Source: Eubacterium sp. (GTDB taxonomy: Bacteria; Bacillota; Clostridia; Lachnospirales; Lachnospiraceae). From it: 64,000 bases of DNA. Below, in pieces: positions 1 through 64,000 of this stretch. The notes under the pieces were generated by a model. It made no database searches, had not been told where the DNA came from, and was given only the letters and a program-made list of their open reading frames with translations. The translations under genes and the position numbers were made by a program. The DNA lies in contig JAFUDC010000138.1 in the NCBI GenBank assembly GCA_017459345.1, forward strand, positions 10,853-74,852. Direction: 5' to 3'. Position 1 is the first letter of the stretch. Each line of letters begins with the position of its first letter.

Positions 1-2
1 TA

Positions 3-773
3 ATACGGACAGCCTTCGACATACAGCCCAAGGTTTCTGCGCAGAGACATAATTATCTGAAGAAGACCAGATCCTTTCAGATATCTCTGGACAGGTCCGG
101 AGATGCTCTGATGGTATTAAAGGCCACCGGCCTGATCAATAATCTGGGCGAAATCGATGAGGTGCATAGCAGAGTACATGATCCCCTCCTGCAGAGAACA
201 TGCTGTCGGAGGGCATACCTAAGGGGAGCTTTTCTGGCTTCGGGATCTGTGACGGATCCGGAGAAGAATTATCACTTTGAGATCGTCTGCTCCCAGGCAG
301 AGTCCGCAGATCAGATCAGAGAGCTTTTTGCCTTCTTCGGTTTGGATGCCAGGATAGTTCTTCGAAAAAAGTACCATGTTGTATATATGAAGGAAGGGAC
401 AACCATATCCGACGCCATGAATGTCCTCGGAGCACATATCTCTCTGATGAAGTTTGAGAACATTCGTATAGTGAAGGATGTGCGTAATTCCGTGAATCGC
501 AGGGTCAATTGCGAGGCGGCCAACATTAACAAAACAGTTTCTGCAGCCAGAAAACAAATCGAAGATATTGAATATATAAAGAAAACTATCGGCCTGGATA
601 AGCTTTCAGGCGGATTACGAGATATAGCCGGGGCGCGTCTGGAGGATCCGGAAGCTTCTCTGAAGGAGCTTGGGGAGATGCTGAGTCCGGCAGTAGGCAA
701 ATCAGGAGTGAACCATCGGCTGAGAAAGCTGAGTCAGATTGCTCAGCATATCAGAGAAAGCGGACATGCCTGA
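3..773 (+). CDS. whiA: DNA-binding protein WhiA (5' end lies outside the window)
   Basis: Frame is open from base 3. It contains RRAYLRGAFLASGS, NRRVNCEAAN and the C-terminal HTH SLKELGEMLSPAVGKSGVNHRLRKL typical of WhiA. Confidence 0.93.
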   Translation: MRTAFDIQPKVSAQRHNYLKKTRSFQISLDRSGDALMVLKATGLINNLGEIDEVHSRVHDPLLQRTCCRRAYLRGAFLASGSVTDPEKNYHFEIVCSQAESADQIRELFAFFGLDARIVLRKKYHVVYMKEGTTISDAMNVLGAHISLMKFENIRIVKDVRNSVNRRVNCEAANINKTVSAARKQIEDIEYIKKTIGLDKLSGGLRDIAGARLEDPEASLKELGEMLSPAVGKSGVNHRLRKLSQIAQHIRESGHA

Positions 774-831
774 TATCAACACACGTGCAATTGCCGAGGC
801 GATTACGAATGTTATGGAAGTGGAGGTAGAC

Positions 832-1095
832 ATGATAACTAAGTCAATGGAGATCAGGATTCCATCCGGTCTCGATCCAAGTACGATCGCACTGTTCATC
901 CAGACCGCAAGTCAGTATGACAGTAAGGTTTATGTAGAGTCTGAGAACCGCCGTGTGAATGCGAAGAGTCTGATGGGCATGATGTCGTTAGGACTGCCGA
1001 AGGGAGCCAACCTCACCGTGATTGCAGAGGGCAGTGATGAAGAGCAGGCAGTGCGGCAGATTGAAAAATATCTGAATAACGAGAAAGGGAAATAA
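832..1095 (+). CDS. HPr-family protein, Crh-like (no His15, Ser46 retained)
   Basis: GGAGG at 822-826 precedes ATG 832. NAKSLMGMMSLG and AEGSDEEQA are HPr motifs; GLDPS replaces GLHARP. It sits directly after whiA, like crh in Bacillus. Confidence 0.85.
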   Translation: MITKSMEIRIPSGLDPSTIALFIQTASQYDSKVYVESENRRVNAKSLMGMMSLGLPKGANLTVIAEGSDEEQAVRQIEKYLNNEKGK

Positions 1096-1146
1096 AAAAG
1101 AAGCTGCACAGTGTTTCGATGAAGAAATACTGTGCAGCTTTTGCAT

Positions 1147-1998
1147 TTACTGATTCTCTGTCTCTGCATCAGATGTAAATGAGCTGATTCCATAATAGCT
1201 GAAAAAGAGGTCTTCGTCCAGATCTGTAAGAGTCCAGGCTCCATCCTCGATACCGAAAGTGAGGGTTCCGGTTGAGGATACATCCGGGGTTTTCTCCTTG
1301 GCAGTGCGATAGATCTCGGCCAGTTTTTCGGACAGGTCCGGGTTGTCCGAATCCTCCTGATCTCCTCCGATTATGGAGGAAAAGAAATCCCTCATCGCCT
1401 TCCAGAGACTGTCGGTATCACTGATCTGCTTTTTCAGCTCTTCATATACTGTGCTTTGCAATGCGCTGTAATCGGTATTAGAAGTCCGCACAGTGACCCG
1501 GCAGGAGTGATAATCCGCATCAGTCGAGAGGATTTCATAAGATGCGGAGCTTACGATGTCATCAAGGAGCTTGTCCGTATCTAAATATTTACTGATATAG
1601 CCTCCTGCAATACTGTCAGGGTCCACATTAAGAGACTCATACAGTCTGGACCTGATCAGTGACCGGACATCCGGTTCATCTCTAAGCTCTTCCGGCAGAA
1701 GGTCCGGATCAACGGATGAAAAATCCAGGTCATGAGCGACAGCGAAAATCTTATCTGTAGCTTCACGGCATTTTTTCTCAATTAATCCCAGATATACCCG
1801 GTATCCGATAAGACCGGCAGCTGCAGCCGCCAGCAAAAGAATGACGATAATCAGCAGGATCCGCCTGCTCTTTTTTTGATTCTGGATACTTTTCCGGTCT
1901 GATAATTGTGTATAATGGGCATTGCTCAGAGGATGTCCGCACTCGGGACAGTACTTCAAATCTCCATCATAGGGAGCGTTGCAATTAGGGCAGTTCAT
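1147..1998 (-). CDS. Zinc-ribbon domain membrane protein of unknown function
   Basis: N-terminal CPNC..CPECG, one hydrophobic helix (ILLIIVILLLAAAAAGLIGY) and an acidic C-terminal domain. Confidence 0.7.
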   Translation of the reverse strand: MNCPNCNAPYDGDLKYCPECGHPLSNAHYTQLSDRKSIQNQKKSRRILLIIVILLLAAAAAGLIGYRVYLGLIEKKCREATDKIFAVAHDLDFSSVDPDLLPEELRDEPDVRSLIRSRLYESLNVDPDSIAGGYISKYLDTDKLLDDIVSSASYEILSTDADYHSCRVTVRTSNTDYSALQSTVYEELKKQISDTDSLWKAMRDFFSSIIGGDQEDSDNPDLSEKLAEIYRTAKEKTPDVSSTGTLTFGIEDGAWTLTDLDEDLFFSYYGISSFTSDAETENQ

Positions 1999-2186
1999 GG
2001 CGCACCTCCATTCAAATGCGCAAAGCAGTAAGGTGTGTTAATTTAATGTGTCTTCTCTTCCTGAGTATAATTAGTTTTTTTATTCATGTCAATGCTTTCG
2101 TTTTTCTGAACATTTACCACAATAGATGATAATAGGGGTCCAGGCTTATGTTCCTTATGAATCTTATGTTCCAAAGGAAATACTGT

Positions 2187-2215
2187 TTGCTATTTATGAA
2201 GAATCATAGTATAAT
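2187..2215 (+). promoter_or_regulatory. Sigma70-type promoter of fruK-fruA
   Basis: TTGCTA(2187-2192)-17 nt-TATAAT(2210-2215). Confidence 0.55.
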
Positions 2216-2366
2216 TTACAGGATTCTTAAGAATATCTTAATTTTCTTTTCTCCTGCTCCCGGAAGGGGAAGGATGGGACATATTAAGAATCATGATAAA
2301 TATCATGTCGCAAGATAATACTGACACCGTCATTTCAGACGGAAAACTAAAAGGAGGGTTGCGGAT

Positions 2367-3269
2367 ATGATTTATACGGTAACTTTTAATCCGGCTCTGG
2401 ATTATGTCGTGTTCCTGGACGAACTTATACCGGGAGATATCAACCGGGCGACACGGGAATCCATCTTCTACGGGGGAAAGGGAATCAATGTATCTAATGT
2501 TTTGAATACGTTGGGTCTTGAGACAACTGCCCTGGGATTTGTCGCCGGCTTCACCGGCAAGGCCATCGAGGAAGGACTGGCCTCCATCGGGATCAGGGCA
2601 GACTTTATTCACCTGCCTGAGGGCAACTCCCGGATTAATGTGAAGGTGAAGCATGGGGATGAGACAGAAATCAATGGACAGGGTCCGGTGATTACCGATG
2701 AGGCAATCAGTGCACTTTTTGATAAGCTGGACACCCTGACAGCTGATGATATTCTGGTTCTTGCGGGCAGCATTCCCAATACACTGCCGGATGATATCTA
2801 TGAGCGGATCATGGCCAGACTGGAAGGAAAGAATATCCGGATTGCTGTCGACGCCACAAAGGATCTTCTGCTTAATGTTCTAAAATACCATCCATTCCTG
2901 ATTAAACCCAACAATCATGAGCTGGGCGAGATGTTTAACACGGTATGCAAAACAAAGGAAGATATCGAGTATTACGCAAAAGAGCTCCAGAAGAAGGGCG
3001 CACGCAATGTGCTGATTTCCATGGCGGGAGATGGGGCTATCCTGATTCCTGAGGAAGGGGAGGCCATCCAGATTGGAACACCTAAGGGCAAAGTGGTGAA
3101 TTCGGTGGGAGCCGGAGATTCCATGGTGGCCGGTTTTATCGCCGGCTATCTTAAGAACGGCAGCTATGATGAGGCACTTAAGAGCGGTACTGCAGCAGGC
3201 AGCGCCACCGCATTTTCGGAAGGGCTGGCATCCCTGGAAATGTATCAGGCAATGCTGGAACAGATATGA
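2367..3269 (+). CDS. fruK: 1-phosphofructokinase (PfkB family)
   Basis: TVTFNPALDY, GGKGINVS, IKPNNHEL and NSVGAGDS motifs; precedes the fructose PTS gene. Confidence 0.93.
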   Translation: MIYTVTFNPALDYVVFLDELIPGDINRATRESIFYGGKGINVSNVLNTLGLETTALGFVAGFTGKAIEEGLASIGIRADFIHLPEGNSRINVKVKHGDETEINGQGPVITDEAISALFDKLDTLTADDILVLAGSIPNTLPDDIYERIMARLEGKNIRIAVDATKDLLLNVLKYHPFLIKPNNHELGEMFNTVCKTKEDIEYYAKELQKKGARNVLISMAGDGAILIPEEGEAIQIGTPKGKVVNSVGAGDSMVAGFIAGYLKNGSYDEALKSGTAAGSATAFSEGLASLEMYQAMLEQI

Positions 3270-3343
3270 AGATAACAGCGATAGCTGTTTTGCAGCGGAG
3301 CAATTCGTGTTATATTTAAATATTTAAATATAGGAGATATATT

Positions 3344-5308
3344 ATGAGAATCGTTGATTTATTAAAGAGAGAAGCGGTTGTCCTTAATGCAGACGTCAGC
3401 AGCAAGGAGGAGATGCTGGATCTTCTGGTTGATCTTCATGACAAGGCTGGCAATATCTCAGATAAAGCTGAGTTTAAGAAGGGCATACTGAAAAGAGAGT
3501 CAGAGGGAGCAACTGCAATTGCAGAGGGTATATGCATCCCCCATTCCAAGAATGATGCAGTACAGAATCCCGGGATCGCATCTATCACAGTTCCGGGCGG
3601 CATCGATTGTGATGCCCTGGACGGAGAGCCATCCAACCTCTTCTTCATGATTGCTGCACCGGCTACCGGGGCCGATGTGCATCTGGAGGCATTGGCAAGA
3701 CTTTCCTCCATCCTGATGGACGGAAGTTTCAGAGAGCAGTTATTTGCTGCAAAGAACGTGGACGAGTATCTGAAGGCAATTGATGATAAGGAAACCGAAA
3801 AGTACGGAGAAGAAGATGCAAAGGCTGCCCAGGAAGAGGCTCCGGCGGCTGCAGCTGCACCGGCTGCCTCCGGTTACCGGGTGCTTGCCGTCACTGCCTG
3901 CCCCACAGGTATTGCCCACACTTATATGGCTGCAGAGGCTCTGGAGGAGAAGGGTAAAGAGCTGGGAATCCCTATCAAGGTAGAGACCAACGGATCCGGC
4001 GGAGCCAAGAATATCCTCACCGCAGAAGAAATCGCAAACTGTGATGGTATCATTATCGCGGCAGATAAGAATGTCGAGATGGCTCGTTTTGACGGCAAAC
4101 CCCTGATCAAGACCAAGGTGCAGGATGGTATCCATAAATCCCAGGAACTCATCGAGAAAGTGGTAAACGGAGAGGCACCCATCTATCATCATACCGGAGA
4201 GGCTGCGGCTGAAGAAGGAGAGGGTGAAGGCATCGGCCGTCAGATTTACAAGCATCTGATGAATGGTGTATCCCACATGCTCCCCTTTGTTATCGGCGGT
4301 GGTATCCTGATTGCTCTGGCCTTCCTGATTGATAATCCGGAGCCGGCTGCCAACTTCGGTAAGAATACACCGGCAGCGGCCATATTGAAAACCGCAGGTG
4401 AGTATGCCTTTAACTTTATGCTTCCGATTCTGGCCGGCTATATCGCCATGAGTATCGCCGACCGGCCCGGTCTGATGCCCGGCTTTGTCGGCGGCTGGAT
4501 GGCGGCCCAGGGAACTTCCTTTGCCTCCATCATCGCACAGGTAAGCGGCGCTGAGGTTAACCCGGTATCCGGCGGATTTATCGGTGCCCTGTTCGCTGGT
4601 TTTATTGCAGGTTATCTGGTACTGGGACTTAAGAAGATTACCGAGAAGATGCCCCAATCCATGGATGGACTAAGGCCCATGCTGATTTATCCGGTACTGG
4701 GGCTGGCCCTGATCATGGTGGTCATGTTCGCGGTCAATCCATTCTTCGCATGGCTCAACACCCTCCTTGCCAACGGTCTTGAATCCCTGAGCAAGGGGAA
4801 TAACATTATCTTACTGGGCGCAATCCTGGGCGGCATGATGTCCGTTGATATGGGCGGCCCCTTCAACAAGGCAGCTTATGTATTTGCCACAGGTGCTCTG
4901 GCATGGCAGACCGATGCCGGATACATGGTTATGGCAGCTGTTATGGTTGGCGGTATGGTACCCCCGATCGCAATTGCCATCTCCTCCTGGGCATTCAAGA
5001 GCAAATTCAGCGACAATGACCGCGCTAACTCTCCGGTCAATGCAATCATGGGACTGTGCTTTATCTCTGAGGCAGCAATCCCTTACGCAGCCGGTGACCC
5101 CCTGCATGTTATCCCTTCCTGTGTAATCGGATCTGCAGTGGCAGGTGCATTATCCATGCTCTTTAAGTGTACACTGATGGCACCCCACGGCGGTGTTTTC
5201 GTGTTCGCCGTTGTAGGTAATGCGGTAATGTATATCGTTTCCCTCCTGGTAGGCTCCATTGTAGGAGCTGTGCTTCTGGGTGTACTCAGAAAGCCGGTTG
5301 CCAAATAA
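3344..5308 (+). CDS. fruA: PTS fructose-specific EIIABC
   Basis: EIIA IPHSK, EIIB ACPTGIAHTYMAAEAL, and a multi-pass EIIC with HLMNGVSHMLPF and DMGGPFNKAAY. Confidence 0.95.
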   Translation: MRIVDLLKREAVVLNADVSSKEEMLDLLVDLHDKAGNISDKAEFKKGILKRESEGATAIAEGICIPHSKNDAVQNPGIASITVPGGIDCDALDGEPSNLFFMIAAPATGADVHLEALARLSSILMDGSFREQLFAAKNVDEYLKAIDDKETEKYGEEDAKAAQEEAPAAAAAPAASGYRVLAVTACPTGIAHTYMAAEALEEKGKELGIPIKVETNGSGGAKNILTAEEIANCDGIIIAADKNVEMARFDGKPLIKTKVQDGIHKSQELIEKVVNGEAPIYHHTGEAAAEEGEGEGIGRQIYKHLMNGVSHMLPFVIGGGILIALAFLIDNPEPAANFGKNTPAAAILKTAGEYAFNFMLPILAGYIAMSIADRPGLMPGFVGGWMAAQGTSFASIIAQVSGAEVNPVSGGFIGALFAGFIAGYLVLGLKKITEKMPQSMDGLRPMLIYPVLGLALIMVVMFAVNPFFAWLNTLLANGLESLSKGNNIILLGAILGGMMSVDMGGPFNKAAYVFATGALAWQTDAGYMVMAAVMVGGMVPPIAIAISSWAFKSKFSDNDRANSPVNAIMGLCFISEAAIPYAAGDPLHVIPSCVIGSAVAGALSMLFKCTLMAPHGGVFVFAVVGNAVMYIVSLLVGSIVGAVLLGVLRKPVAK

Positions 5309-5380
5309 AGCCTCGGTATAACTGCAGCAGCAGAGAGGTTTTTGAGTTTAAATAATCGTTTAGCCAATTTATCTAGTCAT

Positions 5381-5420
5381 GGACGCAAAAACCCTCCTGG
5401 GATTTTGCGTCCTTTTTTCT
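5381..5420 (+). terminator. Intrinsic terminator after fruA
   Basis: GGACGCAAAA...TTTTGCGTCC stem followed by a T run. Confidence 0.75.
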
Positions 5421-5448
5421 TAAATGAGACAGCCCTCCTTTTTTCTAA

Positions 5449-5478
5449 TTGACATTTCCTGTAGTTAAGAATTATAAT
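5449..5478 (+). promoter_or_regulatory. Sigma70-type promoter of the phosphatase gene
   Basis: TTGACA-18 nt-TATAAT. Confidence 0.6.
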
Positions 5479-5527
5479 AGAGTATAGCTTAGATGATTGA
5501 TATATTGAAAAAGGGGAAGGTTTATAT

Positions 5528-6403
5528 ATGAATAATCGATTACCGCTTTCGGGGATGCCCAATACCAGAGATCTTGGCGGCATCCGGACACAGGATGGAC
5601 ATTATATAAAGAGTAAGAAACTTATCAAGAGCGGTATGCTTTACCGGGCAACTCCGGAGGATATTGATATCCTGACCAGGGAGTATGATGTGAGGACCAT
5701 CATTGATCTGCGTACCAGGAAGGAGCGGATTATGATGCCCAATCCTCAGATCAAGGGTGTGTCGGAGATCTGGAATCCGTTATTTATGGAGGATATTCAG
5801 GGACTGGGTATCTTCGGAACCATGGACAGGGATATTCTTGAGAACCGCCTGAAATCCCTCTTTATCCTGAGACATCGGGCAGATGAGAAGACGGAGGAGG
5901 CCATGAATCAGATTCGTGACCTGATCCGGGATTCGGATATTGATCCGGATGCATATATGAAGCGCATGTACATGAAGTTTGTCAATAACCAGATTGTGCA
6001 GAAGCAGATCAAGCAGTTCTTCTATCTGGTGTCCAACAACAGAGGGGGAGCGATTCTGTGGCATTGTGCTGCAGGCAAGGATCGGGCAGGAATCTGTACC
6101 GCATTGCTTCTCTACGCCCTTGGCGTATCCAAGGAGGCGATTATTGCCAACTATATGGAGTCCGCAGAGTCCTCCGAAGATGCAGTTGAGTATCTGCTGA
6201 CCAAGCTGTTCCCGGATTCGGATATGGACAGCCAGAAAAACCGTGATCTTGCCAGATGCTTCTTTGATGTTAAGACCTGTTATATCGAGGCATTCTTTGA
6301 TGCTGTGGAACGGGATTATGTAAGTATTGATAATTACCTGCAGAAAGCTTTAGAACAGCATACGGATAATCTTGTACATCTGAGGACATTATATCTACAG
6401 TAA
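5528..6403 (+). CDS. Protein-tyrosine-phosphatase-fold enzyme (IphP/Y_phosphatase3-like)
   Basis: PNTRDLGG, TIIDLRT and the catalytic CX5R loop HCAAGKDR. Confidence 0.85.
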   Translation: MNNRLPLSGMPNTRDLGGIRTQDGHYIKSKKLIKSGMLYRATPEDIDILTREYDVRTIIDLRTRKERIMMPNPQIKGVSEIWNPLFMEDIQGLGIFGTMDRDILENRLKSLFILRHRADEKTEEAMNQIRDLIRDSDIDPDAYMKRMYMKFVNNQIVQKQIKQFFYLVSNNRGGAILWHCAAGKDRAGICTALLLYALGVSKEAIIANYMESAESSEDAVEYLLTKLFPDSDMDSQKNRDLARCFFDVKTCYIEAFFDAVERDYVSIDNYLQKALEQHTDNLVHLRTLYLQ

Positions 6404-6512
6404 TCGATATATTTTTTCTCCATGTGCATATATATATTTTTTGTTTGACTACATACCATGAAAAAGCCGGGATCTTAAGATGTTCCTGGCTTTTTGTTCG
6501 AGGGCGTATATT

Positions 6513-8609
6513 ATGAGGTTTGAGATCAGTGAGATAATCACACAGGATCAGGTCATGGATCTTGTATATGGTAATAACAGCATGCCCAAACGTATTCTGG
6601 GCAGGCATTATGTGAAGGATGGGCAGGTGATCTCAGCCTATCATCCGGATGCCGTTGAGATAGAACTGATAAAGGATAATGGAGATTCCTATAAGATGGA
6701 TCCTATTGAGAGGCAGCCTGTCTATGCTTTGTATCTGCCTGAGAGGGAGCCCTTCCACTATCAGCTTAAGATGACCTTCCGGGATGGGAATACATTTGTC
6801 TCGGACGATCCTTATGGCATTCCCTGCCAGATTACAGAGACGGAGGAGGAGAGCTTTCTTGCCGGGGAATGGATCGGAGCTCACAGGAAGATGGGCTGTC
6901 ATCATATGACTATTCAAGGTGTGGAGGGCATGTACTTTGCTTTCTGGGCACCCATATCCAAAAGAGTAAGTGTTGTCGGAGATTTTAATTTCTGGAATGG
7001 CATGATCTATCCCATGAACAGGCTTGAACGTTCGGGAATCTATGAGCTGTTCATCCCCGGACTGTCATCAGACCATCTCTATAAGTTTGAGATCAAGACC
7101 ATGCAGGGAGAAGTCTATCAAATCGCCGATCCCTGTGGACTGATGCAGGAGGAGGGAGATGGGAACGCATCGAAAATGTTAGATATTAATGATTTCTCCT
7201 GGTCAGATCAGTCATGGATGAGGAATAGAAAGTACAAAGCCAGGAAGACTCTGCTTTCTTCTGTCTGTGATGTTTTTGACGGGACGGATCTTGATATGGG
7301 ACTCCTTTTTGACGGGACCTTTTCACATCTGCTCTTTTCCCAGCATATTATAAAAGGTGAAGGAAGAAGGGTTAACCAGTATGCTACCGGCATGTGCCGT
7401 ACTCCTTATTGCGGAGGGTCGGTTGACCGGCTCCGGAAAGTGATTGATGAAGCCCACAATCATGGGGTAGGTGTTCTCCTGGAAATATCTCCCGGCTTCT
7501 TCTCGGTAGGGGAGTCCGGGGGAGCATTTGACAGCCCCGCCCTGTATGGATACTCAGACAGCCGGATCGGATATGACCCGGAAAGGAACATGTGGAGATT
7601 CTGTTTCAAAAAGCCGGAGGTAAGGAGTCTGGCCCTTTCTGCCCTGGCCTTATGGATCCGTCAGTATCATGTGGATGGGTTTGTATTTGAGGGTATATCT
7701 GATATGATTGTTCCCGGGGTTGATACATCTAATAATTTAGATATGACTGTTGGCCTGGAATTAGAGCAGATTCCCAGGGATAATATTCATTTTTTGAGAC
7801 AGGCAGTCAGCCTGATCCGGCAGGAGGATGTCAGCCTTCTGCTGATTGCGGATGAACGGATGGATACAGGAAGCAGGGGCCGGTCTTCCCTTTACCGGGG
7901 CTTTGACTATTATTGGGATCGAAATCTCAGGAGTAATATGAAGAATTATCTGACTAGCCAGGCAGACCGGAGATGGAAAGAGCATTATCGCCTGACACTT
8001 CCTCTTCAGAATCAGGAGCTGGAGTCCTCCCTGCTTCTGATCAATCCCGAGAGAAAGTCCGGAAAGTTCTCCATTGACAATTTGCCGCCGGTTGAGTATG
8101 ATAAGCTGTCAGCAGAAAGCAGGATGACAGAAGCATTCCTGATGGGAGTTCCCGGCAAAAAAGCCTGGTCACTTGTGGGAACAGAAGACAGGGACAAGGC
8201 TTATATAAGAAAGCTTTTCGAAATTTACAGGGGAAATCCGGCCCTGAGTGATTCAGATTCTGAAGATATCTCCTTTGAGTGGGTCAACTGTGTGGATGCC
8301 GTTTCCTCAGTGGTAAGCTTTGTGCGCCGGACTTCTAAAAAGAATAACCTGCTGCTGTTTGTCTCTAATTTCAGCGGCAGGCTCTATGAGGACTGGCAGC
8401 TGGGTGTTCCTGAGTATGGAAGATACCGTCTGCTTTTGAGCAGTGACGGAGCCCTTTATGGCGGAACCGGTATATATGACCGGCAGGATGAAGTTTCCAG
8501 GAGGCAGAGGTGTGATTTCAGACCCTGGTCGATCCGGATTTCCCTGCCGCCCCTTACAACATTGATATTTACCTATATTCAGGAAGAGGATAGTCCGGTT
8601 CTCCTGTAG
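6513..8609 (+). CDS. GlgB (branching enzyme) homologue with degenerate catalytic motifs
   Basis: GlgB N-domain/CBM48 (FWAPISKRVSVVGDFNFWNG) and C-domain (FEWVN, GVPEYGRY, LPPL) are clear. The GH13 catalytic regions read DGFVFEG and IADER, and no SHDE is present. Start placed at ATG 6513; the track uses 6480. Confidence 0.75.
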   Translation: MRFEISEIITQDQVMDLVYGNNSMPKRILGRHYVKDGQVISAYHPDAVEIELIKDNGDSYKMDPIERQPVYALYLPEREPFHYQLKMTFRDGNTFVSDDPYGIPCQITETEEESFLAGEWIGAHRKMGCHHMTIQGVEGMYFAFWAPISKRVSVVGDFNFWNGMIYPMNRLERSGIYELFIPGLSSDHLYKFEIKTMQGEVYQIADPCGLMQEEGDGNASKMLDINDFSWSDQSWMRNRKYKARKTLLSSVCDVFDGTDLDMGLLFDGTFSHLLFSQHIIKGEGRRVNQYATGMCRTPYCGGSVDRLRKVIDEAHNHGVGVLLEISPGFFSVGESGGAFDSPALYGYSDSRIGYDPERNMWRFCFKKPEVRSLALSALALWIRQYHVDGFVFEGISDMIVPGVDTSNNLDMTVGLELEQIPRDNIHFLRQAVSLIRQEDVSLLLIADERMDTGSRGRSSLYRGFDYYWDRNLRSNMKNYLTSQADRRWKEHYRLTLPLQNQELESSLLLINPERKSGKFSIDNLPPVEYDKLSAESRMTEAFLMGVPGKKAWSLVGTEDRDKAYIRKLFEIYRGNPALSDSDSEDISFEWVNCVDAVSSVVSFVRRTSKKNNLLLFVSNFSGRLYEDWQLGVPEYGRYRLLLSSDGALYGGTGIYDRQDEVSRRQRCDFRPWSIRISLPPLTTLIFTYIQEEDSPVLL

Positions 8610-8689
8610 AAGAGATGACTGATAAACCCGGAAAAATGTCTCTCCCTTATTGGTGGGGACTGAAATAAATAAGAAAGGACACAAGCATT

Positions 8690-9103
8690 ATGAAAGACGA
8701 TTGTATATTCTGTAAGATCGCAAAGGGGCAGATCCCCTCAGCTACCATTTACGAGGACAGACATTTCAGAGTGATGATGGATATCAATCCCGCCACAAAA
8801 GGCCACTGCCTGATCATCCCCAAGGAACATTTTGATAATATCTATGATCTGGATGGGGAGACAGCAGGAAGACTTTTCTCACTGGCAACCTGCATCGCCC
8901 GGGCCCTCAGAGATGCCCTGGGATGTGAGGGGCTCAACATAGTGCAGAATAACGGCGAGATTGCCGGACAGACGGTGTTCCATTTCCACCTGCACCTGAT
9001 TCCCAGATACAAGGGTGATGATGTGAAGGTGGCTTGGGTGCCTCATGAGTCAGATCCGGATCAATTAGAGGAGATCCGCAAGGCGATTAAGGCAGCAATC
9101 TGA
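8690..9103 (+). CDS. HIT family protein
   Basis: DCIFCKI and the histidine triad HFHLHLIP. Confidence 0.92.
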   Translation: MKDDCIFCKIAKGQIPSATIYEDRHFRVMMDINPATKGHCLIIPKEHFDNIYDLDGETAGRLFSLATCIARALRDALGCEGLNIVQNNGEIAGQTVFHFHLHLIPRYKGDDVKVAWVPHESDPDQLEEIRKAIKAAI

Positions 9104-9119
9104 TGAAAGGATGCAGAGC

Positions 9120-9698
9120 ATGGGAAAGATAGACTTTAAGCCGGGCAATATGCTTTACCCGCTGCCGGCTGTGCTGGTTACCGTGAGGGATAATGCGGGC
9201 AAGGATAATATGATCACGATCGCCTGGACGGGGACTGTATGCACGAACCCGCCCATGCTCTCTATTTCTGTGCGCCCGGAGCGGCACTCCTACCAGGCTC
9301 TCACTGAGTCCGGTGAGTTTGTGGTCAATCTTACCACGGCAGCTATGACCAGAGCTCTTGACTTCTGTGGTGTCAGGTCAGGGAAAAATGTAGATAAATT
9401 TGCCATGACCGGACTTACCAGAATAAGGTCAAGGAAGGTGCAGGCTCCCTCCATTGAGGAAAGCCCGGTAAATATTGAATGCCGGGTCAGGCAGATGATC
9501 CCCCTGGGATCCCACCACATGTTTCTGGCAGATGTGGTCCATGTGACGGTGGATGAGAAATATATGGATGAGAAGGGGGGCTTTCACCTGGAAAAGGCAG
9601 ATCCCGTGGTCTATTCTCATGGTACTTACTTTGACCTGGGCCGGTCCAGGGGGTCTTTCGGATTTTCCGTAAGGAAAAAGAAGAAAAGAAAAAGCTAA
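9120..9698 (+). CDS. Flavin reductase-like (RutF/DIM6-NTAB) protein
   Basis: LYPLPAVLV, NMITIAW, SISVRPERHS and GSHHMF; ATG 9120 has better RBS spacing than 9111. Confidence 0.85.
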   Translation: MGKIDFKPGNMLYPLPAVLVTVRDNAGKDNMITIAWTGTVCTNPPMLSISVRPERHSYQALTESGEFVVNLTTAAMTRALDFCGVRSGKNVDKFAMTGLTRIRSRKVQAPSIEESPVNIECRVRQMIPLGSHHMFLADVVHVTVDEKYMDEKGGFHLEKADPVVYSHGTYFDLGRSRGSFGFSVRKKKKRKS

Positions 9699-9706
9699 AT
9701 TTTCGT

Positions 9707-9735
9707 TTTACAAACAGGTTTATTCTTGTTATAAT
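9707..9735 (+). promoter_or_regulatory. Sigma70-type promoter about 340 nt upstream of murA
   Basis: TTTACA(9707-9712)-17 nt-TATAAT(9730-9735) with an extended TG. Confidence 0.65.
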
Positions 9736-10075
9736 AAAATAACTGTACGTAAAAGAAGAATGTGACTCTTTGAACACATTCCATACATAAACAGCGTTCG
9801 TTTTCGGTTGCTTTTCCTGAAACATGAAAAATGTCTGGGAAATAAGCAGGAGTTATGAGAGTTGGAACTGCTTTTATGACTGACGTCCGGTTCCTGCAGC
9901 AGGACGTCGTTCCGGCAAAGCTGCCGGCAGCAGGACTTGTGAAAAGTCCCACATGATAATATATGATTTTCGAAGGCTAAAAGCAGAAAGGTTTGGAGAT
10001 CGAAGACGGATTCAGATTTTGAATATAAGAGTAGTAACCGCTGAGACGGTTACGTGAATATAGATATAGAGGTGC

Positions 10076-11392
10076 ATGATGGAACAGTATATTATGAAAG
10101 GCGGCAACCCCTTAGTTGGTGAGGTTGTGATTGGCGGAGCAAAGAATGCGGCACTGGGAATCCTGGCAGCAGCGATTATGACTGATGGAGAGTGTCTTAT
10201 CGATAATATGCCGGATGTGCGGGATATTAATGTTCTGCTCCATGCCATGGAAGGCATTGGCGCGAGAGTTGTTCGAAAAGGACCGAATGAAGTACTGATC
10301 AGCGGTAAGAATATCGACTCAGGCGGCAGTCTGATCGTGGATAATGAATACATAAGAAAGATCAGAGCATCCTATTACCTGATAGGTGCTCTTTTGGGCA
10401 AGTATAAAAAGGCACAGGTGGTGCTGCCTGGTGGCTGTGATATCGGAAGCCGGCCCATAGACCAGCACCTGAAGGGATTCCGCGCATTAGGAGCGGAAGT
10501 GAAGATAGAGCATGGTATGATCATTGCCGAGGCAGAAGCTCTGCGGGGCAATCACATTTACCTGGATGTGGTCTCTGTGGGAGCAACCATCAACATCATG
10601 ATGGCAGCCTCCATGGCAGAGGGCAACACCATCATCGAAAACGCGGCAAAAGAGCCTCATATTGTTGATGTGGCTAACTTCTTAAACAGCATGGGCGCCA
10701 ATATAAAGGGAGCCGGGACGGACGTGATCCGGATCAGAGGAGTTTCCCGCTTCCACAATACGGAGTATTCCATTATTCCTGACCAGATTGAAGCAGGGAC
10801 ATTTATGATGGCTGCGGCAGCCACCCATGGTGATATCCTGGTGAAGAATGTCATCCCCAAGCATCTTGAGGCAATCTCTGCCAAGCTGACGGAGATCGGG
10901 GCTCAGGTGGAGGAGTCGGATGATGCGGTCCGGGTGGTAGCTACCAGGCGATTAAAACATACCCAGATCAAGACCCTCCCCTATCCGGGATTTCCGACAG
11001 ATATGCAGCCCCAGATGGCCATTACCCTGGGACTGTCCAAGGGGACCAGCATCATCACGGAGAGCATCTTTGAAAATCGCTTCCGCTACGTGGAGGAGCT
11101 CCGCCGCATGGGTGCCAATATCAAGGTGACGGATGGGAACACGGCCATCATCACCGGAGTGGAAAAGTACACCGGCGCCATCGTATCAACCCCTGACCTG
11201 CGTGCAGGGGCAGCCCTGGTTATCGCCGGCCTGGCAGCGGAAGGCTATACCACGGTGACTCAGATCGGCTATATCCTCCGGGGCTATGAACGTTTTGACG
11301 AGAAGCTCCGGGAGCTGGGGGGCATGATTGAGAAGGTGGATTCCGAGAAGGATGCAAACAAGTTCAGATTCAGAACCGGCACGGCCAACTGA
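10076..11392 (+). CDS. murA: UDP-N-acetylglucosamine 1-carboxyvinyltransferase
   Basis: GAKNAAL, IRASYY, catalytic Cys in PGGCDIGSRPID, PYPGFPTDMQPQ and DLRAGAAL. Confidence 0.96.
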   Translation: MMEQYIMKGGNPLVGEVVIGGAKNAALGILAAAIMTDGECLIDNMPDVRDINVLLHAMEGIGARVVRKGPNEVLISGKNIDSGGSLIVDNEYIRKIRASYYLIGALLGKYKKAQVVLPGGCDIGSRPIDQHLKGFRALGAEVKIEHGMIIAEAEALRGNHIYLDVVSVGATINIMMAASMAEGNTIIENAAKEPHIVDVANFLNSMGANIKGAGTDVIRIRGVSRFHNTEYSIIPDQIEAGTFMMAAAATHGDILVKNVIPKHLEAISAKLTEIGAQVEESDDAVRVVATRRLKHTQIKTLPYPGFPTDMQPQMAITLGLSKGTSIITESIFENRFRYVEELRRMGANIKVTDGNTAIITGVEKYTGAIVSTPDLRAGAALVIAGLAAEGYTTVTQIGYILRGYERFDEKLRELGGMIEKVDSEKDANKFRFRTGTAN

Positions 11393-11526
11393 TTGACCCT
11401 GCCGCTGAAATAAAGCCCCTATGGGGCGGATGAAGAATATCAATGCAGATTGTTGGCTGACTAATTACAGGATATGATGTTGCTGTACCATCGGCATAGA
11501 TAGATGAATTGGAGATTATTAATTAT

Positions 11527-12714
11527 ATGGAGAGAAGATTATTTACTTCGGAATCGGTCACGGAGGGACATCCGGATAAGATGTGTGACCAGGTTTCCGA
11601 TGCCATACTGGATGCCCTGATGGCCAAGGACCCCATGGCCAGGGTGGCATGTGAGACATCCATGACCACAGGACTTGTTCTGGTCATGGGAGAGGTAACT
11701 ACGGACGCATATGTTGATATCCAGAAAATCGTCCGGGATACTGTCCGGGAGATCGGATACACCCGGGGCAAGTTTGGTTTTGACGCAGATACCTGCGGCG
11801 TGATTGTTGCCCTTGATGAGCAGTCCTCCGACATTGCCATGGGTGTTGACAAGGCTCTTGAGGCCAAAGAAAACAGGATGTCCGATGAGGAGCTGGACGC
11901 TATCGGCGCGGGAGACCAGGGCATGATGTTCGGCTATGCGACAAATGAGACAGAGGAGTATATGCCTTATCCCATTTCCCTGGCCCACAAGCTTTCCCGA
12001 AGACTTTCACAGGTGAGAAAGGATGGAACCCTCCCCTATCTCCGGCCGGATGGGAAGACCCAGGTGACGGTGGAGTACGATGAGAATGGGAAGCCGGTAA
12101 GGCTTGATGCAGTGGTTTTGTCCACCCAGCACGACCCGGATATCAGTCAGAAGCAGATTCACGAAGATATCAGGCAGTATGTTTTTGATGCCATTCTTCC
12201 ACCGGATATGGTGGATGCGGATACCAAGTTCTTTATCAATCCCACGGGACGGTTTGTCATCGGCGGTCCCCAGGGTGACAGCGGCCTGACCGGAAGGAAG
12301 ATTATCGTGGATACCTACGGGGGATATGCCCGCCATGGCGGCGGCGCCTTCTCCGGCAAGGACTGTACCAAGGTGGACCGGTCCGCGGCCTATGCGGCCA
12401 GATATGTGGCCAAGAATATTGTGGCTGCGGGACTTGCAGACAAGTGTGAGATTCAGCTGTCCTATGCCATCGGAGTTGCCAAACCCACATCCATCATGGT
12501 GGATACCTTCGGTACCGGCAGGATCTCCGAGGAGGATATGGTGGAGATGATCCGGGAGCAGTTTGACCTGCGTCCTGCCGGAATTATCAAAATGCTTGAC
12601 TTAAGGCGGCCCATCTACAAGCAGACAGCGGCTTACGGACATTTCGGAAGAGATGACCTGGACCTGCCCTGGGAGCGCCTTGACAAGGTGGAAGTTCTTA
12701 AGAACTATTTTTAA
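11527..12714 (+). CDS. metK: S-adenosylmethionine synthetase
   Basis: [19 protein letters not shown] and GGGAFSGKD signatures. Confidence 0.98.
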
Positions 12715-12729
12715 GGGAAAAGATTATTT

Positions 12730-12763
12730 CAGCGGATGGGATTCGTGGGAAACCATTCCGCTG
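12730..12763 (+). terminator. Probable terminator hairpin after metK
   Basis: CAGCGGATGG...CCATTCCGCTG imperfect stem with a weak T tract. Confidence 0.5.
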
Positions 12764-12832
12764 ATATTTCATTTTTGAGGACAAGTACTGAGCTTAGGAA
12801 AAGCAAAGTCGGCTTACAGATATGTAAAGGGA

Positions 12833-14038
12833 ATGATTATGTTAAAAGGAAAAACAGTTGTCCTTGGTGTGACAGGAAGTATTGCAGCTTATAAGATTGC
12901 CAATCTTGCCAGCATGCTGGTAAAGGCCCATGCCGACGTGCATGTGATCATGACAGAGAACGCAACGAATTTTATCAATCCGATTGCCTTTGAGACATTG
13001 ACTAATCATAAGTGTCTTGTGGATACCTTTGACCGGAACTTTGAATTCCACGTCAGCCATGTCTCCCTGGCTCAGAAGGCGGATGTCCTTATGATTGCTC
13101 CTGCATCTGCCAACATCATCGGCAAGATTGCCCATGGGATTGCAGACGATATGCTGAGCACAACTGTCATGGCCTGCAGCGGTAAGGTCATGCTTTCCCC
13201 GGCCATGAATGTTCATATGTATGAGAATCCGATTCTGCAGGAGAATCTGGATATCCTTCGCCGTCATGGCTATGAGATTATCGACCCTGCCGTGGGTTAT
13301 CTGGCCTGCGGGGATACCGGGGCCGGCAAGATGCCGGAACCGGCTGTGCTTTACCAGTATATCTTGCGGGAGATTGCCTGTGACAAGGATATGAAAGGGG
13401 TCCGTGTCATGGTGACTGCCGGCCCTACCAGGGAGGCCATTGATCCGGTTCGCTTTATCACCAACCATTCTTCCGGCAAGATGGGCTATGCCATTGCAAA
13501 AAGGGCCATGCTCCGGGGAGCCCGGGTGACTCTGGTTTCCGGACCGGTTTCTCTGGATCCTCTGCCCTTTGTGGAGACCATCCCCATCATCACAGCCCAG
13601 GATATGTTCGAGGCGGTCACCAGCCGCCTGTCCGACCAGGATGCCCTGATTAAGGCTGCTGCGGTGGCGGACTACCGCCCGGCCAATGTCAGCGATGAGA
13701 AGGTGAAGAAGAAGGATGGAGATATGAGCATCCGGCTGGAGAGGACCCAGGATATCCTGGGATATGTGGGGGAACACAGAAGAGATGACCAGGTCATCTG
13801 CGGTTTTTCCATGGAGACCCAGAACATGCTGGAAAACTCCCGCAAGAAGCTCGATAAGAAGAATCTGGATATGATCATCGCCAACAATCTCAAAGAGCAG
13901 GGAGCCGGTTTTGGAACAGATACTAACCGGGTGACCATCATCTCCAGAAAGGAGGAGAAGTCCCTGGGCCTTCTTTCCAAGGAAGAGGTGGCAGATGCCA
14001 TCCTGGATGAGATTCTTAAGAGGCTAGATAGCTTATGA
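12833..14038 (+). CDS. coaBC: Bifunctional phosphopantothenoylcysteine decarboxylase/ligase
   Basis: [42 protein letters not shown] and AAVADY. Confidence 0.96.
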
Positions 14039-14748
14039 TAAAGAACAGAAACATTCCGATTATTTATGAAGATGAATCTATCATCGTCTGTGAAAAGCCG
14101 GCGGGCATGCCGGTCCAGTCCGACAACAGCAGGGATATGGATGTGGAGACCTTTTTGAAGCATCGCATCTATGAGAGGCAGGCCGGAGAGGAGGAACCCT
14201 ATCTGACGGCAGTCCATCGTCTGGACAGGCCGGTCGGCGGCCTGATGGTTTTCGCGAAAACAAAGGAAGCCGCTGCTGACTTAAGCCGGCAGATTCAGGA
14301 GGGAGCGTTCGAGAAGTACTACCAGGCCGTGGTCTGCGGGAGTCCCTCTGCCGAGAGCGGAACCCTCACAGACTATCTCTTAAAGGATGGGAAGACCAAT
14401 ACCACGAAGACTGTCCCCGAGGGTACAAAGGGTGCCCGCTTTGCGGAGCTTGATTATGAGCTTATTGACCAGATTGAGACCAAAGAAGGGGTCTTCAGCT
14501 GGCTGCTGGTAATCCTTCATACCGGAAGGCATCATCAGATCCGGGTTCAGTTTGCTTCCCGTCATATGCCCCTCTACGGGGATACCAAGTACAATCCTCT
14601 CTATCAGAATATGAAAAAACGCTATATGCAGCTGGGACTTTATTCTACCAGACTGTCTTTTACTCATCCTGTCACCGGGGAGAGAAAGGTTTTCAAGACG
14701 GAACCTCAGGGGGAGGCCTTTGAGATGATGGATGTGGAAGCCTACTGA
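14035..14748 (+). CDS. RluA-family RNA pseudouridine synthase
   Basis: EKPAG, VHRLDRPVGG (catalytic Asp), TGRHHQIR and GDTKY; start overlaps the coaBC stop. Confidence 0.9.
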   Translation: MIKNRNIPIIYEDESIIVCEKPAGMPVQSDNSRDMDVETFLKHRIYERQAGEEEPYLTAVHRLDRPVGGLMVFAKTKEAAADLSRQIQEGAFEKYYQAVVCGSPSAESGTLTDYLLKDGKTNTTKTVPEGTKGARFAELDYELIDQIETKEGVFSWLLVILHTGRHHQIRVQFASRHMPLYGDTKYNPLYQNMKKRYMQLGLYSTRLSFTHPVTGERKVFKTEPQGEAFEMMDVEAY

Positions 14749-14921
14749 ACTCCGACCTTTTATCATCAGGAAGGATCCCTTTTGAAAAGAGTATCTATAC
14801 ATTTTTTTGAAAATGATAAAATAGTCGCTTTATTTGGGCTTTTCCCCATTCGTTTCTGTCAATTGACACATATTTTGGATTTGTTTTCATTCATGAATTG
14901 TGCAAAATGACAGGGAATCTA

Positions 14922-14950
14922 TTGATTGGAATGAAAAAAAGAGTTATAAT
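14922..14950 (+). promoter_or_regulatory. Sigma70-type promoter of the opp operon
   Basis: TTGATT-17 nt-TATAAT(14945-14950). Confidence 0.6.
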
Positions 14951-15110
14951 GTGATTTATCGGAAGCAAAACAAGCACAAGCGAAGCGAAGTATTTGTTTT
15001 GAACCGATAAATCACAGAGCAGCTTTAGCTGCGGCGGCTATGAGGTTCTCATAGCATGATTTATCGGAAGCAAGGAAAACCGAGTACAGCGAAGCTTAAG
15101 CTTTCGCCTG
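14950..15110. repeat. REP-like hairpin cluster in the opp leader
   Basis: TGTGATTTATCGG(14950)/CCGATAAATCACA(15015) stem with a GCGAAGCGAAG loop. The 16-mer TGATTTATCGGAAGCA recurs at 15057, with two small hairpins in between. Confidence 0.6.
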
Positions 15111-15144
15111 ATTTATTAAAAATTCACACGAGGAGAGGAGAACA

Positions 15145-16056
15145 TTGGGAAAGTACATTGTTAAACGAGTTCTTTTGGCGATCTTATCGATTCTGATCGT
15201 CAGTGCCATTACATTTTTTGTGATGAACACTATTCCTGGCGGCCCCTTCAACAAGGAGAAGGCTACCAGTGCAGAAGCGCAGAAGGTTTTGGAGGAGAGG
15301 TATAACCTGGATAAGCCGGTCCCTGAGCAGTATGTATTATATATGAAGAATCTGCTGCACGGTGACTGGGGCGTATCCCTCCATTCCGGCAGGGACATCT
15401 GGTCAGAGATTTCTTCCAGATTTACGGTTTCTGCAAAGCTGGGTGGTATGGCGGCTCTGGTTGCCATTATTATAGGACTGATTCTGGGTTCTGTTGCCGC
15501 CCTGACCAGAAATCGCTGGCCTGACCGGCTGATTGTATTCCTGACGACCCTGGGAACGGCCATGCCGTCCTTCGTCCTGGCGACTTTGCTGCTTCTGGTC
15601 TTCTGCCTGAAGCTCAAGTGGGTGCCGGTCTGGTCCTCCAAGGATCCGAATTATCTTCTGCCAATCATTGCCTTAAGCCTTTACCCCATGGCTTATATCA
15701 CAAGATTGACAAAGACCTCTATGCTGGATGCCCTGAACCAGGACTATATCCGTACAGCCAGGGCCAAGGGTGTTGCAGGATGGAAGGTAATCTTTAAGCA
15801 CGCTCTCAGGAATGCCCTGATTCCGGTTATCACTTATGTTGGTCCTATGATTGCTTATATCCTTACCGGATCTATGGTTGTTGAGAACATTTTCACTATC
15901 GGCGGACTGGGTTCATCCTTTGTAACCAGCATCACCAACCGTGATTACACCATGATCATGGCTACTACCATATTCCTTGCCATTCTCATGGTTATCGCCA
16001 ATCTGCTGACGGATATTGCCTATAAGCTGGTAGATCCGCGGATTACCTTTAACTAA
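15145..16056 (+). CDS. oppB: Oligopeptide ABC transporter permease
   Basis: IPGGPF, YNLDKP and the EAA-type loop DYIRTARAKG...KHALRNALIP; TTG start. Confidence 0.92.
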   Translation: MGKYIVKRVLLAILSILIVSAITFFVMNTIPGGPFNKEKATSAEAQKVLEERYNLDKPVPEQYVLYMKNLLHGDWGVSLHSGRDIWSEISSRFTVSAKLGGMAALVAIIIGLILGSVAALTRNRWPDRLIVFLTTLGTAMPSFVLATLLLLVFCLKLKWVPVWSSKDPNYLLPIIALSLYPMAYITRLTKTSMLDALNQDYIRTARAKGVAGWKVIFKHALRNALIPVITYVGPMIAYILTGSMVVENIFTIGGLGSSFVTSITNRDYTMIMATTIFLAILMVIANLLTDIAYKLVDPRITFN

Positions 16057-16078
16057 GAGCCGGGAGGAATAAAGATAT

Positions 16079-17173
16079 ATGTCACAGAACAATACATTGG
16101 ATTTAAAGAAAAGACAGCTCTTATCCGCCCAGGTGGATCTGAGTAAGTTCAATAAAGGCAATTTCGCCAAAGCAACAGATGAAGAAAAGAAGCAGCAGGA
16201 TGTTATGGGTGAGTCCACCACCTTTTTTAAGGATGGTATGAGACGGCTTCGAAAGAACCCTCTTGCTATGGGAAGTATCATTGTTCTTGTATTGATCATC
16301 CTGCTGATCATCATCGCACCCCACGTGGTTCCCTATTCCTATTCACAGATTATCTCTGTGAACGGCGTGCGTGATAAATCCGCTGCCAACATGGGTCCTT
16401 TTGAGTATTCCAAGCTGGAGACCAAGTACATGAATGAGACCGGGGAGAAGGTTTTCCCCCACATATTCGGTACTGACGGCCTGGGACGTGATTATTTTAT
16501 CCGTGTGATTTACGGTGCCAGAGTCAGTCTCTCTGTCGGAATCGTGGCTTCCATCATGGTATTGATCATCGGACTGATCTATGGCTCCATCGCAGGTTAT
16601 TTCGGCGGTACCATCGACCTGGTCATGATGCGTATCGTTGATATCATCTACTCCCTGCCGGACATGCTTCTGATCATCTTATTATCCGTAGTGCTCAATG
16701 AGAATCTGCAGCCTCTGCTGGCGGGAACTCCTCTGGCCAGGCTGGGTACCAATATGATCTCCATGTTCATTGTATTCGGATTGCTTTACTGGGTATCCAT
16801 GGCCAGACTGATTCGTGGTCAGATTCTGACCATCAAGAATAATGAATATGTCCTGGCGGCCAGATGTATCGGTACCAAGGACGGGAGGATTTTAAGACGT
16901 CATATTCTCCCCAACTGTCTGTCCGTCATCATCATCACTACAGCTCTTCAGGTTCCAAGTGCCATCTTTACAGAGAGCTACTTAAGTTTCCTGGGACTTG
17001 GTGTTTCTGCTCCTTTAACATCTCTTGGCAGTTTGGCCAATGATGCGAGAGCGGGTATGCAGTCTTATCCATTGAGACTGGTTATCCCTGCTGTTGCGAT
17101 CTGCCTGATCGTTCTTGCACTGAACCTGCTCGGGGATGGTCTGCGGGATGCATTTGATTCCAAACTGAACTAG
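16079..17173 (+). CDS. oppC: Oligopeptide ABC transporter permease
   Basis: FGTDGLGRD, EYVLAARCIG, RHILPN and ESYLSFLGLG. Confidence 0.92.
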   Translation: MSQNNTLDLKKRQLLSAQVDLSKFNKGNFAKATDEEKKQQDVMGESTTFFKDGMRRLRKNPLAMGSIIVLVLIILLIIIAPHVVPYSYSQIISVNGVRDKSAANMGPFEYSKLETKYMNETGEKVFPHIFGTDGLGRDYFIRVIYGARVSLSVGIVASIMVLIIGLIYGSIAGYFGGTIDLVMMRIVDIIYSLPDMLLIILLSVVLNENLQPLLAGTPLARLGTNMISMFIVFGLLYWVSMARLIRGQILTIKNNEYVLAARCIGTKDGRILRRHILPNCLSVIIITTALQVPSAIFTESYLSFLGLGVSAPLTSLGSLANDARAGMQSYPLRLVIPAVAICLIVLALNLLGDGLRDAFDSKLN

Positions 17174-17180
17174 AGGAGAG

Positions 17181-18188
17181 ATGAACATGAGTGATAATAA
17201 TTACATTTTACAGGTGAATGACCTGCATACCAGCTTCTTCACGGACAATGGGGAAGTCTGTGCCGTTAACGGCATTTCCTTCAATCTGGAGCCGGGAAAA
17301 ACTCTGGGTATTGTAGGTGAGTCAGGATCCGGCAAGTCTGTTACTGCTTATTCCATCATGCAGATCCTTGCAGAGACAGGCAAGATTGTGAACGGATCCG
17401 TATTATACCACGGTGAGGATATCACCAAGTGGAACAGCAAGCAGATGCAGACCTTCAGGGGATCCAAGTGTTCCATTATCTTCCAGGATCCCATGACCAG
17501 TCTGAATCCGGTATTTACCGTTGGAAGTCAGTTAAGAGAAGCTATTCTTCTCCATACAGATAAGAATAAGGAAGAAGCCACGGCAAGAGCAATCGAGATG
17601 CTCACCCTGGTAGGGGTAAATGAGCCGGAGAGCCGGTTGAAGCAATATCCCCACGAACTGTCCGGCGGTATGAGACAGCGTGTCATGATTGCCATGGCTT
17701 TATGCTGTGAGCCGGATATCCTGATCGCAGATGAGCCTACCACGGCCCTGGATGTTACCATTCAGGCCCAGATCCTTGAGCTGATGCAGGATCTGCAAAA
17801 GCAGCTGGGTATGGCTATTATCATGGTAACCCATGACCTTGGTGTCATTGCCAGCATGTGCGATGAGATCCTGGTTATGTACGGCGGCCGTGTCTGCGAG
17901 CGTGGCACGGCAGATGACATCTTCTATGACCCTGCCCATGAGTATACCAAGGGTCTGCTTCGCTCCATCCCTAAGGCAGATAATATGAATGAGGCTCTGG
18001 TTCCCATCGGCGGCACCCCCATCAACCTGCTGAATATGCCGGCAGGCTGTGCCTTCTGCCCCAGATGTGATGCGGCCATGAAGATCTGTCTGACGGAAAA
18101 ACCGGAGGAATTAAGAATCAGCGATACCCATCTGGCAAGCTGCTTTATGAACATTAAGAAATTATATGAAGCACAGGAGGAGAAGTGA
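17181..18188 (+). CDS. oppD: Oligopeptide ABC transporter ATPase
   Basis: Walker [29 protein letters not shown] and a C-terminal GCAFCPRC. Confidence 0.94.
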
Positions 18189-18189
18189 A

Positions 18190-19230
18190 ATGGCTGAAGA
18201 TAAATATCTCTTGAAGGTAGACCATTTGAAACAATATTTCCCTGTGCGTCAGGGATTTAAAACCATCCCCTTAAAGGCTGTTGATGACATTTCCTTTTCC
18301 GTGAAACCGGGGGAGACCCTGGGCCTGGTAGGAGAGTCCGGATGCGGCAAGACAACAGTAGGAAGAACCCTGCTCCGTCTTTATCAGCCGACGGCCGGAC
18401 GGATTGAGTTTGACGGGGATGTATTATTTGACAGCGGCGAACAGTACGACGAGGAAGGATCCCTTATCGTTGATGGAGATGGCAAGCCTGTGCTGGGCCA
18501 GAAGGTGGATGTGAACATGCTGCCCTACCGCAAGAGGATGCAGATGGTATTCCAGGATCCCTATTCTTCCTTAAATCCCCGTATGACGGTGGAGGATATC
18601 ATCGGGGAGCCCCTGGATGTCCACGGTCTGTACAAGACCAAGGCGGAACGCCGTGACCGTATCCTTGAGCTCATGGAACTGGTCGGACTGAATGCCGAGC
18701 ATGCCATGCGCTATGCCCATGAGTTCTCCGGAGGACAGAGACAGCGTATCGGTATCGCCAGAGCCCTGGCCGTGAACCCCCAGTTTATCGTCTGTGATGA
18801 GGCGGTCAGCGCCCTGGACGTGTCCATTCAGGCTCAGGTCATCAATATGTTTGAGGAGCTCCAGGATAAGCTGGGCGTGGCCTATCTTTTTATCGCCCAT
18901 GACCTGCTGGTTGTCCATCACATTTCAGACCGTATTGCGGTTATGTACTTAGGAAAAATGATGGAGATTGCGGATGCGGATGAGCTCAATGCCAATCCGA
19001 TTCATCCCTATACTTTAAGCCTTCTGTCTGCGGTTCCCATTCCGGATCCCATCACAGCCAGGAAGAGTAAGCGTATCATTCTGGAAGGGGATGTTCCAAG
19101 CCCCCTGAATATGCCGACCGGATGTCCTTTCCGTACCAGATGCCGCTATGCCACAGAACAATGTGCGCAGAAGATGCCGCCCCTTTCCGACCGGGGCAAT
19201 GGCCATATGGTGGCATGCTGGAATAAGTAA
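18190..19230 (+). CDS. oppF: Oligopeptide ABC transporter ATPase
   Basis: [18 protein letters not shown] and [16 protein letters not shown]; start placed at ATG 18190. Confidence 0.94.
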
Positions 19231-19376
19231 AGGTTTCTATCCCTGTAAGTTTGATCTTTGAACTCCAGGGTGAAACATATAAGATGTATGGGTCAGATGC
19301 TTTCGCTGATACCGGCGGAGGATTTTTACGACCCTGAGATCATTTCATGTAAAAACTAAAAGAGGAGGAAAAAAAC

Positions 19377-21095
19377 ATGAAAAAGAAACTTGTATCCCTG
19401 CTGCTTGTGGGCGCTATGGTTGCAAGTCTTGCAGCCTGCGGTTCCTCAGGCGGCGACGGCGCAGCTGAGGCAACAACAGGCGGTGCATCTGTGTCCAATA
19501 CAGCATCCAATGTATTGAGCATCAACCTTGCCAGCGAACCGGACTACCTTGACCCGGCACTTAACAGCTCCGTAGACGGCGGCTGCCTGGCAGTAAACAG
19601 CTTTGCGGGTCTTTATACCTACAATCCTGACGGAGAACTGATCCCGGATCTGGCTGCTGATATGCCGGAGGTATCTGAGGATGGTACCGTTTACACCGTA
19701 AAGATGATCGAATCCAAGTGGAGCAACGGCGACGCACTGACAGCCAACGACTTCGTCTACAGCTGGAACCGTGTTGTTGCAGAAGAGACTGCAGCTGACT
19801 ATGCTTACCTTTTCGATGTAATGGCCCGTAAGGATGACGGTTCTCTTGCAGTAGAGGCAGTAGATGATACTACACTGCAGATTACCCTGATCAGCCCCTG
19901 CCCATACTTTAATGACCTTATGGCATTCCCCACCTTCTTCCCGGTTCATCAGGCTACAGTTGAAGCAGCTAACCCGGACGGAACCGTTCCCGGAAAATGG
20001 GCTCAGGAAGCAGGCTTCGTATGCAATGGTGCCTACACACTGGAATCCTGGAACCACAACGAGAGTATGGTTTATGTGAAGAACCCCAACTACCATGATG
20101 CAGACAATGTGACCATGGATGAGCTTCACTTCATGCTCAGTGCAGATGACACTGCTATCTATGCCGCATACAACAGCGGAGATGTTGACTATATCGACAC
20201 AGTTCCAAACGATGAGATTTCCTCTCTGAACGGAATCAATCCTGAGTTTGGCATCCTTCCAAACCTTGGAACCTACTATGTTGGATTCAATGTAGGCGAC
20301 CCGATTTTCGACGGCAAGACTGTTGAGCAGGCTGCCAAGATGCGTCAGGCTATGTCTCTCCTCATCGACCGTCAGTGGATCGTTGACAATGTTGGACAGA
20401 CAGGCCAGCAGATTGCTGATTCCTTTATCCCTGCAGGCATGGCAGATGGTAACGGCGGAATCTTCAAGACCGATACCACATCCTACTATGATGGAACCGC
20501 TACAGGTGCAGGCATGATTGAAGAAGCCAAGGCTCTTCTTGAGGAAGCCGGATACACATTTGAAGATAATGGTGACGGAACTTACAAGGTTAACCCGACA
20601 ATCTCCATGACATACCTGACCAACGATGGTACAGGCCATATCGCAGTTGCTGAGACCATGCAGCAGGATTTCGCTGCCCTTGGCATCGAGATGGAAATCA
20701 AGTCTGAGGACTGGAATGTATTCCTGGAAGACCGTAAGCAGGGCAAGTTCACCATCGCCCGTGAGGGATGGCTGGCTGACTACAATGACCCGGTTAACAT
20801 GCTTGAGATGTGGACCACGAACTCCGGTAATAACGATTGCCAGTTCGGTAAGGCAGATTCTGAGGCAGCTCCTGACTGGACCGCTTATGATGAGATGATC
20901 AACACCATCCGTACCACAACAGACTTTGCAAAGCGTGTAGAGATTATGCATCAGGCAGAGGATATGCTGATGGATACATGGGCAGTTGTTCCGCTTTACT
21001 ACTACAATGATGTATATATGTGCAAGTCCAATGTTAAGAACATCTATGCAACAGTATTCGGTATGAAGTACTTCATGCATGCAACTAAGGAATAA
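19377..21095 (+). CDS. oppA: Oligopeptide ABC transporter substrate-binding lipoprotein
   Basis: Lipobox LAAC, EPDYLDP, KWSNGDALTANDFVYSW and GWLADY (SBP family 5). Confidence 0.93.
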   Translation: MKKKLVSLLLVGAMVASLAACGSSGGDGAAEATTGGASVSNTASNVLSINLASEPDYLDPALNSSVDGGCLAVNSFAGLYTYNPDGELIPDLAADMPEVSEDGTVYTVKMIESKWSNGDALTANDFVYSWNRVVAEETAADYAYLFDVMARKDDGSLAVEAVDDTTLQITLISPCPYFNDLMAFPTFFPVHQATVEAANPDGTVPGKWAQEAGFVCNGAYTLESWNHNESMVYVKNPNYHDADNVTMDELHFMLSADDTAIYAAYNSGDVDYIDTVPNDEISSLNGINPEFGILPNLGTYYVGFNVGDPIFDGKTVEQAAKMRQAMSLLIDRQWIVDNVGQTGQQIADSFIPAGMADGNGGIFKTDTTSYYDGTATGAGMIEEAKALLEEAGYTFEDNGDGTYKVNPTISMTYLTNDGTGHIAVAETMQQDFAALGIEMEIKSEDWNVFLEDRKQGKFTIAREGWLADYNDPVNMLEMWTTNSGNNDCQFGKADSEAAPDWTAYDEMINTIRTTTDFAKRVEIMHQAEDMLMDTWAVVPLYYYNDVYMCKSNVKNIYATVFGMKYFMHATKE

Positions 21096-21153
21096 TCGGC
21101 AAACCCGAATAGGATGACAGGATTTGCGTGTAAGTCTTAATAAGAATTATGAT

Positions 21154-21184
21154 CCCTGGGGTTATGAGCCCCGGGGGTTTTTTT
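21154..21184 (+). terminator. Intrinsic terminator after oppA
   Basis: GC-rich stem CCCTGGGG/CCCCGGGG followed by a T run. Confidence 0.75.
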
Positions 21185-21193
21185 GTGCTATTC

Positions 21194-21222
21194 TTGACAA
21201 ACAGGTTATATTCTATTAAAAT
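21194..21222 (+). promoter_or_regulatory. Sigma70-type promoter of proS
   Basis: TTGACA-17 nt-TAAAAT. Confidence 0.7.
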
Positions 21223-21381
21223 TAAGAAGTCTGTCTTTTCTTTGGGATAAATATCAGAATTAATCTGACGGACATTATTTCAGTGAATGGGGAATCTCTC
21301 AGAGAGCCTCGGTTTATGTTGAATAATAGAACAGCGAAAGTCTGATAAAGAACATAACAGGAAACAGAAAGGATGATTATC

Positions 21382-22818
21382 ATGGCGAAAGAAAAGAAGC
21401 TTGTTGAGGCGATTACCGCAATGGACCAGGACTTTGCCCAGTGGTATACGGATGTTGTAACCAGGGCTGACCTGATTGCTTATTCCAATATCAGAGGATG
21501 CATGGTCATCCGTCCGAGAGGCTATGCCCTCTGGGAGAATATCCAGAAGGAACTTGACAGAAGATTTAAAGAGACAGGTGTGGAGAATGTATACCTGCCC
21601 ATGCTCATTCCGGAGCACCTGCTGCAGATGGAGAAGGACCACGTGGAAGGCTTTGCACCCGAGGTTGCCTGGGTTACCATCGGCGGACAGGAAGAGCTTA
21701 CCGAGCGTCTTTGTATTCGTCCCACCTCCGAGACCTTATTCTGCGATCACGTGAAGGATGTGGTTCATTCCTACAGGGATCTTCCTGTTGTATATAATCA
21801 GTGGTGTTCCGTTCTCCGTTGGGAGAAGACCACCCGCCCCTTCCTGCGGTCTGCAGAGTTCTTATGGCAGGAGGGTCATACCTTCCATGCCACACCGGAG
21901 GAGGCAGAGGAGAGAACCATCCAGATGCTCAACGTCTATGCTGATTTCTGTGAAGAAATCCTGGCAATCCCTCTGGTAAAGGGCAAGAAGACAGATAAGG
22001 AGAAGTTTGCTGGAGCAGAGGCCACCTATACTATTGAGGCCCTCATGCATGACGGCAAGGCCCTTCAGTCCGGAACCAGCCATAACTTCGGCTCCGGCTT
22101 TGCAGATGCCTTTGGCATCCAGTACACCAATAAAGAGAATAAATTATCCTCCGTATATGAGACTTCCTGGGGCTTATCCACCCGCATCATCGGTGCTATT
22201 ATCATGGTACATGGCGATGACAGCGGACTGGTGCTTCCCCCACGTATCGCTCCGGTCCAGACCATGATTATCCCCATTCAGCAGAAGAAGGAGGGAGTTC
22301 TTGATAAGGCCTATGAGATTCTTGATCAGCTTAAGGGAGAGTTCTCTGCTAAGCTGGATGCCACGGACAAGTCTCCGGGCTGGAAGTTCAGCGAGCAGGA
22401 GATCCAGGGTATCCCCACCCGTATCGAGATCGGCCCCAAGGATATCGAAAAGAACCAGGCCGTAATTGTCCGCCGTGATACCAGAGAGAAGATCATCGCA
22501 CCCCTTGACCAGTTATCCGAAACCCTGGCTCAGGTGCTGGAAGATATGCAGAAGGATATGTACGACAGGGCCAAGGCCCATCTTGAGGCTAATACTCATG
22601 TAGCCCGCAGCTGGGACGAATTCCAGGAGATCCTGAACAGTAAGCAGGGCTTCATCCGGTCCATGTGGTGCGGCGAGAGAGAATGCGAGGAAGCTATCAA
22701 GGAAGAGACAGGCGCAACAACTCGCTGCATGCCGTTTGAACAGGCAAAGCACGGTGATGTTTGTGTTCACTGCGGCAAGCCGGCCAAAGTGGAGGTATAT
22801 TTCGGCAAGGCATATTAA
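21382..22818 (+). CDS. proS: Prolyl-tRNA synthetase, archaeal/eukaryotic type without the editing insertion
   Basis: [25 protein letters not shown], a C-terminal Cys cluster and the GKAY end. Confidence 0.96.
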
Positions 22819-22870
22819 TGTTAGTATATATCAGATAAACGAAAGAAATAATTTCATTACCGGTAAAACG

Positions 22871-22902
22871 AAAATCCCAGAGCTGCTGACTCTGGGATTT
22901 TT
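22871..22902 (+). terminator. Intrinsic terminator after proS
   Basis: AAAATCCCAGAG/CTCTGGGATTTT. Confidence 0.75.
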
Positions 22903-23025
22903 GACTTCTTTCAGGGAACATTATATGGCAGTTAAAAATGGTCTCTGATATTTTGAACCATTTCCCCCACAAATCCCTCTTATATACAGGTGCACCAAAT
23001 ATAATCACTGAAACGAGGTGAGAAG

Positions 23026-23616
23026 ATGAAAACAGATGCCCAACTGGTCCGTATGTGGAAACAGGGCGACAGGTCATCCTTTGATCTGCTCTATGAGAAA
23101 TATAAGAATCTGGCTCTGCGGACAGCCTATCTGATCTGCCGGAAGAAGGAGGACAGTGAGGATATCCTGCAGGAGACCTTTGTCTTATGTCATCTCCACA
23201 TTGAAGAGCTTAAGAAGGAAGGTGAATTCAAATCCTGGATGCTCCGCATCCTTGTGCGCGAAGCTTACAGGATGCTGAAGGAAAAGCAGCGGGAGATTCC
23301 GGATGAGGAGATTGGTCTCAGGCTGTCAGGACAAACGGTCCCGGATATCCTGGACCAGGAGATTGCCCGAGACCAGGAGCTGACAATCCTCAGTGCCATT
23401 GACCAGCTCTCACCAAACCACAGGCTGGCAGTGATTCTCTACTATTATGATGAGCTCTCGGTAAAGGAGATTGCCAGGGTGACCGGTTGTCTGGAAGGTA
23501 CTGTGAAATCGAGGCTGTATTTTGCCAGAAGGAAACTCAGATCGATATTGGAAAAGGAGGCTGATTATGAGAAGAGATGGATTGGACCGACAGATCAGGC
23601 TCATGTTAAAGGATGA
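23026..23616 (+). CDS. ECF RNA polymerase sigma factor
   Basis: EDILQETF, FKSWMLRI and region 4 LSVKEIA...GTVKSRLYFAR. Confidence 0.9.
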   Translation: MKTDAQLVRMWKQGDRSSFDLLYEKYKNLALRTAYLICRKKEDSEDILQETFVLCHLHIEELKKEGEFKSWMLRILVREAYRMLKEKQREIPDEEIGLRLSGQTVPDILDQEIARDQELTILSAIDQLSPNHRLAVILYYYDELSVKEIARVTGCLEGTVKSRLYFARRKLRSILEKEADYEKRWIGPTDQAHVKG

Positions 23617-24445
23617 AACAAGGCATATAAAAGCCGATGATTCTGTCAAGGCACTGATCGACTTGAAGATTGATATGGAGGAAATGGAAATGAATAATAA
23701 TAGTACAGGAAATCATGAAAAAGAGAAGACAGCTCCCGCTGCAGCTAATGCAGGCAGGAAGACCGGTAAAATATTTAAATCGAGTATAATAAATATAAAG
23801 AGAATTGCTGCGGCCGCAGCTCTGATCTGCCTGCTGGTCCCGATGGGTCTTCTGGCTTCCGGAAAAATCAGCTGGTATGTATCAAGCACAAAACCGGGAG
23901 AGTATGGAGAGTCAGAAAGCTGGAATGACCTGAAGAAGATGGAGAAGAAGGTGGGATTTAAATCAGGTGCCATCGAGAAGTTTTCCAACGGCTTCCTCTT
24001 TGATAATATGAGTACCACTGCCTTTGATGGCAAGGATGACTCCGGAAACACCCTTTCTCATACTAAAGAGCTGATGATTGAATATAAGAGGGGGGAAGAG
24101 GAAGTTACCTGTTACTTCGAAAAGTCAGGCCATACTGCTGATTCCGGTGAAGAAAGCAGCAGAAAAGCAGAAGATAAGAGTATATATAAGGGCATTGAAC
24201 TTAACTACTATGTGGATACTTATAAATTTGTCCCCACAGACTATAAGCTGACACAGGAGGATAAGGATATGGAAGAGCAGAATCCGGACAGCTTCTTTAT
24301 CTCCTATGGTACAGATGAGGTTGAGCTTAGGAAATATTCTTATGTGAACTGGGAAAAGGAAGGGATAAGGTATTCCCTAAGCGCTTTTGATACAAAGATG
24401 ACTTCGGATGAGATGTTTGCCATGGCTGAGGAGATGGTAAAGTAA
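23567..24445 (+). CDS. Putative membrane anti-sigma factor
   Basis: Overlaps the ECF gene; short cytoplasmic N-terminus, one TM helix (IAAAAALICLLVPMGLLA) and an extracytoplasmic domain. Confidence 0.65.
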   Translation: MRRDGLDRQIRLMLKDETRHIKADDSVKALIDLKIDMEEMEMNNNSTGNHEKEKTAPAAANAGRKTGKIFKSSIINIKRIAAAAALICLLVPMGLLASGKISWYVSSTKPGEYGESESWNDLKKMEKKVGFKSGAIEKFSNGFLFDNMSTTAFDGKDDSGNTLSHTKELMIEYKRGEEEVTCYFEKSGHTADSGEESSRKAEDKSIYKGIELNYYVDTYKFVPTDYKLTQEDKDMEEQNPDSFFISYGTDEVELRKYSYVNWEKEGIRYSLSAFDTKMTSDEMFAMAEEMVK

Positions 24446-24466
24446 GTAACTGACTATTTAAGTGAA

Positions 24467-24517
24467 TAACAGACGAAACGAAAAGGGCCGGTATGGCCCT
24501 TTTCGTTTCGTCTGTTA
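24467..24517. terminator. Long perfect hairpin (terminator) between the ECF pair and the deoC locus
   Basis: 23-bp perfect inverted repeat TAACAGACGAAACGAAAAGGGCC with a 5-nt loop. Confidence 0.7.
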
Positions 24518-24551
24518 GTGACTTATATAGTTAATCTCACTGCAAATTATA

Positions 24552-24561
24552 TGACATGTCA
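24552..24561. promoter_or_regulatory. Palindrome TGACATGTCA, candidate operator upstream of deoC paralog 1
   Basis: Perfect 10-bp palindrome; near-copies lie upstream of deoC paralog 3 (29490, 29538). Confidence 0.4.
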
Positions 24562-24739
24562 AATTAAAAAAATCCCCTATTCCACAAGAAATCAAATAAT
24601 ATCACATGAACATATAATGATATCACCTATATCAAATTATCAAGGTATAGTATGGTATATACATCAGATTCGATTGTGACTCTCCTTCTGAAAGGGGAGT
24701 TGGTTCACTGCAATTAGTAAAGATAAGGAGGTATATGTG

Positions 24740-25465
24740 ATGGTTGATTTATCAAAGATGACTAAATGGGATATGGGTAAGCTGTTTGATTTTTCTATCT
24801 TACCAAAACAGACAACTGAGGCTGAAATCCGCCATGGCTGTGATCTGGCAAAACAGTATAACTGCAAGGCATTCTGTTTTTCCTCTTCCGAATGGACACC
24901 TATCGTAGCAGAGGAACTGGCCGGGACAGATATCATGGTAGGGGCGGCAATCGGATTCCCCTTTGGTCAGCAGTCCAGTGCAGTCAAGGCCTTCGAGACG
25001 GAGGAGGCAGTACGTCTGGGTGCTACTGTTCTGGATAATTGCATGAATGTTGGAGATCTTAAGGATAAGAAGTACGATAAGATTCTTGCCGAATTCAAGG
25101 ATTATGTGGATGCTGCCCAGGGTGTTATGACCAAGATGATTATCGAGACCTGCTTCCTTACCAAAGAAGAGATTGTGACGGCGACAAAACTTGTCTGTGA
25201 GGCTGGCATTGACTGGGTGAAGACTTCCACAGGCCAGTATGCAGGGCCTTCTGTTCAGGATGTTATGCTGATGGTCGATGCATGTAAGGGCACCAAGACT
25301 AAGGTCAAGGTTGCCGGTGTCAAGGATCCGAGGCCTCAGAATGCCTTCTGCTTTTTCCAGGCCGGGGCTGAGCTGATTGGAACCCGGGCAGCCATGGAAA
25401 TCATTGACGCAGTGGATGATCTCAGGAAGATCGGCCTGATTCCTGCATATGTGGGTGATAAATAA
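24740..25465 (+). CDS. Divergent DeoC/DERA-family class I aldolase, paralog 1
   Basis: GFPFG, LDNCMNVG, KMIIETC, Schiff-base Lys in WVKTSTG, KVAGV and GAELIGTR. Confidence 0.85.
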   Translation: MVDLSKMTKWDMGKLFDFSILPKQTTEAEIRHGCDLAKQYNCKAFCFSSSEWTPIVAEELAGTDIMVGAAIGFPFGQQSSAVKAFETEEAVRLGATVLDNCMNVGDLKDKKYDKILAEFKDYVDAAQGVMTKMIIETCFLTKEEIVTATKLVCEAGIDWVKTSTGQYAGPSVQDVMLMVDACKGTKTKVKVAGVKDPRPQNAFCFFQAGAELIGTRAAMEIIDAVDDLRKIGLIPAYVGDK

Positions 25466-25527
25466 ATCGGGCACCCGACGACAATAGTCACAAAAACACT
25501 ACCCCATTTTTAAAGGAGGAATGAGAT

Positions 25528-26253
25528 ATGATTGATTTTACCAAGGTTAAAGATAAGAGAGCAGTTGGAAAGTTCTTTGATTATGCCATCCTGCCCAAGC
25601 AGACCACGGAGGCTGAGATTCGTTATCACTGCAAGAAAGCCATTGAGTATAATTGCAAGGCTTTCTGCTTCTCTTCCGACTACTGGACTCCTGTAGTTAA
25701 GGAGGAGCTTGAGGGTACAGATCTTCTGATCGGGGCTGCGATTGGCTTTCCTTTTGGACAGCAGGATAATCTGACCAAGTGCTTCGAGACGGAGAATGCA
25801 GTGAGACTTGGTGCCACTGTGCTTGACTGCTGTATGAATGTGGGAGATCTGAAGGATAAGAAGTATGACAAGGTTCTTCAGGATTTTAAGGACTATGTGA
25901 AGGCTGCCCAGGGCGTTATGACCAAGATGATTATTGAGACCTGTTATCTGACCCCGGAAGAGATCACCACTGCATCCAAGCTGGTGGCCGAGGCCGGGAT
26001 TGACTGGGTCAAATCTGCTTCCGGTCAGTATGATGGAACGACTGTGGATGAGTGCCTGCTTATGGTTGATGCCGTAAAGGGATCCGACTGTAAGGTTAAG
26101 GTTTCCGGCGTGAAGTTCCCTCGTCCGCAGAATGCCTATGTATTCTTCAGGGCAGGGGCAGAGCTGATTGGTACACGTTCGGCTCCGGATATCATCGATC
26201 ATTTTGATATGATGCGCCAGATTGGTATTATTCCTCCCTATGAGGGAGACTGA
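25528..26253 (+). CDS. Divergent DeoC/DERA-family aldolase, paralog 2
   Basis: GFPFG, LDCCMNVG, WVKSASG, KVSGV and LIGTR; tandem with and closely similar to paralog 1. Confidence 0.85.
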   Translation: MIDFTKVKDKRAVGKFFDYAILPKQTTEAEIRYHCKKAIEYNCKAFCFSSDYWTPVVKEELEGTDLLIGAAIGFPFGQQDNLTKCFETENAVRLGATVLDCCMNVGDLKDKKYDKVLQDFKDYVKAAQGVMTKMIIETCYLTPEEITTASKLVAEAGIDWVKSASGQYDGTTVDECLLMVDAVKGSDCKVKVSGVKFPRPQNAYVFFRAGAELIGTRSAPDIIDHFDMMRQIGIIPPYEGD

Positions 26254-26383
26254 TGCAAGATGAACATAAACCGTACAGGAGATTCTTAGACATTCCATAC
26301 AGTTTATATAGATAAAAGCAAACTGTTCAGGGAGCTGAACAGTTAAGATAAATATAAAAAGAAGTATTAAAGGGGGTAACAAA

Positions 26384-27901
26384 ATGGCTAAGTATTTAGT
26401 AGGACTTGACGGTGGAACCACAGGCTGTAAGACCTGTATCTTTGACCTGGAAGGAAAACTGATCGGCAGTGATTACAGGGAGTATCCCTGCTACTATCCA
26501 CATCCGGGCTGGGTTGAGCAGATCAAAGAGGATCTTCTTCCTGCATTCTATGACAGCATCAAGGCTGCCATCAACAATTCCGGAATTGATCCTGCAGATA
26601 TCATCGGCTTCGGCTTCTCCAGCCAGGGTTCCGTAATCGGTCTTCTGGATGAAGACGGCGAGCTGATTCGTCCATGGGTCGGCTGGCAGGATTTGAGAAG
26701 TGAGGGAGAAGGCGTTCAGTATCTTCTGGACAGAAAAGACAGAAGCGAGATCTATAAGCTGACCGGTGATCCTGTGGGAACCACATTCTCCAATGGGAAG
26801 CTGGCATGGCTTAAGCTTCATGAGCCGGAGAACTGGGAAAAGACCGCCATGTTCTCCACCATGCAGGATTATTTCCTGAAGAAATTCGGTGCTGACGGAT
26901 ATTACACCGACTATTCCTCTGCTTCCCGTGAAGGTATGATGGATATCGACAATAACTGCTGGTCCAAAGAGATGCATGATATTCTTGGTATTCCTCTGTC
27001 CAAGAGAGCTGAGATTGTTCATGAGCCAGGTAAGATTGTTGGCTACATCGGTGAAGAAGTATCCGCATTAAGCGGACTCCCGGTTGGAACCCCGATCTGT
27101 ATGGGCGCACACGATCAGAACTGCTGTACATTTGGTGCCGGTGCTGTGGATGATGGACAGGCTGTACTGGTTATGGGTACATTCGGCTCCTGCTTCGTAG
27201 TATCTGACAAGTCCATCCGTGACCCCAAGGAGAGACTGGTTGTAAAGGGTAACCATGGATGCGGAAACTACACTATCGAGGCCTTCTCCAACACAGCAGC
27301 TTCCTCCTATCGCTGGTATAGGGATACCTTCTGCGATTATGAGAAATTAAAAGGTGAGGAGACAGGAAAAGACCCATACGATCTGATCAATGAGCAGATT
27401 GAAACATCCCCTATCGGTGCAAATGGCGTAACCTTCCTCTCCTTCCTTCAGGGTGCTGCAGGTGCCAGAATCAATGGTAATGCGAGAGGAACCTTTGTAG
27501 GTATGACCCTGGGAACCAGGAAGGCAGATATGGCCCGTGCGGTTATGGAAGGCATCTGCTATGAAATGTACGACATCATCCGGGCAGAAGAAGACTCCGG
27601 AATCAAGATTGACAAGATCCGTCTTGCCGGCGGTGCAGCCAAATCTCCGCTCTGGTGCCAGATGATGGCTGATATCTTCAAACATCCTATCCAGATTCTT
27701 GAGAATGGCGAGGCCGGATGTCTTGGTGCCGCTTTGTATGCAGGTGTAGGCGTTGGCGCATACAAGGATTGCCATGAGGCAGCCAAGGTTGCCCGCACAA
27801 CCAAGGAGTACACGCCGAATCCGGATAACTTTGAAGCATATGACGCTGCATACAAGAGATTCTGCGATGTTTATGATGCATTAGACGGAAAGATCTTCTA
27901 A
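26384..27901 (+). CDS. FGGY-family carbohydrate kinase
   Basis: GLDGGTTGCK, HPGWVEQ, GAHDQ, MARAVMEG and GGAAKSPLWCQMMAD. Confidence 0.88.
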   Translation: MAKYLVGLDGGTTGCKTCIFDLEGKLIGSDYREYPCYYPHPGWVEQIKEDLLPAFYDSIKAAINNSGIDPADIIGFGFSSQGSVIGLLDEDGELIRPWVGWQDLRSEGEGVQYLLDRKDRSEIYKLTGDPVGTTFSNGKLAWLKLHEPENWEKTAMFSTMQDYFLKKFGADGYYTDYSSASREGMMDIDNNCWSKEMHDILGIPLSKRAEIVHEPGKIVGYIGEEVSALSGLPVGTPICMGAHDQNCCTFGAGAVDDGQAVLVMGTFGSCFVVSDKSIRDPKERLVVKGNHGCGNYTIEAFSNTAASSYRWYRDTFCDYEKLKGEETGKDPYDLINEQIETSPIGANGVTFLSFLQGAAGARINGNARGTFVGMTLGTRKADMARAVMEGICYEMYDIIRAEEDSGIKIDKIRLAGGAAKSPLWCQMMADIFKHPIQILENGEAGCLGAALYAGVGVGAYKDCHEAAKVARTTKEYTPNPDNFEAYDAAYKRFCDVYDALDGKIF

Positions 27902-27990
27902 GCATGGTTTACAGGTCTGTTAATAGGAGGTCAGAGCTTTAGATGCCAAGATGGCAAGGGCTTTCCTGATTCAGAACAGATTAGAAAAAG

Positions 27991-28042
27991 GCTGCCCGGC
28001 AGATTGCCTGTATGTTATTTGCCGGACAGCTTCATTATTTTT
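27991..28042 (+). terminator. Possible terminator hairpin between the kinase and the transaldolase-like gene
   Basis: GCTGCCCGGCA...TGCCGGACAGC imperfect stem followed by a T-rich tract. Confidence 0.4.
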
Positions 28043-28154
28043 AGTAGAAGAGAAGCCGATTTCGTCCGTGAATGCGTAAGCAGGAACGGGTTCGGAATCG
28101 AGCATCCGAACGAATTTGTTAGCAATAAAACATACGTTTTTAGAGGAGTAAAAG

Positions 28155-29456
28155 ATGATTAATGTGAATTTAAGCTCTCTGGGTCTTCCGGCAGTCAGAG
28201 GAGAGGAAGCATTTGTTGAACGTGTAAAGGATATGCCGATCTGTATCAATGATTATAAAGACCTTAGCGCAATTGCAAGGTTTGTGGGAGTGACTGACCA
28301 GTTTAAGGATGTCATTACCACATTTGATACACCGGAAGGGGAGACCCCTGCAGGCTTCAGAAGAGAGCTTACTTTAGACAGCGACCAGGTAGTAAGAGTT
28401 GATCTTGTCAGGGATATTTCCTATGACAAGAATGGAATCTTACGTCCGACCAGCGTCCTGTTCTCCGCCGACAGTGCCAACCCATATGAAGTGGAACCCA
28501 TCAGTCCGCTGATTTCCAACCTGACCTGCAATCCGGGAATCATCTATGATCTTTTCATCAATAATCCCAAGGCCAATGTTGGGAAAAAATATGAAACCCG
28601 TGATGAGGTAATGGGAGAGATTTCCCGGATCTTAGGACCCGGTTGTGATATCAGCGTGGAGCTGAACAATCCATTTGAGGAGGACTTTAGCAAGATTCTC
28701 GAGGAGGTTCAGAAGTTTGAGGAAATGTTCTCCAAGTATCGTCTGGTAGTGAAGGTCCCCCATACAGGAGCCGTGACACCGGAGAATGTCGGCCAGCTTC
28801 TTACTGGCAACAAGAAGCTGGATGCCAGATACGACACGGTGGGAACAGGCAATGCTCTTCGGGGCCATAACCTTGCTTTAAAGCTGCAGCAGAAGGGATA
28901 CCGCGTAAACTTCACCCTGATGTTTGAGCCCTTCCAGACCCTGATGGCCCTGCAGGCCAGACCTTATTTTATTAACACCTTCTTAAGACATCGTCTGGTT
29001 CAGTCTACGAATATTCAGAAGTTTGTAAAGCAGTACGAAGCTTCCAAAGATACCAAGGCTCTGGAATCCTTAAGAGATTACTTTATTGCCAATGACTATT
29101 ATACAGAGGCTGATAAGGATATGCCGCTTTCGGAAGTCCTGAAGTTTGGCAGGGATCTGATCAAGTACCGTCATTTCGAAGATGCCCAGGGCAGCGATGG
29201 CCTCGATGGCATGCGCCACAACCTGAGAGTGCTTAAGAACAGCAATTTGGAGGATACCCGACTGATCGTATGCTCCATGGAAGGACCATACAACTATCCG
29301 GATATCGACAAGCTGCTGGCTGAGCCTGAGTTCATCGAGATGAATAAGAAGGTTGTTATTACCGCTGAGCCTAATTATCTGGCGAGATTTACATCCACCA
29401 ACCAGGTAATCAGCTATCAGAGAAGATTCATGAACGCTGCCAACGGGCAGAAATAG
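28155..29456 (+). CDS. Transaldolase/FSA-family protein, unusually long
   Basis: LTCNPGI (TTNP-like), VVKVP (Schiff-base Lys) and VNFTLMF (NxTL motif); about 100-residue N-terminal extension and an internal insertion. Confidence 0.75.
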   Translation: MINVNLSSLGLPAVRGEEAFVERVKDMPICINDYKDLSAIARFVGVTDQFKDVITTFDTPEGETPAGFRRELTLDSDQVVRVDLVRDISYDKNGILRPTSVLFSADSANPYEVEPISPLISNLTCNPGIIYDLFINNPKANVGKKYETRDEVMGEISRILGPGCDISVELNNPFEEDFSKILEEVQKFEEMFSKYRLVVKVPHTGAVTPENVGQLLTGNKKLDARYDTVGTGNALRGHNLALKLQQKGYRVNFTLMFEPFQTLMALQARPYFINTFLRHRLVQSTNIQKFVKQYEASKDTKALESLRDYFIANDYYTEADKDMPLSEVLKFGRDLIKYRHFEDAQGSDGLDGMRHNLRVLKNSNLEDTRLIVCSMEGPYNYPDIDKLLAEPEFIEMNKKVVITAEPNYLARFTSTNQVISYQRRFMNAANGQK

Positions 29457-29488
29457 GAAAAACGAATGCTGTAATTTGATGAATCAGA

Positions 29489-29547
29489 TTGACATGTATA
29501 TACAAGTATGATATAATACAAATAACTTAATATCTGATAACATGTCA
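29489..29547 (+). promoter_or_regulatory. Consensus promoter of deoC paralog 3 with two TGACATGTCA-like sites
   Basis: TTGACA(29489)-17 nt-TATAAT(29512) with an extended TG. TGACATGTAT overlaps the -35 box and TAACATGTCA lies at 29538-29547. Confidence 0.65.
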
Positions 29548-29682
29548 TAAACAATTGTGCATAAGCAGAAATCTCCAAAGAGTTAAAAAAGACATGCCGA
29601 TAATATCATATCACATATAAAAGAGATGGGTAATGTACTATAGTTAAGACAGCCTTAAAACTAATCTAAGAAGGAGGTTATT

Positions 29683-30405
29683 ATGGTAGATTTATCTAAG
29701 TACAACAAAGAAAACATTGGTAAACTCTTTGACTACTCTGTTCTGCCAAAGAATTCCGATGAAGCTGCCATCCGCAAAGGCTGTAAGGAAGCAGTGCAGT
29801 ATAATTGTGCGGCTTTCTATCCATCCAGCCCTTACTGGCTGCCGGTGATCACGGAAGAACTGGCAGGAAGCGATGTCCTTCCGGCAGCTGCAATCGCATT
29901 CCCCTTTGGAAGTGCCACTGCGGCAACCAAGGGATTTGAGACAGAGGAAGCCATCCGTCTGGGTGCAAAATCTGTGGATACCTGCCTGAATGTAGGTGCC
30001 CTCAAGGATGGTAAATATGACGTGATCCGGGAAGAGCTTCGCGTGTTCAAAGAGGCTGCTCAGGGTGCACTTACAAAGTACATTCTTGAAACCTGTTTCC
30101 TGACAGACGATGAGATCCGGGCTGCCTGCGAGCTGGTTGCAGAGGCCGGTCTTGATTATGCCAAGACTGCCAGCGGACAGTTTGAGGGGCCATCCATGGA
30201 ACAGTTCCTGATCATGAAAGAGACCTTAAAGGGAACACCGGTTAAATTAAAGGTTGCCGGAGTTAAGTTCCCGAGACCGCAGAATGCCTATGCATTTATT
30301 ATGGCCGGCGCAGACCTGATCGGGACAAGGGCAGCCCCTCAGATGATTGATGCATTAGATCAGATCAGAGAGATCGGACTGATTCCGCCTTATAAGCCGG
30401 AATAA
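29683..30405 (+). CDS. Divergent DeoC/DERA-family aldolase, paralog 3
   Basis: AFPFG, VDTCLNVG, YAKTASG, KVAGVKFPRPQNA and LIGTR. Confidence 0.85.
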   Translation: MVDLSKYNKENIGKLFDYSVLPKNSDEAAIRKGCKEAVQYNCAAFYPSSPYWLPVITEELAGSDVLPAAAIAFPFGSATAATKGFETEEAIRLGAKSVDTCLNVGALKDGKYDVIREELRVFKEAAQGALTKYILETCFLTDDEIRAACELVAEAGLDYAKTASGQFEGPSMEQFLIMKETLKGTPVKLKVAGVKFPRPQNAYAFIMAGADLIGTRAAPQMIDALDQIREIGLIPPYKPE

Positions 30406-30579
30406 ATTAGATAATGTATTGAGGGGACTTGCAGGTATCGGGAGATCATTGATGTTTCGATACCTGCTGCTTTATAAGATCATTGAGATGATTCCCATTT
30501 GAATTCCGATTGTGACACCCCTTTTTTCAAGGGGAGAGAGCTCGGTTAGGATTGATAGTAATTAGCAAAGGTTTATGGT

Positions 30580-31413
30580 ATGAGTATGAGCGGGCTGATA
30601 AAAAATCTCACAAACAAGATCGAGAAAAGAGAGTTTCTTGTGGCAGCAGGCGTGGATAACCTGGAGGATGAAAAAAAGTGCACTCAGGCAGGCAGTGATT
30701 TCATCCTGTTATATCCGACTTCCCGCTACCTCAATGCAGTAAACAGGTTCCTGGCCGGATTCATCGCTCTGGGTAATACAAATCAGATGATGATAAAAAC
30801 AGCAGATAACCTGATGCCTTTTCTAAAAAGCAGGGAACTATTTGCCGGGATTAATGCCACAGATCCTTTTATCATTGATTCAATCTTACTGAAAACCATA
30901 AAATCCTACCGGTTTGCCGGTGTCCATAATTATCCTACCATGGCCTTGATTGATGGAGAATTTGGTGCCAATATCAATGCATCAGGCTTTGGCTTTGAGA
31001 AGGAACTGATTTTTTTTGAGAAGGCAAAAGCGGAAGGCCTGTTTACCTGTGCCATGGTAAGAAATATGAAACAGGCCATGCAGATGGCAAAGATGAATGT
31101 GGATATCATCATATTTTATCTCGGCTTTGGGGAGAGAGCATATTCCGGACAGAAGGACAGCTCTTCACGTACAAAAAAGGATGTGGACAGTTTAAAACGA
31201 CTCACTGCAGCTGTCCGCAAGGTGAATCAGGATACCATACTCCTCTTTCACAGTGAGAGAGTTTCCGATGTGGAAGAAATCAGAGTCATTGCCCGGGAGG
31301 TGCCTGATATAGACGGCTACTATGTTCTGTGCCTTGGTGATAAAGGTTTATTCGAGAAAAATCTTGATATGGTAATCAGTAATATCAAAACGATCAGGAG
31401 TGGGGATCTATGA
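30580..31413 (+). CDS. TIM-barrel signal-transduction (PEP hydrolase-like) protein, stand-alone
   Basis: GINATDPF and FAGVHNYPTMALIDG..F...GFGFEKE match the family pattern also seen in the next gene. Confidence 0.7.
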   Translation: MSMSGLIKNLTNKIEKREFLVAAGVDNLEDEKKCTQAGSDFILLYPTSRYLNAVNRFLAGFIALGNTNQMMIKTADNLMPFLKSRELFAGINATDPFIIDSILLKTIKSYRFAGVHNYPTMALIDGEFGANINASGFGFEKELIFFEKAKAEGLFTCAMVRNMKQAMQMAKMNVDIIIFYLGFGERAYSGQKDSSSRTKKDVDSLKRLTAAVRKVNQDTILLFHSERVSDVEEIRVIAREVPDIDGYYVLCLGDKGLFEKNLDMVISNIKTIRSGDL

Positions 31414-32597
31414 AAAGAGAAGCGCTGCTTGAAAGATTACGGTCGGTTATCCGGGTAAAAGGCCATATACTGACTGTGGCTGTGGGAAGTGCCATGGCTG
31501 CACAGTTTATCATGGAAGGCGGGGCGGATGTTCTTATATCCATTAATGCAGGGAAATTCCGCACAAAGGGCCAAACAGCCTATGCAGCTTTCCTTGGATA
31601 TTCTGACGCTAACAGTATGACTATGGATTTTGCCCTCACGGAACTCCTGCCGGCTGTGGGAAGCTTTCCGGTTGTGGAGGGCGTTTTCATGCAGGACCCT
31701 AACATCCATCTTTATGAATATTTAAAGAAAATCAAAGAATATGGGTTTGCGGGAGTGGTTAATTACCCTACCGTTGCCCTTTTTGATGGAAAGTTCCGGG
31801 ATGCCATTGAGTCAGCAGGGCTGGGATTTGAGAAAGAAGTTGAGGGAATCCGTCTGGCCCATTTTCTGGATCTTCTGACTTTAAGCTATATTCATACCAG
31901 GGAGGAGGCAATCGCCATGGCCCAGGCGGGTGTAGATATTATCTGTATCCACTATGGCATCACCGGCGGCGGCAAGCTGGGAGCCAACCGCGTCCTCTCC
32001 ATGGAGATGGCCATGAAAAGGGCCAAGGATATCTTCGATGCCATTGATGAGATTAATCCCAATATCATCAAGCTTGTTTCCGGCGGCCCGGTTCAGACAC
32101 CGGTAGAGGCAATCGAATTGTACCGGAATACCAAGTGCCAGGGTTTGCTTCTGGGATCGGCCATAGAGCGGATTCCCATAGAGCGGGCAGTGGTTAATAC
32201 CACAAAGGCTTTTAAGAGTACGGGAGATTTTGACAGCAGCAATATCGTGTCCCAGGTATTGAACGGTGATGTGGAGAAAAAAGACTATGCCGAATTCATG
32301 ATCCGGTACATTGAGAAGAACTATGCCAAGCAGGTAAGGCTGAAAGACCTGTCTGTAATTACCTACATGTCAACTTCCCGACTCAGTGTTCTGTTTAAGG
32401 AGCGAACAGGCCAATCCTTCACGAAATATCTGATCAATTACAGGATGGAAAAGGCCAAGGAGCTGCTGCTCACCACAGATGATCAGATCAAACAGATCAG
32501 CCTTCAGGTAGGATATGAGGATTACTCACAGTTTGTAAAAATGTTCCGCAAAATGGTTCTCATGTCTCCTCAGGAATACAGACAGAAAAACAGATAA
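31410..32597 (+). CDS. TIM-barrel signal-transduction domain fused to an AraC-type HTH
   Basis: GVFMQDP and FAGVVNYPTVALFDGKFR...GFEKEVE; C-terminal AraC signature LFKERTGQSFTKYLINYRMEKAKELL...VGYEDYSQFVKMFRK...SPQEYR. Confidence 0.8.
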   Translation: MKREALLERLRSVIRVKGHILTVAVGSAMAAQFIMEGGADVLISINAGKFRTKGQTAYAAFLGYSDANSMTMDFALTELLPAVGSFPVVEGVFMQDPNIHLYEYLKKIKEYGFAGVVNYPTVALFDGKFRDAIESAGLGFEKEVEGIRLAHFLDLLTLSYIHTREEAIAMAQAGVDIICIHYGITGGGKLGANRVLSMEMAMKRAKDIFDAIDEINPNIIKLVSGGPVQTPVEAIELYRNTKCQGLLLGSAIERIPIERAVVNTTKAFKSTGDFDSSNIVSQVLNGDVEKKDYAEFMIRYIEKNYAKQVRLKDLSVITYMSTSRLSVLFKERTGQSFTKYLINYRMEKAKELLLTTDDQIKQISLQVGYEDYSQFVKMFRKMVLMSPQEYRQKNR

Positions 32598-32619
32598 ACA
32601 TAAGAAAGGATAAAATAAT

Positions 32620-33330
32620 ATGATAAAAAGAGAAGAATTAACGGTAGAAAGATTTGCGAAAGTTTTTGATATGGCAGTACTTGCCCCCGACACCCAGGAA
32701 GAGGCAATCCGCCAAGCCTGCCGTCAGGCAAAAGCCCATAATCTTGCAGCCATGTATACTACTCCCTGCTGGACAAAGGTTGTAGCAGAAGAGCTTGCCG
32801 GCACCGATGTAAATGTGGGCGTAGCCATCTCCTTCCCCTATGGAACGCTGACGACAAAGATGAAGATGGCAGAGATTGATGATGCCATTGCCAATGGCGG
32901 AACTGCCCTTGATATGGTAATCAATATCGGGGCTTTAAAGGATGGCAATCTGGATCTGATTCGTGAGGAGATTCAGGGTCTGGTGGATAAGGCTAAGGCT
33001 GCCGGGGCATTAAGCAAGGTTATCATCGAGGTGGGTTACCTTACCGATGAGGAGATTGCCACGGTGACGAAGATCTGCTGTGAGTGCGGCGCAGATTATG
33101 TCAAGACCGCAACCGGATCCGCTGGTCTTCCGGATACCCATCATGTTGAAGTGATTCGTGCCAACATATCCGGAAATACCAAGATGAAGCTCTCCGGCGT
33201 GCCGAGACAGTTTGTGCTCTCCGCCTGTCTCCGCATGCTTGAGATGGGTGTGGAGCTGATCGGTACAAGAAGTGCCTGCAAGATTGTTGACCAGTACGCA
33301 GAGTATCTGAAAGAGCTGGAACAGGCCTGA
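32620..33330 (+). CDS. Divergent DeoC/DERA-family aldolase, paralog 4
   Basis: SFPYG, LDMVINIG, KVIIEVG, YVKTATG, KLSGV and LIGTR; the most divergent of the four. Confidence 0.82.
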   Translation: MIKREELTVERFAKVFDMAVLAPDTQEEAIRQACRQAKAHNLAAMYTTPCWTKVVAEELAGTDVNVGVAISFPYGTLTTKMKMAEIDDAIANGGTALDMVINIGALKDGNLDLIREEIQGLVDKAKAAGALSKVIIEVGYLTDEEIATVTKICCECGADYVKTATGSAGLPDTHHVEVIRANISGNTKMKLSGVPRQFVLSACLRMLEMGVELIGTRSACKIVDQYAEYLKELEQA

Positions 33331-33417
33331 GAGAAGGGACTTCTGTACTCCAAATATGAAATAATAACGGGATGATTTAGATAAGATTGATAATCTTTTG
33401 CGATTAAGGAGGGATAC

Positions 33418-34572
33418 TTGATGGGAAGAAGATTTCCTGAATTAAAGGGGATATTGGGGTTTGGAACCCTCAGGCTTCCCCTGATTGAAGATGGTGTTGT
33501 TGATATTGAAGAAGAAAAAAGGATGGTAGACTACTATCTGGAGAATGGATTCAACTATTTCGATACGTCTCATAACTACATAGGAGGAGCCAGCGAGAGA
33601 TCCATCAAGGAATGTCTGACAGACCGCTATCCCAGGGACCGCTATATCCTGGGTAATAAATTATCCCGTGCATATTTTAACCGTAAGGAAGATATCCGGC
33701 CTCTGTTCGAGTCCCAGCTTGCCATCTGCGGGGTGGATTATTTTGATTTCTATCTCATGCACTCTCAGAATGGGCAGAGATATGAGCGCTTTAAGAGGCT
33801 GGGAGCCTATGATACGGCAATTGAACTGAAAAAAGAGGGCAGGATCCGCCACTTCGGTATCTCCTTCCATGATAAGGCGGCTGTGCTGGAGAAGATTCTT
33901 CAGGAATATCCTGAGATTGAGGTCGTGCAGATTCAGTTTAATTATGTGGATTATGATTCTGCCTCAGTGGAAAGCAGGAAGGTCTATGATGTCTGCCGCA
34001 AATATGACAAGGCCATCTTCATCATGGAACCCTTAAGAGGCGGCTGCCTGGTCAACCACCTGCCGAAGGAGGCAGAGGAGGAATTTGCCAGGCTGGGGGG
34101 CGGAAGTCCTGCCAGCTATGCCCTCCGCTTTCCGGGGAACTTTGAGGGAGTTGAGATGATCCTTTCCGGTTTCAGCAATCTGGAGCAGACCATGGAGAAT
34201 GTGAATACCATGAAGGACTATCAGCCTCTTTCCGAGAAGGAGATGGAGACCGTATTTAAGGTTAGAGACCTCTTCAAGGCCCAGGATATGATTGCCTGTA
34301 CCTCCTGCCGTTACTGTATGGAAGGCTGTCCCAAAGGAATCCTGATCCCGGATATCTTTGCCTGCCTGAATGCGGAGACCTCCTTTACCTCCTGGAAGTG
34401 GAGCACAGAGATCTACTATCATGAATCTCTGACCATCAATGGCAATAAAGCCTCCGACTGCATCGGCTGCGGTCAGTGTGAGGCCAACTGCCCCCAGGGT
34501 CTGCCTATCAGAGACCTGCTTAAGGTTGCTGTGGAGGAGTTTGAGAAGAAGGAGAGGGCTGTGATCAGGTAA
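33418..34572 (+). CDS. Aldo/keto reductase with C-terminal 4Fe-4S dicluster
   Basis: LGFGTLRLP, YFDTS, GISFHD and MEPLRGG; CTSCRYCMEGCP and CIGCGQCEANCP. Confidence 0.88.
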   Translation: MMGRRFPELKGILGFGTLRLPLIEDGVVDIEEEKRMVDYYLENGFNYFDTSHNYIGGASERSIKECLTDRYPRDRYILGNKLSRAYFNRKEDIRPLFESQLAICGVDYFDFYLMHSQNGQRYERFKRLGAYDTAIELKKEGRIRHFGISFHDKAAVLEKILQEYPEIEVVQIQFNYVDYDSASVESRKVYDVCRKYDKAIFIMEPLRGGCLVNHLPKEAEEEFARLGGGSPASYALRFPGNFEGVEMILSGFSNLEQTMENVNTMKDYQPLSEKEMETVFKVRDLFKAQDMIACTSCRYCMEGCPKGILIPDIFACLNAETSFTSWKWSTEIYYHESLTINGNKASDCIGCGQCEANCPQGLPIRDLLKVAVEEFEKKERAVIR

Positions 34573-34618
34573 GGTTCCGGGACAAGATGATTCCAATGGA
34601 ATAGATTGGGGAGATAGC

Positions 34619-35455
34619 ATGAAAAAACAGTTAGTTGTCGCAGACATGGACGGGACTTTGTTAAACAGCAATAAGGAGATGACAGACCGGACTCTGTCTG
34701 CTATCAGGGAAATCTCCCGCCGGGGTGTGATATTCACCGCTGCCAGCGGCAGACCCAGGGAGTGTCTGACAAGACAATTTCCGGGTATCCCCGTGGCAAC
34801 CATCTCCGATAACGGTTCAACAGTATACGATGAAAAAGGCCGGCTCATCTTTTCGGGAGGCTTCAGCTGGGATCAGATCCGGCCGGTCTTTGAGGCTGTA
34901 AGTCTCTATGACTTCATGCATCCCGTATTCTGCGGTCTGAAAAATCTTTATGTCTTAAAAGGGTCAGATGAGGAAACCCGTTTATATACAGCCTATTATC
35001 TGCAGATCAACATTCTTGAAGTGGAAGATATTTCAGAAATCTACCAGATGGACAAGATTGTAAAACTGTCAGTCCACACCAACAAGGATGGTTCGGAGGA
35101 AGCAAAGGGTTACGAGATTCTCGAGCCTTTTGCAGATGACTTCTTTATCACCCTTTCCGGGGATGGATGGATAGATATCCAGAAGAAGGGGTGTACAAAA
35201 GGTGATGCTCTCATGGAGTTGTGCTCATACCTGGGAGTTGATAAAAAGGATGTGTACGTGTTCGGCGATTACCTGAATGATTTTGATATGTTATCAAGAT
35301 TCCCCAACAGCTACTGCATGTTAAACGGCCATCCTGATGTGAAGGCGGTCTGTTCCCATGTGACAAGATACTCCAATAATGAGGATGGTGTGGCCAGGGA
35401 ACTGGAGGAGATATTTGCTCTGGATATGAAGGCAGATCAGCATATTTGCCAATGA
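34619..35455 (+). CDS. Cof-type HAD-IIB phosphatase 1
   Basis: DMDGTL, ASGR, TKG and FGDYLND. Confidence 0.88.
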   Translation: MKKQLVVADMDGTLLNSNKEMTDRTLSAIREISRRGVIFTAASGRPRECLTRQFPGIPVATISDNGSTVYDEKGRLIFSGGFSWDQIRPVFEAVSLYDFMHPVFCGLKNLYVLKGSDEETRLYTAYYLQINILEVEDISEIYQMDKIVKLSVHTNKDGSEEAKGYEILEPFADDFFITLSGDGWIDIQKKGCTKGDALMELCSYLGVDKKDVYVFGDYLNDFDMLSRFPNSYCMLNGHPDVKAVCSHVTRYSNNEDGVARELEEIFALDMKADQHICQ

Positions 35456-35672
35456 ATATGAGGGTAAACTGGCATATTTGCCTGAAAATGTATAACTCGG
35501 TCCTGATTCTTTGTGCTATATTTGGATGAGCCGATAGATCATCAATATTGCTTTTGCAAAAAAGATATGATAAAATATAACCAGACAAACGACAACAAAA
35601 TTGATGCCGTGACTGGTAGTGGATATGTCCCGGAGAATGATATTCTCTGGGATTTTCTCTTATTGAGATAGG

Positions 35673-36497
35673 ATGGTGGCAGCGGTGAGTTATGAATTGA
35701 TCGGCCTGGATCTGGATGGAACATTGACCGATTCCAACAAGGAGATATCGGAGAATACCAGAAGAGCTCTGTTCCGGCTGATGGAAAAGGGAAAGAAGGT
35801 TGTCCTGGTATCCGGCAGATCCATATACGGCGTGATGCCTCTTGCCAGGGAACTGAAACTTGACCAATATGACGGTTATGTGATGGGCTTTAACGGCGGA
35901 CAGGTAGTAAGCTGCAGAACCGGAGAAGTTCTGCATGATTATTTACTGCCCGGAGGGGTGGCAGAATCAGTCTATAAAGTGACCAGCTCTTATCAGGATG
36001 TGGCCCTGATTACATATCATCAGGATACGATCATTACTGGCAGAAGGACCAATCAGTATGTTGAGCTGGAAGCTTTCGGGTCCAGGATGGCTGTGAGAGA
36101 GACGGATCACTTTGCAGAAGAGACCGCCGGGCTTTCGCTGAATAAAGTTGTGGCCTGCGGAGATCCTGTCTATATTTCCGAGATTATGGTAAAGCTGAAG
36201 GATAAGTTTGGTGCTTCTCTGAATCTCTTTACTTCAGACCCTTATTTTGGAGAAGTTATGCCCAAAGGGATCGATAAAGGGTATTCCCTGCAGATGCTGG
36301 TAGAGAGTTTAGGCTTCACTTCGAATCAGGTTATCTGCTGCGGGGATTCCGGCAATGATATCCCCATGATTCGCTATGCCGGCCTGGGAGTTGCCATGGG
36401 TAATGCCCTGCCTGAGGTCAAAGCAGCTGCAGATTATGTGACACTTACTAATGATGAAGAAGGAGTTCTTCATGTCATAGAAAAATACATGCTGTAA
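35673..36497 (+). CDS. Cof-type HAD-IIB phosphatase 2
   Basis: DLDGTL, VSGR, DKG, GDSGND and GVAMGNA. Confidence 0.9.
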   Translation: MVAAVSYELIGLDLDGTLTDSNKEISENTRRALFRLMEKGKKVVLVSGRSIYGVMPLARELKLDQYDGYVMGFNGGQVVSCRTGEVLHDYLLPGGVAESVYKVTSSYQDVALITYHQDTIITGRRTNQYVELEAFGSRMAVRETDHFAEETAGLSLNKVVACGDPVYISEIMVKLKDKFGASLNLFTSDPYFGEVMPKGIDKGYSLQMLVESLGFTSNQVICCGDSGNDIPMIRYAGLGVAMGNALPEVKAAADYVTLTNDEEGVLHVIEKYML

Positions 36498-36623
36498 GTA
36501 TTGTGCAGGGAATGAGCGATATATAGCTTGCACAACAGGCGCATAACGCATAATCATAAAGGCGAGTACGCCTGAAATAAGAGACAGGAAGTCGACTGAG
36601 ACATAACAGGGAGGAATCGACCT

Positions 36624-37484
36624 ATGAGTAGCATATCTGATTTTGTAAGAGAGAGAGGAGACCTGTCAAAGATCCTGCTGGTTTCAGACCTTGACGGAAC
36701 CCTGATGAACAGGGAGAATGACATCAGCCAGGAGAACCGGGAGGCAATGCAGGAATTTGTGGATATGGGAGGACGCTTTGCCGTGTGCAGCGGCCGTGTG
36801 GTTGCTTCCACAGAGTGGCTGAAGGTTCCCATGAACACACCATCTATCCTTCATAATGGCGGCTCTATCTACGATTTTAATGAGGGCAAGGTGGTCTGGA
36901 CCATGCCCATGGAGGAGACAGTGCGAGATCTTCTTCTGGACCTGCAGCTGCATTTTCCGGAGACAGCCTGGACGGTATATACTGCCAGAGAGCATTGCGT
37001 GCTGCACCATAACAAGTGGTCAGACTGGCTGAGCGGCATCGAAGGCTGCAAGCCTTCCAGAATCAACTGTAAACTGGAGGATGTCACAGACCCTATCCTC
37101 AAGTTTGTCACACCGGGCTCCCCGGAGGAAATTGCGAAAGTGATGGCATATATTCATGACAACTGTGATCCGGAAGTCGGAACTCTCTTCCCAGGTAATG
37201 TATCTCTGCCTACTCTCCTGGAATTTACAGGGGCTAATTCGGATAAAGGGGCTGCCCTCCAGGCATTGGCTGAGATATGTCATGTAGAATTAAGTGATAT
37301 TATCTATATGGGCGATAATATGAATGACTATAATGCTCTGAAGATTGCAGGCCTTTCCGTTGTGCCTGAGAGCTGTCATCAGGGAGTACGCCAATTGGGA
37401 GACTATATCGGTGTGGATATGGATGAACACCTGATGGTGGATGTTCTGAATGAAATCAAGAAGGGATTAATGGGGAAAAAATAA
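36624..37484 (+). CDS. Cof-type HAD-IIB phosphatase 3
   Basis: DLDGTL, CSGR, DKG and GDNMND. Confidence 0.85.
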   Translation: MSSISDFVRERGDLSKILLVSDLDGTLMNRENDISQENREAMQEFVDMGGRFAVCSGRVVASTEWLKVPMNTPSILHNGGSIYDFNEGKVVWTMPMEETVRDLLLDLQLHFPETAWTVYTAREHCVLHHNKWSDWLSGIEGCKPSRINCKLEDVTDPILKFVTPGSPEEIAKVMAYIHDNCDPEVGTLFPGNVSLPTLLEFTGANSDKGAALQALAEICHVELSDIIYMGDNMNDYNALKIAGLSVVPESCHQGVRQLGDYIGVDMDEHLMVDVLNEIKKGLMGKK

Positions 37485-37503
37485 TAATAGAAAGCAGGCG
37501 ATA

Positions 37504-38358
37504 GTGATGATAAGAATAATTTCAGACAGTACATGTGATCTCTCCCCCGAGCTGTTAGAGCGATACGACGTGACCATTCTTCCCCTTCACATCCTTATGG
37601 GTGAGAAGGAATATGAAGATGGTATCGGCATCACGCCGGATGAGATCTATGCCTGGTCCGATCAGACCGGGCAGGTGCCCAAGACATCGGCGCCATCCAT
37701 CGACAGTGCAATAAAGGTGATGAAGCCCTATCTGGATCAGGGAGATGAGCTGATTTGTTTCTGTATCTCTGAATCCATGTCCACTTCAGGTAATGTCATG
37801 AGACTTACAGCAGAGGAACTTGATGCCGAGGACAGGGTAACCGTGATCAATTCGAAGAACCTCTCTACCGGGATAGGCCTCCTGATTGTGGAAGCAGCAA
37901 TCATGGCAAAGGAAGGGAAAACGGCAGAGGAGATCAGGACCAGGATTGAAGACCTGATACCTGAGGTTCGTACCAGCTTCGTGGTGGACACCATGGTTTA
38001 TCTGCACAGAGGAGGCCGCTGCGGTTCTGTGGCAGCCCTGGCAGGTTCTGCCCTCAAGCTTCACCCGGAGATCATTGTGGAAGATGGCGCCATGCATGTG
38101 GGGAAGAAGTTCCGCGGCAAGATGGATAAGGTGATTGAAAAATATGCGGGTTCTTTAAAAGACGATCTTCTGAGCGCAAAGAAGGACAGGGTATTTGTTA
38201 CCCACTCCGGCTGTTCGGAGGAGCTTGTATCTAAAATAAAAGGATATGTGGAAGAGCTGCAGGTTTTTGATGAAGTACTTGTGACCAGAGCCGGCGGTGT
38301 GATTTCCACCCATTGCGGCCCGGGGACTCTGGGTGTGCTCTTTATTGCGGATGAGTAA
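37504..38358 (+). CDS. DegV-family fatty-acid-binding protein
   Basis: ISDSTCDL, PKTSAPS, NSKNLSTGIG, YLHRGGR and ISTHCGPG. Confidence 0.92.
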   Translation: MMIRIISDSTCDLSPELLERYDVTILPLHILMGEKEYEDGIGITPDEIYAWSDQTGQVPKTSAPSIDSAIKVMKPYLDQGDELICFCISESMSTSGNVMRLTAEELDAEDRVTVINSKNLSTGIGLLIVEAAIMAKEGKTAEEIRTRIEDLIPEVRTSFVVDTMVYLHRGGRCGSVAALAGSALKLHPEIIVEDGAMHVGKKFRGKMDKVIEKYAGSLKDDLLSAKKDRVFVTHSGCSEELVSKIKGYVEELQVFDEVLVTRAGGVISTHCGPGTLGVLFIADE

Positions 38359-38386
38359 AAAACGGGGGAATAATCCCCCGCTTTTT
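38357..38386. terminator. Bidirectional terminator between convergent genes
   Basis: CGGGGGA/TCCCCCG stem flanked by an A run and a T run. Confidence 0.75.
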
Positions 38387-38753
38387 ATGACACTGCCTCG
38401 ATATTCTTGGAGGCCACAATATCTACTCCTGTGCCTGCAGCATCTGCGAGAATCACATCGCCGATAGCAACCGGTGCTTTTACAATAATGGGTTTGATCT
38501 GCTCAAGCACATCAAAAATCTTACCCTTTGGTATGTCATCCTTGGTCTTGACGGACAGAACCGGAAGAATGCCGCCTTCAACCCGGACAATGGATGTGAC
38601 CACTCTGGTAGGATTGAGCACTTCTTTTCTGGCATACTCATCTCCTCGCGGGCAGGTATTGCCTGTAACATCAGTTACCTGACCGTCTTCCAGGGTTACC
38701 GTGATCTGGCAGCCCAGAGGACAGCGGATGCAGGTTAAATTTTTCTTTTCCAT
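38385..38753 (-). CDS. DUF1667-like small Cys-rich protein, partner subunit of a GlpA-like dehydrogenase
   Basis: CAT at 38751-38753 reads MEKKNLTCIRCPLGC...GNTCPRG on the minus strand; the track labels it +. Confidence 0.8.
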   Translation of the reverse strand: MEKKNLTCIRCPLGCQITVTLEDGQVTDVTGNTCPRGDEYARKEVLNPTRVVTSIVRVEGGILPVLSVKTKDDIPKGKIFDVLEQIKPIIVKAPVAIGDVILADAAGTGVDIVASKNIEAVS

Positions 38754-38767
38754 GAAATCATATCCTC

Positions 38768-40042
38768 CTATTCACTTTCAATCTTCACTGTGATTGTCTC
38801 AAGTCCTTCAAATGCCTCAAGATCTTTCTTCTTCAGGATGATCTGCTCCATCTCACCTGGTGCCATAACCTGTTTTTTCCTGTGCTGCTTGCGCTCATCG
38901 TTGAAGTACACGCTGATATAGCTGTTCTTGAAGACATCGCCCACACGGAATCTTACGGTGAGAAGGTCTGTCATGTTATTAAGATGGATGGTGGTGGGTA
39001 CGGTATATCTGGCGCCGTTTGTGGCATTAACCTTGATTACCTTATCGTCCTTGGCTGCATCCTTGCCGTATCTTTCCTTCACATATTTTGCGGCGTTTTT
39101 GCCTGCTGTGGTTGCTTCCTCGGATACATAGTCAACCAGGTCATGTACATGCAGAACATTACCGCAGGCAAAGATACCTTCGATATTGGTCTCAAGGCTC
39201 TCGTCAACCAGAGGACCGTTGGTAACCGGACTTAACTCTACCTCAGCCTGCTTGCTGAGCTCGTTTTCGGGAATCAGACCTACGGAAAGCAGGAGGGTAT
39301 CACAGTCATAGTGTTCTTCGGTTCCGGGAACCGGCTTCCTGTCCGGACCTACCTCGGCGATGGTCACGCCGGTAAGACGGTCTCTGCCCTCGATATCGAT
39401 TACGGTATGGGATAGCTTCAGCGGGATGTCGAAGTCATCAAGACACTGAACGATATTTCTCTTCAGACCGCCGGAGTAGGGCATAACCTCAGCTACAACC
39501 TGTACATCCGCACCCTCAAATGTCATACGCCTTGCCATGATCAGGCCGATATCTCCGGAACCCAGGATGACAACCTTCTGGCCGGGCATGTAGCCTTCCA
39601 TGTTGACCAGTCTCTGAGCGGTACCGGCAGAATAGATACCTGCGGGACGGTAACCCGGAATGTTCAGGGCTCCACGAGGACGCTCCCGGCATCCCATGGC
39701 CAGAACAACAGCCTTGGCCTGGATCTGGTACATTCCCTCTTCTCTGTTCATCACGGTCACAACCTTATCCTTGCTGATATCCATGACCATGGTGTGCAGT
39801 TTATATTCGATATCAAGCTCTTTTGCCTGATCGATAAAGCGCTGGGCATATTCCGGTCCGGTAAGCTCCTCCTTAAAGGTATGCAGACCGAAGCCGTTGT
39901 GGATACACTGGTTTAAGATGCCGCCTAAGCGGTCATCTCTCTCTATCATCACGATGGAGTCTATGCCTTCTTTTTTGGCAGCGATAGCGGCAGCTAAGCC
40001 GGCAGGACCTCCACCTACGATTACAACATCATAAGATTTCAT
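38768..40042 (-). CDS. FAD/NAD(P)-dependent pyridine nucleotide-disulfide oxidoreductase subunit
   Basis: Minus-strand MKSYDVVIVGGGPAG, GGILNQCIHNGFG, GSGDIGLIMARR and CGNVLHVHDLVD; the track labels it +. Confidence 0.87.
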   Translation of the reverse strand: MKSYDVVIVGGGPAGLAAAIAAKKEGIDSIVMIERDDRLGGILNQCIHNGFGLHTFKEELTGPEYAQRFIDQAKELDIEYKLHTMVMDISKDKVVTVMNREEGMYQIQAKAVVLAMGCRERPRGALNIPGYRPAGIYSAGTAQRLVNMEGYMPGQKVVILGSGDIGLIMARRMTFEGADVQVVAEVMPYSGGLKRNIVQCLDDFDIPLKLSHTVIDIEGRDRLTGVTIAEVGPDRKPVPGTEEHYDCDTLLLSVGLIPENELSKQAEVELSPVTNGPLVDESLETNIEGIFACGNVLHVHDLVDYVSEEATTAGKNAAKYVKERYGKDAAKDDKVIKVNATNGARYTVPTTIHLNNMTDLLTVRFRVGDVFKNSYISVYFNDERKQHRKKQVMAPGEMEQIILKKKDLEAFEGLETITVKIESE

Positions 40043-40063
40043 AATTATTCTTCCCCCTTTGCA

Positions 40064-41506
40064 TCAGTTCTCTTTGATCTTGCCGGTAAGCATGTTGGAG
40101 CCTGTTCCCTTCTTGGTGATCTGCTCCATCGGGATGCCGGTCTCTCTTGAAAGGATCTCCATGGTCTTCGGGGTACAGAATCCGGCCTGGCATCGGCCGG
40201 TACCCTGACGGGTTCTGCGCTTGATGCCATCTAAAGAGGTTGCGCCGATGGGACGGTTGATGGCATCCACAATCTCGGCTTCCGTGATCATTTCGCAGCG
40301 GCATACAATCTGTCCATACTGCGGATTCTTCTTGATCAGTTCATTTCTCTCCTCGATGGAGAGTCCCTCTGTGCGGACAACGCCCTTTCTGGTGTCAATG
40401 AAGTTCTCCTTTTTCGGGAAATGATACTTATCCTCAATCAATCCTGCCATCATCTCACCGATTGCAGGGGAGCTGGTAAGACCTGGGGACTCGATGCCGG
40501 CTGCATCAAAGAATCCCGGGGAGTCTGCAACTTCCTCTACGATAAATTCGTGATTCTCCCAGTGAGCACGGAGTCCGGAGAAGGAAGTGATAACCTTGTT
40601 CATGGGAAGGACATCCTTGGTAAGATGTGAGTGCTGTGCCTTGTAAACCAGGTCATCCAGGATCTCCTGGGTGGTGTTGGTGGATTCCTTGTCCTCCACA
40701 TCTGTTGCAGTCGGGCCTACGTAAAGGTTTCCATGGATGGTGGGGGCAGTTAAGACACCCTTACCCATCTTGCCGGGAAGTGTAAATACAGTCTTTGTGA
40801 AATAATTACCCAGTTCCTTATCCAGGAGCAGGTACTCTCCCTTACGGGCGATGATCTTGATCTTGTTCTCGCTTACCATGTTATGCAGTTCATCTGCATA
40901 AACACCGGCTGCATTGACAACGATCTTCGACTCAAAGGTTCCCTTGCTGGTTTCCACTTCATAGTGGTCGTCTTTCTTCACGATTCCGGTAACCTTGGTC
41001 TCGAACTTGAATTCGCAGCCATTCACTGCAGCGTTCTCACCCATGGCGATGGCCAGGTTGAAGGGACAGATTACACCGCCGGTCGGTGCATAGAGAGCTG
41101 CCACCGCATTAGGTGTCAGATTGGGCTCCATCTCAAGAAGCTCATCTCTCTCCACGATACGGACTCCGGGAACACCGTTCTTGATCCCCTGATCCAGAAG
41201 AACGTCCAGCTTGCCTCTCTCTGCTTCCACAGTACAGACAACCAGAGATCCATTCATCTTTGTCGGGAAGTCCAGTTCCTTGGAATACTTGTACATCAGC
41301 TCGTTGCCTCGTACATTCAGCTTTGCCATCAGAGTGCCCGGTTTGCAGTCGAAGCCGGAATGGATGACACCGCTGTTTGCCTTGGAAGTTCCGGATGCAA
41401 CATCATCGCCTTTTTCCAGCAGGCAAAGATTGATATCATACCTGGACAGCTCTCTGGCGATACAGGTTCCGGTTACTCCTCCGCCGATTACGATCACATC
41501 ATACAT
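40064..41506 (-). CDS. GlpA/LhgO-like FAD dehydrogenase with BFD-like [2Fe-2S] domain, copy 1
   Basis: GGGVTG, SGTSKANSGVIH, GIESPGLT and C-terminal CRCE...GRCQAGFC; start placed at MYDV after GGAGG. Confidence 0.85.
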   Translation of the reverse strand: MYDVIVIGGGVTGTCIARELSRYDINLCLLEKGDDVASGTSKANSGVIHSGFDCKPGTLMAKLNVRGNELMYKYSKELDFPTKMNGSLVVCTVEAERGKLDVLLDQGIKNGVPGVRIVERDELLEMEPNLTPNAVAALYAPTGGVICPFNLAIAMGENAAVNGCEFKFETKVTGIVKKDDHYEVETSKGTFESKIVVNAAGVYADELHNMVSENKIKIIARKGEYLLLDKELGNYFTKTVFTLPGKMGKGVLTAPTIHGNLYVGPTATDVEDKESTNTTQEILDDLVYKAQHSHLTKDVLPMNKVITSFSGLRAHWENHEFIVEEVADSPGFFDAAGIESPGLTSSPAIGEMMAGLIEDKYHFPKKENFIDTRKGVVRTEGLSIEERNELIKKNPQYGQIVCRCEMITEAEIVDAINRPIGATSLDGIKRRTRQGTGRCQAGFCTPKTMEILSRETGIPMEQITKKGTGSNMLTGKIKEN

Positions 41507-41634
41507 AAACCCCACCTCCATAATAATGAGTTTGCAGCAGCGATTCTACAAATATGCCCATAAATAAGGTTTTGAATGGCTGCTTATTGTGAATGTTTCA
41601 GGTATTAAAGGAAATATGCCATTCCTACTTATAT

Positions 41635-41682
41635 ATCATAATATTTTTTATAAAAAAAGAAAATATAGAAAAATATTTCACT
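41635..41682 (-). promoter_or_regulatory. Operator (41665-41682) and -10 box (TATGAT) for the leftward dehydrogenase operon
   Basis: Minus strand reads AGTGAA-ATATTT-TTCTAT; TATGAT starts 25 nt after the site ends. Confidence 0.65.
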
Positions 41683-41760
41683 AAAAACGGCAGTCATTAT
41701 GTTAAATAATAGACAAAATAACCATAGTCAGATTGGGGTTATCCTGATTCTTTGGTTAAT

Positions 41761-41808
41761 ATTGAAAAAAATTTCTATATTGTGATGAGCTAAACATGTA
41801 GATATAAT
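41761..41808 (+). promoter_or_regulatory. Operator (41761-41778) and promoter for the rightward dehydrogenase-kinase operon
   Basis: ATTGAA-AAAAAT-TTCTAT, then TTGTGA(41780)-17 nt-TATAAT(41803). Confidence 0.7.
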
Positions 41809-41964
41809 ATTTATTAATAGGTCTTTGTGCACAAATATATTAGTTTGTTACATGGTTTAATATGTGAATTGTCTATAGTCGGGGCGCCCCCGGCATGGGA
41901 GTTTTTGTCAGATCAAAGAAGACTCTCTCCTGTATAGAGGATCACAGAGAAATGAGGATTTCTT

Positions 41965-43407
41965 ATGTATGATGTAATGATTATCGGAGGAGGAATCTCC
42001 GGATGTACCATAGCCAGAGAACTATCGCGTTACAAGGCCAATGTATGCCTGCTGGAGAAGGGGGACGATGTGGCGTCCGGCACCTCCAAGGTGAACGGGG
42101 GAGCATTTCATGCAGGATATGACCCCAAGCCCGGAACCATGATGGCCAGGATGAATGTCCGGGGTAATGAACTGGTTCATGAACTTGCTGATGTCCTGGA
42201 TTATCCGGCCCACTGGACAGGGGCCATGGTGGTATGTATTGACCCGGAGGAGAGATATAAGCTGGATACCCTCTATGAACAGGGAGTGGAGAACGGAGTG
42301 CCTGACCTCAGGATCCTGGAGAAGGATGAGGTCCTGGAGATGGAACCCAACCTGTCGCAGAATGTGGTAGCTGCCCTATATGCACCCACTGCCGGTTATA
42401 CCTGCCCCATGCAGTATACCATTGCATTTGCTGAGAGTGCTGCCATCAACGGAGTGGAGTTCAGGTTTGAGACAAAGGTAACCAACATCATCCGTAAAGA
42501 GGATCATTACATCCTCGAGACGACCAAGGGGAATTTCGAGACCAGGGCGGTGGTGAATGCTGCCGGTCTCTATGCCGATGAATTCCACAATATGATGAGC
42601 AGCGATAAGATACATATCACTCCCCGAAAGGGAGAGTACCTGCTCCTGGATAAGCCTTACGGTGAAACCTTTAAGGCAACCATCATGGTGCTGCCGGGTA
42701 AGATGGGCAAGGGTGTCCTCACGGCACCGACCATACACGGCAACCTCTATGTTGGGCCCACCTCCTATGATATCGAGGATAAGGAGGGAGTAAATACTAC
42801 CCGGGAGTACCTGGACAGCTTACTTCACGAGATGGAGCACCATCTGATCAATGAGGTTAAGCTTCCTGCCAGTAAGATTATCACTTCCTTTGCCGGTCTT
42901 CGTGCCCATGAAGATGGCCATGACTTTATCGTGAAGGAATTGCCGGAAGCACCGCTCTTCTTTGAGGCGGCTGGAATCGAATCCCCCGGTCTTACCAGCG
43001 CCCCGGCCATTGCCGAGTACCTGGTGGGCCTGATCAGCCAGAGGATGGAGCTTAGCGAAAAATCCGACTTTATTCCGGAACGGAAGAATGTAGTCAAGCT
43101 GGCAAAGATGACTATGGAAGAGCGCAATGCCCTGATTAAGGAGAAGCCGGAATTCGGCCAGATCATCTGCCGCTGTGAGATGATCACAGAGGGTGAGATC
43201 GTGGATGCCATCAACCGGCCGGTGGGTGCAACCTCCTTAGATGGAGTCAAGCGCCGGGTAAGAGCAGGCATGGGCAGATGCCAGGGCGGCTTCTGTACCC
43301 CCAAGGTGATGCAGATCCTTGCCAGGGAGCTTGGCAGAGATATGACAGAGATCACCAAGAAGGGTCATGGCTCTGAGATGCTTGTCGGGAAGATAAAGAT
43401 GAACTGA
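41965..43407 (+). CDS. GlpA/LhgO-like FAD dehydrogenase with BFD-like [2Fe-2S] domain, copy 2
   Basis: GGGISG, SGTSKVNGGAFH, GIESPGLT and CRCE...GRCQGGFC; colinear with copy 1 over its full length. Confidence 0.85.
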   Translation: MYDVMIIGGGISGCTIARELSRYKANVCLLEKGDDVASGTSKVNGGAFHAGYDPKPGTMMARMNVRGNELVHELADVLDYPAHWTGAMVVCIDPEERYKLDTLYEQGVENGVPDLRILEKDEVLEMEPNLSQNVVAALYAPTAGYTCPMQYTIAFAESAAINGVEFRFETKVTNIIRKEDHYILETTKGNFETRAVVNAAGLYADEFHNMMSSDKIHITPRKGEYLLLDKPYGETFKATIMVLPGKMGKGVLTAPTIHGNLYVGPTSYDIEDKEGVNTTREYLDSLLHEMEHHLINEVKLPASKIITSFAGLRAHEDGHDFIVKELPEAPLFFEAAGIESPGLTSAPAIAEYLVGLISQRMELSEKSDFIPERKNVVKLAKMTMEERNALIKEKPEFGQIICRCEMITEGEIVDAINRPVGATSLDGVKRRVRAGMGRCQGGFCTPKVMQILARELGRDMTEITKKGHGSEMLVGKIKMN

Positions 43408-43498
43408 AAAACACGGATAACCCCATATTCCTGTGTTTTTGTTATATATGCGGCCATAGCCGCCCGAAAACTCATAATACTAAGAGGAGGTATTCACT

Positions 43499-45052
43499 AT
43501 GGAAAAGAAACAGTATGTCTTAGGTGTTGACCTTGGTACCACAAGTGCAAAATCCGTTATCATGGACCTGCAGGGTAATGCAGTAGGTATCGGACAGCTG
43601 GACAATCCCCTGACCTATTACAAGAATGGATTTGCAGAGATTGACGGACCTCAGATGATTGAGAATATCTATGCGACAACCCGTATGGCCATCGAACAGT
43701 GGAATGGAGATCCTAAGGACATCATCGGTATCTCTTTCTGTATGTTCAGAAGTACCATGGTAATGCGTACGGCAGACGGCGGCTTTGCTGTTCCGATTTC
43801 TATCTGGCAGGATCTTCGAGGCGGCGAGATGCTTGACTGGGAAGCTGAGCAGATTCCGGAGAAGGAACTCTATGATAACTGCGGTATGCCCAACTATGCA
43901 GCCAACCCCTCCGCAAGATTGTTCTGGTATATGAAGAACAACCCGGAAGCATATGAGAAGACCACAGATATCCACACCATGCAGGGCTTCCTGACCAAGG
44001 CTTATGGTGCAGATGATTATTATGATGACCTGACCTGCTCACCATATATGCAGATGAACGGGCATGACTTCGAGTACAAGAAAGAGCTCTGTGATGTATT
44101 TGGCGTTGATATCAACAAGCTGGCTCCTCTTAAGAAGTCTCTTGAGATCATCGGACACGTTACCGAAGAAGTAGCAGCCAAGACCGGTCTTGCTGTTGGT
44201 ACTCCTCTGGTTATGGGTACCGGCGACCAGCAGTGTGGTACACTGGGTACAGGTGTTGTTGACTCCACAGTTGGATATACCTGCGGCGGTACCGCTGGTC
44301 TTTCCATCGTTAACTCTGATGATTTCATCCGTGACCCCAATGGAAAGTGCTACGTTCTGGGAACACCGGCAGGACAGTGGTGTATCGAGGGTCTGTCCAA
44401 CAATGCAGGCTCCGCTTACAAGTGGGTAAAACAGGTAATGTGTACATCTCTGGCTGTACAGGCTGCAGAGCAGGGAAGAGACATCTATGATCTCATGAGT
44501 GAACTGGCTGATTCCGCAGGTGTCGGTGCTCACGGCGTTATGTTCCTCAACTACTTATCCGGTGCAACCACACCGAATAACAATGTTAATGCCCGCGGCT
44601 GCTTCCTTGGTATGACCATGGCAACAGATAAGGCTGACTTTATCCGTGCTGCCCTTGAGGGTGTTGTATTTGACCTTAAGGATATGTTCGATGCCATCCT
44701 TGATGCCGGCGTTAAGGACTTTGACGTAGTTCGTACCACAGGCGGTCTTGCCAGAAGTGATGTCTTCAATCAGATTCAGGCAGACGTTTACAACAAGGCT
44801 GTTGAGACAGTTGCAGTAGAAGAAGGAACCGGTATCGGCTGTGGTATCATGGCTGCAGTAGGCGTAGGCGCTTATCCGGATCTGAAGACAGCTGCAGAGA
44901 ACATGGTTAAGGTTGTTAAGAGATATGAGCCGATTCCGGAGAACGTAGAGAAATATAAAGTGATCTACGATGCATGGAGACAGGCTTATAAGTCCATCAA
45001 CGAAGGCGGAACCTTCGATGATCTTGCCAAGATCCAGAAGATGGCTGAGTAA
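43499..45052 (+). CDS. FGGY-family carbohydrate/polyol kinase
   Basis: GVDLGTTSAK, GTGDQQ, FIRAALEG and GGLARSDVFNQIQAD. It lacks the diagnostic glycerol-kinase motifs, so it is not called glpK. Confidence 0.85.
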   Translation: MEKKQYVLGVDLGTTSAKSVIMDLQGNAVGIGQLDNPLTYYKNGFAEIDGPQMIENIYATTRMAIEQWNGDPKDIIGISFCMFRSTMVMRTADGGFAVPISIWQDLRGGEMLDWEAEQIPEKELYDNCGMPNYAANPSARLFWYMKNNPEAYEKTTDIHTMQGFLTKAYGADDYYDDLTCSPYMQMNGHDFEYKKELCDVFGVDINKLAPLKKSLEIIGHVTEEVAAKTGLAVGTPLVMGTGDQQCGTLGTGVVDSTVGYTCGGTAGLSIVNSDDFIRDPNGKCYVLGTPAGQWCIEGLSNNAGSAYKWVKQVMCTSLAVQAAEQGRDIYDLMSELADSAGVGAHGVMFLNYLSGATTPNNNVNARGCFLGMTMATDKADFIRAALEGVVFDLKDMFDAILDAGVKDFDVVRTTGGLARSDVFNQIQADVYNKAVETVAVEEGTGIGCGIMAAVGVGAYPDLKTAAENMVKVVKRYEPIPENVEKYKVIYDAWRQAYKSINEGGTFDDLAKIQKMAE

Positions 45053-45122
45053 TTGCCTTAGAAGATCCGAAATCGGATTGCAGGTTAAGTAAGTTCTCAT
45101 ACTTAATGTCATACATGTACGG

Positions 45123-45157
45123 GAATGCCCGCACCGCTTATTGCGGTGCGGGCATTC
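45123..45157 (+). terminator. Terminator hairpin after the kinase
   Basis: GAATGCCCGCACCGC/GCGGTGCGGGCATTC 15-bp stem. Confidence 0.7.
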
Positions 45158-45251
45158 TTAGTGTATAGTATATTTAGTCCAATTTGTTACTACGCAGAGC
45201 CATGCAGATTTTTGGACAATGTGCTTATATCAGCAAAAGGAGGATATTATC

Positions 45252-45899
45252 ATGTTAGATGCGATATTAAAATCAAGAAAACTCTTAGCTGACCAGCTGA
45301 TCCGCAAGATGGAAGCCCGTCAGTTTGAAGCCTGCTACGTTGAGACAGGGGCCGAAGCTTTCGAGAAGGTCTGTTCCTATTTTACTGATGGATGTACCAT
45401 CACCGCAGGCGGGTCTACCAGCTTAAAGCAGATCGGCCTGCTCCCCTATCTGGAAGGGGAAGGCGGAGCCAAATATAACTATATCGACAGAGGCAAGGCA
45501 AAAACAACCCTGGAAAAACGGGAAATTTTCTCCAAGGCTGCCCTGGCTGACTATTATCTCATGAGCACCAACGCTCTGACTTTAGATGGAGAGCTGGTCA
45601 ATGTGGACGGGGTCGGCAACCGGGTAGCTGCCCTCTGCTTCGGGCCGGAGAACGTAATTATCGTGGTCAGCCTCAATAAGGTGGCCAAGGATGTGAGGGA
45701 AGCCATGGACAGGGTCCGCAATCAGGCCGCCCCGCCCAATGCTCTTCGCTTAAACTGTGACACGCCATGTACTAAGACTGGCAGCTGCGGCAACTGCTTA
45801 AAGCCGGACTGCATCTGCGCAGACCTGCTGGTGACAAGATTCTCCAGGGTTCCCGGCAGAATTAAAGTGGTTCTGGTTGGAGAAGACCTGGGATTCTGA
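45252..45899 (+). CDS. LUD-domain (LutC/YkgG-like) protein
   Basis: GGSTSL, STNALTLDGELVNVDGVGNRVAA and a Cys-rich TPCTKTGSCGNC...CIC. Confidence 0.8.
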   Translation: MLDAILKSRKLLADQLIRKMEARQFEACYVETGAEAFEKVCSYFTDGCTITAGGSTSLKQIGLLPYLEGEGGAKYNYIDRGKAKTTLEKREIFSKAALADYYLMSTNALTLDGELVNVDGVGNRVAALCFGPENVIIVVSLNKVAKDVREAMDRVRNQAAPPNALRLNCDTPCTKTGSCGNCLKPDCICADLLVTRFSRVPGRIKVVLVGEDLGF

Positions 45900-45915
45900 T
45901 AGTATCCGGTAAGTA

Positions 45916-46542
45916 CTACAGGTCATCCTCGGAATAGAATAATTTATTCTCACAGATCATCTCGGTTTTTCCATCGATGCATTCGAAAATGACGGCGGAG
46001 CAGTTCTTGCCAAAGGTGGATTTCCAGAGCATATCGATGGGTCTGCCGGTCAGGTTCAGGATGAAGCATCGAATGAGGGTGGCGTGGGAGGATACCAGGA
46101 TGGTCTCATACTTTCCCTCCAGAGGGAGAATACGTTCCTTGTAGAAGGTATCTGCCCGGCCTAAAAGATGGGGATAAGACTCGCCGCCCTTGACAGGGCG
46201 ATAATGAGCCGGATCATTAAAGTATCTCTGATAACGGACAAAATGCGGATCATTCAGCGTCTTTCCGAAGTTTCTGCCGTTGTCCTTACCGAAGTCGATT
46301 TCCTTTAAGAGATCATCCTTGATGATCTCAACAGGCCTGTCCCGCCTCAGAATCTGTGCTGTTATGTAGGAGCGCTGCAGGGGACTGGAGAAGATGCAGT
46401 CAAAAGGAATATCCTTCATTCCCTCAGAGGCAAGCTCTGCCTGCCTGATGCCCAGAGCATTCAAGGGGATGTTGAGCTGACCCTGCAATTTCTTTTTTAC
46501 ATTCCAGTCAGTTTCTCCGTGGCGTACAAAGTATATTTTCAT
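45916..46542 (-). CDS. Histidine phosphatase family protein
   Basis: RHGETDWN, SSPLQRS and SHA; start placed at MKIYFVRHG after GGAG. Confidence 0.88.
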   Translation of the reverse strand: MKIYFVRHGETDWNVKKKLQGQLNIPLNALGIRQAELASEGMKDIPFDCIFSSPLQRSYITAQILRRDRPVEIIKDDLLKEIDFGKDNGRNFGKTLNDPHFVRYQRYFNDPAHYRPVKGGESYPHLLGRADTFYKERILPLEGKYETILVSSHATLIRCFILNLTGRPIDMLWKSTFGKNCSAVIFECIDGKTEMICENKLFYSEDDL

Positions 46543-46787
46543 TGGGGCTCCTTTCAGTAGTATATTTGACCAGGAAATGTTTTGTATGTCCTTATTATAC
46601 TTATTTTTATAATATAAGTCCAGCTTTGGCGCCGGACTGACGGGTTCTGTAACAGTATATTGTTTGTGCTGCATTCAGTTTGGGTCATTCAAAATAAGCT
46701 TGATGTTAATTATGTCAGATTCTACCATTATTAATAAACTTAATCACAAATTTGTCTCACTTAAAATATAATTGCTGGAGGTTATTT

Positions 46788-47882
46788 ATGAGCTACGTAT
46801 TTGTAAGTCCGGGTAAGTATATCCAGGGCAAGGGAATTCTTAAAGATATTGCAGAATACACGGCCCCGATTGGAAAGAAACCATTTATACTCTTTAGTGC
46901 AGGCGGCATGAAGCGCTTCGGGGATATGGTCCGAAAATCCTTTGCAGACCAGGGTATTGAACCTGTTATGGAGACCTTTGGGGGAGAGGTTACCAGGCAG
47001 GAGATTGACCGTCAGGCCCTGACTGCCGACAGTCATGGCTGTGATTATGTGATCGGAATCGGAGGGGGCAAGGTGACGGACACCGGTAAGTTTGTCGCCG
47101 TAAGATGTAAGCTGCCCACTGTTGTATGCCCGACGATTGCGGCAACGGATGCTCCGACCCCGGGAAGAGCTGTATTATACTCTGAAGAGGGAGTCTCCCT
47201 TAAGACTTATCAGCTGCCCAGGAATCCGGAGCTGGTTCTTGTGGATGCAGAGGTGATTGGAAAAGCTCCCGTAAGACTTCTGGTTTCCGGAATGGGAGAT
47301 GCCCTGGCAACCCGCTTTGAGACTGAAGCATGTCTCAGCACCAACTCGAAGAATCCGGCGGGCGGCTATACCACCGTGGCAGGAGCTTCCCTTGCCCGGG
47401 CCTGCTACAATACTCTGATAGAGTTTGGAGCCCAGGCAAAGAAGGATGCCATGAATGGCGATTGCAGTCTGGCTGTGGAGCGGATTGTTGAGGTCAATAC
47501 CCTACTTTCGGGCCTGGGTTTTGAGAGTGGCGGCCTGGCTTCTGCCCACGCCATCAACAAGGGTCTTACCCATGTCAAGGACTGTGATGCTTACTATCAT
47601 GGGGAGAAAGTGGCCTTCGGAACCTTATGTCAGTTGATCATGGAGGGAAAGGATGAGGAGCTGATAAAAGAAGTCTTTGATTTCTGCCACAGCGTGGGAC
47701 TACCCATCACTTTAAAGGAGATCGGGCTGACTCCTGATGACACGGACAAGCTGATGACGGCAGCAAAGGTAGCTGGAGACCCGGCAGGCCATACGAAAAA
47801 CGAGCCTATGAAGGTGACACCGGAGATGGTTTATGAGGCTATGCTGGAGGTCAACCGGAGAGGGGAGAAGTATTCGTTATGA
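46788..47882 (+). CDS. gldA: Glycerol dehydrogenase (NAD, metal-dependent) or close polyol dehydrogenase
   Basis: SPGKYIQG, GGGKVTD, PTIAATDAP, GMGDALATRFE and AHAI...HGEKVAFG. Confidence 0.8.
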   Translation: MSYVFVSPGKYIQGKGILKDIAEYTAPIGKKPFILFSAGGMKRFGDMVRKSFADQGIEPVMETFGGEVTRQEIDRQALTADSHGCDYVIGIGGGKVTDTGKFVAVRCKLPTVVCPTIAATDAPTPGRAVLYSEEGVSLKTYQLPRNPELVLVDAEVIGKAPVRLLVSGMGDALATRFETEACLSTNSKNPAGGYTTVAGASLARACYNTLIEFGAQAKKDAMNGDCSLAVERIVEVNTLLSGLGFESGGLASAHAINKGLTHVKDCDAYYHGEKVAFGTLCQLIMEGKDEELIKEVFDFCHSVGLPITLKEIGLTPDDTDKLMTAAKVAGDPAGHTKNEPMKVTPEMVYEAMLEVNRRGEKYSL

Positions 47883-47889
47883 CGGCTTT

Positions 47890-47916
47890 AGGGGGCTGAG
47901 AAATCAGCCCCCTTTT
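47890..47916. terminator. Terminator between convergent gldA and pgm
   Basis: AGGGGGCTGA/TCAGCCCCCT stem plus a T run. Confidence 0.7.
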
Positions 47917-47934
47917 CTATTGATAAAATATATA

Positions 47935-49617
47935 CTAAGCAAACAGAGGAGCCAGTGCAGCGGCCAGCTCATCCTTCTGGGCCTGAGCCTCATCAAGATC
48001 CTTACCCAGTGTGGTAAAGTAGGTCTTGATCTTGGGCTCTGTTCCGGATGGACGAACGATTACGGATGCGCCGCCTTCCAGGTTATACCTTAATACGTTG
48101 GAAGCGGGAAGTCCGGTAGCCTGGCTGTCCTTGTAGTCGATGGAACCGGTTACCTTATAAGGACCGAATGCAGCGGGCGGGTCATTGCGGAGAGAGTCCA
48201 TGATGCCGGCCATCTTGTCCATGCCGGTCAGTCCCGGGAACTCGAAGCTGTCTACCTTGTTAAGGTAGCGGCCGTACTCTGTGTAGATCTCCTCTAAGCG
48301 CTGCTTGATGGAGCTGCCGATGCTTCTGTAGTAGGCGGCCATCTCACAGATCAGCATGGAGCCAACGATGGCGTCCTTATCCCTTACATATGGTCCTGCC
48401 AGGTATCCGTAGCTCTCCTCAAAGCCGAAGATGAAGCGTTCAACCTCACCATCTGCCTCAAGGCCGGCAATCTGATCGCCGATCCACTTAAAGCCGGTTA
48501 AGACATTGCGCATCTCTACGCCATAGTGGTCTGCAATGGCATCAGCCAGGGGAGTGGATACGATGGATTTTACTGCAACGGGCTTCTCGGGAAGAGTACC
48601 CTTTTCTATACGGCCTGCACAGATGTAATCCAGCAGGAGGGCGCCCATCTCATTGCCGCTTACCAGCTCATAGGAACCATCCTCACACTTCATGGCAATA
48701 CCTACCCGGTCTGCGTCAGGGTCTGTTGCAAGCATGAGGTCTGCACCAGTCTCTTTGGCACATTCCAGACCCAGCTTTAAGGCGTCGAAAATCTCCGGAT
48801 TGGGATAGGAGCATGTGGTAAAGTAGCCGTTTGGATATTCCTGATCGGCAACGATGGTGATATCCTCGATGCCCATATGTTTTAATACGGTGGTTACCGG
48901 AACCAGGCCGGTACCGTTTAAGGGGCTGTAAACCAGTTGAAGACCTGCAGTCTTAGCAAGACCCGGGCGAACCTGGCAGGCTTCGATGGCGGCATAGAGG
49001 CCTTCCTTACACTCATCATCCACATACTTGATGATACCTTCGTTCACTGCCTTGGCAAAGGACATGAATTTGGCTCCGGTGAGTACATCTGTCTTCTGGA
49101 TCTCATCATAGACGATGGCGGCGGCAGCATCTGTCATCTGGCATCCATCCGGGCCATAAGCCTTGTAGCCGTTATACTTAGCCGGATTGTGGGATGCAGT
49201 TACCATGATGCCGGCGTTGCAGTTGTAGTAGCGGGTGGCAAAGGATAAGGCCGGAACAGGCATCAGGGCATCGTAGATCCGGACATTGATCCCGTTGGCG
49301 GCAAGAACGCCGGCAGCGGTCTTGGCAAATACATCACTCTTTAAGCGGCTGTCATAGGCGATGGCCACGGTCTGGCTGCCCCCCTGGGTCTTTACCCAGT
49401 TGGCAAGTCCCTGGGTAGCCTGGCGTACCACATAGATGTTCATCCGGTTGGTACCTGCCCCCAGCACACCTCTAAGACCTGCGGTTCCGAACTTCAATGA
49501 AACAGCAAAGCGATCTGCAATCTCATCATCATTGCCTTCAATCTTCATCAGCTCCGGCTTTAGGTCACAGTCCTCAAGATCTGCTGCAAGCCAGCGTTTG
49601 TATTCATCCTGGTACAT
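47935..49617 (-). CDS. pgm: Phosphoglucomutase/phosphomannomutase
   Basis: FGTAGLRG, TASHNP, DPDADR, FEES and RPSGTEPK. Confidence 0.92.
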   Translation of the reverse strand: MYQDEYKRWLAADLEDCDLKPELMKIEGNDDEIADRFAVSLKFGTAGLRGVLGAGTNRMNIYVVRQATQGLANWVKTQGGSQTVAIAYDSRLKSDVFAKTAAGVLAANGINVRIYDALMPVPALSFATRYYNCNAGIMVTASHNPAKYNGYKAYGPDGCQMTDAAAAIVYDEIQKTDVLTGAKFMSFAKAVNEGIIKYVDDECKEGLYAAIEACQVRPGLAKTAGLQLVYSPLNGTGLVPVTTVLKHMGIEDITIVADQEYPNGYFTTCSYPNPEIFDALKLGLECAKETGADLMLATDPDADRVGIAMKCEDGSYELVSGNEMGALLLDYICAGRIEKGTLPEKPVAVKSIVSTPLADAIADHYGVEMRNVLTGFKWIGDQIAGLEADGEVERFIFGFEESYGYLAGPYVRDKDAIVGSMLICEMAAYYRSIGSSIKQRLEEIYTEYGRYLNKVDSFEFPGLTGMDKMAGIMDSLRNDPPAAFGPYKVTGSIDYKDSQATGLPASNVLRYNLEGGASVIVRPSGTEPKIKTYFTTLGKDLDEAQAQKDELAAALAPLFA

Positions 49618-49721
49618 CTTGTTAGTCTCCTTTCGTATAGGGTATAAATTAGTTAATTGCGAAACTCTGTCACGACTTTAAAATGTTCCTGCGTCTCGCC
49701 GATGCCTGGACATTTTCTTCT

Positions 49722-51137
49722 TTATCTGCTTACATCAAAGATAGTAATAGCCTTTTCGCCATCCTTAAAAGCATATACTTTATCATCAATACAGGTAATA
49801 TCCTTATATTCATATTTCAGAAGCTGTTTGCCGGTGATGGTATCAAAGAGCCCATAGGAATCGGTTTTGTCATCATAAGCTTTGAGCAGTCCAAAGCCGA
49901 TTGGGCCGGCCTGGTCAAACTTTAAAGTATAATTCTTTTTATCGAAGACATAATAGTTTCTGCCTGAGTTGGCATCTAACTCGTAGGCACACATATTAGT
50001 GCTGTCAAAATTTCCCTTAAGACCCTGAGCCCAGAGGGTGCCCTTTATGTCAAAAACATCATAGACTGTATCTTCTCCTTCTTTTCGGCGGCCTTCAAAA
50101 TAGCCGCTGCCCAGCCAGGAGATGGAGGAATAGATACATTTGCTGATCTCAGTGCCGTCAGGCTTGATCAGGCCGCGTATATAGTCATCTCCGCCGGCAT
50201 CGTAATATACAAGAACATCTTCGGGGATATCTCCTTCGCGTGCAGCGCTTGCAGATACTCCTTCGAATCCCCCTCTCTTCTGTGCCGTAAAGAGTTCTTT
50301 ACCGGTTTTATCCATCAGAACCGGAAGATCAGAATCTGTAGTGTAGTATAGATAATCCGATCCCTGGGAAACACCGCGGAGAGATTTATCCGTGGAAAAG
50401 AGCTTCTTTAAGCTGCTGTCCAGAATATCGGTCGTGCTTCCGCTGCTGACAGAGTAAAAACCTCCCTTAATGCTGTAGGAAGAGGCATCATCCACAAGCA
50501 CCTTTCCGTCCTTGTCATAGATTTTGTAATTGCCATTATCATCTCTTACATACAATGTGTCACCAAGGGCATCAATTTTTCCTTTGGGACTGGTGATCTC
50601 TATACCTGGAACCTCTTTTCCCGTGATGACATCGTAGACGGTCATCTTTCCGGTATAGAGAGTATCATCTTTATCCGGTGATATTGAAAAAGACTTATCG
50701 GTCCCATATATCATGGCTTCTTCCTTGTTTTTGGTTTCTTTTAAAGCCACAGTAGATGTCCAGAAGCGGTCATTTAAACGAGTGTATATAGCCTGGGCAT
50801 AGGGGATAAGAATCTTTCCCTCCTTAGAAACCAATGCAGTCTCAGTCAAAGGATTTCCCTTTCTTTTCAGCATATAGAAACCATGGGCTTCCACTGTGAC
50901 ATCCTGCGCGCTGATATCCTTTATCTCTTTTCCCTCCGGTGTATAGAGAATAAAGTTATCCCCGGACTTCTTATAAATGTAATTCGATATCCTGATTTCA
51001 CCCTTCTCATCCTGGATCGTGCCTGATTCTTTCAGAACCGCAGGACTTGCTGCCTGCAGCCGGGCCGGAAGAAAGGACACGGCCATGAGGACGGCCAGAC
51101 TCATGGAAACAAGCTGTCTTAGCAGTTTCAATCTCAT
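49722..51137 (-). CDS. Secreted beta-rich protein with WG-like repeats, function unknown
   Basis: Signal peptide ending in ARLQA and repeated G-x-x-D/K-x-x-G-K units. Confidence 0.55.
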   Translation of the reverse strand: MRLKLLRQLVSMSLAVLMAVSFLPARLQAASPAVLKESGTIQDEKGEIRISNYIYKKSGDNFILYTPEGKEIKDISAQDVTVEAHGFYMLKRKGNPLTETALVSKEGKILIPYAQAIYTRLNDRFWTSTVALKETKNKEEAMIYGTDKSFSISPDKDDTLYTGKMTVYDVITGKEVPGIEITSPKGKIDALGDTLYVRDDNGNYKIYDKDGKVLVDDASSYSIKGGFYSVSSGSTTDILDSSLKKLFSTDKSLRGVSQGSDYLYYTTDSDLPVLMDKTGKELFTAQKRGGFEGVSASAAREGDIPEDVLVYYDAGGDDYIRGLIKPDGTEISKCIYSSISWLGSGYFEGRRKEGEDTVYDVFDIKGTLWAQGLKGNFDSTNMCAYELDANSGRNYYVFDKKNYTLKFDQAGPIGFGLLKAYDDKTDSYGLFDTITGKQLLKYEYKDITCIDDKVYAFKDGEKAITIFDVSR

Positions 51138-51212
51138 ACTTTTCCCCCTTTTTGATATTGGTCACATCTTGCTGCTGCCATACTGCCATTAACAAAAAGA
51201 GTATAGCAATAA

Positions 51213-51239
51213 TCCCCTGTAATATGATATCACAGGGGA
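51213..51239 (-). terminator. Hairpin downstream of fba
   Basis: TCCCCTGT/ACAGGGGA stem. Confidence 0.5.
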
Positions 51240-51270
51240 CTCATGTCAGTCAAAAGATATTCGCCTTATT

Positions 51271-52140
51271 TCAGTCAGCCTTGCCGATAGAACCGAATAC
51301 TTCCATCTTTTCTTTTACTTTAGCCTTGATGGCTTCGAAACCAGGAGCTAAAAGCTTACGCGGGTCATAGCCCTTACCCTGCTGATCCTTACCTTCCTCG
51401 ATGTACTTGCGGGTAGCTTCGGCAAATACCAGCTGGCACTCTGTGTTAACGTTGATCTTGGAAACACCAAGGTTGATGGCCTTCTTAACCATGTCATCCG
51501 GAAGTCCTGTGCCGCCGTGCAGTACCAGAGGCATATCTCCGGTCAGCTGCTGGATGGCGTCTAATACATCAAACTGCAGTCCCTTCCAGTTTGCCGGATA
51601 CTTGCCGTGGATATTGCCGATACCTGCTGCCAGCATGGTGATTCCCAGGTCAGCAATCTTCTTGCACTCCTGAGGATCTGCGCACTCGCCCATACCGATG
51701 ACGCCATCTTCTTCTCCGCCGATGGAACCAACTTCTGCCTCGATGGACATACCCTTCTCTTCGCAGATAGCTACTAACTCTTTGGTCTTCTCCACATTCT
51801 CTTCAAATGGAAGGGAGGAGCCGTCAAACATGATGCTGGAGAAACCAGCCTCGATACAAGCCTTGGCTCCTGCATAGGAACCGTGGTCAAGATGAAGAGC
51901 AACAGGAACGGTAATCTTAAGCTCCTCGAGCATACCGTTTACCATGCCCACAACAGTCTTATAGCCGGCCATGTATTTGCCTGCGCCCTCGGAAACAGCA
52001 AGCATAACAGGCGATCTCTGCTCTTCAGCAGTTAAAAGGATAGCCTTTGTCCACTCCAGGTTGTTGATATTGAAGGCACCTACTGCGTAATGTCCTGCTT
52101 TTGCCTTCTGTAACATTTCTTTTGCTGATACTAAAGCCAT
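51271..52140 (-). CDS. fba: Class II fructose-1,6-bisphosphate aldolase
   Basis: AFNINNLEW, ALHLDHG, GIGNIHG, LHGGTG and KINVNT. Confidence 0.95.
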   Translation of the reverse strand: MALVSAKEMLQKAKAGHYAVGAFNINNLEWTKAILLTAEEQRSPVMLAVSEGAGKYMAGYKTVVGMVNGMLEELKITVPVALHLDHGSYAGAKACIEAGFSSIMFDGSSLPFEENVEKTKELVAICEEKGMSIEAEVGSIGGEEDGVIGMGECADPQECKKIADLGITMLAAGIGNIHGKYPANWKGLQFDVLDAIQQLTGDMPLVLHGGTGLPDDMVKKAINLGVSKINVNTECQLVFAEATRKYIEEGKDQQGKGYDPRKLLAPGFEAIKAKVKEKMEVFGSIGKAD

Positions 52141-52309
52141 AATAATTGTACCTCCTAAATAAATATTATTGAAATTATTATACCCTCTTTTTACATAAAA
52201 ATAAAGGGATAAAATTATGATTCTTAGTGATTCTTTTCTGTGTGCTGTTCAGAAGCCGCCCGCAATCCCGGAAGGCTCCGGCTGTCTGAGCCGGGTATGG
52301 TAATCCGAC

Positions 52310-53056
52310 TTACCGGAACTCCAGGCCGAACTTCTCGATCAGCCGGGCTCTCTCAGCCATATAGACCTTGTTCTGTTTGTCCTGAACCAGCTTCTGGCCA
52401 ATCTGCTCTGCCACATTCTCAAATGGGGCGGTACCTGCCGGTGTTAATTCATCTACACGGATCAGGTGCCAGCCGAACTGGGTTTTCACCGGCCCCATGA
52501 TCTGGCCGATTTCCGGGTCGTTAAAGACTGCCTCGTCGAACTCTTTTACCATCTGGCCCCGGCCGAAGCTGCCCAGGTCACCGCCCTTGGCAGAAGAAGG
52601 GCAGGTGGATTTCTCTTTGGCCACATCCTCAAAGCTTTTTCCGTCCTTGATCTCCTCCAGGGCAGCCAAAGATGCCTCTTTTGTATCGGTCAGGATGTGA
52701 TGGGCCTTCGCCTGGCCGCCGGTCTGGAACTGGGAAGGATTCTGCTCATAATAGCTCCGACACTCCTCTAAGGAAGCAGTGATGTCCTTGACTGCCTGGG
52801 TCAGGGCATACTGGCTGAGCAGGTCCCTTCTGGCCCCTGCAAGAATCTCCTGGAATTCCTCCGTGGTATCATATCCCTTTTCCTCACCCAGCTTCTCAAA
52901 CAGAAAATAGTTGGCATACTGGATAAGAGCCTGCTGCCGTCCCTCAGCTGTCTTAACATATTGCTGCTGCTGAGCCGGGATTCTGGTCAGGAATTCGTTA
53001 AACTCTTTTTCCGTGATTTCGTGGCCTGCGGCCACGGCGATGATTTTATCTGCCAT
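52310..53056 (-). CDS. Parvulin-type peptidyl-prolyl isomerase
   Basis: HHIL, STCPSSAKGGDLGSFGRGQMVKEF and TQFGWHLI. Confidence 0.9.
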   Translation of the reverse strand: MADKIIAVAAGHEITEKEFNEFLTRIPAQQQQYVKTAEGRQQALIQYANYFLFEKLGEEKGYDTTEEFQEILAGARRDLLSQYALTQAVKDITASLEECRSYYEQNPSQFQTGGQAKAHHILTDTKEASLAALEEIKDGKSFEDVAKEKSTCPSSAKGGDLGSFGRGQMVKEFDEAVFNDPEIGQIMGPVKTQFGWHLIRVDELTPAGTAPFENVAEQIGQKLVQDKQNKVYMAERARLIEKFGLEFR

Positions 53057-53161
53057 GTTTTTGTTGTCCTCCTTGAAAATATATCAGATGGGAGATACAA
53101 TCTTCCATCTGCCTTTGCATCTTACTATTCCACCTGCAAAGGAAAATGTCAATGATATTTT

Positions 53162-53208
53162 ACTGAAATTAATTTCAATATTTTTTTTGCCATAAAATGA
53201 GTTACAAT
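53162..53208 (+). promoter_or_regulatory. Operator (53162-53179) and -10 box upstream of SorC regulator 1
   Basis: ACTGAA-ATTAAT-TTCAAT; TACAAT starts 24 nt after the site ends. Confidence 0.65.
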
Positions 53209-53297
53209 AAAAGGTATGGATTATATAGAAAGATGCAGATACTGAGAAATGAATGTAAAGATATAGTTACTGAGATAAGAGGAGGTTATGATAAAGG

Positions 53298-54269
53298 ATG
53301 AAGGGCGAAGTATACAGTCAGTCAACCTGTATCGTCAGTGCTGTGGCCTACCAATACTATGTATTAGGAAAGAAGCGCACGGAAATTGCTGAGAGTGTGG
53401 GCCTGTCCCCTGCCACATTGTCCAGGCTGCTGCGCAGGGCCAGGGAAGAAGGAATCATCGAGTTCCACATCACGGAGCCATATTTAAGCTGCTGCCAGAT
53501 GGAAGAGGAGCTTGCAGACCAGTTCGGCTTAAAATGCGCTATCGTGGTGCCTGTGCCTGAACAGTACAGGGAGGATAAGGAAAGAGTGAAGAAGCTGGTT
53601 GCCCTGGAGGGTGCCAGATACATACAGAGGATCATCAATGACGGGGATATCATCGGACTGAACTGGGGAGGGACTATGTATCACCTGATCCAGTACTTAA
53701 ATCCCTGCAGAAAGGTTCCGGCCAGCATCATCACCATGCATGGCAGTATCGAGCACAGCGTCAAGAAGTTCCAGGCCAAGTCCCTGGTCCGCCGGGCGGC
53801 CATGTCCTTCGGAGGGTCTACCCTGGTTACCGCTGCTCCGGGTCTCTCCACCTCCCCTGAGGAGCATGAGAAGGTTCTTTCCAGCCCGGAATATCAGAAG
53901 CTGCAGAAAATGTACAGCAAGATTGATATCTCTGTCAGCGGGGTCGGCTCCATCTTTCCAGAGTTTGATTCCCCCCTGGTTACCTCCGATTTCCTGAACA
54001 AGGAAGAGCTCGATGAGGTGATGGCCCAGAAACCGGCCTGTGATTTTCTGCTCCGCTTTTTTAATGAACAGGGGGAGGAGTGTCATACATCAATATCAGA
54101 TCGAACAGTTTCGATTCCTGTTGATGTCTATAAGAAGATTCCCACCAGGATCGTGGTGGCCTCCGGAAAGGCCAAGGCTCATGCCATCATGTCCCTCTTA
54201 AATGGTGACCTGGTGGATGTGCTGATTATAGATAAAGACCTGGCAGATGCCGTGGTTGACCTGACCTGA
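53298..54269 (+). CDS. SorC/DeoR(Bacillus)-family sugar-binding transcriptional regulator 1
   Basis: N-terminal HTH YQYY...EIAESVGLSPATLSRLLRRAREEGII, plus IGLNWGGT, GVGS and a C-terminal VLIID. Confidence 0.88.
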   Translation: MKGEVYSQSTCIVSAVAYQYYVLGKKRTEIAESVGLSPATLSRLLRRAREEGIIEFHITEPYLSCCQMEEELADQFGLKCAIVVPVPEQYREDKERVKKLVALEGARYIQRIINDGDIIGLNWGGTMYHLIQYLNPCRKVPASIITMHGSIEHSVKKFQAKSLVRRAAMSFGGSTLVTAAPGLSTSPEEHEKVLSSPEYQKLQKMYSKIDISVSGVGSIFPEFDSPLVTSDFLNKEELDEVMAQKPACDFLLRFFNEQGEECHTSISDRTVSIPVDVYKKIPTRIVVASGKAKAHAIMSLLNGDLVDVLIIDKDLADAVVDLT

Positions 54270-54299
54270 GAAGAATCTTTAAGATGCCGTGGTTTTTTT

Positions 54300-54347
54300 A
54301 GTGAAATAATTTTCTATATTTTCTTTTTCGATTTCTGAGTTTATAAT
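54300..54347 (+). promoter_or_regulatory. Operator (54300-54317) and -10 box upstream of the RuBisCO-like gene
   Basis: AGTGAA-ATAATT-TTCTAT; TATAAT at 54342 is 25 nt after the site; the -35 position (TTTTCT) is poor. Confidence 0.7.
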
Positions 54348-54423
54348 GGCATCATAAAGAAAATAACCTCTCATCGCAGAGGTGGAAACCCGATAAAGTG
54401 CAACAAATCACAGGAGGGAAATT

Positions 54424-55746
54424 ATGTTTGTAGATCCTATTGCAGTTCAGTACCCGGAAAGTCTTCAGAAAGACCATTTTGTCATTGCAACTTATTATTG
54501 TGCAACACCCCTTGACACCAACGCTTTAAAGTTTGCAGTAGCTCTTGGTATCGAGCAGAGCTGCGGTACCTGGGTTAAGGTTCCCGGTGAGACAGAGGAA
54601 GTTCGTGAGAGAAGTATCGCACGAGTTGTTGGTATCTATGAGACACCTACCTATTCCGTACGCATTCCTGAGGATGTGAAGAAGAGACACTTCATCATCC
54701 GTATCGCCTTCCCGGCATGGAACTTCGGACCATCCTTCTCCATGATGCTTTCCACCGTAATCGGCAACATCTCCAGTTCAGGAGAGGTTAAGCTTCTTGA
54801 CCTTGAGTTCCCGGAGACCTATCTTAAGAACTTCCAGGGTCCCAAGTTTGGTGTTCAGGGCCTTCGTGATCTCTTAGGCGTACAGGACAGACCGCTTCTT
54901 AACAACATGATTAAGCCATGTACCGGTCTTGATCCTCAGGCAACCGCAAAGTTCGCATATGATGCAGCTTTAGGCGGAATCGATGTCATCAAGGATGATG
55001 AGCTTGTTGCCAATCCTCCATACTGCCCGCTGGAAGACCGTGTTAAGGCTGTTATGCCGGCAGTGAAGGAAGCAGACAAGATCAAAGGCGAGAAGACCTT
55101 ATATGCATTCAACATCACAGACAGAACAGAGAACCTGAAGAAGAACGCCATGACCGTTATCGAGAACGGCGGTAATGCACTTCTGCTTAACTACAACAGT
55201 ATCGGACTGGATGCCTGCCGCATGATCGCAGAGGATCCGGATATCAATGTTCCGCTGCTGGCACATTCCGATTACACAGGTGCTGTTTATGAGTCTCCAT
55301 GGTCCGGCGTAAGCCTGAACCTGATCGGAGCTATCTTCCCGAGAATGGCTGGTATGGATATGGTTATCGCCCTTTCTCCATACGGTAAGTTCCCGATGAT
55401 GGAAGACGCTTTCATCTATGGCGGATATAAGATGCTTCAGCCATTCGGCCACATTAAGCCAATCATGCCGATGCCGGGCGGTGGAACCACACAGGGCCAC
55501 ATCCAGGATATCATCGACAAGTTCGGTACTGACGTCATGATCGCAGCCGGCGGAGCTGTTCACGGACATCCCATGGGATCCACCGCCGGTGCCAAGGCAT
55601 TCCGCCAGGGTATCGACGCTGTTATGGAGGGTCAGGATTTAAGAGCTGCTGCTGAGTCCGGCAAGTATCCGGAACTTAAGGCTGCTATCGATGCATGGGG
55701 CATCTATGGCGAAGACCAGGGTAAGATCTTCGATCTTAAGGGATGA
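54424..55746 (+). CDS. RuBisCO-like protein (form IV RLP)
   Basis: EQSCGTW, IGN, IKP, GGIDVIKDDE (carbamylation motif), YGKF, PGGG and AAGGAVHGHP. Several RuBP-specific residues are substituted; no small subunit or PRK is present. Confidence 0.9.
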   Translation: MFVDPIAVQYPESLQKDHFVIATYYCATPLDTNALKFAVALGIEQSCGTWVKVPGETEEVRERSIARVVGIYETPTYSVRIPEDVKKRHFIIRIAFPAWNFGPSFSMMLSTVIGNISSSGEVKLLDLEFPETYLKNFQGPKFGVQGLRDLLGVQDRPLLNNMIKPCTGLDPQATAKFAYDAALGGIDVIKDDELVANPPYCPLEDRVKAVMPAVKEADKIKGEKTLYAFNITDRTENLKKNAMTVIENGGNALLLNYNSIGLDACRMIAEDPDINVPLLAHSDYTGAVYESPWSGVSLNLIGAIFPRMAGMDMVIALSPYGKFPMMEDAFIYGGYKMLQPFGHIKPIMPMPGGGTTQGHIQDIIDKFGTDVMIAAGGAVHGHPMGSTAGAKAFRQGIDAVMEGQDLRAAAESGKYPELKAAIDAWGIYGEDQGKIFDLKG

Positions 55747-55826
55747 TCTTAAGTCTGATTTGAGAATTTTTGATTAGCCTGTTTGTATAACTTATCATGA
55801 CATCATAGATTTTAGCTGACAGTATG

Positions 55827-55869
55827 AACAGCTGCAGGGTATCCGTTAGGATGCCTTGCAGCTGTTTTT
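55827..55869 (+). terminator. Intrinsic terminator after the RLP gene
   Basis: AACAGCTGCA...TGCAGCTGTT stem plus a T run. Confidence 0.75.
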
Positions 55870-55894
55870 CGTCTCTGAGGATAAAAGGGACAGA

Positions 55895-55923
55895 TTGACG
55901 TACTATTCAGAATCCTATATAAT
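55895..55923 (+). promoter_or_regulatory. Near-consensus promoter of SorC regulator 2
   Basis: TTGACG-17 nt-TATAAT; no copy of the 18-bp operator is adjacent. Confidence 0.7.
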
Positions 55924-55982
55924 TATGAGTAAAGTTTTCGCTCGTAGATGGGGTTTAATATATAACAGGGGGGCAGGATTCT

Positions 55983-56948
55983 ATGGATAAGGTTGTATAC
56001 AGCCAGTCAGTCTGTCTGATGAATGAGATACTGGAGATGTATTATCTAAGCGGCATGACCCAGCAGAAGATTGCGGCCAGGCTGAATCTGTCCAAGCCCA
56101 CTGTCTCCAGGCTTCTTAAGAGTGCAGAGAAGAACAATATGCTGTCTGTTTCCATCAGAGAGCCTTATCTGGACTGTCTGAAGCTGCAGAAGGAGTTTTC
56201 TGCCATCTATCCCGGGATTAAGATCTATGTCGTGCCTGTTCTTAAGGATTATGAGAAGAATCATAAGATGACGGTTGCCATTGAGGGAGCCAGGCATGTG
56301 CAGAGGATGCTTCAGGATAACCAGACCCTGGGTGTCGCCTGGGGCGGTACCATCCATTATATGATTCAGACCCTGAACCCCTGCCAGAAGAAGAATATCT
56401 CTGTTGTGACTCTGCACGGGGAGATTTCCAGATGCGGGGATGAGTATGATGTGGACGAGCTGGTAAAGCGGGCCGCCATGTCCCTCGGAGGCAAGCAGTA
56501 CATTTTCGGTCAGTCGGGTTATTTTCCCTCGGAAGAAGCCCTGAGGGATTACTATGAAGATGTCAATTATAAGAAACTTCAGAGGATATTTGAGAAGATC
56601 GATCTGTCTGTCATCGGTGCGGGATGCTGGGGAAGGGTCATGACATCGCCTCTGACACCACCCATCACTGACTACATTTCTCCGGAGGAGTTTAAGGAGA
56701 TTCAGGAGAAGGATGTGGCGGCAGACATCATGCTGCATTATGTCAACAGGCAGGGGGAGGAAATCGACAGTGAGATCAGGAAGAGAACCCTGTCCATTGA
56801 CCTGGATATCTACAGGAAGATTCCCTGCAAGATAGCCCTCCTGTCCGGAGTGGAGAAGGTGAAGGCTCTGCAGGCTGTCATCAATGGCGGTTATGCCGAT
56901 GTGATCTACTGTGATTATGAGCTGGCGAAAAAATTGTATTATATGTAA
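55983..56948 (+). CDS. SorC-family sugar-binding transcriptional regulator 2
   Basis: YYLSGMTQQKIAARLNLSKPTVSRLL and LGVAWGGT; colinear with regulator 1 (shared VYSQSxC and NPCxK). Confidence 0.88.
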   Translation: MDKVVYSQSVCLMNEILEMYYLSGMTQQKIAARLNLSKPTVSRLLKSAEKNNMLSVSIREPYLDCLKLQKEFSAIYPGIKIYVVPVLKDYEKNHKMTVAIEGARHVQRMLQDNQTLGVAWGGTIHYMIQTLNPCQKKNISVVTLHGEISRCGDEYDVDELVKRAAMSLGGKQYIFGQSGYFPSEEALRDYYEDVNYKKLQRIFEKIDLSVIGAGCWGRVMTSPLTPPITDYISPEEFKEIQEKDVAADIMLHYVNRQGEEIDSEIRKRTLSIDLDIYRKIPCKIALLSGVEKVKALQAVINGGYADVIYCDYELAKKLYYM

Positions 56949-56961
56949 GTGTTATTCGAGG

Positions 56962-56986
56962 ACCCGGTTTTTTCCGGGTCTTTTCA
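56962..56986 (+). terminator. Intrinsic terminator after SorC regulator 2
   Basis: GACCCGG/CCGGGTC plus TTTT. Confidence 0.7.
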
Positions 56987-57264
56987 TATTAGCTCTACCT
57001 GATTATTGCGGGAAAAAATTAAAAAGAGAGTATGCTCTCCGTAAAAAGAAGTTTGCATTGTCAGTGTGGGAAGAGTTGGTTTTTGAAGTTTCATAAGAAA
57101 TAAAAAATGGTATCATATATAAGACTTTCTTCGTATAAAAAAATAATCCGCGTAAGCATTACTTAATATAATCCAGGATGGATATCCCCCGGGACAGCCG
57201 AATTTCTTGTGCAAATGTTACAATTTTAACAATATATTTTCTTTTAAAAGCCGCAATTTATCCT

Positions 57265-57312
57265 ATTGAAATTTATTTCACTCTGTGCATAAATATATCT
57301 TCAAGTTATAAT
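57265..57312 (+). promoter_or_regulatory. Operator (57265-57282) and -10 box upstream of the cupin-dehydrogenase-kinase genes
   Basis: ATTGAA-ATTTAT-TTCACT; TATAAT at 57307 is 25 nt after the site. Confidence 0.7.
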
Positions 57313-57346
57313 TAATTCATAAGCAGCAAATCTGAGGTGACTCTTT

Positions 57347-57682
57347 GTGAAAATCTGGGATAGAAAGATTTCTGAATTGAATATGGACCAGTCAAAGCAG
57401 GAACTATTATCGGCGGAGGGAGGTTACACGATCTCCCTGATATGCTTCGACAGGGGTCAGATAGAAAGAAGGCATGTTCATCGTATTATCAATGAAGTCT
57501 TTTTTGTACTTGGCGGCAGAATAGATATCATTGTGGATGACTGCAGGTACACTTTGGAAAGCGGCCAGATGGTTTATCTGGAGGCCGGAGATATCCATTC
57601 CCTGGAGAATGTTTACCAGGAGGAGGCCCGGCTGCTGCAGATCAAAACCAGGCTGGAAATTGAAGATTATACAGAATTATAG
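57347..57682 (+). CDS. Small cupin-domain protein
   Basis: GTG start after GAGG; HVHRIINEVFFVLGG and GDIHSLEN match cupin metal motifs 1 and 2. Confidence 0.75.
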   Translation: MKIWDRKISELNMDQSKQELLSAEGGYTISLICFDRGQIERRHVHRIINEVFFVLGGRIDIIVDDCRYTLESGQMVYLEAGDIHSLENVYQEEARLLQIKTRLEIEDYTEL

Positions 57683-57763
57683 CTGTGATTATCTGTAACT
57701 GATAACGGTACAGACTTTGAAATCACTTAGTGATTATCTATGATGAAAGGGGAGGCTGATGAT

Positions 57764-59068
57764 ATGGATGTACAGGAACTCTTGAAAAAAGGTACATTTG
57801 ATTGTGAGTGCGGCAGAACCCACCAATGTGATACCAAGCATCTGCTGGTGGGCAGGGGAGTGCTTGAGCAGATCCCGGGCCTGCTTAGGGAGGATGGCAT
57901 CACACATGTCTGCGTCCTGTCTGATGGCAATACCAGACCCTTATGCGGTGCTAAGGTGATCGACCTGCTTAAGGCAGATGGGGTTACCGTGGATGAGGCT
58001 TATTTTGACCAGACTGAGGTTGTGGTCCCGGATGAGAAGTCCATAGCCTATGCGGACTCCTTTATCAAAGACGGCGCACAGCTGGTGATCGGCGTGGGCG
58101 GCGGCGTGATGAACGACCTGAGCAAATATGTGGCTTATGAACATGATATTCCAAGTATGATCGTGGCCACAGCCCCCTCCATGGATGGCTTTGCAGCCAG
58201 CGGGGCTGTTATGTTGTTAAAGGGTCTCAAGGTGACGGTAAACCGCCGGGCTCCCCGCTTTATCGTGGGTGAGCTGGATATCCTGAAGGATGCCCCCATC
58301 GATATGATCCGGTCCGGTATCGGTGATACTCTGGGCAAGTACTCCGCTCTAAGCGACTGGAAGCTTGCTATCCTCATGGGGGAGGAGGAGCCCTGTCAGA
58401 TGATCTATGATCTGGTGGAGGAATCCCTCACCAATTGTGCCAATAATATTGACGCCATTATGAGGAGAGACCCGGATGCCATCGGAAAGCTGATGGAAGG
58501 TCTGGCAGTAGTGGGTATTACCCTGGCTTATCAGAAGAGCTCCCGTCCCGCTTCCGGATCTGAGCACATGATTTCTCATTTCTTTGAGCTGACCTGCATT
58601 AAGAACCACCGCCCCTACTTCCCTCATGGAATCGATGTGGGCTATGCGGCTATCGTATCTGAGATTCTGAGGAAAAGGCTTTTGCAGGAAGATCCCGATA
58701 GCTTCGCATTCAGCTTTGATCGGGCTGCCTGGAGAGCCGGTCTTGAGGAATGTTTCTCCGATATGGCGGATGAGATCCAGAAGATGCAGGATGACAACGG
58801 AACCTATGAAAAGGACCGGTCCGGCTTCATCAGGGAGAACTGGGATACCATCCGGCCCATGCTGGAACAGACTCCGGGTGTGGACTTCATCCGGGAGAAG
58901 TTAAGAAGAGCCGGCTTCAACATTCAGGAATTTATCGATCTTTATGGCCTGGATCATATCAAGAACGCAGTGCGCTATGCATCGGATATCAAGACAAGAT
59001 ATACATTGCTCTCCCTGCTCAGTGATACAGGCTATCTGGAGCAATATGCTTCTGAACTTGAACTATAA
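57764..59068 (+). CDS. sn-glycerol-1-phosphate dehydrogenase-like (AraM/EgsA family)
   Basis: N-terminal CECGRTH, GVGGGVMNDLSK, TAPSMDG, GIGDTLGK, SRPASGSEH and HGIDV; start placed at ATG 57764. Confidence 0.85.
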   Translation: MDVQELLKKGTFDCECGRTHQCDTKHLLVGRGVLEQIPGLLREDGITHVCVLSDGNTRPLCGAKVIDLLKADGVTVDEAYFDQTEVVVPDEKSIAYADSFIKDGAQLVIGVGGGVMNDLSKYVAYEHDIPSMIVATAPSMDGFAASGAVMLLKGLKVTVNRRAPRFIVGELDILKDAPIDMIRSGIGDTLGKYSALSDWKLAILMGEEEPCQMIYDLVEESLTNCANNIDAIMRRDPDAIGKLMEGLAVVGITLAYQKSSRPASGSEHMISHFFELTCIKNHRPYFPHGIDVGYAAIVSEILRKRLLQEDPDSFAFSFDRAAWRAGLEECFSDMADEIQKMQDDNGTYEKDRSGFIRENWDTIRPMLEQTPGVDFIREKLRRAGFNIQEFIDLYGLDHIKNAVRYASDIKTRYTLLSLLSDTGYLEQYASELEL

Positions 59069-59206
59069 GACTTCACAAGTCCCTGATACTGCATAGATAA
59101 GATTAAACTTGCCATACTCTCTTCTTTTAAGAGGGAACAGGTTAATTCAATCAGATTCTGATGTATGCAGTTTAACATATACATTTTATATTAAAGGAGG
59201 TACATT

Positions 59207-60712
59207 ATGCGTTATTTCTTTGGTCTTGATCTTGGAACTGGTGGAATCAAGTCTGTATTATTTGATGAGACTGGTAAGGAGATTGCATCTGAAATTAAGG
59301 AATATCCACTTTATCAGCCATATAACGGCTGGTCAGAGCAGGATCCCGAAGACTGGTACAATGCGGCCGTTATCACCATGAGGAATGTCATGGAGAAATC
59401 CGGCGTAGCCAAAGAAGATGTTCTGGGTATCGGATTCTCCGGTCAGATGATGGGTGCCGTTCTTCTCGACAAGAATGCCAAGCCCCTCCGCCGTGCCATC
59501 CTCTGGAATGACCAGAGAACCGGTGAAGCTACCGTTGAGATGGCAAAGAGAGTCGGCGCTGACCGTATGCTTGCCGTAACCTGCAATCCGCCCAGAGAGG
59601 GCCTTACCGCTGCCAAGATTTTCTGGGTAGAGATGAATGAGCCGGAAATCTTTGCTCAGTGCGAGCACATCCTTCTTCCCAAGGATTATCTGCGTTTCCG
59701 TCTGACCGGTGATTTCGCTGCCGAGATGTCCGATGCTTCTGCTACTCAGCTTCTGGATACTCCTAAGCGTAAGTGGTCAGAGGAGATGATGGACGGGCTC
59801 AATATCAAGCCTTCCATGCTGGGCAAGCTCTATGAGTCCTGTGAAGTAACAGGAACCCTGATCCCGGATGTAGCTAACCGCATCGGCTTAAGTGAGAAGA
59901 CCATCGTTGTCGGCGGTGCCGGAGATAATGCGGCAGCTTCCGTAGGTACCGGCGTTGTTGCTGAAGGCCGTGCCATGACAACCATCGGAACCTCCGGTGT
60001 TGTATTTGCCTACACTGACAAACCCACCATGGACCCGACAGGTGGTGTGTACACCTTCTGTACCGCAGTTCCCAATGCATGGCATATGATGGGTCTGGTT
60101 AACTCTGCCGGATTCTCTGTAAAATGGTGGCGTAATACCTTCGTTCCCGGCGATGAGGACTATCTTGAGATCGACAATCTGGCCTCCCAGTCCCCCATCG
60201 GCTCCAATAAGCTCATCTACCTTCCCTACCTGATGGGTGAGGCTTCCCCATACTGGGATGTAAACGCACGAGGCGGCTTCTTCGGCCTGTCCTCCATCCA
60301 TACCAAGGGTGATATGACCCGTTCCGTTATGGAAGGTGTCACCTACGCTCTGAATGATTCCATGAAGAAATATCGTGACTTCGGCGTAGATATCAAGACC
60401 ATGAGAATGTGCGGCGGCGGATCCAAGGCACCTATCTGGAGACAGATGATGGCTGATATCTATGATCTTCCGGTAGCTCTTCCGGCAGGCTCCTCCGAGA
60501 ATGCAGCAGCTCTTGGTGCAGCTATCCTTGCCATGGTTGGCGCCGGCGTATATCCATCCGTTCCGGAAGCCTGCGATAAGCTGGTGAAGCTCCGCGATGA
60601 GAAAATTCTCCCGATCCCGGAAAATGTTGCAGAGTATGCCAAGTTCAATGGTGTATACCGTAAGATCTACTCCGCAATCAAGCCCATCAATGATGAGCTG
60701 GCAACACTTTAA
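59207..60712 (+). CDS. Xylulokinase-like FGGY kinase
   Basis: DLGTGGIK, GWSEQDPEDW, GFSGQM, ILWNDQRT, GAGDNAA and GGGSKAPIWRQMMAD; no xylA in the window. Confidence 0.85.
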   Translation: MRYFFGLDLGTGGIKSVLFDETGKEIASEIKEYPLYQPYNGWSEQDPEDWYNAAVITMRNVMEKSGVAKEDVLGIGFSGQMMGAVLLDKNAKPLRRAILWNDQRTGEATVEMAKRVGADRMLAVTCNPPREGLTAAKIFWVEMNEPEIFAQCEHILLPKDYLRFRLTGDFAAEMSDASATQLLDTPKRKWSEEMMDGLNIKPSMLGKLYESCEVTGTLIPDVANRIGLSEKTIVVGGAGDNAAASVGTGVVAEGRAMTTIGTSGVVFAYTDKPTMDPTGGVYTFCTAVPNAWHMMGLVNSAGFSVKWWRNTFVPGDEDYLEIDNLASQSPIGSNKLIYLPYLMGEASPYWDVNARGGFFGLSSIHTKGDMTRSVMEGVTYALNDSMKKYRDFGVDIKTMRMCGGGSKAPIWRQMMADIYDLPVALPAGSSENAAALGAAILAMVGAGVYPSVPEACDKLVKLRDEKILPIPENVAEYAKFNGVYRKIYSAIKPINDELATL

Positions 60713-60770
60713 TATCTTACGTGGAGTCATTGTGATTTAAAGTGAATTAGATATAAAGAAGGCGGCTGTC

Positions 60771-61118
60771 GCACTAAAGCAGCCCGTCCCAAATCGGCAG
60801 GTTTCATGCTTAATTTATTGCATTGAATCCTGCCTTCTTTATTGTGGGAGAAAGAGCAGGGTATGGGGACTGACCTGTTGCGTTTGCTGCCTCGGTTCGC
60901 GCGCCTGTTATCCGCCATTCGCGTAAAACTCGCTTCGCTCGGACAACCGCTCGGTGGCGGAAGCTAGCGCAAACCTCACCGACGCAAACTATTGCAAATG
61001 GTCAGTCCCCATACCCTGCTCTACTTCTCCCATCAACAAAATTTCTCAGGATTCCATTTCTTTATTCATCTAAAACCTGCCGCTTTCCGCCACACCCGCT
61101 GCCTGGGCTGCTTAGTGC
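60771..61118. repeat. Nested palindromic REP/MITE-like element
   Basis: Perfect 23-bp arms at 60853-60875 and 61000-61022. Outer arms at 60771-60785/61105-61118 and 60795/61082. Central CTCGCTTCGCTCG motif. Confidence 0.7.
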
Positions 61119-61399
61119 TCGCCATAGGCTATAACAAACTTATGTATATGGAATAAAGCTCTGTAACATCATTTACTTGTATAATCATTATAATGAGTAT
61201 ATAATCATAAATAGAAAATATTAATAATTGGGGGGAGAGAGTCATGGTAAATGTAGTGATGTAAAAGAATGCGCTATAATTGTTGATATGAGGACTTATT
61301 CTGTTAGAACATTCGTATGTCGCGATCGAAATAATGATGATCTGAAGGCGGTTTATTATAATGAAACAGAATAAACATATATTAAAGGGGTGAATACAA

Positions 61400-62077
61400 A
61401 TGAGGAATTCATTAAAGTACTTTTCGTTATTGCTATTAATTATGTTGGCAATTGGATTATTCCCTGCTAAGGAATACTCTAATGCTCTAACTGTAACGGC
61501 GGCTGAAATACCATGTTCTCATTTTTGGTCAGATTGGGAAACAACAAAGAAGGCAACAATATTCCGCACAGGAACAAAAGAAAGAGAATGCTACGAATGC
61601 GGAGAAGTACAGAAAAAAACAATTTCAAAGCTAAATCCTTTTGCTAAGTTTCCCAAAAAAACCTATAGTCTGAAAGTCGGAAAAACCCTGAAGCTTAAAG
61701 TGAAATATGCCAGTGGCGATAAGGTGAAAAAATGGAAATCTGCTAAGTCTTCCATAGTCACAGTGGATTCGAAGGGCAGGCTAAAAGGAAAAAAAGCCGG
61801 TTCAACTAAAGTTACTGTAATTTTAAAATCTGGTAAGAAGGCAACCTGTAGGGTAAAGGTTCTTGCTGTGAAAAAAACAGCAGCAAAGTCCAAATCTACT
61901 AAAAAAGCAAAATCTGGTTCAAGTAGATCTTCTGGTGGAGGAACTGTTTATTGGACGCCTGGAGGAAGTGTATATCATAAATCCAGAAATTGCAGTACAT
62001 TAAAACGTTCAAAAGTAATCAAAAGCGGGTCGATCAGTCAAAGTGGAAAGTCCCGGGCATGTAAGGTTTGTTATTAA
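61400..62077 (+). CDS. Secreted Ig-like (Big_2) domain protein with a C-terminal Cys/His microdomain
   Basis: Signal peptide, a CSHxW...CxxC repeat, LKVGKTLKL/WKS...VTVDSKG (Big_2-like), a Lys-rich linker and VYWT..G.VYH...C...ACKVC. Confidence 0.65.
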   Translation: MRNSLKYFSLLLLIMLAIGLFPAKEYSNALTVTAAEIPCSHFWSDWETTKKATIFRTGTKERECYECGEVQKKTISKLNPFAKFPKKTYSLKVGKTLKLKVKYASGDKVKKWKSAKSSIVTVDSKGRLKGKKAGSTKVTVILKSGKKATCRVKVLAVKKTAAKSKSTKKAKSGSSRSSGGGTVYWTPGGSVYHKSRNCSTLKRSKVIKSGSISQSGKSRACKVCY

Positions 62078-62148
62078 AAGATAACTAAAGGAGCGAGATG
62101 AGCCTTGCGATTGTCACATTGTCTGCTTCTGCTCCCATATAAAATATA

Positions 62149-62185
62149 CGGCAGGATTTCATGCAGATAAGCATGAATCCTGCCG
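62149..62185. terminator. Hairpin between convergent genes; related to the 60795-60834 hairpin
   Basis: CGGCAGGATTTCATGC/GCATGAATCCTGCCG. Confidence 0.65.
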
Positions 62186-62229
62186 ATTGGGCACGGCTGC
62201 TTGAGTATGGCAGCTATCTCTTGACTGTT

Positions 62230-63558
62230 TTACTGCACATCGTAGGCTTCTGAGCCGTCATCTGTCACACTATCATCCGAGAATTCATCCAGATTATCAT
62301 TATTATCATCCGCTTCATTCTCCAGATCATTAAGGTCTTGATCAAAATCATTCTCCAGGTCATTGCTGTTATTAATGATATCGTCATCTTCATCGTCAGC
62401 ACTGGTTGCTGCCGGAACTTCCTCCGTCACAGCGGCCTGTCTGTCAGCGCCCGCCGGTGAGTGGGCTCTCCTGCTGACCAGAGTGCTGATCAGGGCAAAT
62501 GCAAAGCTGATTATTGCAATGCCCACGCATGCAAGTATTGCATATAGAAGGATTTTCTCCCGGGGAGGAGTATTTTTCGGGCGAATCAGTTCTGACTCAC
62601 CGACCTTTGGGCCAGAGCCTTCCCCGGCCTTCCACCGCTGATTGCGATTTGTATCTGTAGTAATTCCTGTATTGCCAGTCCCGTTTTTAGTTCGGGAGGA
62701 GTTCGATGCAGCTGCCATGTCCTTTCCGGTCTGGGGCTTTGCTCGATCTGCCTGGCCGGGTGTGATGGATTCATCCGCTGCCTGGCCGGATACTGATGGC
62801 GGTGTATAAGGACGTATGGGCGGAGCAGGTTTCTTTTCGGCTCCTTCAAGCGGACTTCTTCCGGCCTGTCTGGGTTTAGCCCCGGCCGCCGCCGCAAGGC
62901 CGGCCGGCAGAGTTCCTGACTTTGGAACTACAGGTGATGATGCCGGAGAATATTCCATAGATGCTGCTTTTGGGGCTTCAACAATGGATCTTTCTGATTC
63001 GTTTGAATTTTCAGTTATGGTTTTTTCCGACTCTTCTGAAGCTTTCTCAGCGGATAACTCCGGATTATCTAAAGCTTGGGCAGCGGGAACGACCGGGACA
63101 GCAGTTTCAGGTTCTGAAGCTTCGGCCTGTCCCTGATTATCAAGGTAGAGGGTGATTCTTACAAGCAGGGGAGATGACTCGTTCTTTACGTATAATTTGC
63201 CCTGGTTGTTCTTTAGAACCTGTTTAAAGTGCCCTCCGACGATTGCGGCATCTGCCCCCTGATAATAGTCGGAGGCCAGAAATTCTTTTACCTTGGTATT
63301 CTGGCTGTCCTTTACATATCCAGCCTTTTGGCCATCCAGATAGATTCCGATGGCCTCCGGACGATAGCTGTTCTCCGGTTCCGGCTTAAGTTCTACGTCG
63401 GAGACAGGATAGAGATATTCCCAAACTCTTCTTCCCTCGCTATATTTTCCAAGTATCTTTTCATCCGGCAAGGCATAGTCTTCATACCGGACTGCAATTC
63501 TGTTATAGGTATCCTGGAAATAATTCATTCCGGATGCTCGAAATCTGACTGCTCTCAT
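62230..63558 (-). CDS. Membrane-anchored protein with a HIRAN-like N-terminal domain
   Basis: VELKPEPENSYRPEAIGIYLDGQKAGYV resembles the HIRAN core; long Pro/Ala/Ser linker, one TM helix and an Asp-rich tail. Confidence 0.55.
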   Translation of the reverse strand: MRAVRFRASGMNYFQDTYNRIAVRYEDYALPDEKILGKYSEGRRVWEYLYPVSDVELKPEPENSYRPEAIGIYLDGQKAGYVKDSQNTKVKEFLASDYYQGADAAIVGGHFKQVLKNNQGKLYVKNESSPLLVRITLYLDNQGQAEASEPETAVPVVPAAQALDNPELSAEKASEESEKTITENSNESERSIVEAPKAASMEYSPASSPVVPKSGTLPAGLAAAAGAKPRQAGRSPLEGAEKKPAPPIRPYTPPSVSGQAADESITPGQADRAKPQTGKDMAAASNSSRTKNGTGNTGITTDTNRNQRWKAGEGSGPKVGESELIRPKNTPPREKILLYAILACVGIAIISFAFALISTLVSRRAHSPAGADRQAAVTEEVPAATSADDEDDDIINNSNDLENDFDQDLNDLENEADDNNDNLDEFSDDSVTDDGSEAYDVQ

Positions 63559-63690
63559 ATGTTTTTCCTCTGTAGATTTATTTATAATATGATAATATCA
63601 CAATACGAGAAAGATTTAAACCAACATCATTAAGAAATCTACAATTAAATACTATATGAAATTGCACGTGTGGTCTTACCGTCCGCTCAT

Positions 63691-63985
63691 TTATGACTGA
63701 TTTTCCTTTATTACCTGATCCAGTCATATTATTTTACTGAGTTACTCGAAATTTGATCTACCAGGAGCTCTTGTTTTATGACTATTCCTCCTTTATTACC
63801 TGAATCAGTCATAATATTTACTGAGTTACTCGAAATTTCATCTACCAGGAGCTCTTATTTTATGACTGATTTTCCTTTATTGCCTGATTTAGTCATAATA
63901 TTTTACTGAGTTACTCGAAATTTCATCTTCCAGGAACTTTTATTTTATGACTAATCTTCTTTTATTTATTGAATCAGTCATAAAA
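63691..63985. repeat. Tandem array of about 85-bp units (3.5 copies), each with an internal inverted repeat
   Basis: Units start at 63691, 63776, 63860 and 63945. Each has TTATGACT...AGTCATA; the three full units also carry TTTACTGAGTTACTCGAAATTT. Confidence 0.85.
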
Positions 63986-64000
63986 ATCTTCGAAGATTAT

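Follow-up and report, generated by a model that had tools for sequence, protein, structure and literature searches.

A divergent branch of the DeoC (DERA) family, clustered with an FGGY kinase, marks an undescribed putative sugar-breakdown module

The DNA analyzed (the window) is a 64,000-nucleotide stretch from Eubacterium sp. (GCA_017459345.1, JAFUDC010000138.1:10853-74852), and all coordinates count from its first letter. ORF and profile scans place four DeoC-like aldolase genes (A1 to A4) at 24737-33330, together with an FGGY kinase gene (K), a transaldolase-like gene (T), and a PF09370/AraC regulator pair (P1 and P2), which confirms the grouping of aldolases, kinase, and transaldolase-like protein described in an initial annotation made from the sequence alone. 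The genes all lie on the plus strand in the order A1 (24737..25465, 242 aa), A2 (25528..26253), K (26384..27901), T (28155..29456), A3 (29683..30405), P1 (30580..31413), P2 (31410..32597), and A4 (32620..33330). Comparison with homologs suggests that the true start of A1 is the ATG at 24740. The initial annotation also held that deoB, nupC, and pdp are missing here, and none of the three, nor deoA or deoD, was found among the window ORFs scanned with Pfam and NCBIfam models.

All four aldolases exceed the equivalog cutoff (117.3 bits) of the NCBIfam deoC model TIGR00126, scoring 162.7 (A1), 149 (A2), 145 (A3), and 160.3 (A4) bits, and all pass the Pfam model PF01791 (29-47 bits; cutoff 23.8). 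Because E-values are 1e-42 to 1e-48 per copy, chance is excluded as the source of the DeoC-like assignment. Identity to A1 is 70% for A2, 58% for A3, and 41% for A4. Residues D100, K162, and K191 (A1 numbering), which are the DERA catalytic Asp, Schiff-base Lys, and second Lys (D102, K167, and K201 in E. coli), are invariant in A1-A4 and in every aligned member of the clade described below, so that the catalytic residues are kept in all four copies as first read. The AF2 model of A1 (pLDDT 90.6) has the DERA (beta/alpha)8 barrel, and Foldseek matches it to 3ngj, 8qps, 4xbs, and 5dbu with TM scores of 0.82-0.95 and rmsd values of 1.3-1.6 A.

The motif changes that the initial annotation had listed around the phosphate site are every one present in A1-A4: KASGG[IV]R is replaced by K(V/L)(A/S)GV(K/P) with a PRPQNA or PRQF insert (SGVPRQF in A4), R[IL]G[AT]S by LIGTR, and DHT(L/I)L by D(F/Y/M)(S/A)(I/V)L (FDYAIL in A2, FDMAVLAP in A4). 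A further change, beyond those listed, converts KTSTGF[SG] to K[TS]x[ST]G-Q/S with deletion of one residue (KSASGQ in A2). All three elements of the standard phosphate-binding loops (TG-K/F, GG, and G-x-S) are replaced in every clade member, whereas all the canonical DeoC proteins that were aligned, drawn from the 51 canonical loci, and the L. brevis DERA 4xbs keep the three intact. We propose from these motifs that in the clade aldolases an Arg has taken over from the usual Gly-Gly and Ser loops at the center of a rebuilt anion pocket; a ligand other than a terminal phosphate is just as conceivable for this Arg. A1-A3 hardly differ in their active-site motifs, and the clearest difference is at the position that corresponds to C47 of E. 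coli, where the residue is Cys or Tyr (Tyr in A3).

In a phylogenetic tree the A1-A4-type proteins form one monophyletic clade apart from canonical short DeoC. The GV/GTR signature was looked for among canonical DeoC proteins; none of the 51 canonical loci sampled has it, nor does the aligned L. brevis DERA 4xbs. Single-clade grouping, a fixed signature, and a dedicated FGGY kinase (see below) thus uphold the earlier proposal of a distinct DERA subfamily. The nearest characterized relatives compared are the short Gram-positive DERAs (EC 4.1.2.4; L. brevis 4xbk, S. suis 5dbu, B. halodurans 6d33), which have the same TIM barrel at TM scores of 0.86-0.94, 36-40% identity, and the same catalytic Asp, Schiff-base Lys, and second Lys; A1-A4, however, fall in the separate clade, have a rebuilt phosphate site, and belong to loci with two to five paralogs that are paired with the FGGY kinase and not with deoA/B/D or nupC.

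Each of A1-A4 belongs by tree to its own orthogroup, common to Pseudoramibacter and gut Lachnospiraceae, and orthogroups A1-A3 are also common to Eubacterium and Acetobacterium. Being 41-70% identical, and each in an orthogroup conserved across families, the four are not recent duplicates. Orthogroup A1 is the type immediately 5' of the K1 kinase in multi-copy Firmicutes loci, and A3 is the broad, probably ancestral type, present as a single copy in many phyla; many organisms carry a single A3-type copy only. Across genera the aldolase and kinase genes keep a fixed order, A3-A2-A1-K or A2-A1-K, and multi-paralog operons have arisen independently in Acidobacteria and in sister locus L017, with further clades. 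The clade occurs in at least eight of the bacterial lineages sampled, and among gut metagenome assemblies two close homologs are indexed in 130-135 blocks of the collection each.

K is a 'K1'-type FGGY-family sugar kinase with FGGY_N and FGGY_C domains. A K-type kinase gene lies beside the aldolase gene in 24 of the 31 clade loci (mostly with a gap of 4-90 nt) versus none of the 51 canonical deoC loci, and K orthologs with 53-72% identity adjoin clade aldolases in Firmicutes, Acidobacteria, and Actinobacteria. Since clade aldolases from many bacterial phyla adjoin a dedicated sugar kinase, we read the clade as an uncharacterized branch of the DERA family that marks a putative sugar-breakdown module. 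No account of the clade or of the cluster came up in full-text literature searches, in keeping with the original view of the route as undescribed. Which sugar does the kinase act on? K falls below every NCBIfam equivalog cutoff, the best score being with XylB (299 bits; cutoff 380), followed by GntK (268; 649), LsrK (226; 528), and GlpK (201-208; 498-590). An FGGY kinase of characterized specificity (XylB, GntK, GlpK, LsrK, AraB, FucK, or RhaB) was accordingly rejected, no cutoff having been reached; the true XylB of the window (59207-60712) scores 528 bits.

T is a divergent 433-aa transaldolase-family protein that scores 38.5 bits against the Pfam TAL_FSA model PF00923 (cutoff 27) over residues 105-280, and 17 bits against the FSA/TalC equivalog (cutoff 246). 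A PDB sequence search with T gave no match; the best Foldseek matches of its AF2 model (pLDDT 71.6) are transaldolases. The motifs SADSAN, CNPG, VELN, VKVPHT, and NFTLMF are invariant in 30 homologs, as are D106, N126, E169, K200, and T254, whose register was checked against T. thermophilus TAL. T shares the Asp/Asn/Glu/Lys/Thr motifs and structural matches of the transaldolase/FSA family but differs from it in that the N terminus is extended by ~100 aa and the putative Schiff-base Lys is followed by ~28 inserted aa, an insert across which that Lys was tentatively assigned. Among the 120 best matches listed, T homologs are 70-92% identical.

Other partners recur in the sister loci. One pair is a class II ketose-bisphosphate aldolase (FBA-II, cbbA-type) and a PHP phosphatase, encoded as a fusion in L003, L011, and L087; the others are a HAD phosphatase resembling phosphoglycolate phosphatase, T with a split transketolase, and glycerol-type dehydrogenases. 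The last include GldA in L003 and L096, a GlpD-like protein in Acidobacteria, and a G1PDH-like Fe-ADH in the Eubacterium group, and Fe-ADH or GldA genes adjoin the cluster in four lineages. Three glycyl-radical enzymes are encoded beside the cluster in a Victivallales MAG, and transposases flank the cluster in one of its versions. In the sister loci with Pfam gene tables no transporter lies beside the cluster save in L034 and L038, both A4-type, which have a nucleoside ABC/Bmp set, and in L029, which has an AI-2E-family gene.

The A4 type has its own associations. Its orthologs adjoin T, and in a Blautia MAG (L034) an A4-type ortholog and T head a nucleoside-catabolism cluster with phosphopentomutase (505 bits), a uridine-phosphorylase-like protein, a Bmp nucleoside-binding protein, and an ABC ATPase; in L028 an A4-type gene is solitary among housekeeping genes. 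Because of the Blautia ortholog, A4 may be an ordinary deoxyribose-5-phosphate (dR5P) aldolase, and the L034 and L028 genes mean that the GV/GTR signature alone does not exclude dR5P cleavage. The initial annotation had inferred different substrates from the shared signature: the distinct subfamily stands, but with the Blautia cluster a non-dR5P substrate for all four copies is only a possibility.

Several features around the aldolase genes bear on expression. A perfect sigma-70-type promoter consensus (29489..29517, plus strand, 12/12 in the scan) with TTGACA, a 17-nt spacer, TATAAT, and an extended TG lies 5' of A3 and, judged by this consensus match, may start a second transcription unit. 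P1 is a stand-alone PF09370 ('PEP hydrolase-like') TIM-barrel protein (176.6 bits) whose sole PDB relative is the uncharacterized 2p10. P2, in which a PF09370 domain (286.9 bits) is fused to an AraC-type HTH (HTH_18), is a probable local transcription regulator. The regulators were originally called dedicated, and this is supported by L093, where the PF09370/AraC set, P1 included, recurs with the cluster and two PF09370-AraC fusions flank it. Across the clade loci the regulators are GntR/UTRA, IclR, DeoR, or AraC-type.

Downstream, 87 nt 3' of A4 and on the same strand, is a gene for an aldo/keto reductase fused to a 4Fe-4S dicluster domain (AKR-FeS; 33418..34572, PF00248 and Fer4 domains), a possible reductase for the aldehyde product; its membership in the system is uncertain, and sister loci have Fe-ADH or GldA instead. 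Equally uncertain members are the three tandem plus-strand HAD-type hydrolases that follow (34619..37484), which are Cof-type by inspection, weak paralogs of each other, of another kind than the HAD_2 phosphatase of sister loci, and possibly sugar-phosphate phosphatases. On the minus strand at 38385..41521 is a GlpA-like FAD dehydrogenase trio (DUF1667-like, Pyr_redox_2, and DAO/BFD), the DUF1667 call being for a 122-aa ORF on the basis of sequence resemblance. The same trio flanks clusters in three Acetobacterium species and, as a recurrent neighbor, may be linked to the cluster.

How does this arrangement compare with known systems? In Salmonella deoQKPX, use of free deoxyribose is of the deoK-deoC type, with a kinase followed by a DERA-type aldolase. 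The logic is alike here, but the kinase is FGGY and not of the ribokinase/PfkB family, a permease is absent, and there are several aldolase paralogs with transaldolase, transketolase, FBA, and phosphatase partners. Lsr processing of AI-2 likewise pairs an FGGY kinase (LsrK) with a PF01791 class I aldolase-fold enzyme (LsrF, DeoC/LacD-family); we rejected it since K is far under the LsrK cutoff, the aldolases match the deoC model and not LsrF, and neither LsrG nor LsrACDB transporter genes turned up in the window or the examined sister loci. A Brucella-type erythritol pathway, suggested by FGGY kinases with DAO-type dehydrogenases nearby, was discarded because neither the window ORFs nor the annotated sister loci have EryC, TpiA2, or RpiB homologs. 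SPU (sugar-phosphate-utilising) microcompartment loci, too, have a DeoC-type aldolase, for which release of acetaldehyde from a sugar phosphate has been proposed (Axen et al. 2014, PMC4207490). The SPU aldolases share 52-57% identity with T. maritima DeoC, and their loci carry BMC shell proteins, AldDH, PduL, and RpiB (PMC4207490), none of which was seen here.

The reading we favor, tentatively and at somewhat less than even confidence, is that the locus encodes an inducible module in which a kinase and then an aldolase act on small free sugars, with 2-deoxy-aldoses the most plausible of these. The obvious choice of candidate substrate, at least for A4, is 2-deoxy-D-ribose: A4-type genes occur with K1 in Actinobacteria and, in Blautia, without a kinase but with phosphopentomutase and the nucleoside phosphorylase-like protein, which fits a pentose-5-P-type substrate coming from free sugar or nucleoside. 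We infer the substrate, the direction of flux, and the roles of T, AKR-FeS, and P1/P2 as follows. P2 would turn the genes on, and K would phosphorylate the terminal hydroxyl of the free sugar. A1-A4 would then split the sugar phosphate in a retro-aldol reaction, with the conserved Lys as the site of the Schiff base, and yield an aldose phosphate (glyceraldehyde-3-P or, from longer substrates, a tetrose phosphate) together with a fragment of the acetaldehyde type. As carbon would enter at the triose or tetrose level, it would have to be returned to the hexose/pentose phosphate pool, a task for T as a transaldolase-type enzyme and, in sister loci, for the split transketolase, class II ketose-bisphosphate aldolase, and PHP bisphosphatase. 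A reductase (AKR-FeS here, Fe-ADH or GldA elsewhere) would dispose of the aldehyde. Since the paralogs are old and separately conserved, the four aldolases probably differ in substrate (stereoisomer or chain length) and are not redundant. Several observations count against this scheme: FBA/PHP, transketolase, and T are not strictly needed if the product is simply glyceraldehyde-3-P; the near-identical active-site motifs of A1-A3 are hard to reconcile with very different substrates; apart from the exceptions given above, the sister loci for which there are Pfam gene tables have no adjacent transporter; and the recurrent GldA, GlpA-like, GlpD-like, and G1PDH-like proteins point to a triose/polyol link that it leaves unexplained.

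That link is the core of a different proposal, which we consider rather unlikely. K would phosphorylate a polyol or ketose (erythritol, erythrulose, or a glycerol-derived compound), neighboring FAD/NAD dehydrogenases would oxidize it, and the DERA-like enzymes would split tetrose or pentose phosphates or convert them into one another. The donor may be of the glycolaldehyde type, and the phosphate of the substrate may lie one carbon nearer to the bond that is broken. The resulting erythrose-4-P or glycolaldehyde-P would be assimilated by FBA/PHP, transketolase, and T. Besides the dehydrogenases themselves (the GlpA-like trio of the window and Acetobacterium, and the GlpD-like, GldA, and G1PDH-like Fe-ADH proteins of sister loci), the phosphoglycolate-phosphatase-like HAD and the remodelled pocket agree with this, a cbbA-type aldolase plus bisphosphatase fits formation of sedoheptulose-1,7-bisphosphate from erythrose-4-P, and small polyols need no dedicated transporter. 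However, DERA chemistry requires a 2-deoxy (alpha-CH2) aldehyde, and we know of no natural DERA-clade enzyme with glycolaldehyde as donor. Moreover, most loci are without the dehydrogenases, the isomerases of the EryC, TpiA2, and RpiB types are missing from the ORFs and loci cited above, and the link of the A4 type to deoB points to nucleoside sugars.

That same link, with the solitary A4-type gene of L028, the transposases flanking one cluster version, the retained catalytic residues, and the passing of the deoC equivalog cutoff by every copy, would also suit four ordinary, largely redundant dR5P aldolases of a divergent lineage, with K as a non-orthologous deoxyribokinase and the copies reflecting dosage or mobile-element history. 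We hold this to be unlikely given the divergence of the paralogs into their own orthogroups across families, the independent multi-paralog operons, and the rebuilding of all three phosphate-site elements. The fixed gene order, and A1-A3 active-site motifs so alike that divergence must lie mostly outside the pocket, could instead reflect a hetero-oligomeric, GatY/GatZ-like aldolase with some structural or regulatory subunits; this is quite improbable, for every copy has the full catalytic triad, a single A3-type copy suffices in many organisms, and A3 and A4 appear to be in a separate transcription unit here. Most speculative, and very improbable as a whole, is a redox-neutral anaerobic sugar-alcohol route in which a B12 or glycyl-radical diol dehydratase would convert an alditol (erythritol, pentitols, hexitols) to a 2-deoxy-aldose for phosphorylation by K. 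Each paralog would then cleave one stereoisomer or chain length to acetaldehyde and glyceraldehyde-3-P or a tetrose phosphate, the latter passing through sedoheptulose bisphosphate by way of FBA-PHP, transketolase, and T. Such a route would account for the presence of several paralogs, for the bisphosphatase, and for the three glycyl-radical enzymes of the Victivallales MAG, and would fit the presence of the cluster in Acetobacterium woodii and Eubacterium relatives, which presumably encode diol dehydratases.

Automated annotation labels every protein of the clade 'deoxyribose-phosphate aldolase', and assigning a substrate would correct a systematic misannotation. It would also give a function to a ten-gene cassette, which holds two more unstudied items, the class II aldolase-PHP phosphatase fusion and the 433-aa transaldolase-like protein. 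The DERA family is heavily used in biocatalysis, and a substrate would add to it natural variants with different acceptor recognition.

DeoC-like (DERA-family) aldolases are encoded by four of the eight genes that lie, all on the + strand, at 24.7-33.3 kb of the window. In order, these are the aldolase genes A1 (24737-25465) and A2 (25528-26253), the FGGY kinase gene K (26384-27901), a gene for a 433-aa transaldolase-like protein, T (28155-29456), the aldolase gene A3 (29683-30405), P1, which encodes a PF09370 TIM barrel (30580-31413), P2, which encodes PF09370 joined to an AraC HTH (31410-32597), and the aldolase gene A4 (32620-33330). Directly 3' of A4 there is an aldo/keto reductase (AKR) with a C-terminal 4Fe-4S dicluster domain (33418-34572, +). 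Farther downstream, on the same strand, inspection of translations revealed three Cof-like HAD-type hydrolase genes and a DegV-like gene, the last of the + strand run. A perfect sigma-70 consensus occurs between T and A3 (29489-29517), and terminator-like hairpins follow the first HAD gene and the DegV-like ORF. These consensus matches suggest two transcription units, A1-A2-K-T and A3-P1-P2-A4-AKR-HAD. In P2, the PF09370 ('PEP hydrolase-like') TIM barrel stands as the putative sensor domain of an AraC-type regulator beside its free paralog P1; the sole solved PF09370 relative, 2p10, is itself without an assigned function.

All four aldolases pass the NCBIfam deoC equivalog model (145-163 bits; cutoff 117.3) as well as Pfam PF01791, and A2, A3 and A4 are respectively 70, 58 and 41% identical to A1. 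As the initial annotation had stated, the DERA catalytic Asp and both Lys are kept in every copy (D100, K162 and K191 are invariant), and all of the motif changes that it named are present in the alignment of A1-A4. When 111 DeoC-family ORFs from the scanned loci were aligned with the L. brevis DERA sequence of 4xbs, all canonical proteins had IDHT.LK, KTSTGF[SG], VKASG-G[VI]R and R[IL]G[AT]S. All members of the window's group had FD[YHFM][SA][IV]L; K[TS]x[ST]G-Q/S with a one-residue deletion; K[VL]K[VL][AS]GV followed by a PRPQNA or PRQF insert; and [LR][IL]G[TS]R/Q. By alignment, the changed elements correspond to G171/K172, G204/G205 and S238/S239 of E. coli DERA, which we take to be the phosphate-holding residues. 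The closest PDB relatives (36-40% identity) are all ordinary DERAs, and the AlphaFold model of A1 (pLDDT 90.6) is a DERA barrel (TM 0.86-0.94) whose confidence minimum falls exactly at the rebuilt beta-7 loop.

Scanning one genome per species for homologs gave 80 loci. Identity to A1 is at least 50% in L007-L027 and at most 43% in the remaining loci, which mostly carry canonical DeoC. In a neighbour-joining tree the signature-bearing proteins form one clade, to the exclusion of the short canonical DeoC proteins in the sample; the proposal of a distinct DERA subfamily is thus borne out, the signature being fixed in the clade and not scattered among the canonical DeoC proteins aligned. One 231-aa protein of the representative library, P0261, joins an N-terminal half of the clade type (FSILPKETTEAEIREGC...FYSSSAFWTPVV) to a C-terminal half with the canonical motifs KTSTGFGKGG, VKASGGIRS and RLGASAS; it is either an intermediate in evolution or the product of a chimeric assembly.

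An FGGY kinase most similar to K adjoins the aldolase in 24 of the 31 non-redundant clade loci, in most cases at a spacing of 4-90 nt; none was found at the 51 canonical deoC loci. There are two types. K1 (53-72% identical to K) is the neighbour of A1 in Firmicutes, of A4 in Actinobacteria and of the extra aldolase clades in Acidobacteria, and K2 (35-42%) lies beside single A3-type genes. K itself scores under all NCBIfam equivalog cutoffs (XylB 299 bits against 380, GntK 268 against 649, LsrK 226 against 528), and the window's genuine xylulokinase is elsewhere (59207-60712, 528 bits). An Lsr AI-2 system was rejected, since K is below the LsrK cutoff and LsrG and LsrACDB are absent from the window and from the sister loci examined.

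T gave no significant match to PDB sequences by single-sequence or profile search. The best fold matches of its moderate-confidence model (pLDDT 71.6) are all transaldolases, and the motifs SADSAN, CNPG, VELN, VKVPHT and NFTLMF, invariant in 30 T homologs of 70-92% identity, align with the motifs of transaldolases that contain Asp, Asn, Glu, the Schiff-base Lys and Thr. Because a 28-aa insert follows the putative catalytic Lys, the Schiff-base role is one that we infer.

Other partners were found by clustering all neighbouring ORFs and then annotating them. Besides T and a split transketolase, the recurrent ones are a class II ketose-bisphosphate aldolase (FBA; cbbA is the sole model passed), a PHP-domain phosphatase resembling nucleoside-bisphosphate phosphatases, an HAD_2 phosphatase resembling phosphoglycolate phosphatase, and a GntR/UTRA regulator, replaced by IclR or DeoR in some loci. 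In L003 (6690-8495), L011 and L087 (5738-7519) the class II aldolase and PHP domains form one polypeptide of ~600 aa, which suggests a bacterial equivalent of the bifunctional FBP aldolase/phosphatase known from archaea. The gut Lachnospiraceae contig L093 has the full partner set together with the window's PF09370/AraC arrangement (2344-5754), so that the window has a reduced version, without FBA, PHP, HAD_2, transketolase and GntR. Another T homolog, P0129, is 87% identical to the window's T and has the same longest-contig value (117925), from which a second cluster probably lies outside the window on the same 117.9-kb contig. It would be of the L096 type, with T, split transketolase, GntR, FBA and PHP, and on the opposite strand GldA, FGGY and two DeoC genes. 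No transporter was found beside the cluster in loci with Pfam gene tables, where transport genes were limited to the nucleoside Bmp/ABC set of the A4-type loci L034 and L038 and an AI-2E-family gene in L029. The L087-L089 version lies between IS3-type transposase genes and a group of ParA-like, Dcm methylase and Vsr genes, a setting which suggests that it travels among gut bacteria on a mobile island. A Victivallales MAG (L025) has the order Fe-ADH-FBA-PHP-DeoC-FGGY-IclR, and immediately downstream of it come three glycyl-radical enzyme genes in tandem (13136-20419), whose products are unusually short (~650-696 aa) and reach none of the equivalog cutoffs.

Two further regions of the window have sugar-related genes. 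A RuBisCO-like protein (54424-55746, +) is encoded between SorC/DeoR-type regulators (53298-54269 and 55983-56948); its best model is MtnW-like (336 bits; cutoff 409), and the apiose-pathway OiaX model gives 221 bits. A G1PDH-like Fe-ADH (57740-59068) and then the true xylulokinase follow, and the region looks like another unassigned sugar pathway. The region 41965-45899 (+) encodes a protein like type-2 glycerol-3-phosphate oxidase, whose 294 bits fall short of the cutoff (460), along with a LUD-domain protein and another FGGY kinase, which shares 34% identity with K and has no assigned specificity; the oxidase-like protein and this kinase are a possible polyol-phosphate dehydrogenase and polyol kinase pair.

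What might the clade aldolases act on? A genuine nucleoside-catabolism cluster of a Blautia MAG (L034) begins with an A4-type gene and T. It includes genes for a phosphopentomutase (505 bits; cutoff 256), a deaminase, a uridine-phosphorylase-like protein, an ABC ATPase and a Bmp nucleoside-binding protein, and has no kinase. L028 has a solitary A4-type gene among housekeeping genes, and in Actinobacteria A4-type genes are paired with K1. Together these three contexts suggest that A4 may be a working 2-deoxyribose-5-phosphate aldolase despite its changed motifs. They fit a pentose-5-phosphate-type substrate, reached from nucleosides via DeoB or from a free sugar via K1.

The proposal that we find best supported, though held at somewhat less than even confidence, is that free small sugars, 2-deoxy-aldoses being the most plausible, pass through a kinase and then an aldolase, with recycling of the product. 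The sugar would be phosphorylated and then cleaved, acetaldehyde would be removed by a reductase, and the phosphorylated product would re-enter the sugar-phosphate pool via T, transketolase and FBA-PHP. This return step would parallel glpX, an FBPase gene within the glycerol regulon of E. coli. A polyol- or triose-linked route yielding tetrose phosphates is unlikely. In its favour are the GldA-type (L003, L096) and G1PDH-like (Eubacterium group) dehydrogenases that often accompany the cluster, which has Fe-ADH instead in L025 and L034. Convergent with the window's cluster there is also a GlpA-like FAD dehydrogenase (38385-41521, -), made up of a DUF1667-like, Pyr_redox_2 and DAO/BFD trio that likewise flanks the orthologous clusters of three Acetobacterium species (L001, L010, L026), and a GlpD-like FAD dehydrogenase adjoins the cluster in Acidobacteria. 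A Brucella-type erythritol pathway is unsupported, its isomerases being missing from the window ORFs and the annotated sister loci.

Are the four copies redundant? The active-site motifs of A1-A3 differ little, and a scan for specificity-determining positions gave few strong paralog-specific ones. The clearest switch is at the E. coli C47-equivalent position, with Cys in A1, A2 and canonical proteins versus Tyr in A3 and A4. In the tree A1, A2, A3 and A4 belong to four separate orthogroups, all common to Pseudoramibacter (L003) and L093; those of A1-A3 also occur in Eubacterium and Acetobacterium (L001, L008-L011). By these sequence relationships the four copies are old paralogs, and we consider four redundant ordinary DERAs quite unlikely. 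Gene order is conserved, as A3-A2-A1-K or A2-A1-K...A3-A4, and single-copy loci of the A3 type occur in Spirochaetota, Planctomycetota, Synergistota, Victivallales, a CPR bacterium and Acidobacteriota. Acidobacteria and L017 have two further aldolase clades of their own, indicating that multi-paralog operons arose more than once. A hetero-oligomeric enzyme seems very improbable.

When 1.84 billion representative proteins were searched exhaustively, 6,361 DeoC-family cluster representatives emerged, and at least about 22 of the best 150 of these have the non-canonical pattern, making the clade a small but diverse part of the DeoC family. Sequencing runs carrying the locus were gut-metagenome DNA only; an RNA run was not found. 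A full-text literature search gave no description of the clade or the cluster: the SPU microcompartment DeoC is a different, T. maritima-like enzyme (PMC4207490), and published work on a UPF0261 kinase is about the partner domain, not PF09370. The window thus holds one example of an uncharacterised, phylogenetically broad DERA clade that has its own kinase and conserved sugar-phosphate-rearranging partners and extends far beyond this stretch of DNA.

Follow-up and report, generated by a model that had tools for sequence, protein, structure and literature searches.

A conserved 20-bp palindrome 5' of five promoters around a RuBisCO-like protein gene is a candidate SorC-family operator

Genes, operators and promoters of the locus

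We analyzed a 64-kb stretch of Eubacterium sp. DNA (hereafter the window) that carries a gene for a RuBisCO-like protein (RLP), two genes for SorC-family regulators and three operons of dehydrogenase, kinase and accessory genes. Operon A (38385-41521, minus strand), annotated with Pfam and NCBIfam, encodes a GlpA-like FAD dehydrogenase with a BFD [2Fe-2S] domain (GlpA1, 40064-41521), a Pyr_redox_2 oxidoreductase (38768-40042) and a DUF1667 protein (38385-38753). All other genes described here are on the plus strand. Operon B (41965-45899), assigned by domain searches, consists of a second GlpA-like dehydrogenase (41965-43407; 64% identity to GlpA1), FGGY kinase 1 (43499-45052) and a LUD-domain protein (45219-45899). 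Operon E (57347-60712; Pfam and NCBIfam) comprises a cupin (57347-57682), an Fe-ADH_2 or glycerol-1-phosphate-dehydrogenase-like enzyme (57740-59068) and an XylB-type FGGY kinase (59207-60712) that scores 528 bits versus an XylB cut-off of 380. The regulator genes sorC1 (53298-54269) and sorC2 (55983-56948) lie on either side of the RLP gene (54424-55746), which is followed by a hairpin and T-run at about 55829-55872.

The RLP is a form IV, MtnW/YkrW-like protein whose closest structure is 2oek and which keeps the KDDE motif. It falls below every NCBIfam equivalog cut-off, scoring 335.7 and 288.5 bits with the MtnW and DK-MTP-1-P enolase models (cut-offs 409 and 513.6), and its gene context is other than that of methionine salvage. 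A literature search on the RLP gene cluster found nothing relevant. An Rfam scan of 37-64 kb gave no riboswitch or leader family match, and a sequence-run search for the region returned matches in four gut-metagenome DNA runs and none in RNA runs.

Five copies of a palindrome are found in the window, all intergenic and each just 5' of one of five promoters. The original prediction had described them as 18-bp sites; their coordinates and sequences agreed exactly with the window sequence, but the unit proved longer, as the conserved palindrome spans 20 bp, one base more per side, with the cross-genome consensus TATTGAAA-W4-TTTCAATA. Scored with a cross-genome matrix, the sites are O1 (TAGTGAAATATTTTTCTATA, read on the minus strand, 41664-41683; 23.2 bits) 5' of the glpA1-like operon, O2 (TATTGAAAAAAATTTCTATA, 41760-41779; 27.7 bits) 5' of the glpA2 operon, O3 (TACTGAAATTAATTTCAATA, 53161-53180; 25.3 bits) 5' of sorC1, where it would be an autoregulation site, O4 (TAGTGAAATAATTTTCTATA, 54299-54318; 24.0 bits) 5' of the RLP gene, and O5 (TATTGAAATTTATTTCACTC, 57264-57283; 22.8 bits) 5' of the cupin operon. 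The centers of O1 and O2 are 96 bp apart.

The matrix was trained on 28 distinct 20-mers, all from other genomes. In a scan of the window, the five sites scored 22.8-27.7 bits and the next best position 12.8, versus a top score of 14.8 bits in shuffled windows. The core TGAA-W6-TTC likewise occurs five times in the window, all inside its 7,973 nt of intergenic DNA, versus 0.16 on average and never more than 3 in 2,000 dinucleotide shuffles of that DNA. Every one of the 28 reference sites and of the five window sites has only A or T at its four central positions. The sites are real and non-random. A sixth candidate (57360-57377, ATAGAAAGATTTCTGAAT), which scored 12.6 bits with a matrix trained on the window itself, has half-sites only 2 nt apart; it is missing among the 14 best positions of the cross-genome matrix and was dropped.

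The distance from each site to a -10 box is as fixed as had been predicted, with gaps of 24, 24, 23, 24 and 24 nt from the 18-mer to a TATAAT-like hexamer. The predicted -10 boxes are TATGAT for the glpA1 operon (41635-41640, minus strand), TATAAT for the glpA2 operon (41803-41808), TACAAT for sorC1 (53203-53208), TATAAT for the RLP gene (54342-54347) and TATAAT for the cupin operon (57307-57312). TAnnnT hexamers with at most one mismatch from TATAAT occupy 1% of intergenic positions, and finding them at a gap of 23-24 nt in five cases out of five has a chance probability of about 3e-9, a post-hoc figure. Most of the -35 positions had been called poor, which is so for four of the five promoters by a 4-of-6 criterion but not for O2, which abuts a usable TTGTGA-17-TATAAT promoter (41780-41808). 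Across genomes, the palindrome is mostly followed directly by TTG or TTT, with which a -35 hexamer at 17-bp spacing would start, so that a partial -35 box is present; a TG-extended -10 box is present at none of the five window promoters. Judged from the -10 positions, the operator would lie at about -55 to -36, ending 0-1 nt before the predicted -35 hexamer.

Conservation with SorC1 and the RuBisCO-like protein

The idea that the sites define a regulon gained support from other genomes, in which the palindrome lies 5' of orthologs of the same gene set and co-occurs with a SorC1 ortholog. At the same -10 distance it precedes, in numerous Bacillota, genes for RLPs, SorC regulators, GlpA-like proteins and FGGY kinases, and near-consensus copies precede the RLP gene in Acidobacteriota and Actinomycetota. 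In 33 of 50 ortholog loci, the strict motif lies in the 250 bp before the RLP or SorC1 gene, and most loci without it, including those of Acidobacteriota and Actinomycetota, hold near-consensus copies. It is also concentrated there, with 41 matches in 26.6 kb of RLP/SorC1 upstream DNA, versus 8 in the remaining intergenic DNA (87 kb). The O4 position is kept in most RLP-ortholog loci, and a TAnnnT hexamer lies 22-23 nt past the 20-mer in 48 of 73 operator-gene pairs, with the DNA between not conserved.

SorC1 orthologs adjoin the RLP gene in 38 of 50 loci. Within the clade of RLPs at or above 59% identity, a SorC gene and the operator occur together in 35 of 50 loci, the SorC gene only in 3 and the operator only in 4, counts that come from phylogenetically non-independent loci. 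In the clade of about 50% identity, the operator was found in 0 of 22 loci (313 kb). The further claim that gene order alone would hide the link did not stand: SorC1-RLP-GlpA-PyrRedox-DUF1667-FGGY is contiguous in L007, L016, L019, L024, L037 and L038, and the operon A trio is placed after the RLP gene in L007, L016, L019, L037 and L038. In the window alone, some 7 kb of unrelated genes interrupt the set. Eubacterium barkeri, Caproiciproducens faecalis and Enterocloster aldenensis are among the relatives that carry the cluster.

Some loci carry more than one copy. In L042-L046, a second operator lies 20-22 bp upstream of the first, which would be the spacing expected of a SorC tetramer, and tandem and divergent copies exist without a second promoter. 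In L043 and L044, which are Peptococcia loci, the operator adjoins TTGATA, a good -35 box. We drew the genomic context of SorC2 from a protein search and contig look-ups; its orthologs always lie between the RLP gene and an operator-preceded kinase operon, and in L079, L080 and L081 operators equivalent to O5 are found downstream of them. A metagenome scan with SorC2 found no relatives. The sequence does not tell SorC1-type from SorC2-type operators; in those after SorC2, spacer position 4 tends to be G and the last arm degenerate (n=4, too few to weigh).

SorC1 and SorC2 as candidate binders

Both regulators belong to the SorC family, as had been predicted, with Pfam Sugar-bind E-values of 7e-54 (SorC1) and 7e-40 (SorC2) and matches to helix-turn-helix (HTH) models; the N-terminal HTH is sigma-70 region-4-like. 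SorC1, which joins an HTH to a PF04198 sugar-binding domain, is a candidate operator-binding protein, and SorC2 is a paralog of 38% identity to it. The sorC2 gene has a separate predicted sigma-70-like promoter (TTGACG-17-TATAAT, 55895-55923), at which the matrix found no operator match. The top PDB match of each protein is Bacillus subtilis DeoR (8r7y), over the full length (E 8e-32 for SorC1 and 5e-25 for SorC2). With the NCBIfam DeoR model NF053881 they score 184.6 and 153.2 bits, short of its equivalog cut-off of 420; they are family members but not DeoR orthologs.

The recognition helix reads ATLSRLL in SorC1, PTVSRLL (within SKPTVSRLL) in SorC2 and xTVSRLL/I in about 40 orthologs. In alignments, the G-contacting arginine of DeoR (R39) is kept in both proteins, R34 is replaced by Pro in SorC1 and Lys in SorC2, and the position of K141, the effector-binding lysine of DeoR, is His in both. 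SorC1 is the prime candidate binder, and SorC2, with the same recognition helix, may share its sites.

DeoR (PDB 8r7y, 7bhy), of the DeoR subclass of the SorC family, is a close characterized system. The original prediction had given its operator correctly as ATTGAA-N6-TTCAAT; the site, ATTGAACAAAATTTCAAT, occupies -60 to -43 of the dra-nupC-pdp promoter, and R39 contacts G4 and T14 of ATTGAACAAAATTTCAAT (PMC11229326). Half-site and spacing of the crystallized operator match the window sites, and both systems have an inverted repeat of the form ATTGAA-N6-TTCAAT (18 bp in DeoR, its left half-operator) with an A/T-rich spacer, 5' of the -35 box (a predicted box in the window), an N-terminal HTH with recognition helix PTVSRLL including R39, which contacts the G of TTGAA, a PF04198 phosphosugar-binding domain and a regulator gene adjoining its targets. 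The window palindrome differs in being longer and more perfect (20 bp), in lying about 6 bp nearer the promoter, with 24 nt versus about 30 nt up to the -10 box, and in serving five promoters versus one, and its targets are RLP, GlpA-like dehydrogenase and FGGY kinase genes, whereas those of DeoR are nucleoside catabolism genes. DeoR acts as a repressor. Its operator reaches from upstream of the promoter into it (-60 to -21 in dra), and its binding requires a second half-operator between -35 and -10 (PMC11229326). We found no conserved counterpart of this right half-operator (TTACA...TTCAA) in 53 non-redundant promoters; TTCAA-like elements occur in the window only at O5 (TTCAA, 23 bp past the first TTC) and O4 (TTCT, 21 bp).

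B. subtilis CggR, of the CggR subclass of the SorC family, has the same C-terminal domain and acts as a tetramer (a dimer of dimers) on half-operators about two helical turns apart, comparable to the tandem operators of L042-L046. It differs in its winged-helix DNA-binding domain and in its gapA operator, a G/C-rich direct repeat (CGGGAC...TGTC) that lies downstream of the transcription start site, at +32 to +77, and is unrelated in sequence to the window operator (PMC11229326).

A wider comparison covered gene content. Brucella EryD, Klebsiella pneumoniae SorC and Escherichia coli LsrR are SorC-family regulators encoded beside a kinase and answering to a pathway intermediate, and the EryD gene, in the erythritol operon, has as neighbors the genes of an FGGY kinase and of a GlpD-like FAD dehydrogenase for a polyol phosphate. 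Their gene content differs from that of the window, and none of them is known to control a RuBisCO-like protein.

Sign of regulation and what the operator may mean

We propose, with a probability of roughly 0.62, that the palindrome is an operator of SorC1, possibly also of SorC2, which abuts the -35 box and most likely mediates repression relieved by a phosphosugar. It is very probably a SorC-family operator; that it acts as a repressor site is a view toward which we lean less firmly. The binder, its effector, the direction of control and the start-site positions are all inferred. The SorC family assembles as a dimer of dimers. A regulator dimer would read the 20-bp palindrome via its DeoR-type HTH and, since the operator lies directly before the predicted -35 box, the bound protein would hinder contacts of sigma region 4 and the alpha-CTD. 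Five promoters would thereby be repressed, those of glpA1-pyrRedox-DUF1667, glpA2-FGGY1-LUD, sorC1, the RLP gene and cupin-FeADH2-xylB-like. Release would follow when the C-terminal domain takes up a phosphorylated sugar or polyol intermediate that kinases or dehydrogenases of the regulon itself produce. The tandem operators of L042-L046 and the presence of kinases in the regulon point to such a tetramer and effector only indirectly. As the sorC1 promoter itself has an operator, the regulator would control itself, which we counted toward repression.

Further points that we counted for repression are that DeoR is a repressor, that O2 abuts a usable promoter and TTGATA lies beside the operator in L043 and L044, and that the second operators of L042-L046 have tetramer-like spacing. 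Counted against the proposal as a whole were the weak -35 hexamers of four window promoters, the second half-operator that DeoR requires, which here has no conserved counterpart, and the fact that sequence does not decide between SorC1 and SorC2, orthologs of the latter being consistently followed by an operator.

Alternatively, the same protein on the same operator might be an activator or have a dual role, recruiting RNA polymerase in the presence of the effector from about -45, beside a weak -35 box; K. pneumoniae SorC is reported to do so. The distance from operator to promoter does not vary between unrelated promoters or between phyla, a pattern more usual where a promoter depends on an activator than under repression. 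The fixed -10 distance of the 48 pairs, kept across taxa over non-conserved DNA, would fit activation, as would the -35 hexamers that fall short at four window promoters and the missing TG extensions. Set against these points are the partial -35 box formed by TTG or TTT after the palindrome, the good -35 boxes at some regulated promoters (TTGTGA at O2, TTGATA in L043 and L044) and the fact that DeoR, the closest characterized relative with this DNA-binding domain, represses (PMC11229326). The operator center, near -45.5, also misses the class II position, classically -41.5. We regard activation as possible but rather unlikely.

Far less probable is that another transcription factor, for example of LacI/CcpA type, binds the palindrome, with the SorC genes as bystanders. 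TGAAA-N4-TTTCA does have the half-sites and spacing of an idealized cre, and such half-sites with a 4-bp center resemble cre- and Cra-type operators. Operators of the LacI family, however, require a CG at the center, and the always-A/T center lacks the CG of the 14-bp cre palindrome; moreover, the presence of the motif follows that of the SorC1 ortholog from phylum to phylum, the motif is missing where SorC1 is missing, and its geometry and half-site agree with the DeoR-DNA crystal structure. Pfam scans of the window and of a few related-locus genes noted no LacI-family gene beside the RLP or SorC genes.

We give scarcely any credence to a promoter module, such as an A/T-rich UP element or an upstream element for an alternative sigma factor. 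The palindrome is A/T-rich, would sit where UP elements act and keeps its distance to the -10 box. Against such a module, both of its arms are conserved as perfect inverted copies of each other, without variation at the G/C positions, as would suit a dimeric protein; the palindrome is also confined to genes linked to one regulator, and its tandem and divergent copies have no second promoter. The two roles are compatible, and an unbound operator might also serve as an UP element. Chance similarity between A/T-rich intergenic regions, which the looser TGAA-N6-TTC would allow, being unenriched by itself (15 matches versus 11.4 expected), is already refuted by the shuffles with an A/T spacer, by the matrix from other genomes and by enrichment of the motif 5' of orthologs in dozens of genomes.

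Beyond the SorC-family reading itself, we tentatively suggest that the operator could mark a cross-phylum regulon of an uncharacterized RLP pathway for a phosphosugar or polyol phosphate, in which two SorC paralogs read the same operator. Its core would be SorC1 and the RLP, joined either by genes for a GlpA-like dehydrogenase, DUF1667 and FGGY kinase or by PEP-hydrolase-like and UPF0261 genes. In this lineage, one SorC protein would be autoregulated and the other constitutive, so that two signals would be integrated, possibly by activators placed precisely against the -35 box.

As a kind of result this is a standard comparative-genomics regulon, and the mechanism is not new. Through these sites, the operator code established structurally for DeoR (TTGAA-N6-TTCAA) reaches a much wider part of the SorC family, a branch that appears to use a single extended palindrome rather than the bipartite operator of DeoR. 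The operator also offers a testable regulatory connection between the RLP and a definite group of kinases and dehydrogenases, among Lachnospiraceae of gut and rumen as well as in numerous other anaerobes. SorC1 should respond to an intermediate of that pathway, so that identifying this effector would lead quickly to the substrate of the RLP.

Five predicted operators and their predicted promoters

We confirmed all five 18-bp sites of the original prediction, in sequence and in coordinates; each lies within a 20-bp palindrome, and we refer to these predicted operators as O1 to O5. The 64-kb window has five copies of their core, TGAA-W6-TTC with an A/T spacer, all within its 7,973 nt of intergenic DNA, compared with a mean of 0.16 and a maximum of 3 in 2,000 dinucleotide-preserving shuffles of that intergenic DNA. 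With an unrestricted spacer (TGAA-N6-TTC) there was no enrichment (15 matches versus 11.4 expected), indicating that the A/T spacer and the flanks hold part of the signal.

O1 (41664-41683, minus strand) precedes genes for a GlpA-like FAD/[2Fe-2S] dehydrogenase, a Pyr_redox_2 oxidoreductase and a DUF1667 protein. Downstream of O2 (41760-41779) lie genes for another GlpA-like dehydrogenase (GlpA2), which shares 64% identity with that after O1, for an FGGY kinase and for a LUD-domain protein. O3 (53161-53180) lies upstream of sorC1, O4 (54299-54318) upstream of the gene for the RuBisCO-like protein (RLP), and O5 (57264-57283) upstream of genes for a cupin, a glycerol-1-phosphate-dehydrogenase-like Fe-ADH_2 enzyme and a XylB-type kinase. 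The nearest relatives of the RLP are the MtnW/YkrW enolases (2oek); its KDDE motif is kept, its score falls under all equivalog cut-offs, and a hairpin with a T-run follows its gene at about 55829-55872. No operator site was found in the roughly 7 kb at 45.9-53.1 kb, which encode a histidine phosphatase, a gldA-like enzyme, phosphoglucomutase, a WG-repeat protein, FBP aldolase and a PPIase. A third FGGY kinase (26384-27901) has no upstream operator in the window; its relatives (36-40% identity) lie within RLP clusters of three other loci (L007, L019, L024), beside Fe-ADH_2 genes. Near the window end, an identical intergenic 21-mer, TTTATGACTGATTTTCCTTTA, occurs twice, 169 bp apart (63690-63710 and 63859-63879).

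A fixed distance to the -10 box had also been proposed, and we found a TAnnnT hexamer with at most one mismatch to TATAAT after all five sites, at gaps of 24, 24, 23, 24 and 24 nt from the 18-mer. Such hexamers occupy 1% of intergenic positions, giving a chance of ~3e-9, a post-hoc figure, for five of five at those two offsets. The -35 hexamers are weak at four sites, again as described, and only the O2 promoter, predicted as TTGTGA-17-TATAAT, passed a standard -35/-10 scan. The glpA2 operon has a long 5' leader (41815-41965, ~155 nt) for which folding predicts structure (MFE -45 kcal/mol, z-score -3.2), including a GC hairpin at ~41878-41894. Attenuation or protein binding is a possible role of this leader, which matched no Rfam family.

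Conservation around RLP relatives

We examined loci around RLP relatives, taking one genome per species, annotating by homology to window proteins and using crude longest-ORF gene calls. Among loci with at least 59% RLP identity, 33 of 50 carry the strict motif within 250 bp upstream of the RLP gene or an adjacent SorC1 ortholog. These upstream regions contain 41 matches in 26.6 kb; the remaining intergenic DNA, 87 kb, contains 8, several of them before GlpA-like or FGGY genes. Most loci lacking the strict motif have near-consensus copies, such as TATTGCAAGTTCTTTCAATA, present in two Acidobacteriota, and TATTGAAACTTCTTTCCATA, from a Pseudonocardiaceae MAG. Across genomes the sites conform to a 20-bp palindromic consensus, TATTGAAA-W4-TTTCAATA. 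We trained a weight matrix on 28 distinct sites, all from other genomes and none from the window, and it ranked O1-O5 first in the 64-kb window (22.8-27.7 bits); the next position scored 12.8 bits and shuffled windows at most 14.8.

The -10 distance is likewise kept across genomes: TAnnnT lies 22-23 nt past the 20-mer in 48 of 73 operator-gene pairs, counting the TACnAT boxes of Syntrophomonas (background, 1-7 per offset). Between operator and -10 box, 53 non-redundant promoters share no conserved DNA except for TTG/TTT right after the palindrome, where a -35 hexamer at 17-bp spacing begins. The 20-mer ends 0-1 nt before the predicted -35 hexamer, at about -55 to -36, presuming a -10 box at -12 to -7.

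Some taxa carry tandem operators upstream of SorC1 or RLP genes, 20-22 bp apart in L042-L046 (~8760-8850) and L047 (9855, 9877); those of L007 (1391, 1421) are 30 bp apart. In Caproiciproducens genomes the RLP gene is present twice, and near-identical operator-promoters precede both copies (L016 9900, 15915; L019 4060, 9901); an orphan operator-promoter at L024 4112, with no called RLP downstream, is possibly a remnant. Syntrophomonas-type loci (L020 9511-12491) show a second, unexplained set of partners for this RLP: downstream of its gene, PEP_hydrolase-like, UPF0261 and PEP_hydrolase-like genes take the place of the GlpA/FGGY set. The window itself encodes a fusion of a PEP_hydrolase-like domain with an AraC HTH (31410-32597).

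Candidate regulators

In the close RLP clade, 38 of 50 loci have a SorC1 ortholog, 39 an operator and 35 both. In the ~50%-identity clade a SorC-like gene occurs in 1 of 22 loci, and the 313 kb across them contain no operator. The counts of both clades lack phylogenetic independence.

The second SorC-family gene, sorC2, shares 38% identity with sorC1 and sits downstream of the RLP gene, before O5. It has a near-consensus promoter to itself, TTGACG-17-TATAAT (55895-55923), which lacks an operator; sorC2 looks constitutive and sorC1 autoregulated. SorC2 relatives are few (47-84% identity); in the three contexts retrieved, each is flanked by the RLP gene on one side and a kinase/Fe-ADH_2/HAD operon on the other. 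Because the operator recurs ahead of that operon, with its usual distance to TATAAT, SorC1 and SorC2 may share it; sequence alone does not separate them as its users.

The best match of both proteins is B. subtilis DeoR (8r7y), of which neither is an ortholog. At the alignment position of the DeoR effector lysine, which we take to be K141 (chain index 146 in the 8r7y alignment), both have His, suggesting that their effector is likely different from DeoR's and non-covalent. The helix xxTVSRLL, including the arginine corresponding to DeoR R39, is common to SorC1 and its orthologs, SorC2 and DeoR. The published DeoR operator, ATTGAACAAAATTTCAATTACCAATTTACATATGTTCAA, spans -60 to -21; in the crystal of DeoR with the 18-bp palindrome of this operator, R39 contacts G4 and T14 (PMC11229326). 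The likeness to this operator that the original prediction pointed out thus holds, and structure provides a rationale for it.

Proposed mode of action and significance

We favour repression, in which the bound regulator would silence its promoters until a phosphorylated pathway intermediate lifts it, because DeoR, a characterised relative, is a repressor, an operator precedes sorC1 itself, a usable -35 is present at some regulated promoters (O2; TTGATA in L043 and L044), and the second operator that several taxa add 20-22 bp upstream matches SorC tetramer spacing. Activation or a dual role is a serious rival, since it would fit the strict conservation of operator spacing and the weakness of many -35 boxes.

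The system would work like DeoR at dra but belongs to another SorC-family branch, with a single extended palindrome, multiple promoters and other targets. Its 20-mer lies ~6 bp nearer the promoter than DeoR's palindrome, and DeoR's required second half-operator is not mirrored, which also counts against a simple repressor. The tandem operators of some taxa resemble the pair of half-operators used by CggR and DeoR. The palindrome here, longer and near-perfect, may be enough for binding without a second half-operator; alternatively, bridging could join distant operators. A distance of 96 bp, ~9 helical turns, separates O1 from O2.

We found no paper on this RLP cluster or its regulation. The system is chiefly valuable as a way into an uncharacterised RLP pathway whose conservation extends from Lachnospiraceae to Syntrophomonas, Acetobacterium, Acidobacteriota and Actinomycetota.

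Follow-up and report, generated by a model that had tools for sequence, protein, structure and literature searches.

What reaction does the form IV RuBisCO-like protein (RLP) of this locus catalyse, and which route does it serve? The locus lies in a stretch of 64,000 nucleotides of DNA from Eubacterium sp., a gut member of the Lachnospiraceae (the window), in which a first-pass annotation had placed SorC1, the RLP, SorC2, a cupin, a G1PDH homologue and an FGGY kinase between positions 53298 and 60712. Open reading frames and Pfam matches agree with this gene content (Table 1). Further FGGY kinases and GlpA-like dehydrogenases had also been listed; these genes are real, but they lie outside this interval, at 38385-45052. 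Altogether, our results indicate that the RLP, being under common predicted control with kinases and phosphate-ester dehydrogenases, probably rearranges a sugar phosphate in an undescribed catabolic route.

Table 1. Genes and predicted sites in the window.
Feature	Position	Strand	Description
DUF1667 subunit	38385..38753	-	BLAST cluster with the PF07892 protein of locus L001
Pyr_redox_2 (NOX-like) subunit	38768..40042	-	same-family gene in 14 RLP loci
DAO + BFD FAD dehydrogenase	40064..41521	-	GlpTk type; orthologue of the RLP-linked G3PDH-like subunit
Operator-like palindrome	41665..41682	.	divergent DAO<>DAO intergenic region
Second operator-like palindrome	41761..41778	.	DAO<>DAO intergenic region; 1 mismatch
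DAO + BFD [2Fe-2S] FAD dehydrogenase	41965..43407	+	paralogue of the RLP-linked DAO; 58-62% identity to RLP-linked DAO genes
FGGY-A kinase	43499..45052	+	FGGY family
Operator-like palindrome	53162..53179	.	5' of SorC1; ACTGAAATTAATTTCAAT
SorC1	53298..54269	+	SorC/DeoR-type repressor, PF04198 Sugar-bind + HTH
Operator-like palindrome	54300..54317	.	107 nt before RLP start; AGTGAAATAATTTTCTAT
RLP	54424..55746	+	form IV, 440 aa, PF02788 + PF00016, E 4.6e-52
Intrinsic terminator	55826..55872	+	3' of the RLP gene; 19-bp hairpin then UUUUU
Promoter-like site of SorC2	55895-55923		TTGACG-17-TATAAT
SorC2	55983..56948	+	paralogous SorC regulator, 38% identity with SorC1
SorC2 terminator hairpin	56958-56983		-17.2 kcal/mol
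Operator-like palindrome	57265..57282	.	65 nt before the cupin-G1PDH-FGGY unit; ATTGAAATTTATTTCACT, 1 mismatch
Cupin	57347..57682	+	111 aa, PF07883, E 1.8e-13
G1PDH-like Fe-ADH_2 protein	57740..59068	+	442 aa, PF13685
FGGY-B, xylulokinase-like kinase	59207..60712	+	TIGR01312 XylB

Active site and family of the RLP

Catalytic residues were mapped in a MAFFT alignment to spinach RbcL (reference sequence identical to PDB 8RUC/1IR1), which reproduced every entry of a residue list previously drawn up by eye. The RLP keeps spinach E60 (as E44), T65 (T49), N123 (N115), K175 (K164), H294 (H281) and K334 (K322), as well as K201/D203/E204 (K190/D192/E193). Changes are found at K177 (C166), R295 (S282), H327 (I315) and ASGG, which reads PGGG (S379 to G352). 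Across 68 distinct members of the family, C166 and K322 are invariant. The same is true of the catalytic residues K175, K201, D203, E204 and H294 (spinach numbering), which makes enolisation chemistry plausible for this protein. In RuBisCO structures, the C1 phosphate is bound by T65, W66, G381 and G403/404, and the distal phosphate by R295, H298 and H327; the former set is invariant in the family, and the latter is replaced. E60, N123 and K334, which in RuBisCO serve CO2 addition and the handling of CO2 and the carboxylated intermediate, are also invariant, whereas MtnW has lost E60 and K334. These three residues would be superfluous in an isomerase; their retention may point to (de)carboxylation and counts against isomerisation.

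As the first-pass annotation had proposed, the RLP falls outside the characterised RLP families. It remains under both cut-offs of the NCBIfam MtnW models (336 against 409, 288 against 514) and under that of the OiaX model (221 bits against 700), and it carries Asn at the position of Lys98, reportedly the catalytic base of MtnW. Identity with MtnW or OiaX was therefore rejected. The closest solved relative is MtnW 2oek (263 bits); the R. rubrum 1,3-isomerase 3qfw matches at 137 bits. At E<=1e-30, relatives are found in 1776 database clusters, the best 120 of which share 63-91% identity with the RLP. Members of the subfamily measure about 438 aa, and their hosts are mostly anaerobes among Bacillota, Actinomycetota, Acidobacteriota and Synergistota, with some archaea. 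Our literature search on this ~438-aa subfamily found no functional study. Judged by its sequence, the RLP is a member of a large, widespread and functionally uncharacterised form IV subfamily.

A shared operator-like palindrome

The palindrome ATTGAAA-N4-TTTCAAT is matched six times in the window, where chance predicts 0.41 matches, and five of these sites lie in relevant promoter regions. It fronts four units, namely SorC1, the RLP, the cupin-G1PDH-FGGY unit and, on both arms, a divergent DAO locus 12 kb upstream, where two palindromes lie between the FAD-dehydrogenase genes. A block of 24 nt that includes the palindrome at 54300 recurs at 41659-41682, with a chance expectation of 0 matches. 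Moreover, the palindrome lies within -300 to +150 of 45 of the 77 RLP genes, in three phyla (32-fold enrichment), and it also stands 5' of DAO, SorC, FGGY, G1PDH, PHP and PEP_hydrolase genes. Because it is common to SorC1, the RLP, the cupin unit and the DAO units, a single regulon is predicted. We infer that SorC1 is a dedicated RLP repressor that would bind this palindrome. In this sense, the RLP appears to be switched on, through its own repressor, jointly with kinases of sugars or polyols and dehydrogenases of phosphate esters. The notion of co-regulated partners put forward earlier gains support from the common operator, but neither the cupin nor SorC2 is conserved.

The best NCBIfam match of SorC1 is the B. 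subtilis-type DeoR, under its cut-off. Of the 75 loci, 45 have a SorC gene within 7 kb of the RLP, and the encoded proteins all resemble SorC1 (38-77% identity) more closely than they do SorC2. A second SorC gene 3' of the RLP occurs only in two close relatives (L009 and L015). By this comparison, SorC1 is the only conserved SorC partner and SorC2 a lineage-restricted paralogue that has a promoter-like site and a terminator of its own. The hairpin 3' of the RLP gene reaches -34.7 kcal/mol (z = -9.8 against shuffles), and the RLP is a separate unit, transcribed alone, with its own strong predicted terminator. No RNA runs containing the window's sequence were found.

Partner genes here and in other genomes

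Within 7 kb of the RLP gene in the 75 loci, SorC is accompanied by FGGY (22), DAO/BFD (15), NOX-like (14), DUF1667 (9) and G1PDH-like (9) genes. This neighbourhood comparison, a check already suggested by the first-pass annotation, upholds the tie of the RLP to FGGY kinases and to FAD dehydrogenases of the G3PDH-like kind: besides SorC1, an FGGY kinase and a glycerol-3-phosphate dehydrogenase complex of the Thermococcus type are its conserved partners in other genomes. The DAO gene at 40064..41521 is 68-70% identical to RLP-adjacent DAO genes of 12 distinct loci (L001 and L021 overlap), and FGGY-A shares 49-54% identity with the FGGY kinase of 12 loci in which its gene neighbours DAO-NOX-DUF1667 and the RLP. 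Both are the orthologues of the RLP-adjacent genes. FGGY-A reaches no NCBIfam equivalog cut-off, and its assignment as GlpK was rejected (180 bits against 590). FGGY-B exceeds the XylB cut-off (528 bits against 380; E. coli XylB 2itm, 356 bits) and has orthologues of 72-88% identity in L012, L016, L017 and L055. In the last three loci, orthologues of the G1PDH-like protein (66-67% identity) adjoin the RLP; this protein scores 146 bits against a G1PDH cut-off of 413, and its best PDB match is G1PDH 9h4x (173 bits). The cupin had no BLAST counterpart in 78 related loci and is not a conserved partner of the RLP. Among window ORFs of at least 150 aa, no match to IF-2B (MtnA), APH (MtnK), Aldolase_II (MtnB), DUF1537 or phosphoribulokinase was found, in line with the absence of mtnA, mtnB, mtnK and a DUF1537 kinase noted before. 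Several HAD hydrolases are encoded in the window.

In many genomes, the RLP/SorC pair is joined instead to a UPF0261 kinase and PEP_hydrolase-like proteins, or to a sugar phosphotransferase system (PTS). These contexts suggest that a polyol is one feeding route among several. RLPs 73-76% identical to that of the window stand in UPF0261/PEP_hydrolase contexts (L008 and L011), and SorC1 and the palindrome are conserved from context to context, which argues for one common intermediate. PTS-type loci encode a SerA-like enzyme of the D-2-hydroxyacid dehydrogenase family and, directly 3' of the RLP, an L-ribulose-5-phosphate 4-epimerase (above the NCBIfam AraD subfamily cut-offs, 364 against 331), which fits a pentulose 5-phosphate product. 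In L050, the RLP stands beside a rhamnulokinase-like FGGY protein of the ketose 1-kinase type and a class II aldolase. Of note, known relatives of all partner dehydrogenases (GlpTk-type, G1PDH-like and SerA-like) oxidise a hydroxyl adjacent to a phosphomethyl group. Two observations sit poorly with an isomerase. Many RLP clusters encode a phosphatase (of the HAD-IIA, PHP, His_Phos or ComB type) that isomerisation leaves unexplained, and Pseudoramibacter faecis HA2172 (L016), which has the full RLP cluster, gave negative Biolog results with erythritol, adonitol, D-arabitol and glycerol (PMC12029686).

A proposed route and its alternatives

By analogy, we propose a ketose 1-phosphate as the substrate of the RLP, which would enolise it and shift its carbonyl to give an intermediate of the pentose phosphate pathway, a tentative reading to which we assign a probability of roughly 40%. 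An FGGY kinase would phosphorylate a polyol or ketose at a terminal hydroxyl, and the FAD or G1PDH-like enzyme would then oxidise the hydroxyl next to CH2-O-phosphate, yielding a 1-phospho-2-keto sugar. Pentulose 1-phosphate is favoured over tetrulose 1-phosphate, this chain length being suggested mainly by the AraD gene next to the RLP in three or four loci. The retained P1 phosphate site would hold the ketose 1-phosphate, the Mg2+/carbamyl-Lys190 apparatus would enolise it at C3, and the carbonyl would move along the chain, as in the R. rubrum RLP acting on 5-methylthioribulose 1-phosphate. The resulting pentulose 5-phosphate (or erythrose 4-phosphate) would enter the pentose phosphate pathway.

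The RLP might instead be an OiaC/OiaX-like beta-keto-acid decarboxylase or transcarboxylase, which we regard as doubtful. Here, FGGY-A would phosphorylate a sugar acid such as tetronate, the FAD dehydrogenase would oxidise it beside the phosphate to give a 3-oxo-acid 4-phosphate, and the RLP would decarboxylate this product to DHAP or a ketose phosphate. Such chemistry, which characterised RLPs of apionate catabolism carry out (summarised in PMC6302742), agrees with the CO2-handling residues that set the family apart from MtnW, with gluconate kinases as second-best matches of FGGY-A and with the SerA-like enzyme of PTS-type loci, and it would account for the Biolog-negative polyols. However, the OiaX score is low, AraD next to the RLP favours a pentulose phosphate over DHAP, G1PDH-like and GlpTk-type enzymes are known to act on polyol phosphates, and the window has neither a DUF1537 kinase nor an acid-sugar dehydrogenase. 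We consider it unlikely that the RLP works as a tautomerase ('enolase') in the manner of MtnW, with a 2,3-diketo 1-phosphate other than that of methionine salvage as its substrate and a co-located phosphatase acting next, as in MtnW/MtnX. Although no solved or curated relative is closer than MtnW, phosphatase genes recur (HAD-IIA, PHP/HisJ-like, His_Phos, ComB), two different dehydrogenases of one cluster could produce the diketone, and the window's cupin shares its fold with MtnD, the acireductone dioxygenase, the base Lys98 is Asn, E60 and K334 are kept, and the cupin is not conserved. In addition, strict-anaerobe hosts make an O2-dependent acireductone step unlikely, and minimal clusters (L013/L014, Acetobacterium loci) lack the phosphatase.

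A ketose 1-phosphate 3-epimerase or racemase, with the role of EryC in Brucella, would share enediolate chemistry and substrate class with the preferred carbonyl shift and would set the configuration for an aldolase or isomerase encoded elsewhere. We hold this to be rather unlikely: a class II aldolase-family gene does follow the RLP and the rhamnulokinase-like kinase in L050, and a class II FBP aldolase is encoded between both modules of the window, but the latter resembles a housekeeping enzyme and has no operator site, the RLP has no conserved aldolase partner across related loci, and the AraD gene suggests a phosphate finally distal to the carbonyl. Processing of phosphorylated autoinducer-2 (P-DPD, a 2,3-diketone phosphate), with the RLP as LsrG analogue after an LsrK-like FGGY kinase and under an LsrR-like SorC protein, is very improbable. 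P-DPD is chemically similar to the substrate of MtnW, LsrR is the second-best NCBIfam match of SorC1 and SorC2, and LsrK is the best solved relative of FGGY-A (143 bits), yet the Lsr scores are far under their cut-offs (LsrR 99 against 486, LsrK 211 against 528). Moreover, AI-2 processing has no role for FAD and NAD dehydrogenases, the phosphate of P-DPD is not adjacent to the enolised carbonyl, LsrACDB, LsrF and LsrG were not found, and neither was literature linking RLPs with AI-2. Most improbable of all is an ordinary methionine-salvage MtnW with partner genes elsewhere in the genome. In some sources, members of the family go under the name '2,3-diketo-5-methylthiopentyl-1-phosphate enolase', and MtnW is the best match, but both equivalog cut-offs are missed and Lys98 is missing, the carriers are oxygen-independent anaerobes, and mtn genes are never among the conserved neighbours, which across the 78 loci are sugar kinases, dehydrogenases, a PTS and a sugar-phosphate repressor.

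If the RLP indeed catalyses a carbonyl migration, the stereocentres passed through would be erased, so that one RLP could serve several kinases and dehydrogenases. The parallel with EryA/EryB/EryD drawn in the first-pass annotation is a fair one, with a kinase, a G3PDH-family dehydrogenase and a SorC repressor but no isomerases nearby. The dehydrogenases, described there as GlpA-like, are instead of the Thermococcus type (GlpTk) with NOX and DUF1667 subunits, unlike the classical GlpABC; the NOX-like protein is a subunit of the GlpTk-type G3PDH complex (bioRxiv 10.1101/2024.02.29.582781). As for the R. rubrum RLP, its carbonyl-shift chemistry is proposed here by analogy and not transferred by homology, MtnW being the nearer relative.

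Family placement and active site of the RuBisCO-like protein

Judged by HMM scores, PDB match scores and catalytic residues, the 440-aa RuBisCO-like protein (RLP) of the Eubacterium window is a form IV member of the RuBisCO superfamily. It comprises both large-subunit domains, with a PF00016 match that spans the full length of the model in the Pfam profile search, several residues required for RuBP binding or carboxylation are substituted, and Calvin-cycle partners were not found: phosphoribulokinase and the RuBisCO small subunit are absent among the window ORFs scanned and among the recurrent neighbours in 78 related loci. The best match among solved relatives is the MtnW enolase (2oek, 263 bits over the full length), followed by Chlorobium-type RLPs (228 bits). 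The R. rubrum isomerase (3qfw, 137 bits) is the weakest, which places the sequence outside the R. rubrum (DeepYkr) clade. The curated MtnW models are missed (NF007095, 336 bits against a cut-off of 409; TIGR03332, 288 against 514), as is the OiaX model NF042437 (221 bits against 700). These three scores, along with the replacement of MtnW Lys98 by Asn, set the RLP outside the MtnW and OiaX families, in keeping with the first-pass annotation, which had assigned it to an apparently undescribed pathway.

At E<=1e-30, 1776 database clusters match the RLP, a number that may include other RLPs and true RuBisCOs. The best 120 of these 1776 matches are all about 438 aa long and 63-91% identical to the RLP. 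Such relatives are either named 'RuBisCO large subunit C-terminal-like domain-containing protein' or carry an erroneous MtnW or RuBisCO label, and the subfamily is found in gut, rumen, digester, soil and subsurface anaerobes, archaea included. In a neighbour-joining tree of 68 family members, gene contexts largely track clades, and loci of the UPF0261 type are nested among the closest relatives of the window RLP. RLPs without an assigned function are an acknowledged class. None of the NCBI curated models (June 2026) names this clade, and neither the clade nor its operator is described in the searchable literature, a mention in a subscription journal or a sequence-similarity network being possible. 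With respect to that literature, the clade appears new as an RLP with an inferred reaction in a predicted catabolic regulon. The sequence is in no RNA run; only four gut metagenome DNA runs carry it.

We aligned the RLP and 67 distinct relatives with spinach RbcL (a reference sequence identical to PDB 8RUC) and G. kaustophilus MtnW. In spinach numbering, E60, T65, W66, K175, K201, D203, E204, H294, K334, G381 and G403 are invariant in the 68 family members, and the N123 position is Asn in 65 of them. The RLP carries substitutions at K177 (an invariant Cys), R295 (Ser), H298 (Thr), H327 (Ile), S379 (Gly) and T173 (Met), and the residue map previously drawn by eye proved correct. From RuBisCO structures, we take T65 and W66, with the retained glycines, to be the site for the carbonyl-adjacent phosphate, and R295, H298 and H327 to bind the distal phosphate. 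Since the proximal site is kept and the distal-site residues are replaced, the expected substrate is a monophosphate with its phosphate beside the carbonyl, as is the case for the other RLPs whose substrates are known. Lys98 of MtnW (G. kaustophilus numbering), reportedly its catalytic general base, aligns with Asn115 of the RLP, a position that is Asn in 65 of the 68 members. Moreover, E60 and K334 are kept and K177 is an invariant Cys in the RLP family, whereas MtnW has Gly, Ser and Met at these positions. An AlphaFold2 model of the RLP, made with 22 close homologues, is poor (mean pLDDT 68.6), and values fall below 50 over residues 284-353, loop 6 included.

Window genes and a candidate SorC1 operator

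The RLP gene lies between two SorC regulators, SorC1 and SorC2, each consisting of an N-terminal HTH and a C-terminal PF04198 sugar-binding domain. Extra FGGY kinases and GlpA-like dehydrogenases had been listed as partners in the first-pass annotation. These genes are real, and they are located upstream, at 38385-45052, outside the 53298-60712 interval to which they had been assigned. There, a minus-strand DAO/Pyr_redox_2/DUF1667 trio is divergent from a second DAO+BFD gene and the kinase FGGY-A on the plus strand. The absence of mtnA/K/B and DUF1537 partners, also claimed from the sequence, agrees with Pfam scans of the large window ORFs, which returned no IF-2B, APH, Aldolase_II or DUF1537 match. 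The methionine-salvage context (mtnA, mtnK, mtnB, mtnX and mtnD) was found neither among the window ORFs scanned nor among the recurrent neighbour families. Neither a DUF1537 kinase nor apionate oxidoisomerase was found among the window ORFs scanned, and EryC, TpiA2 and RpiB were found neither in the cluster nor among the recurrent RLP neighbours.

Genes of the two RLP-linked modules in the window
Feature	Coordinates	Strand	Basis
DUF1667 protein	38385-38753	-	member of the GlpTk-type (Thermococcus-type G3PDH-like) trio
Pyr_redox_2 (NOX-like) protein	38768-40042	-	member of the GlpTk-type trio
DAO+BFD flavoprotein	40064-41521	-	member of the GlpTk-type trio
FGGY-A kinase	43499-45052	+	
SorC1, SorC-family regulator	53298-54269	+	ORF listing and profile search
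RLP, 440 aa, both RuBisCO large-subunit domains	54424-55746	+	PF02788 E 9e-9; PF00016 E 4.6e-52
SorC2, second SorC regulator	55983-56948	+	ORF listing and profile search
Cupin, 111 aa	57347-57682	+	ORF listing and profile search
Fe-ADH_2 protein, 442 aa; top matches are glycerol-1-phosphate dehydrogenases (G1PDH)	57740-59068	+	
FGGY-B kinase	59207-60712	+	above the TIGR01312 xylulokinase cut-off

A 24-nt block, GAAAATATAGAAAAWTATTTCACT, occurs upstream of the RLP gene (54300, minus strand) and in the divergent region between the two DAO genes (41659); the window holds no other copy, and 0 are expected by chance. The palindrome ATTGAAA-N4-TTTCAAT forms its core. Allowing at most two mismatches, this palindrome matches six times in the window (0.41 expected), and five of the six matches lie in promoter regions, at 41665, 41761, 53162 (SorC1), 54300 (RLP) and 57265 (cupin unit). 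An operator-like match at 1060, with two mismatches, falls within a small HPr-like ORF and is probably due to chance. The related loci and the window (1.34 Mb) contain 99 palindrome sites, 55 of them upstream of RLP genes, and the palindrome is found at -300 to +150 of 45 of the 77 RLP genes, a 32-fold enrichment. Further sites precede DAO, SorC, FGGY, G1PDH, PHP and PEP_hydrolase genes, and loci devoid of a site mostly belong to the GlpP-type clade or have the RLP gene internal to an operon. Everywhere, the RLP-linked regulator is the orthologue of SorC1, not of SorC2. From these sequence patterns we infer that SorC1 binds the palindrome and that the palindrome-bearing units form one regulon, the operator analysis being a stand-in for a direct co-induction test.

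In some genomes, two RLP paralogues lie a few kb apart: L001/L021 (Caproiciproducens faecalis), L018 and L026. In the loci from Caproiciproducens (L001/L021 and L018), a perfect palindrome of its own precedes each paralogue at a distance of about 82 nt; L026 has an operator-like site at just one of its two paralogues.

The RLP gene is followed by a 19-bp terminator hairpin and then U5 (-34.7 kcal/mol, z = -9.8). SorC2 has a terminator after it as well (-17.2 kcal/mol), along with its own promoter-like site (11/12 match). Hence, RLP, SorC2 and cupin-G1PDH-FGGY are predicted to be separate units, which on these signals are joined by the operator rather than by co-transcription.

Other parts of the window were also noted. 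The stretch between both regulon modules (45219-53056) encodes a LUD-domain protein, a histidine-phosphatase-family protein, a glycerol dehydrogenase that passes the NF006941 cut-off, phosphoglucomutase, a WG-repeat protein, class II FBP aldolase and a PpiC rotamase; none of these genes has an operator site, and homologues of the histidine phosphatase flank the RLP cluster in three related loci (L016, L017 and L055). A second sugar-phosphate cluster (24737-37484), with neither a UPF0261 kinase nor an operator site, comprises DeoC/LacD-like aldolases (24737, 29683 and 32620), an FGGY kinase (26384), a transaldolase-like protein (28155), two PEP_hydrolase-like proteins (30580 and 31410), an aldo-keto reductase fused to a 4Fe-4S domain (33418) and three Cof-type HAD phosphatases. 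Elsewhere, PEP_hydrolase-like proteins are the commonest enzyme partners of the RLP family. One of those in the second cluster (31410-32597) is a full-length TIM barrel with an AraC-type HTH fused at its C-terminus, and this fusion suggests that the barrel can act as the ligand-sensing domain of a transcription factor. Region 111-5308 resembles a fructose operon (1-phosphofructokinase plus fructose PTS): WhiA is followed there by a kinase of the PfkB family and a PTS protein in which EIIA, EIIB and EIIC are fused. Past the cluster, a lower-GC stretch (about 44%, 61400-63558) encodes, on the plus strand, a secreted, lysine-rich protein of 225 aa that has a Big_2 domain and a C-terminal segment containing cysteine, and, on the minus strand, a 442-aa protein with a weak, sub-threshold HIRAN match.

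Gene neighbourhoods of related RLPs

One genome scan yielded 78 loci from Bacillota, Actinomycetota, Acidobacteriota, Synergistota, Caldisericota, Chloroflexota and archaea. Among the carriers that can be cultured are Pseudoramibacter, Eubacterium barkeri, Acetobacterium wieringae, Caproiciproducens and Enterocloster aldenensis. Neighbouring ORFs were called and grouped by BLAST, and the clusters were labelled via Pfam or NCBIfam. Within 7 kb of the RLP gene, counted over 75 loci, we found SorC regulators in 45, PEP_hydrolase-like proteins in 34, UPF0261 in 26, FGGY kinases in 22, DAO/BFD proteins in 15, NOX-like proteins in 14, and DUF1667 and G1PDH-like proteins in nine each. The UPF0261 protein has recently been demonstrated to be an ATP-dependent kinase domain (PMC12624787).

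Four layouts recur around the RLP. Layout A reads SorC-RLP-PEP_hydrolase-UPF0261-PEP_hydrolase, often with an added HisJ-type PHP phosphatase; in a variant from a clade about 50% identical to the window RLP, the places of SorC and PHP are taken by a GlpP antiterminator and a ComB-like phosphatase. In this latter clade (L062-L075, from Syntrophomonadaceae and other thermophilic Bacillota), the GlpP-type glycerol-3-phosphate antiterminator precedes the RLP gene and the ComB-like gene (2-phosphosulfolactate phosphatase family) lies between the PEP_hydrolase and UPF0261 genes, a context that may connect the clade with glycerol phosphate or 2-phospho-acid chemistry. Layout B is SorC-RLP-FGGY-G1PDH-HAD(IIA)-DAO-NOX-DUF1667-FGGY, and layout C, from Acetobacterium, is RLP-DAO-NOX-DUF1667-FGGY-SorC-DAO. 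Layout D combines a galactitol/ascorbate-type PTS and a SerA-like or Zn-dependent dehydrogenase with SorC-RLP, directly followed by an AraD epimerase that passes the curated cut-offs. The RLP is also found in minimal groupings (SorC-RLP-FGGY in Acidobacteriota, FGGY-RLP in archaea), and in locus L050 the RLP accompanies a rhamnulokinase-like FGGY and a class II aldolase. In L058 (Lutisporaceae bacterium) and two archaeal MAGs (L077 and L081), RLP and an FGGY kinase stand beside a class III aminotransferase, joined in L077 and L081 by one of class I/II, an arrangement that suggests feeding from amino sugars or amino polyols.

In the window, layout B is present in split form. DAO 40064 is 68-70% identical to RLP-adjacent DAO genes, FGGY-A (43499) is 49-54% identical to the kinase beside RLP-linked DAO genes, and 66-88% identical orthologues of G1PDH 57740 and FGGY-B (59207) adjoin the RLP in Pseudoramibacter and Eubacteriaceae. 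The kinases and dehydrogenases earlier named as partners are RLP-linked elsewhere; the cupin, named with them, has no match in any related locus. With these corrections, the first-pass observation holds.

Proposed reaction and comparison with known systems

The partner dehydrogenase families (G3PDH, G1PDH and SerA-like) all oxidise a hydroxyl next to a phosphomethyl group, and one partner kinase is of the ketose 1-kinase type. In addition, the RLP retains only the carbonyl-proximal phosphate site, regulator and operator are kept across otherwise differing feeding modules, and RLPs 73-76% identical to the window protein occur in UPF0261 contexts. Altogether, these findings point to one common intermediate, R-CHOH-CO-CH2-O-phosphate, a ketose 1-phosphate, which would be the substrate of the RLP and probably the signal sensed by SorC1. 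We estimate at roughly 70% the probability that the RLP processes a kinase/dehydrogenase-derived 1-phospho-2-keto compound in the SorC1 regulon. The AraD gene directly downstream in the PTS loci and the xylulokinase-like FGGY-B of the window indicate the pentose level. By analogy, the R. rubrum RLP provides the best-fitting known reaction: the carbonyl would be moved from C2 to C4 via two enediolates, so that a pentulose 1-phosphate would become a pentulose 5-phosphate, or a tetrulose 1-phosphate would become erythrose 4-phosphate. This specific conversion is put forward tentatively, at somewhat less than even odds; such a shift would make Ery-type isomerases unnecessary.

Other chemistries find some support in the same data. 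The recurrence of phosphatase genes in RLP clusters favours an enolase-phosphatase scheme, and the retention of E60, N123 and K334 favours (de)carboxylation chemistry. With K175, carbamyl-K201, D203, E204, H294 and the C1-phosphate site also kept, and only the distal phosphate site lost, the subfamily might even comprise true carboxylases or decarboxylases of monophosphate ketoses. For example, a ketose 1-phosphate and CO2 could yield 3-phosphoglycerate and a short hydroxy-acid. We regard this reading as highly improbable; if true, it would represent a CO2-dependent polyol cleavage route in anaerobes and a living model for RuBP carboxylation arising from sugar-phosphate catabolism. As for the substrate, the G3PDH-like and G1PDH-like partners and the GlpP antiterminators of the clade with about 50% identity suggest DHAP or glycerol phosphate. 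We rejected this option as less probable, since the kinases differ from GlpK and DHAP would not have to be converted further. AI-2, raised by a resemblance to LsrR/LsrK, was rejected: scores are far under the cut-offs and the dehydrogenases do not fit. Eubacteriaceae ferment erythritol. The cluster-bearing Pseudoramibacter faecis HA2172 has a Biolog-negative polyol profile, erythritol included (PMC12029686), a caveat to the proposed mechanism as well. As this negative result is the sole phenotype found for a carrier strain, erythritol was dropped as the favoured substrate but kept as a candidate.

Assigning the reaction, whether the favoured processing of a ketose 1-phosphate or another, would give a proper annotation to thousands of genes that now carry a wrong RuBisCO or MtnW label and would reveal how many anaerobes channel polyols or unusual ketoses into central metabolism. 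To our knowledge, only about five RLP reactions are known, and each led to a new pathway. The regulatory signature of the subfamily marks pathway genes genome by genome, and SorC1 with its operator is a practical handle, since the SorC1 inducer should be a pathway intermediate. Moreover, the retained CO2-handling residues make the family relevant to the evolution of RuBisCO chemistry.

By sequence, the closest known system is MtnW/YkrW of Bacillus and Geobacillus (PDB 2oek), the 2,3-diketo-5-methylthiopentyl-1-phosphate enolase. It shares with the RLP the two-domain RuBisCO large-subunit fold, K175, the KDDE Mg2+/carbamate site and H294, and the loss of the distal phosphate site in both indicates that both take a monophosphate with a carbonyl-adjacent phosphate. 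The gene contexts differ, with mtn genes around MtnW and sugar/polyol kinases and dehydrogenases around the RLP. The R. rubrum RLP (DeepYkr) is a 5-methylthioribulose-1-phosphate 1,3-isomerase with a cupin partner (PMC6302742 and general knowledge). Its migration of the carbonyl from C2 to C4, turning a ketose 1-phosphate into a ketose 5-phosphate, is the chemistry proposed by analogy for the window RLP. Among the solved RLPs, the R. rubrum protein (3qfw) is the furthest from that of the window. Both systems have a cupin gene close by, but the one in the window is not conserved; and the window RLP would use an ordinary catabolic sugar phosphate instead of a SAM by-product. OiaC/OiaX of D-apionate catabolism are RLPs acting on a kinase-made, post-oxidation 3-oxo 4-phosphate (PMC6302742 and general knowledge); their DUF1537 kinase and apionate oxidoisomerase partners were not found among the window ORFs scanned.

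GlpTk, NOX and DUF1667 form the Thermococcus-type G3P dehydrogenase complex, also present in Thermotoga and Clostridium perfringens (bioRxiv 10.1101/2024.02.29.582781). The window trio has the same three-gene order and domains (DAO with a C-terminal BFD [2Fe-2S], Pyr_redox_2 and DUF1667), adds a second DAO/BFD paralogue, and is linked to the RLP and a SorC repressor rather than to glpF or glpK. FGGY-A, the kinase beside it, scores 180 bits against 590 for the GlpK model, and the G3P oxidase model nearest to the window DAO gives it 308 bits against 460. Given this kinase, this linkage and the second DAO/BFD gene, the substrate of the window complex is probably not glycerol 3-phosphate. In the erythritol pathway of Brucella and Rhizobium, the FGGY kinase EryA reportedly acts first, EryB, of the FAD G3PDH family, oxidises next to the phosphate, EryC, TpiA2 and RpiB isomerise the product into the pentose phosphate pathway, and EryD is a SorC-family repressor. 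The logic is common to the window, where FGGY, DAO/G3PDH-like and SorC proteins are present, a likeness that holds at the family level. The dehydrogenase is of the soluble GlpTk type with NOX and DUF1667 subunits where the Ery pathway uses EryB, and in the window cluster the isomerases EryC, TpiA2 and RpiB would be replaced by the RLP.
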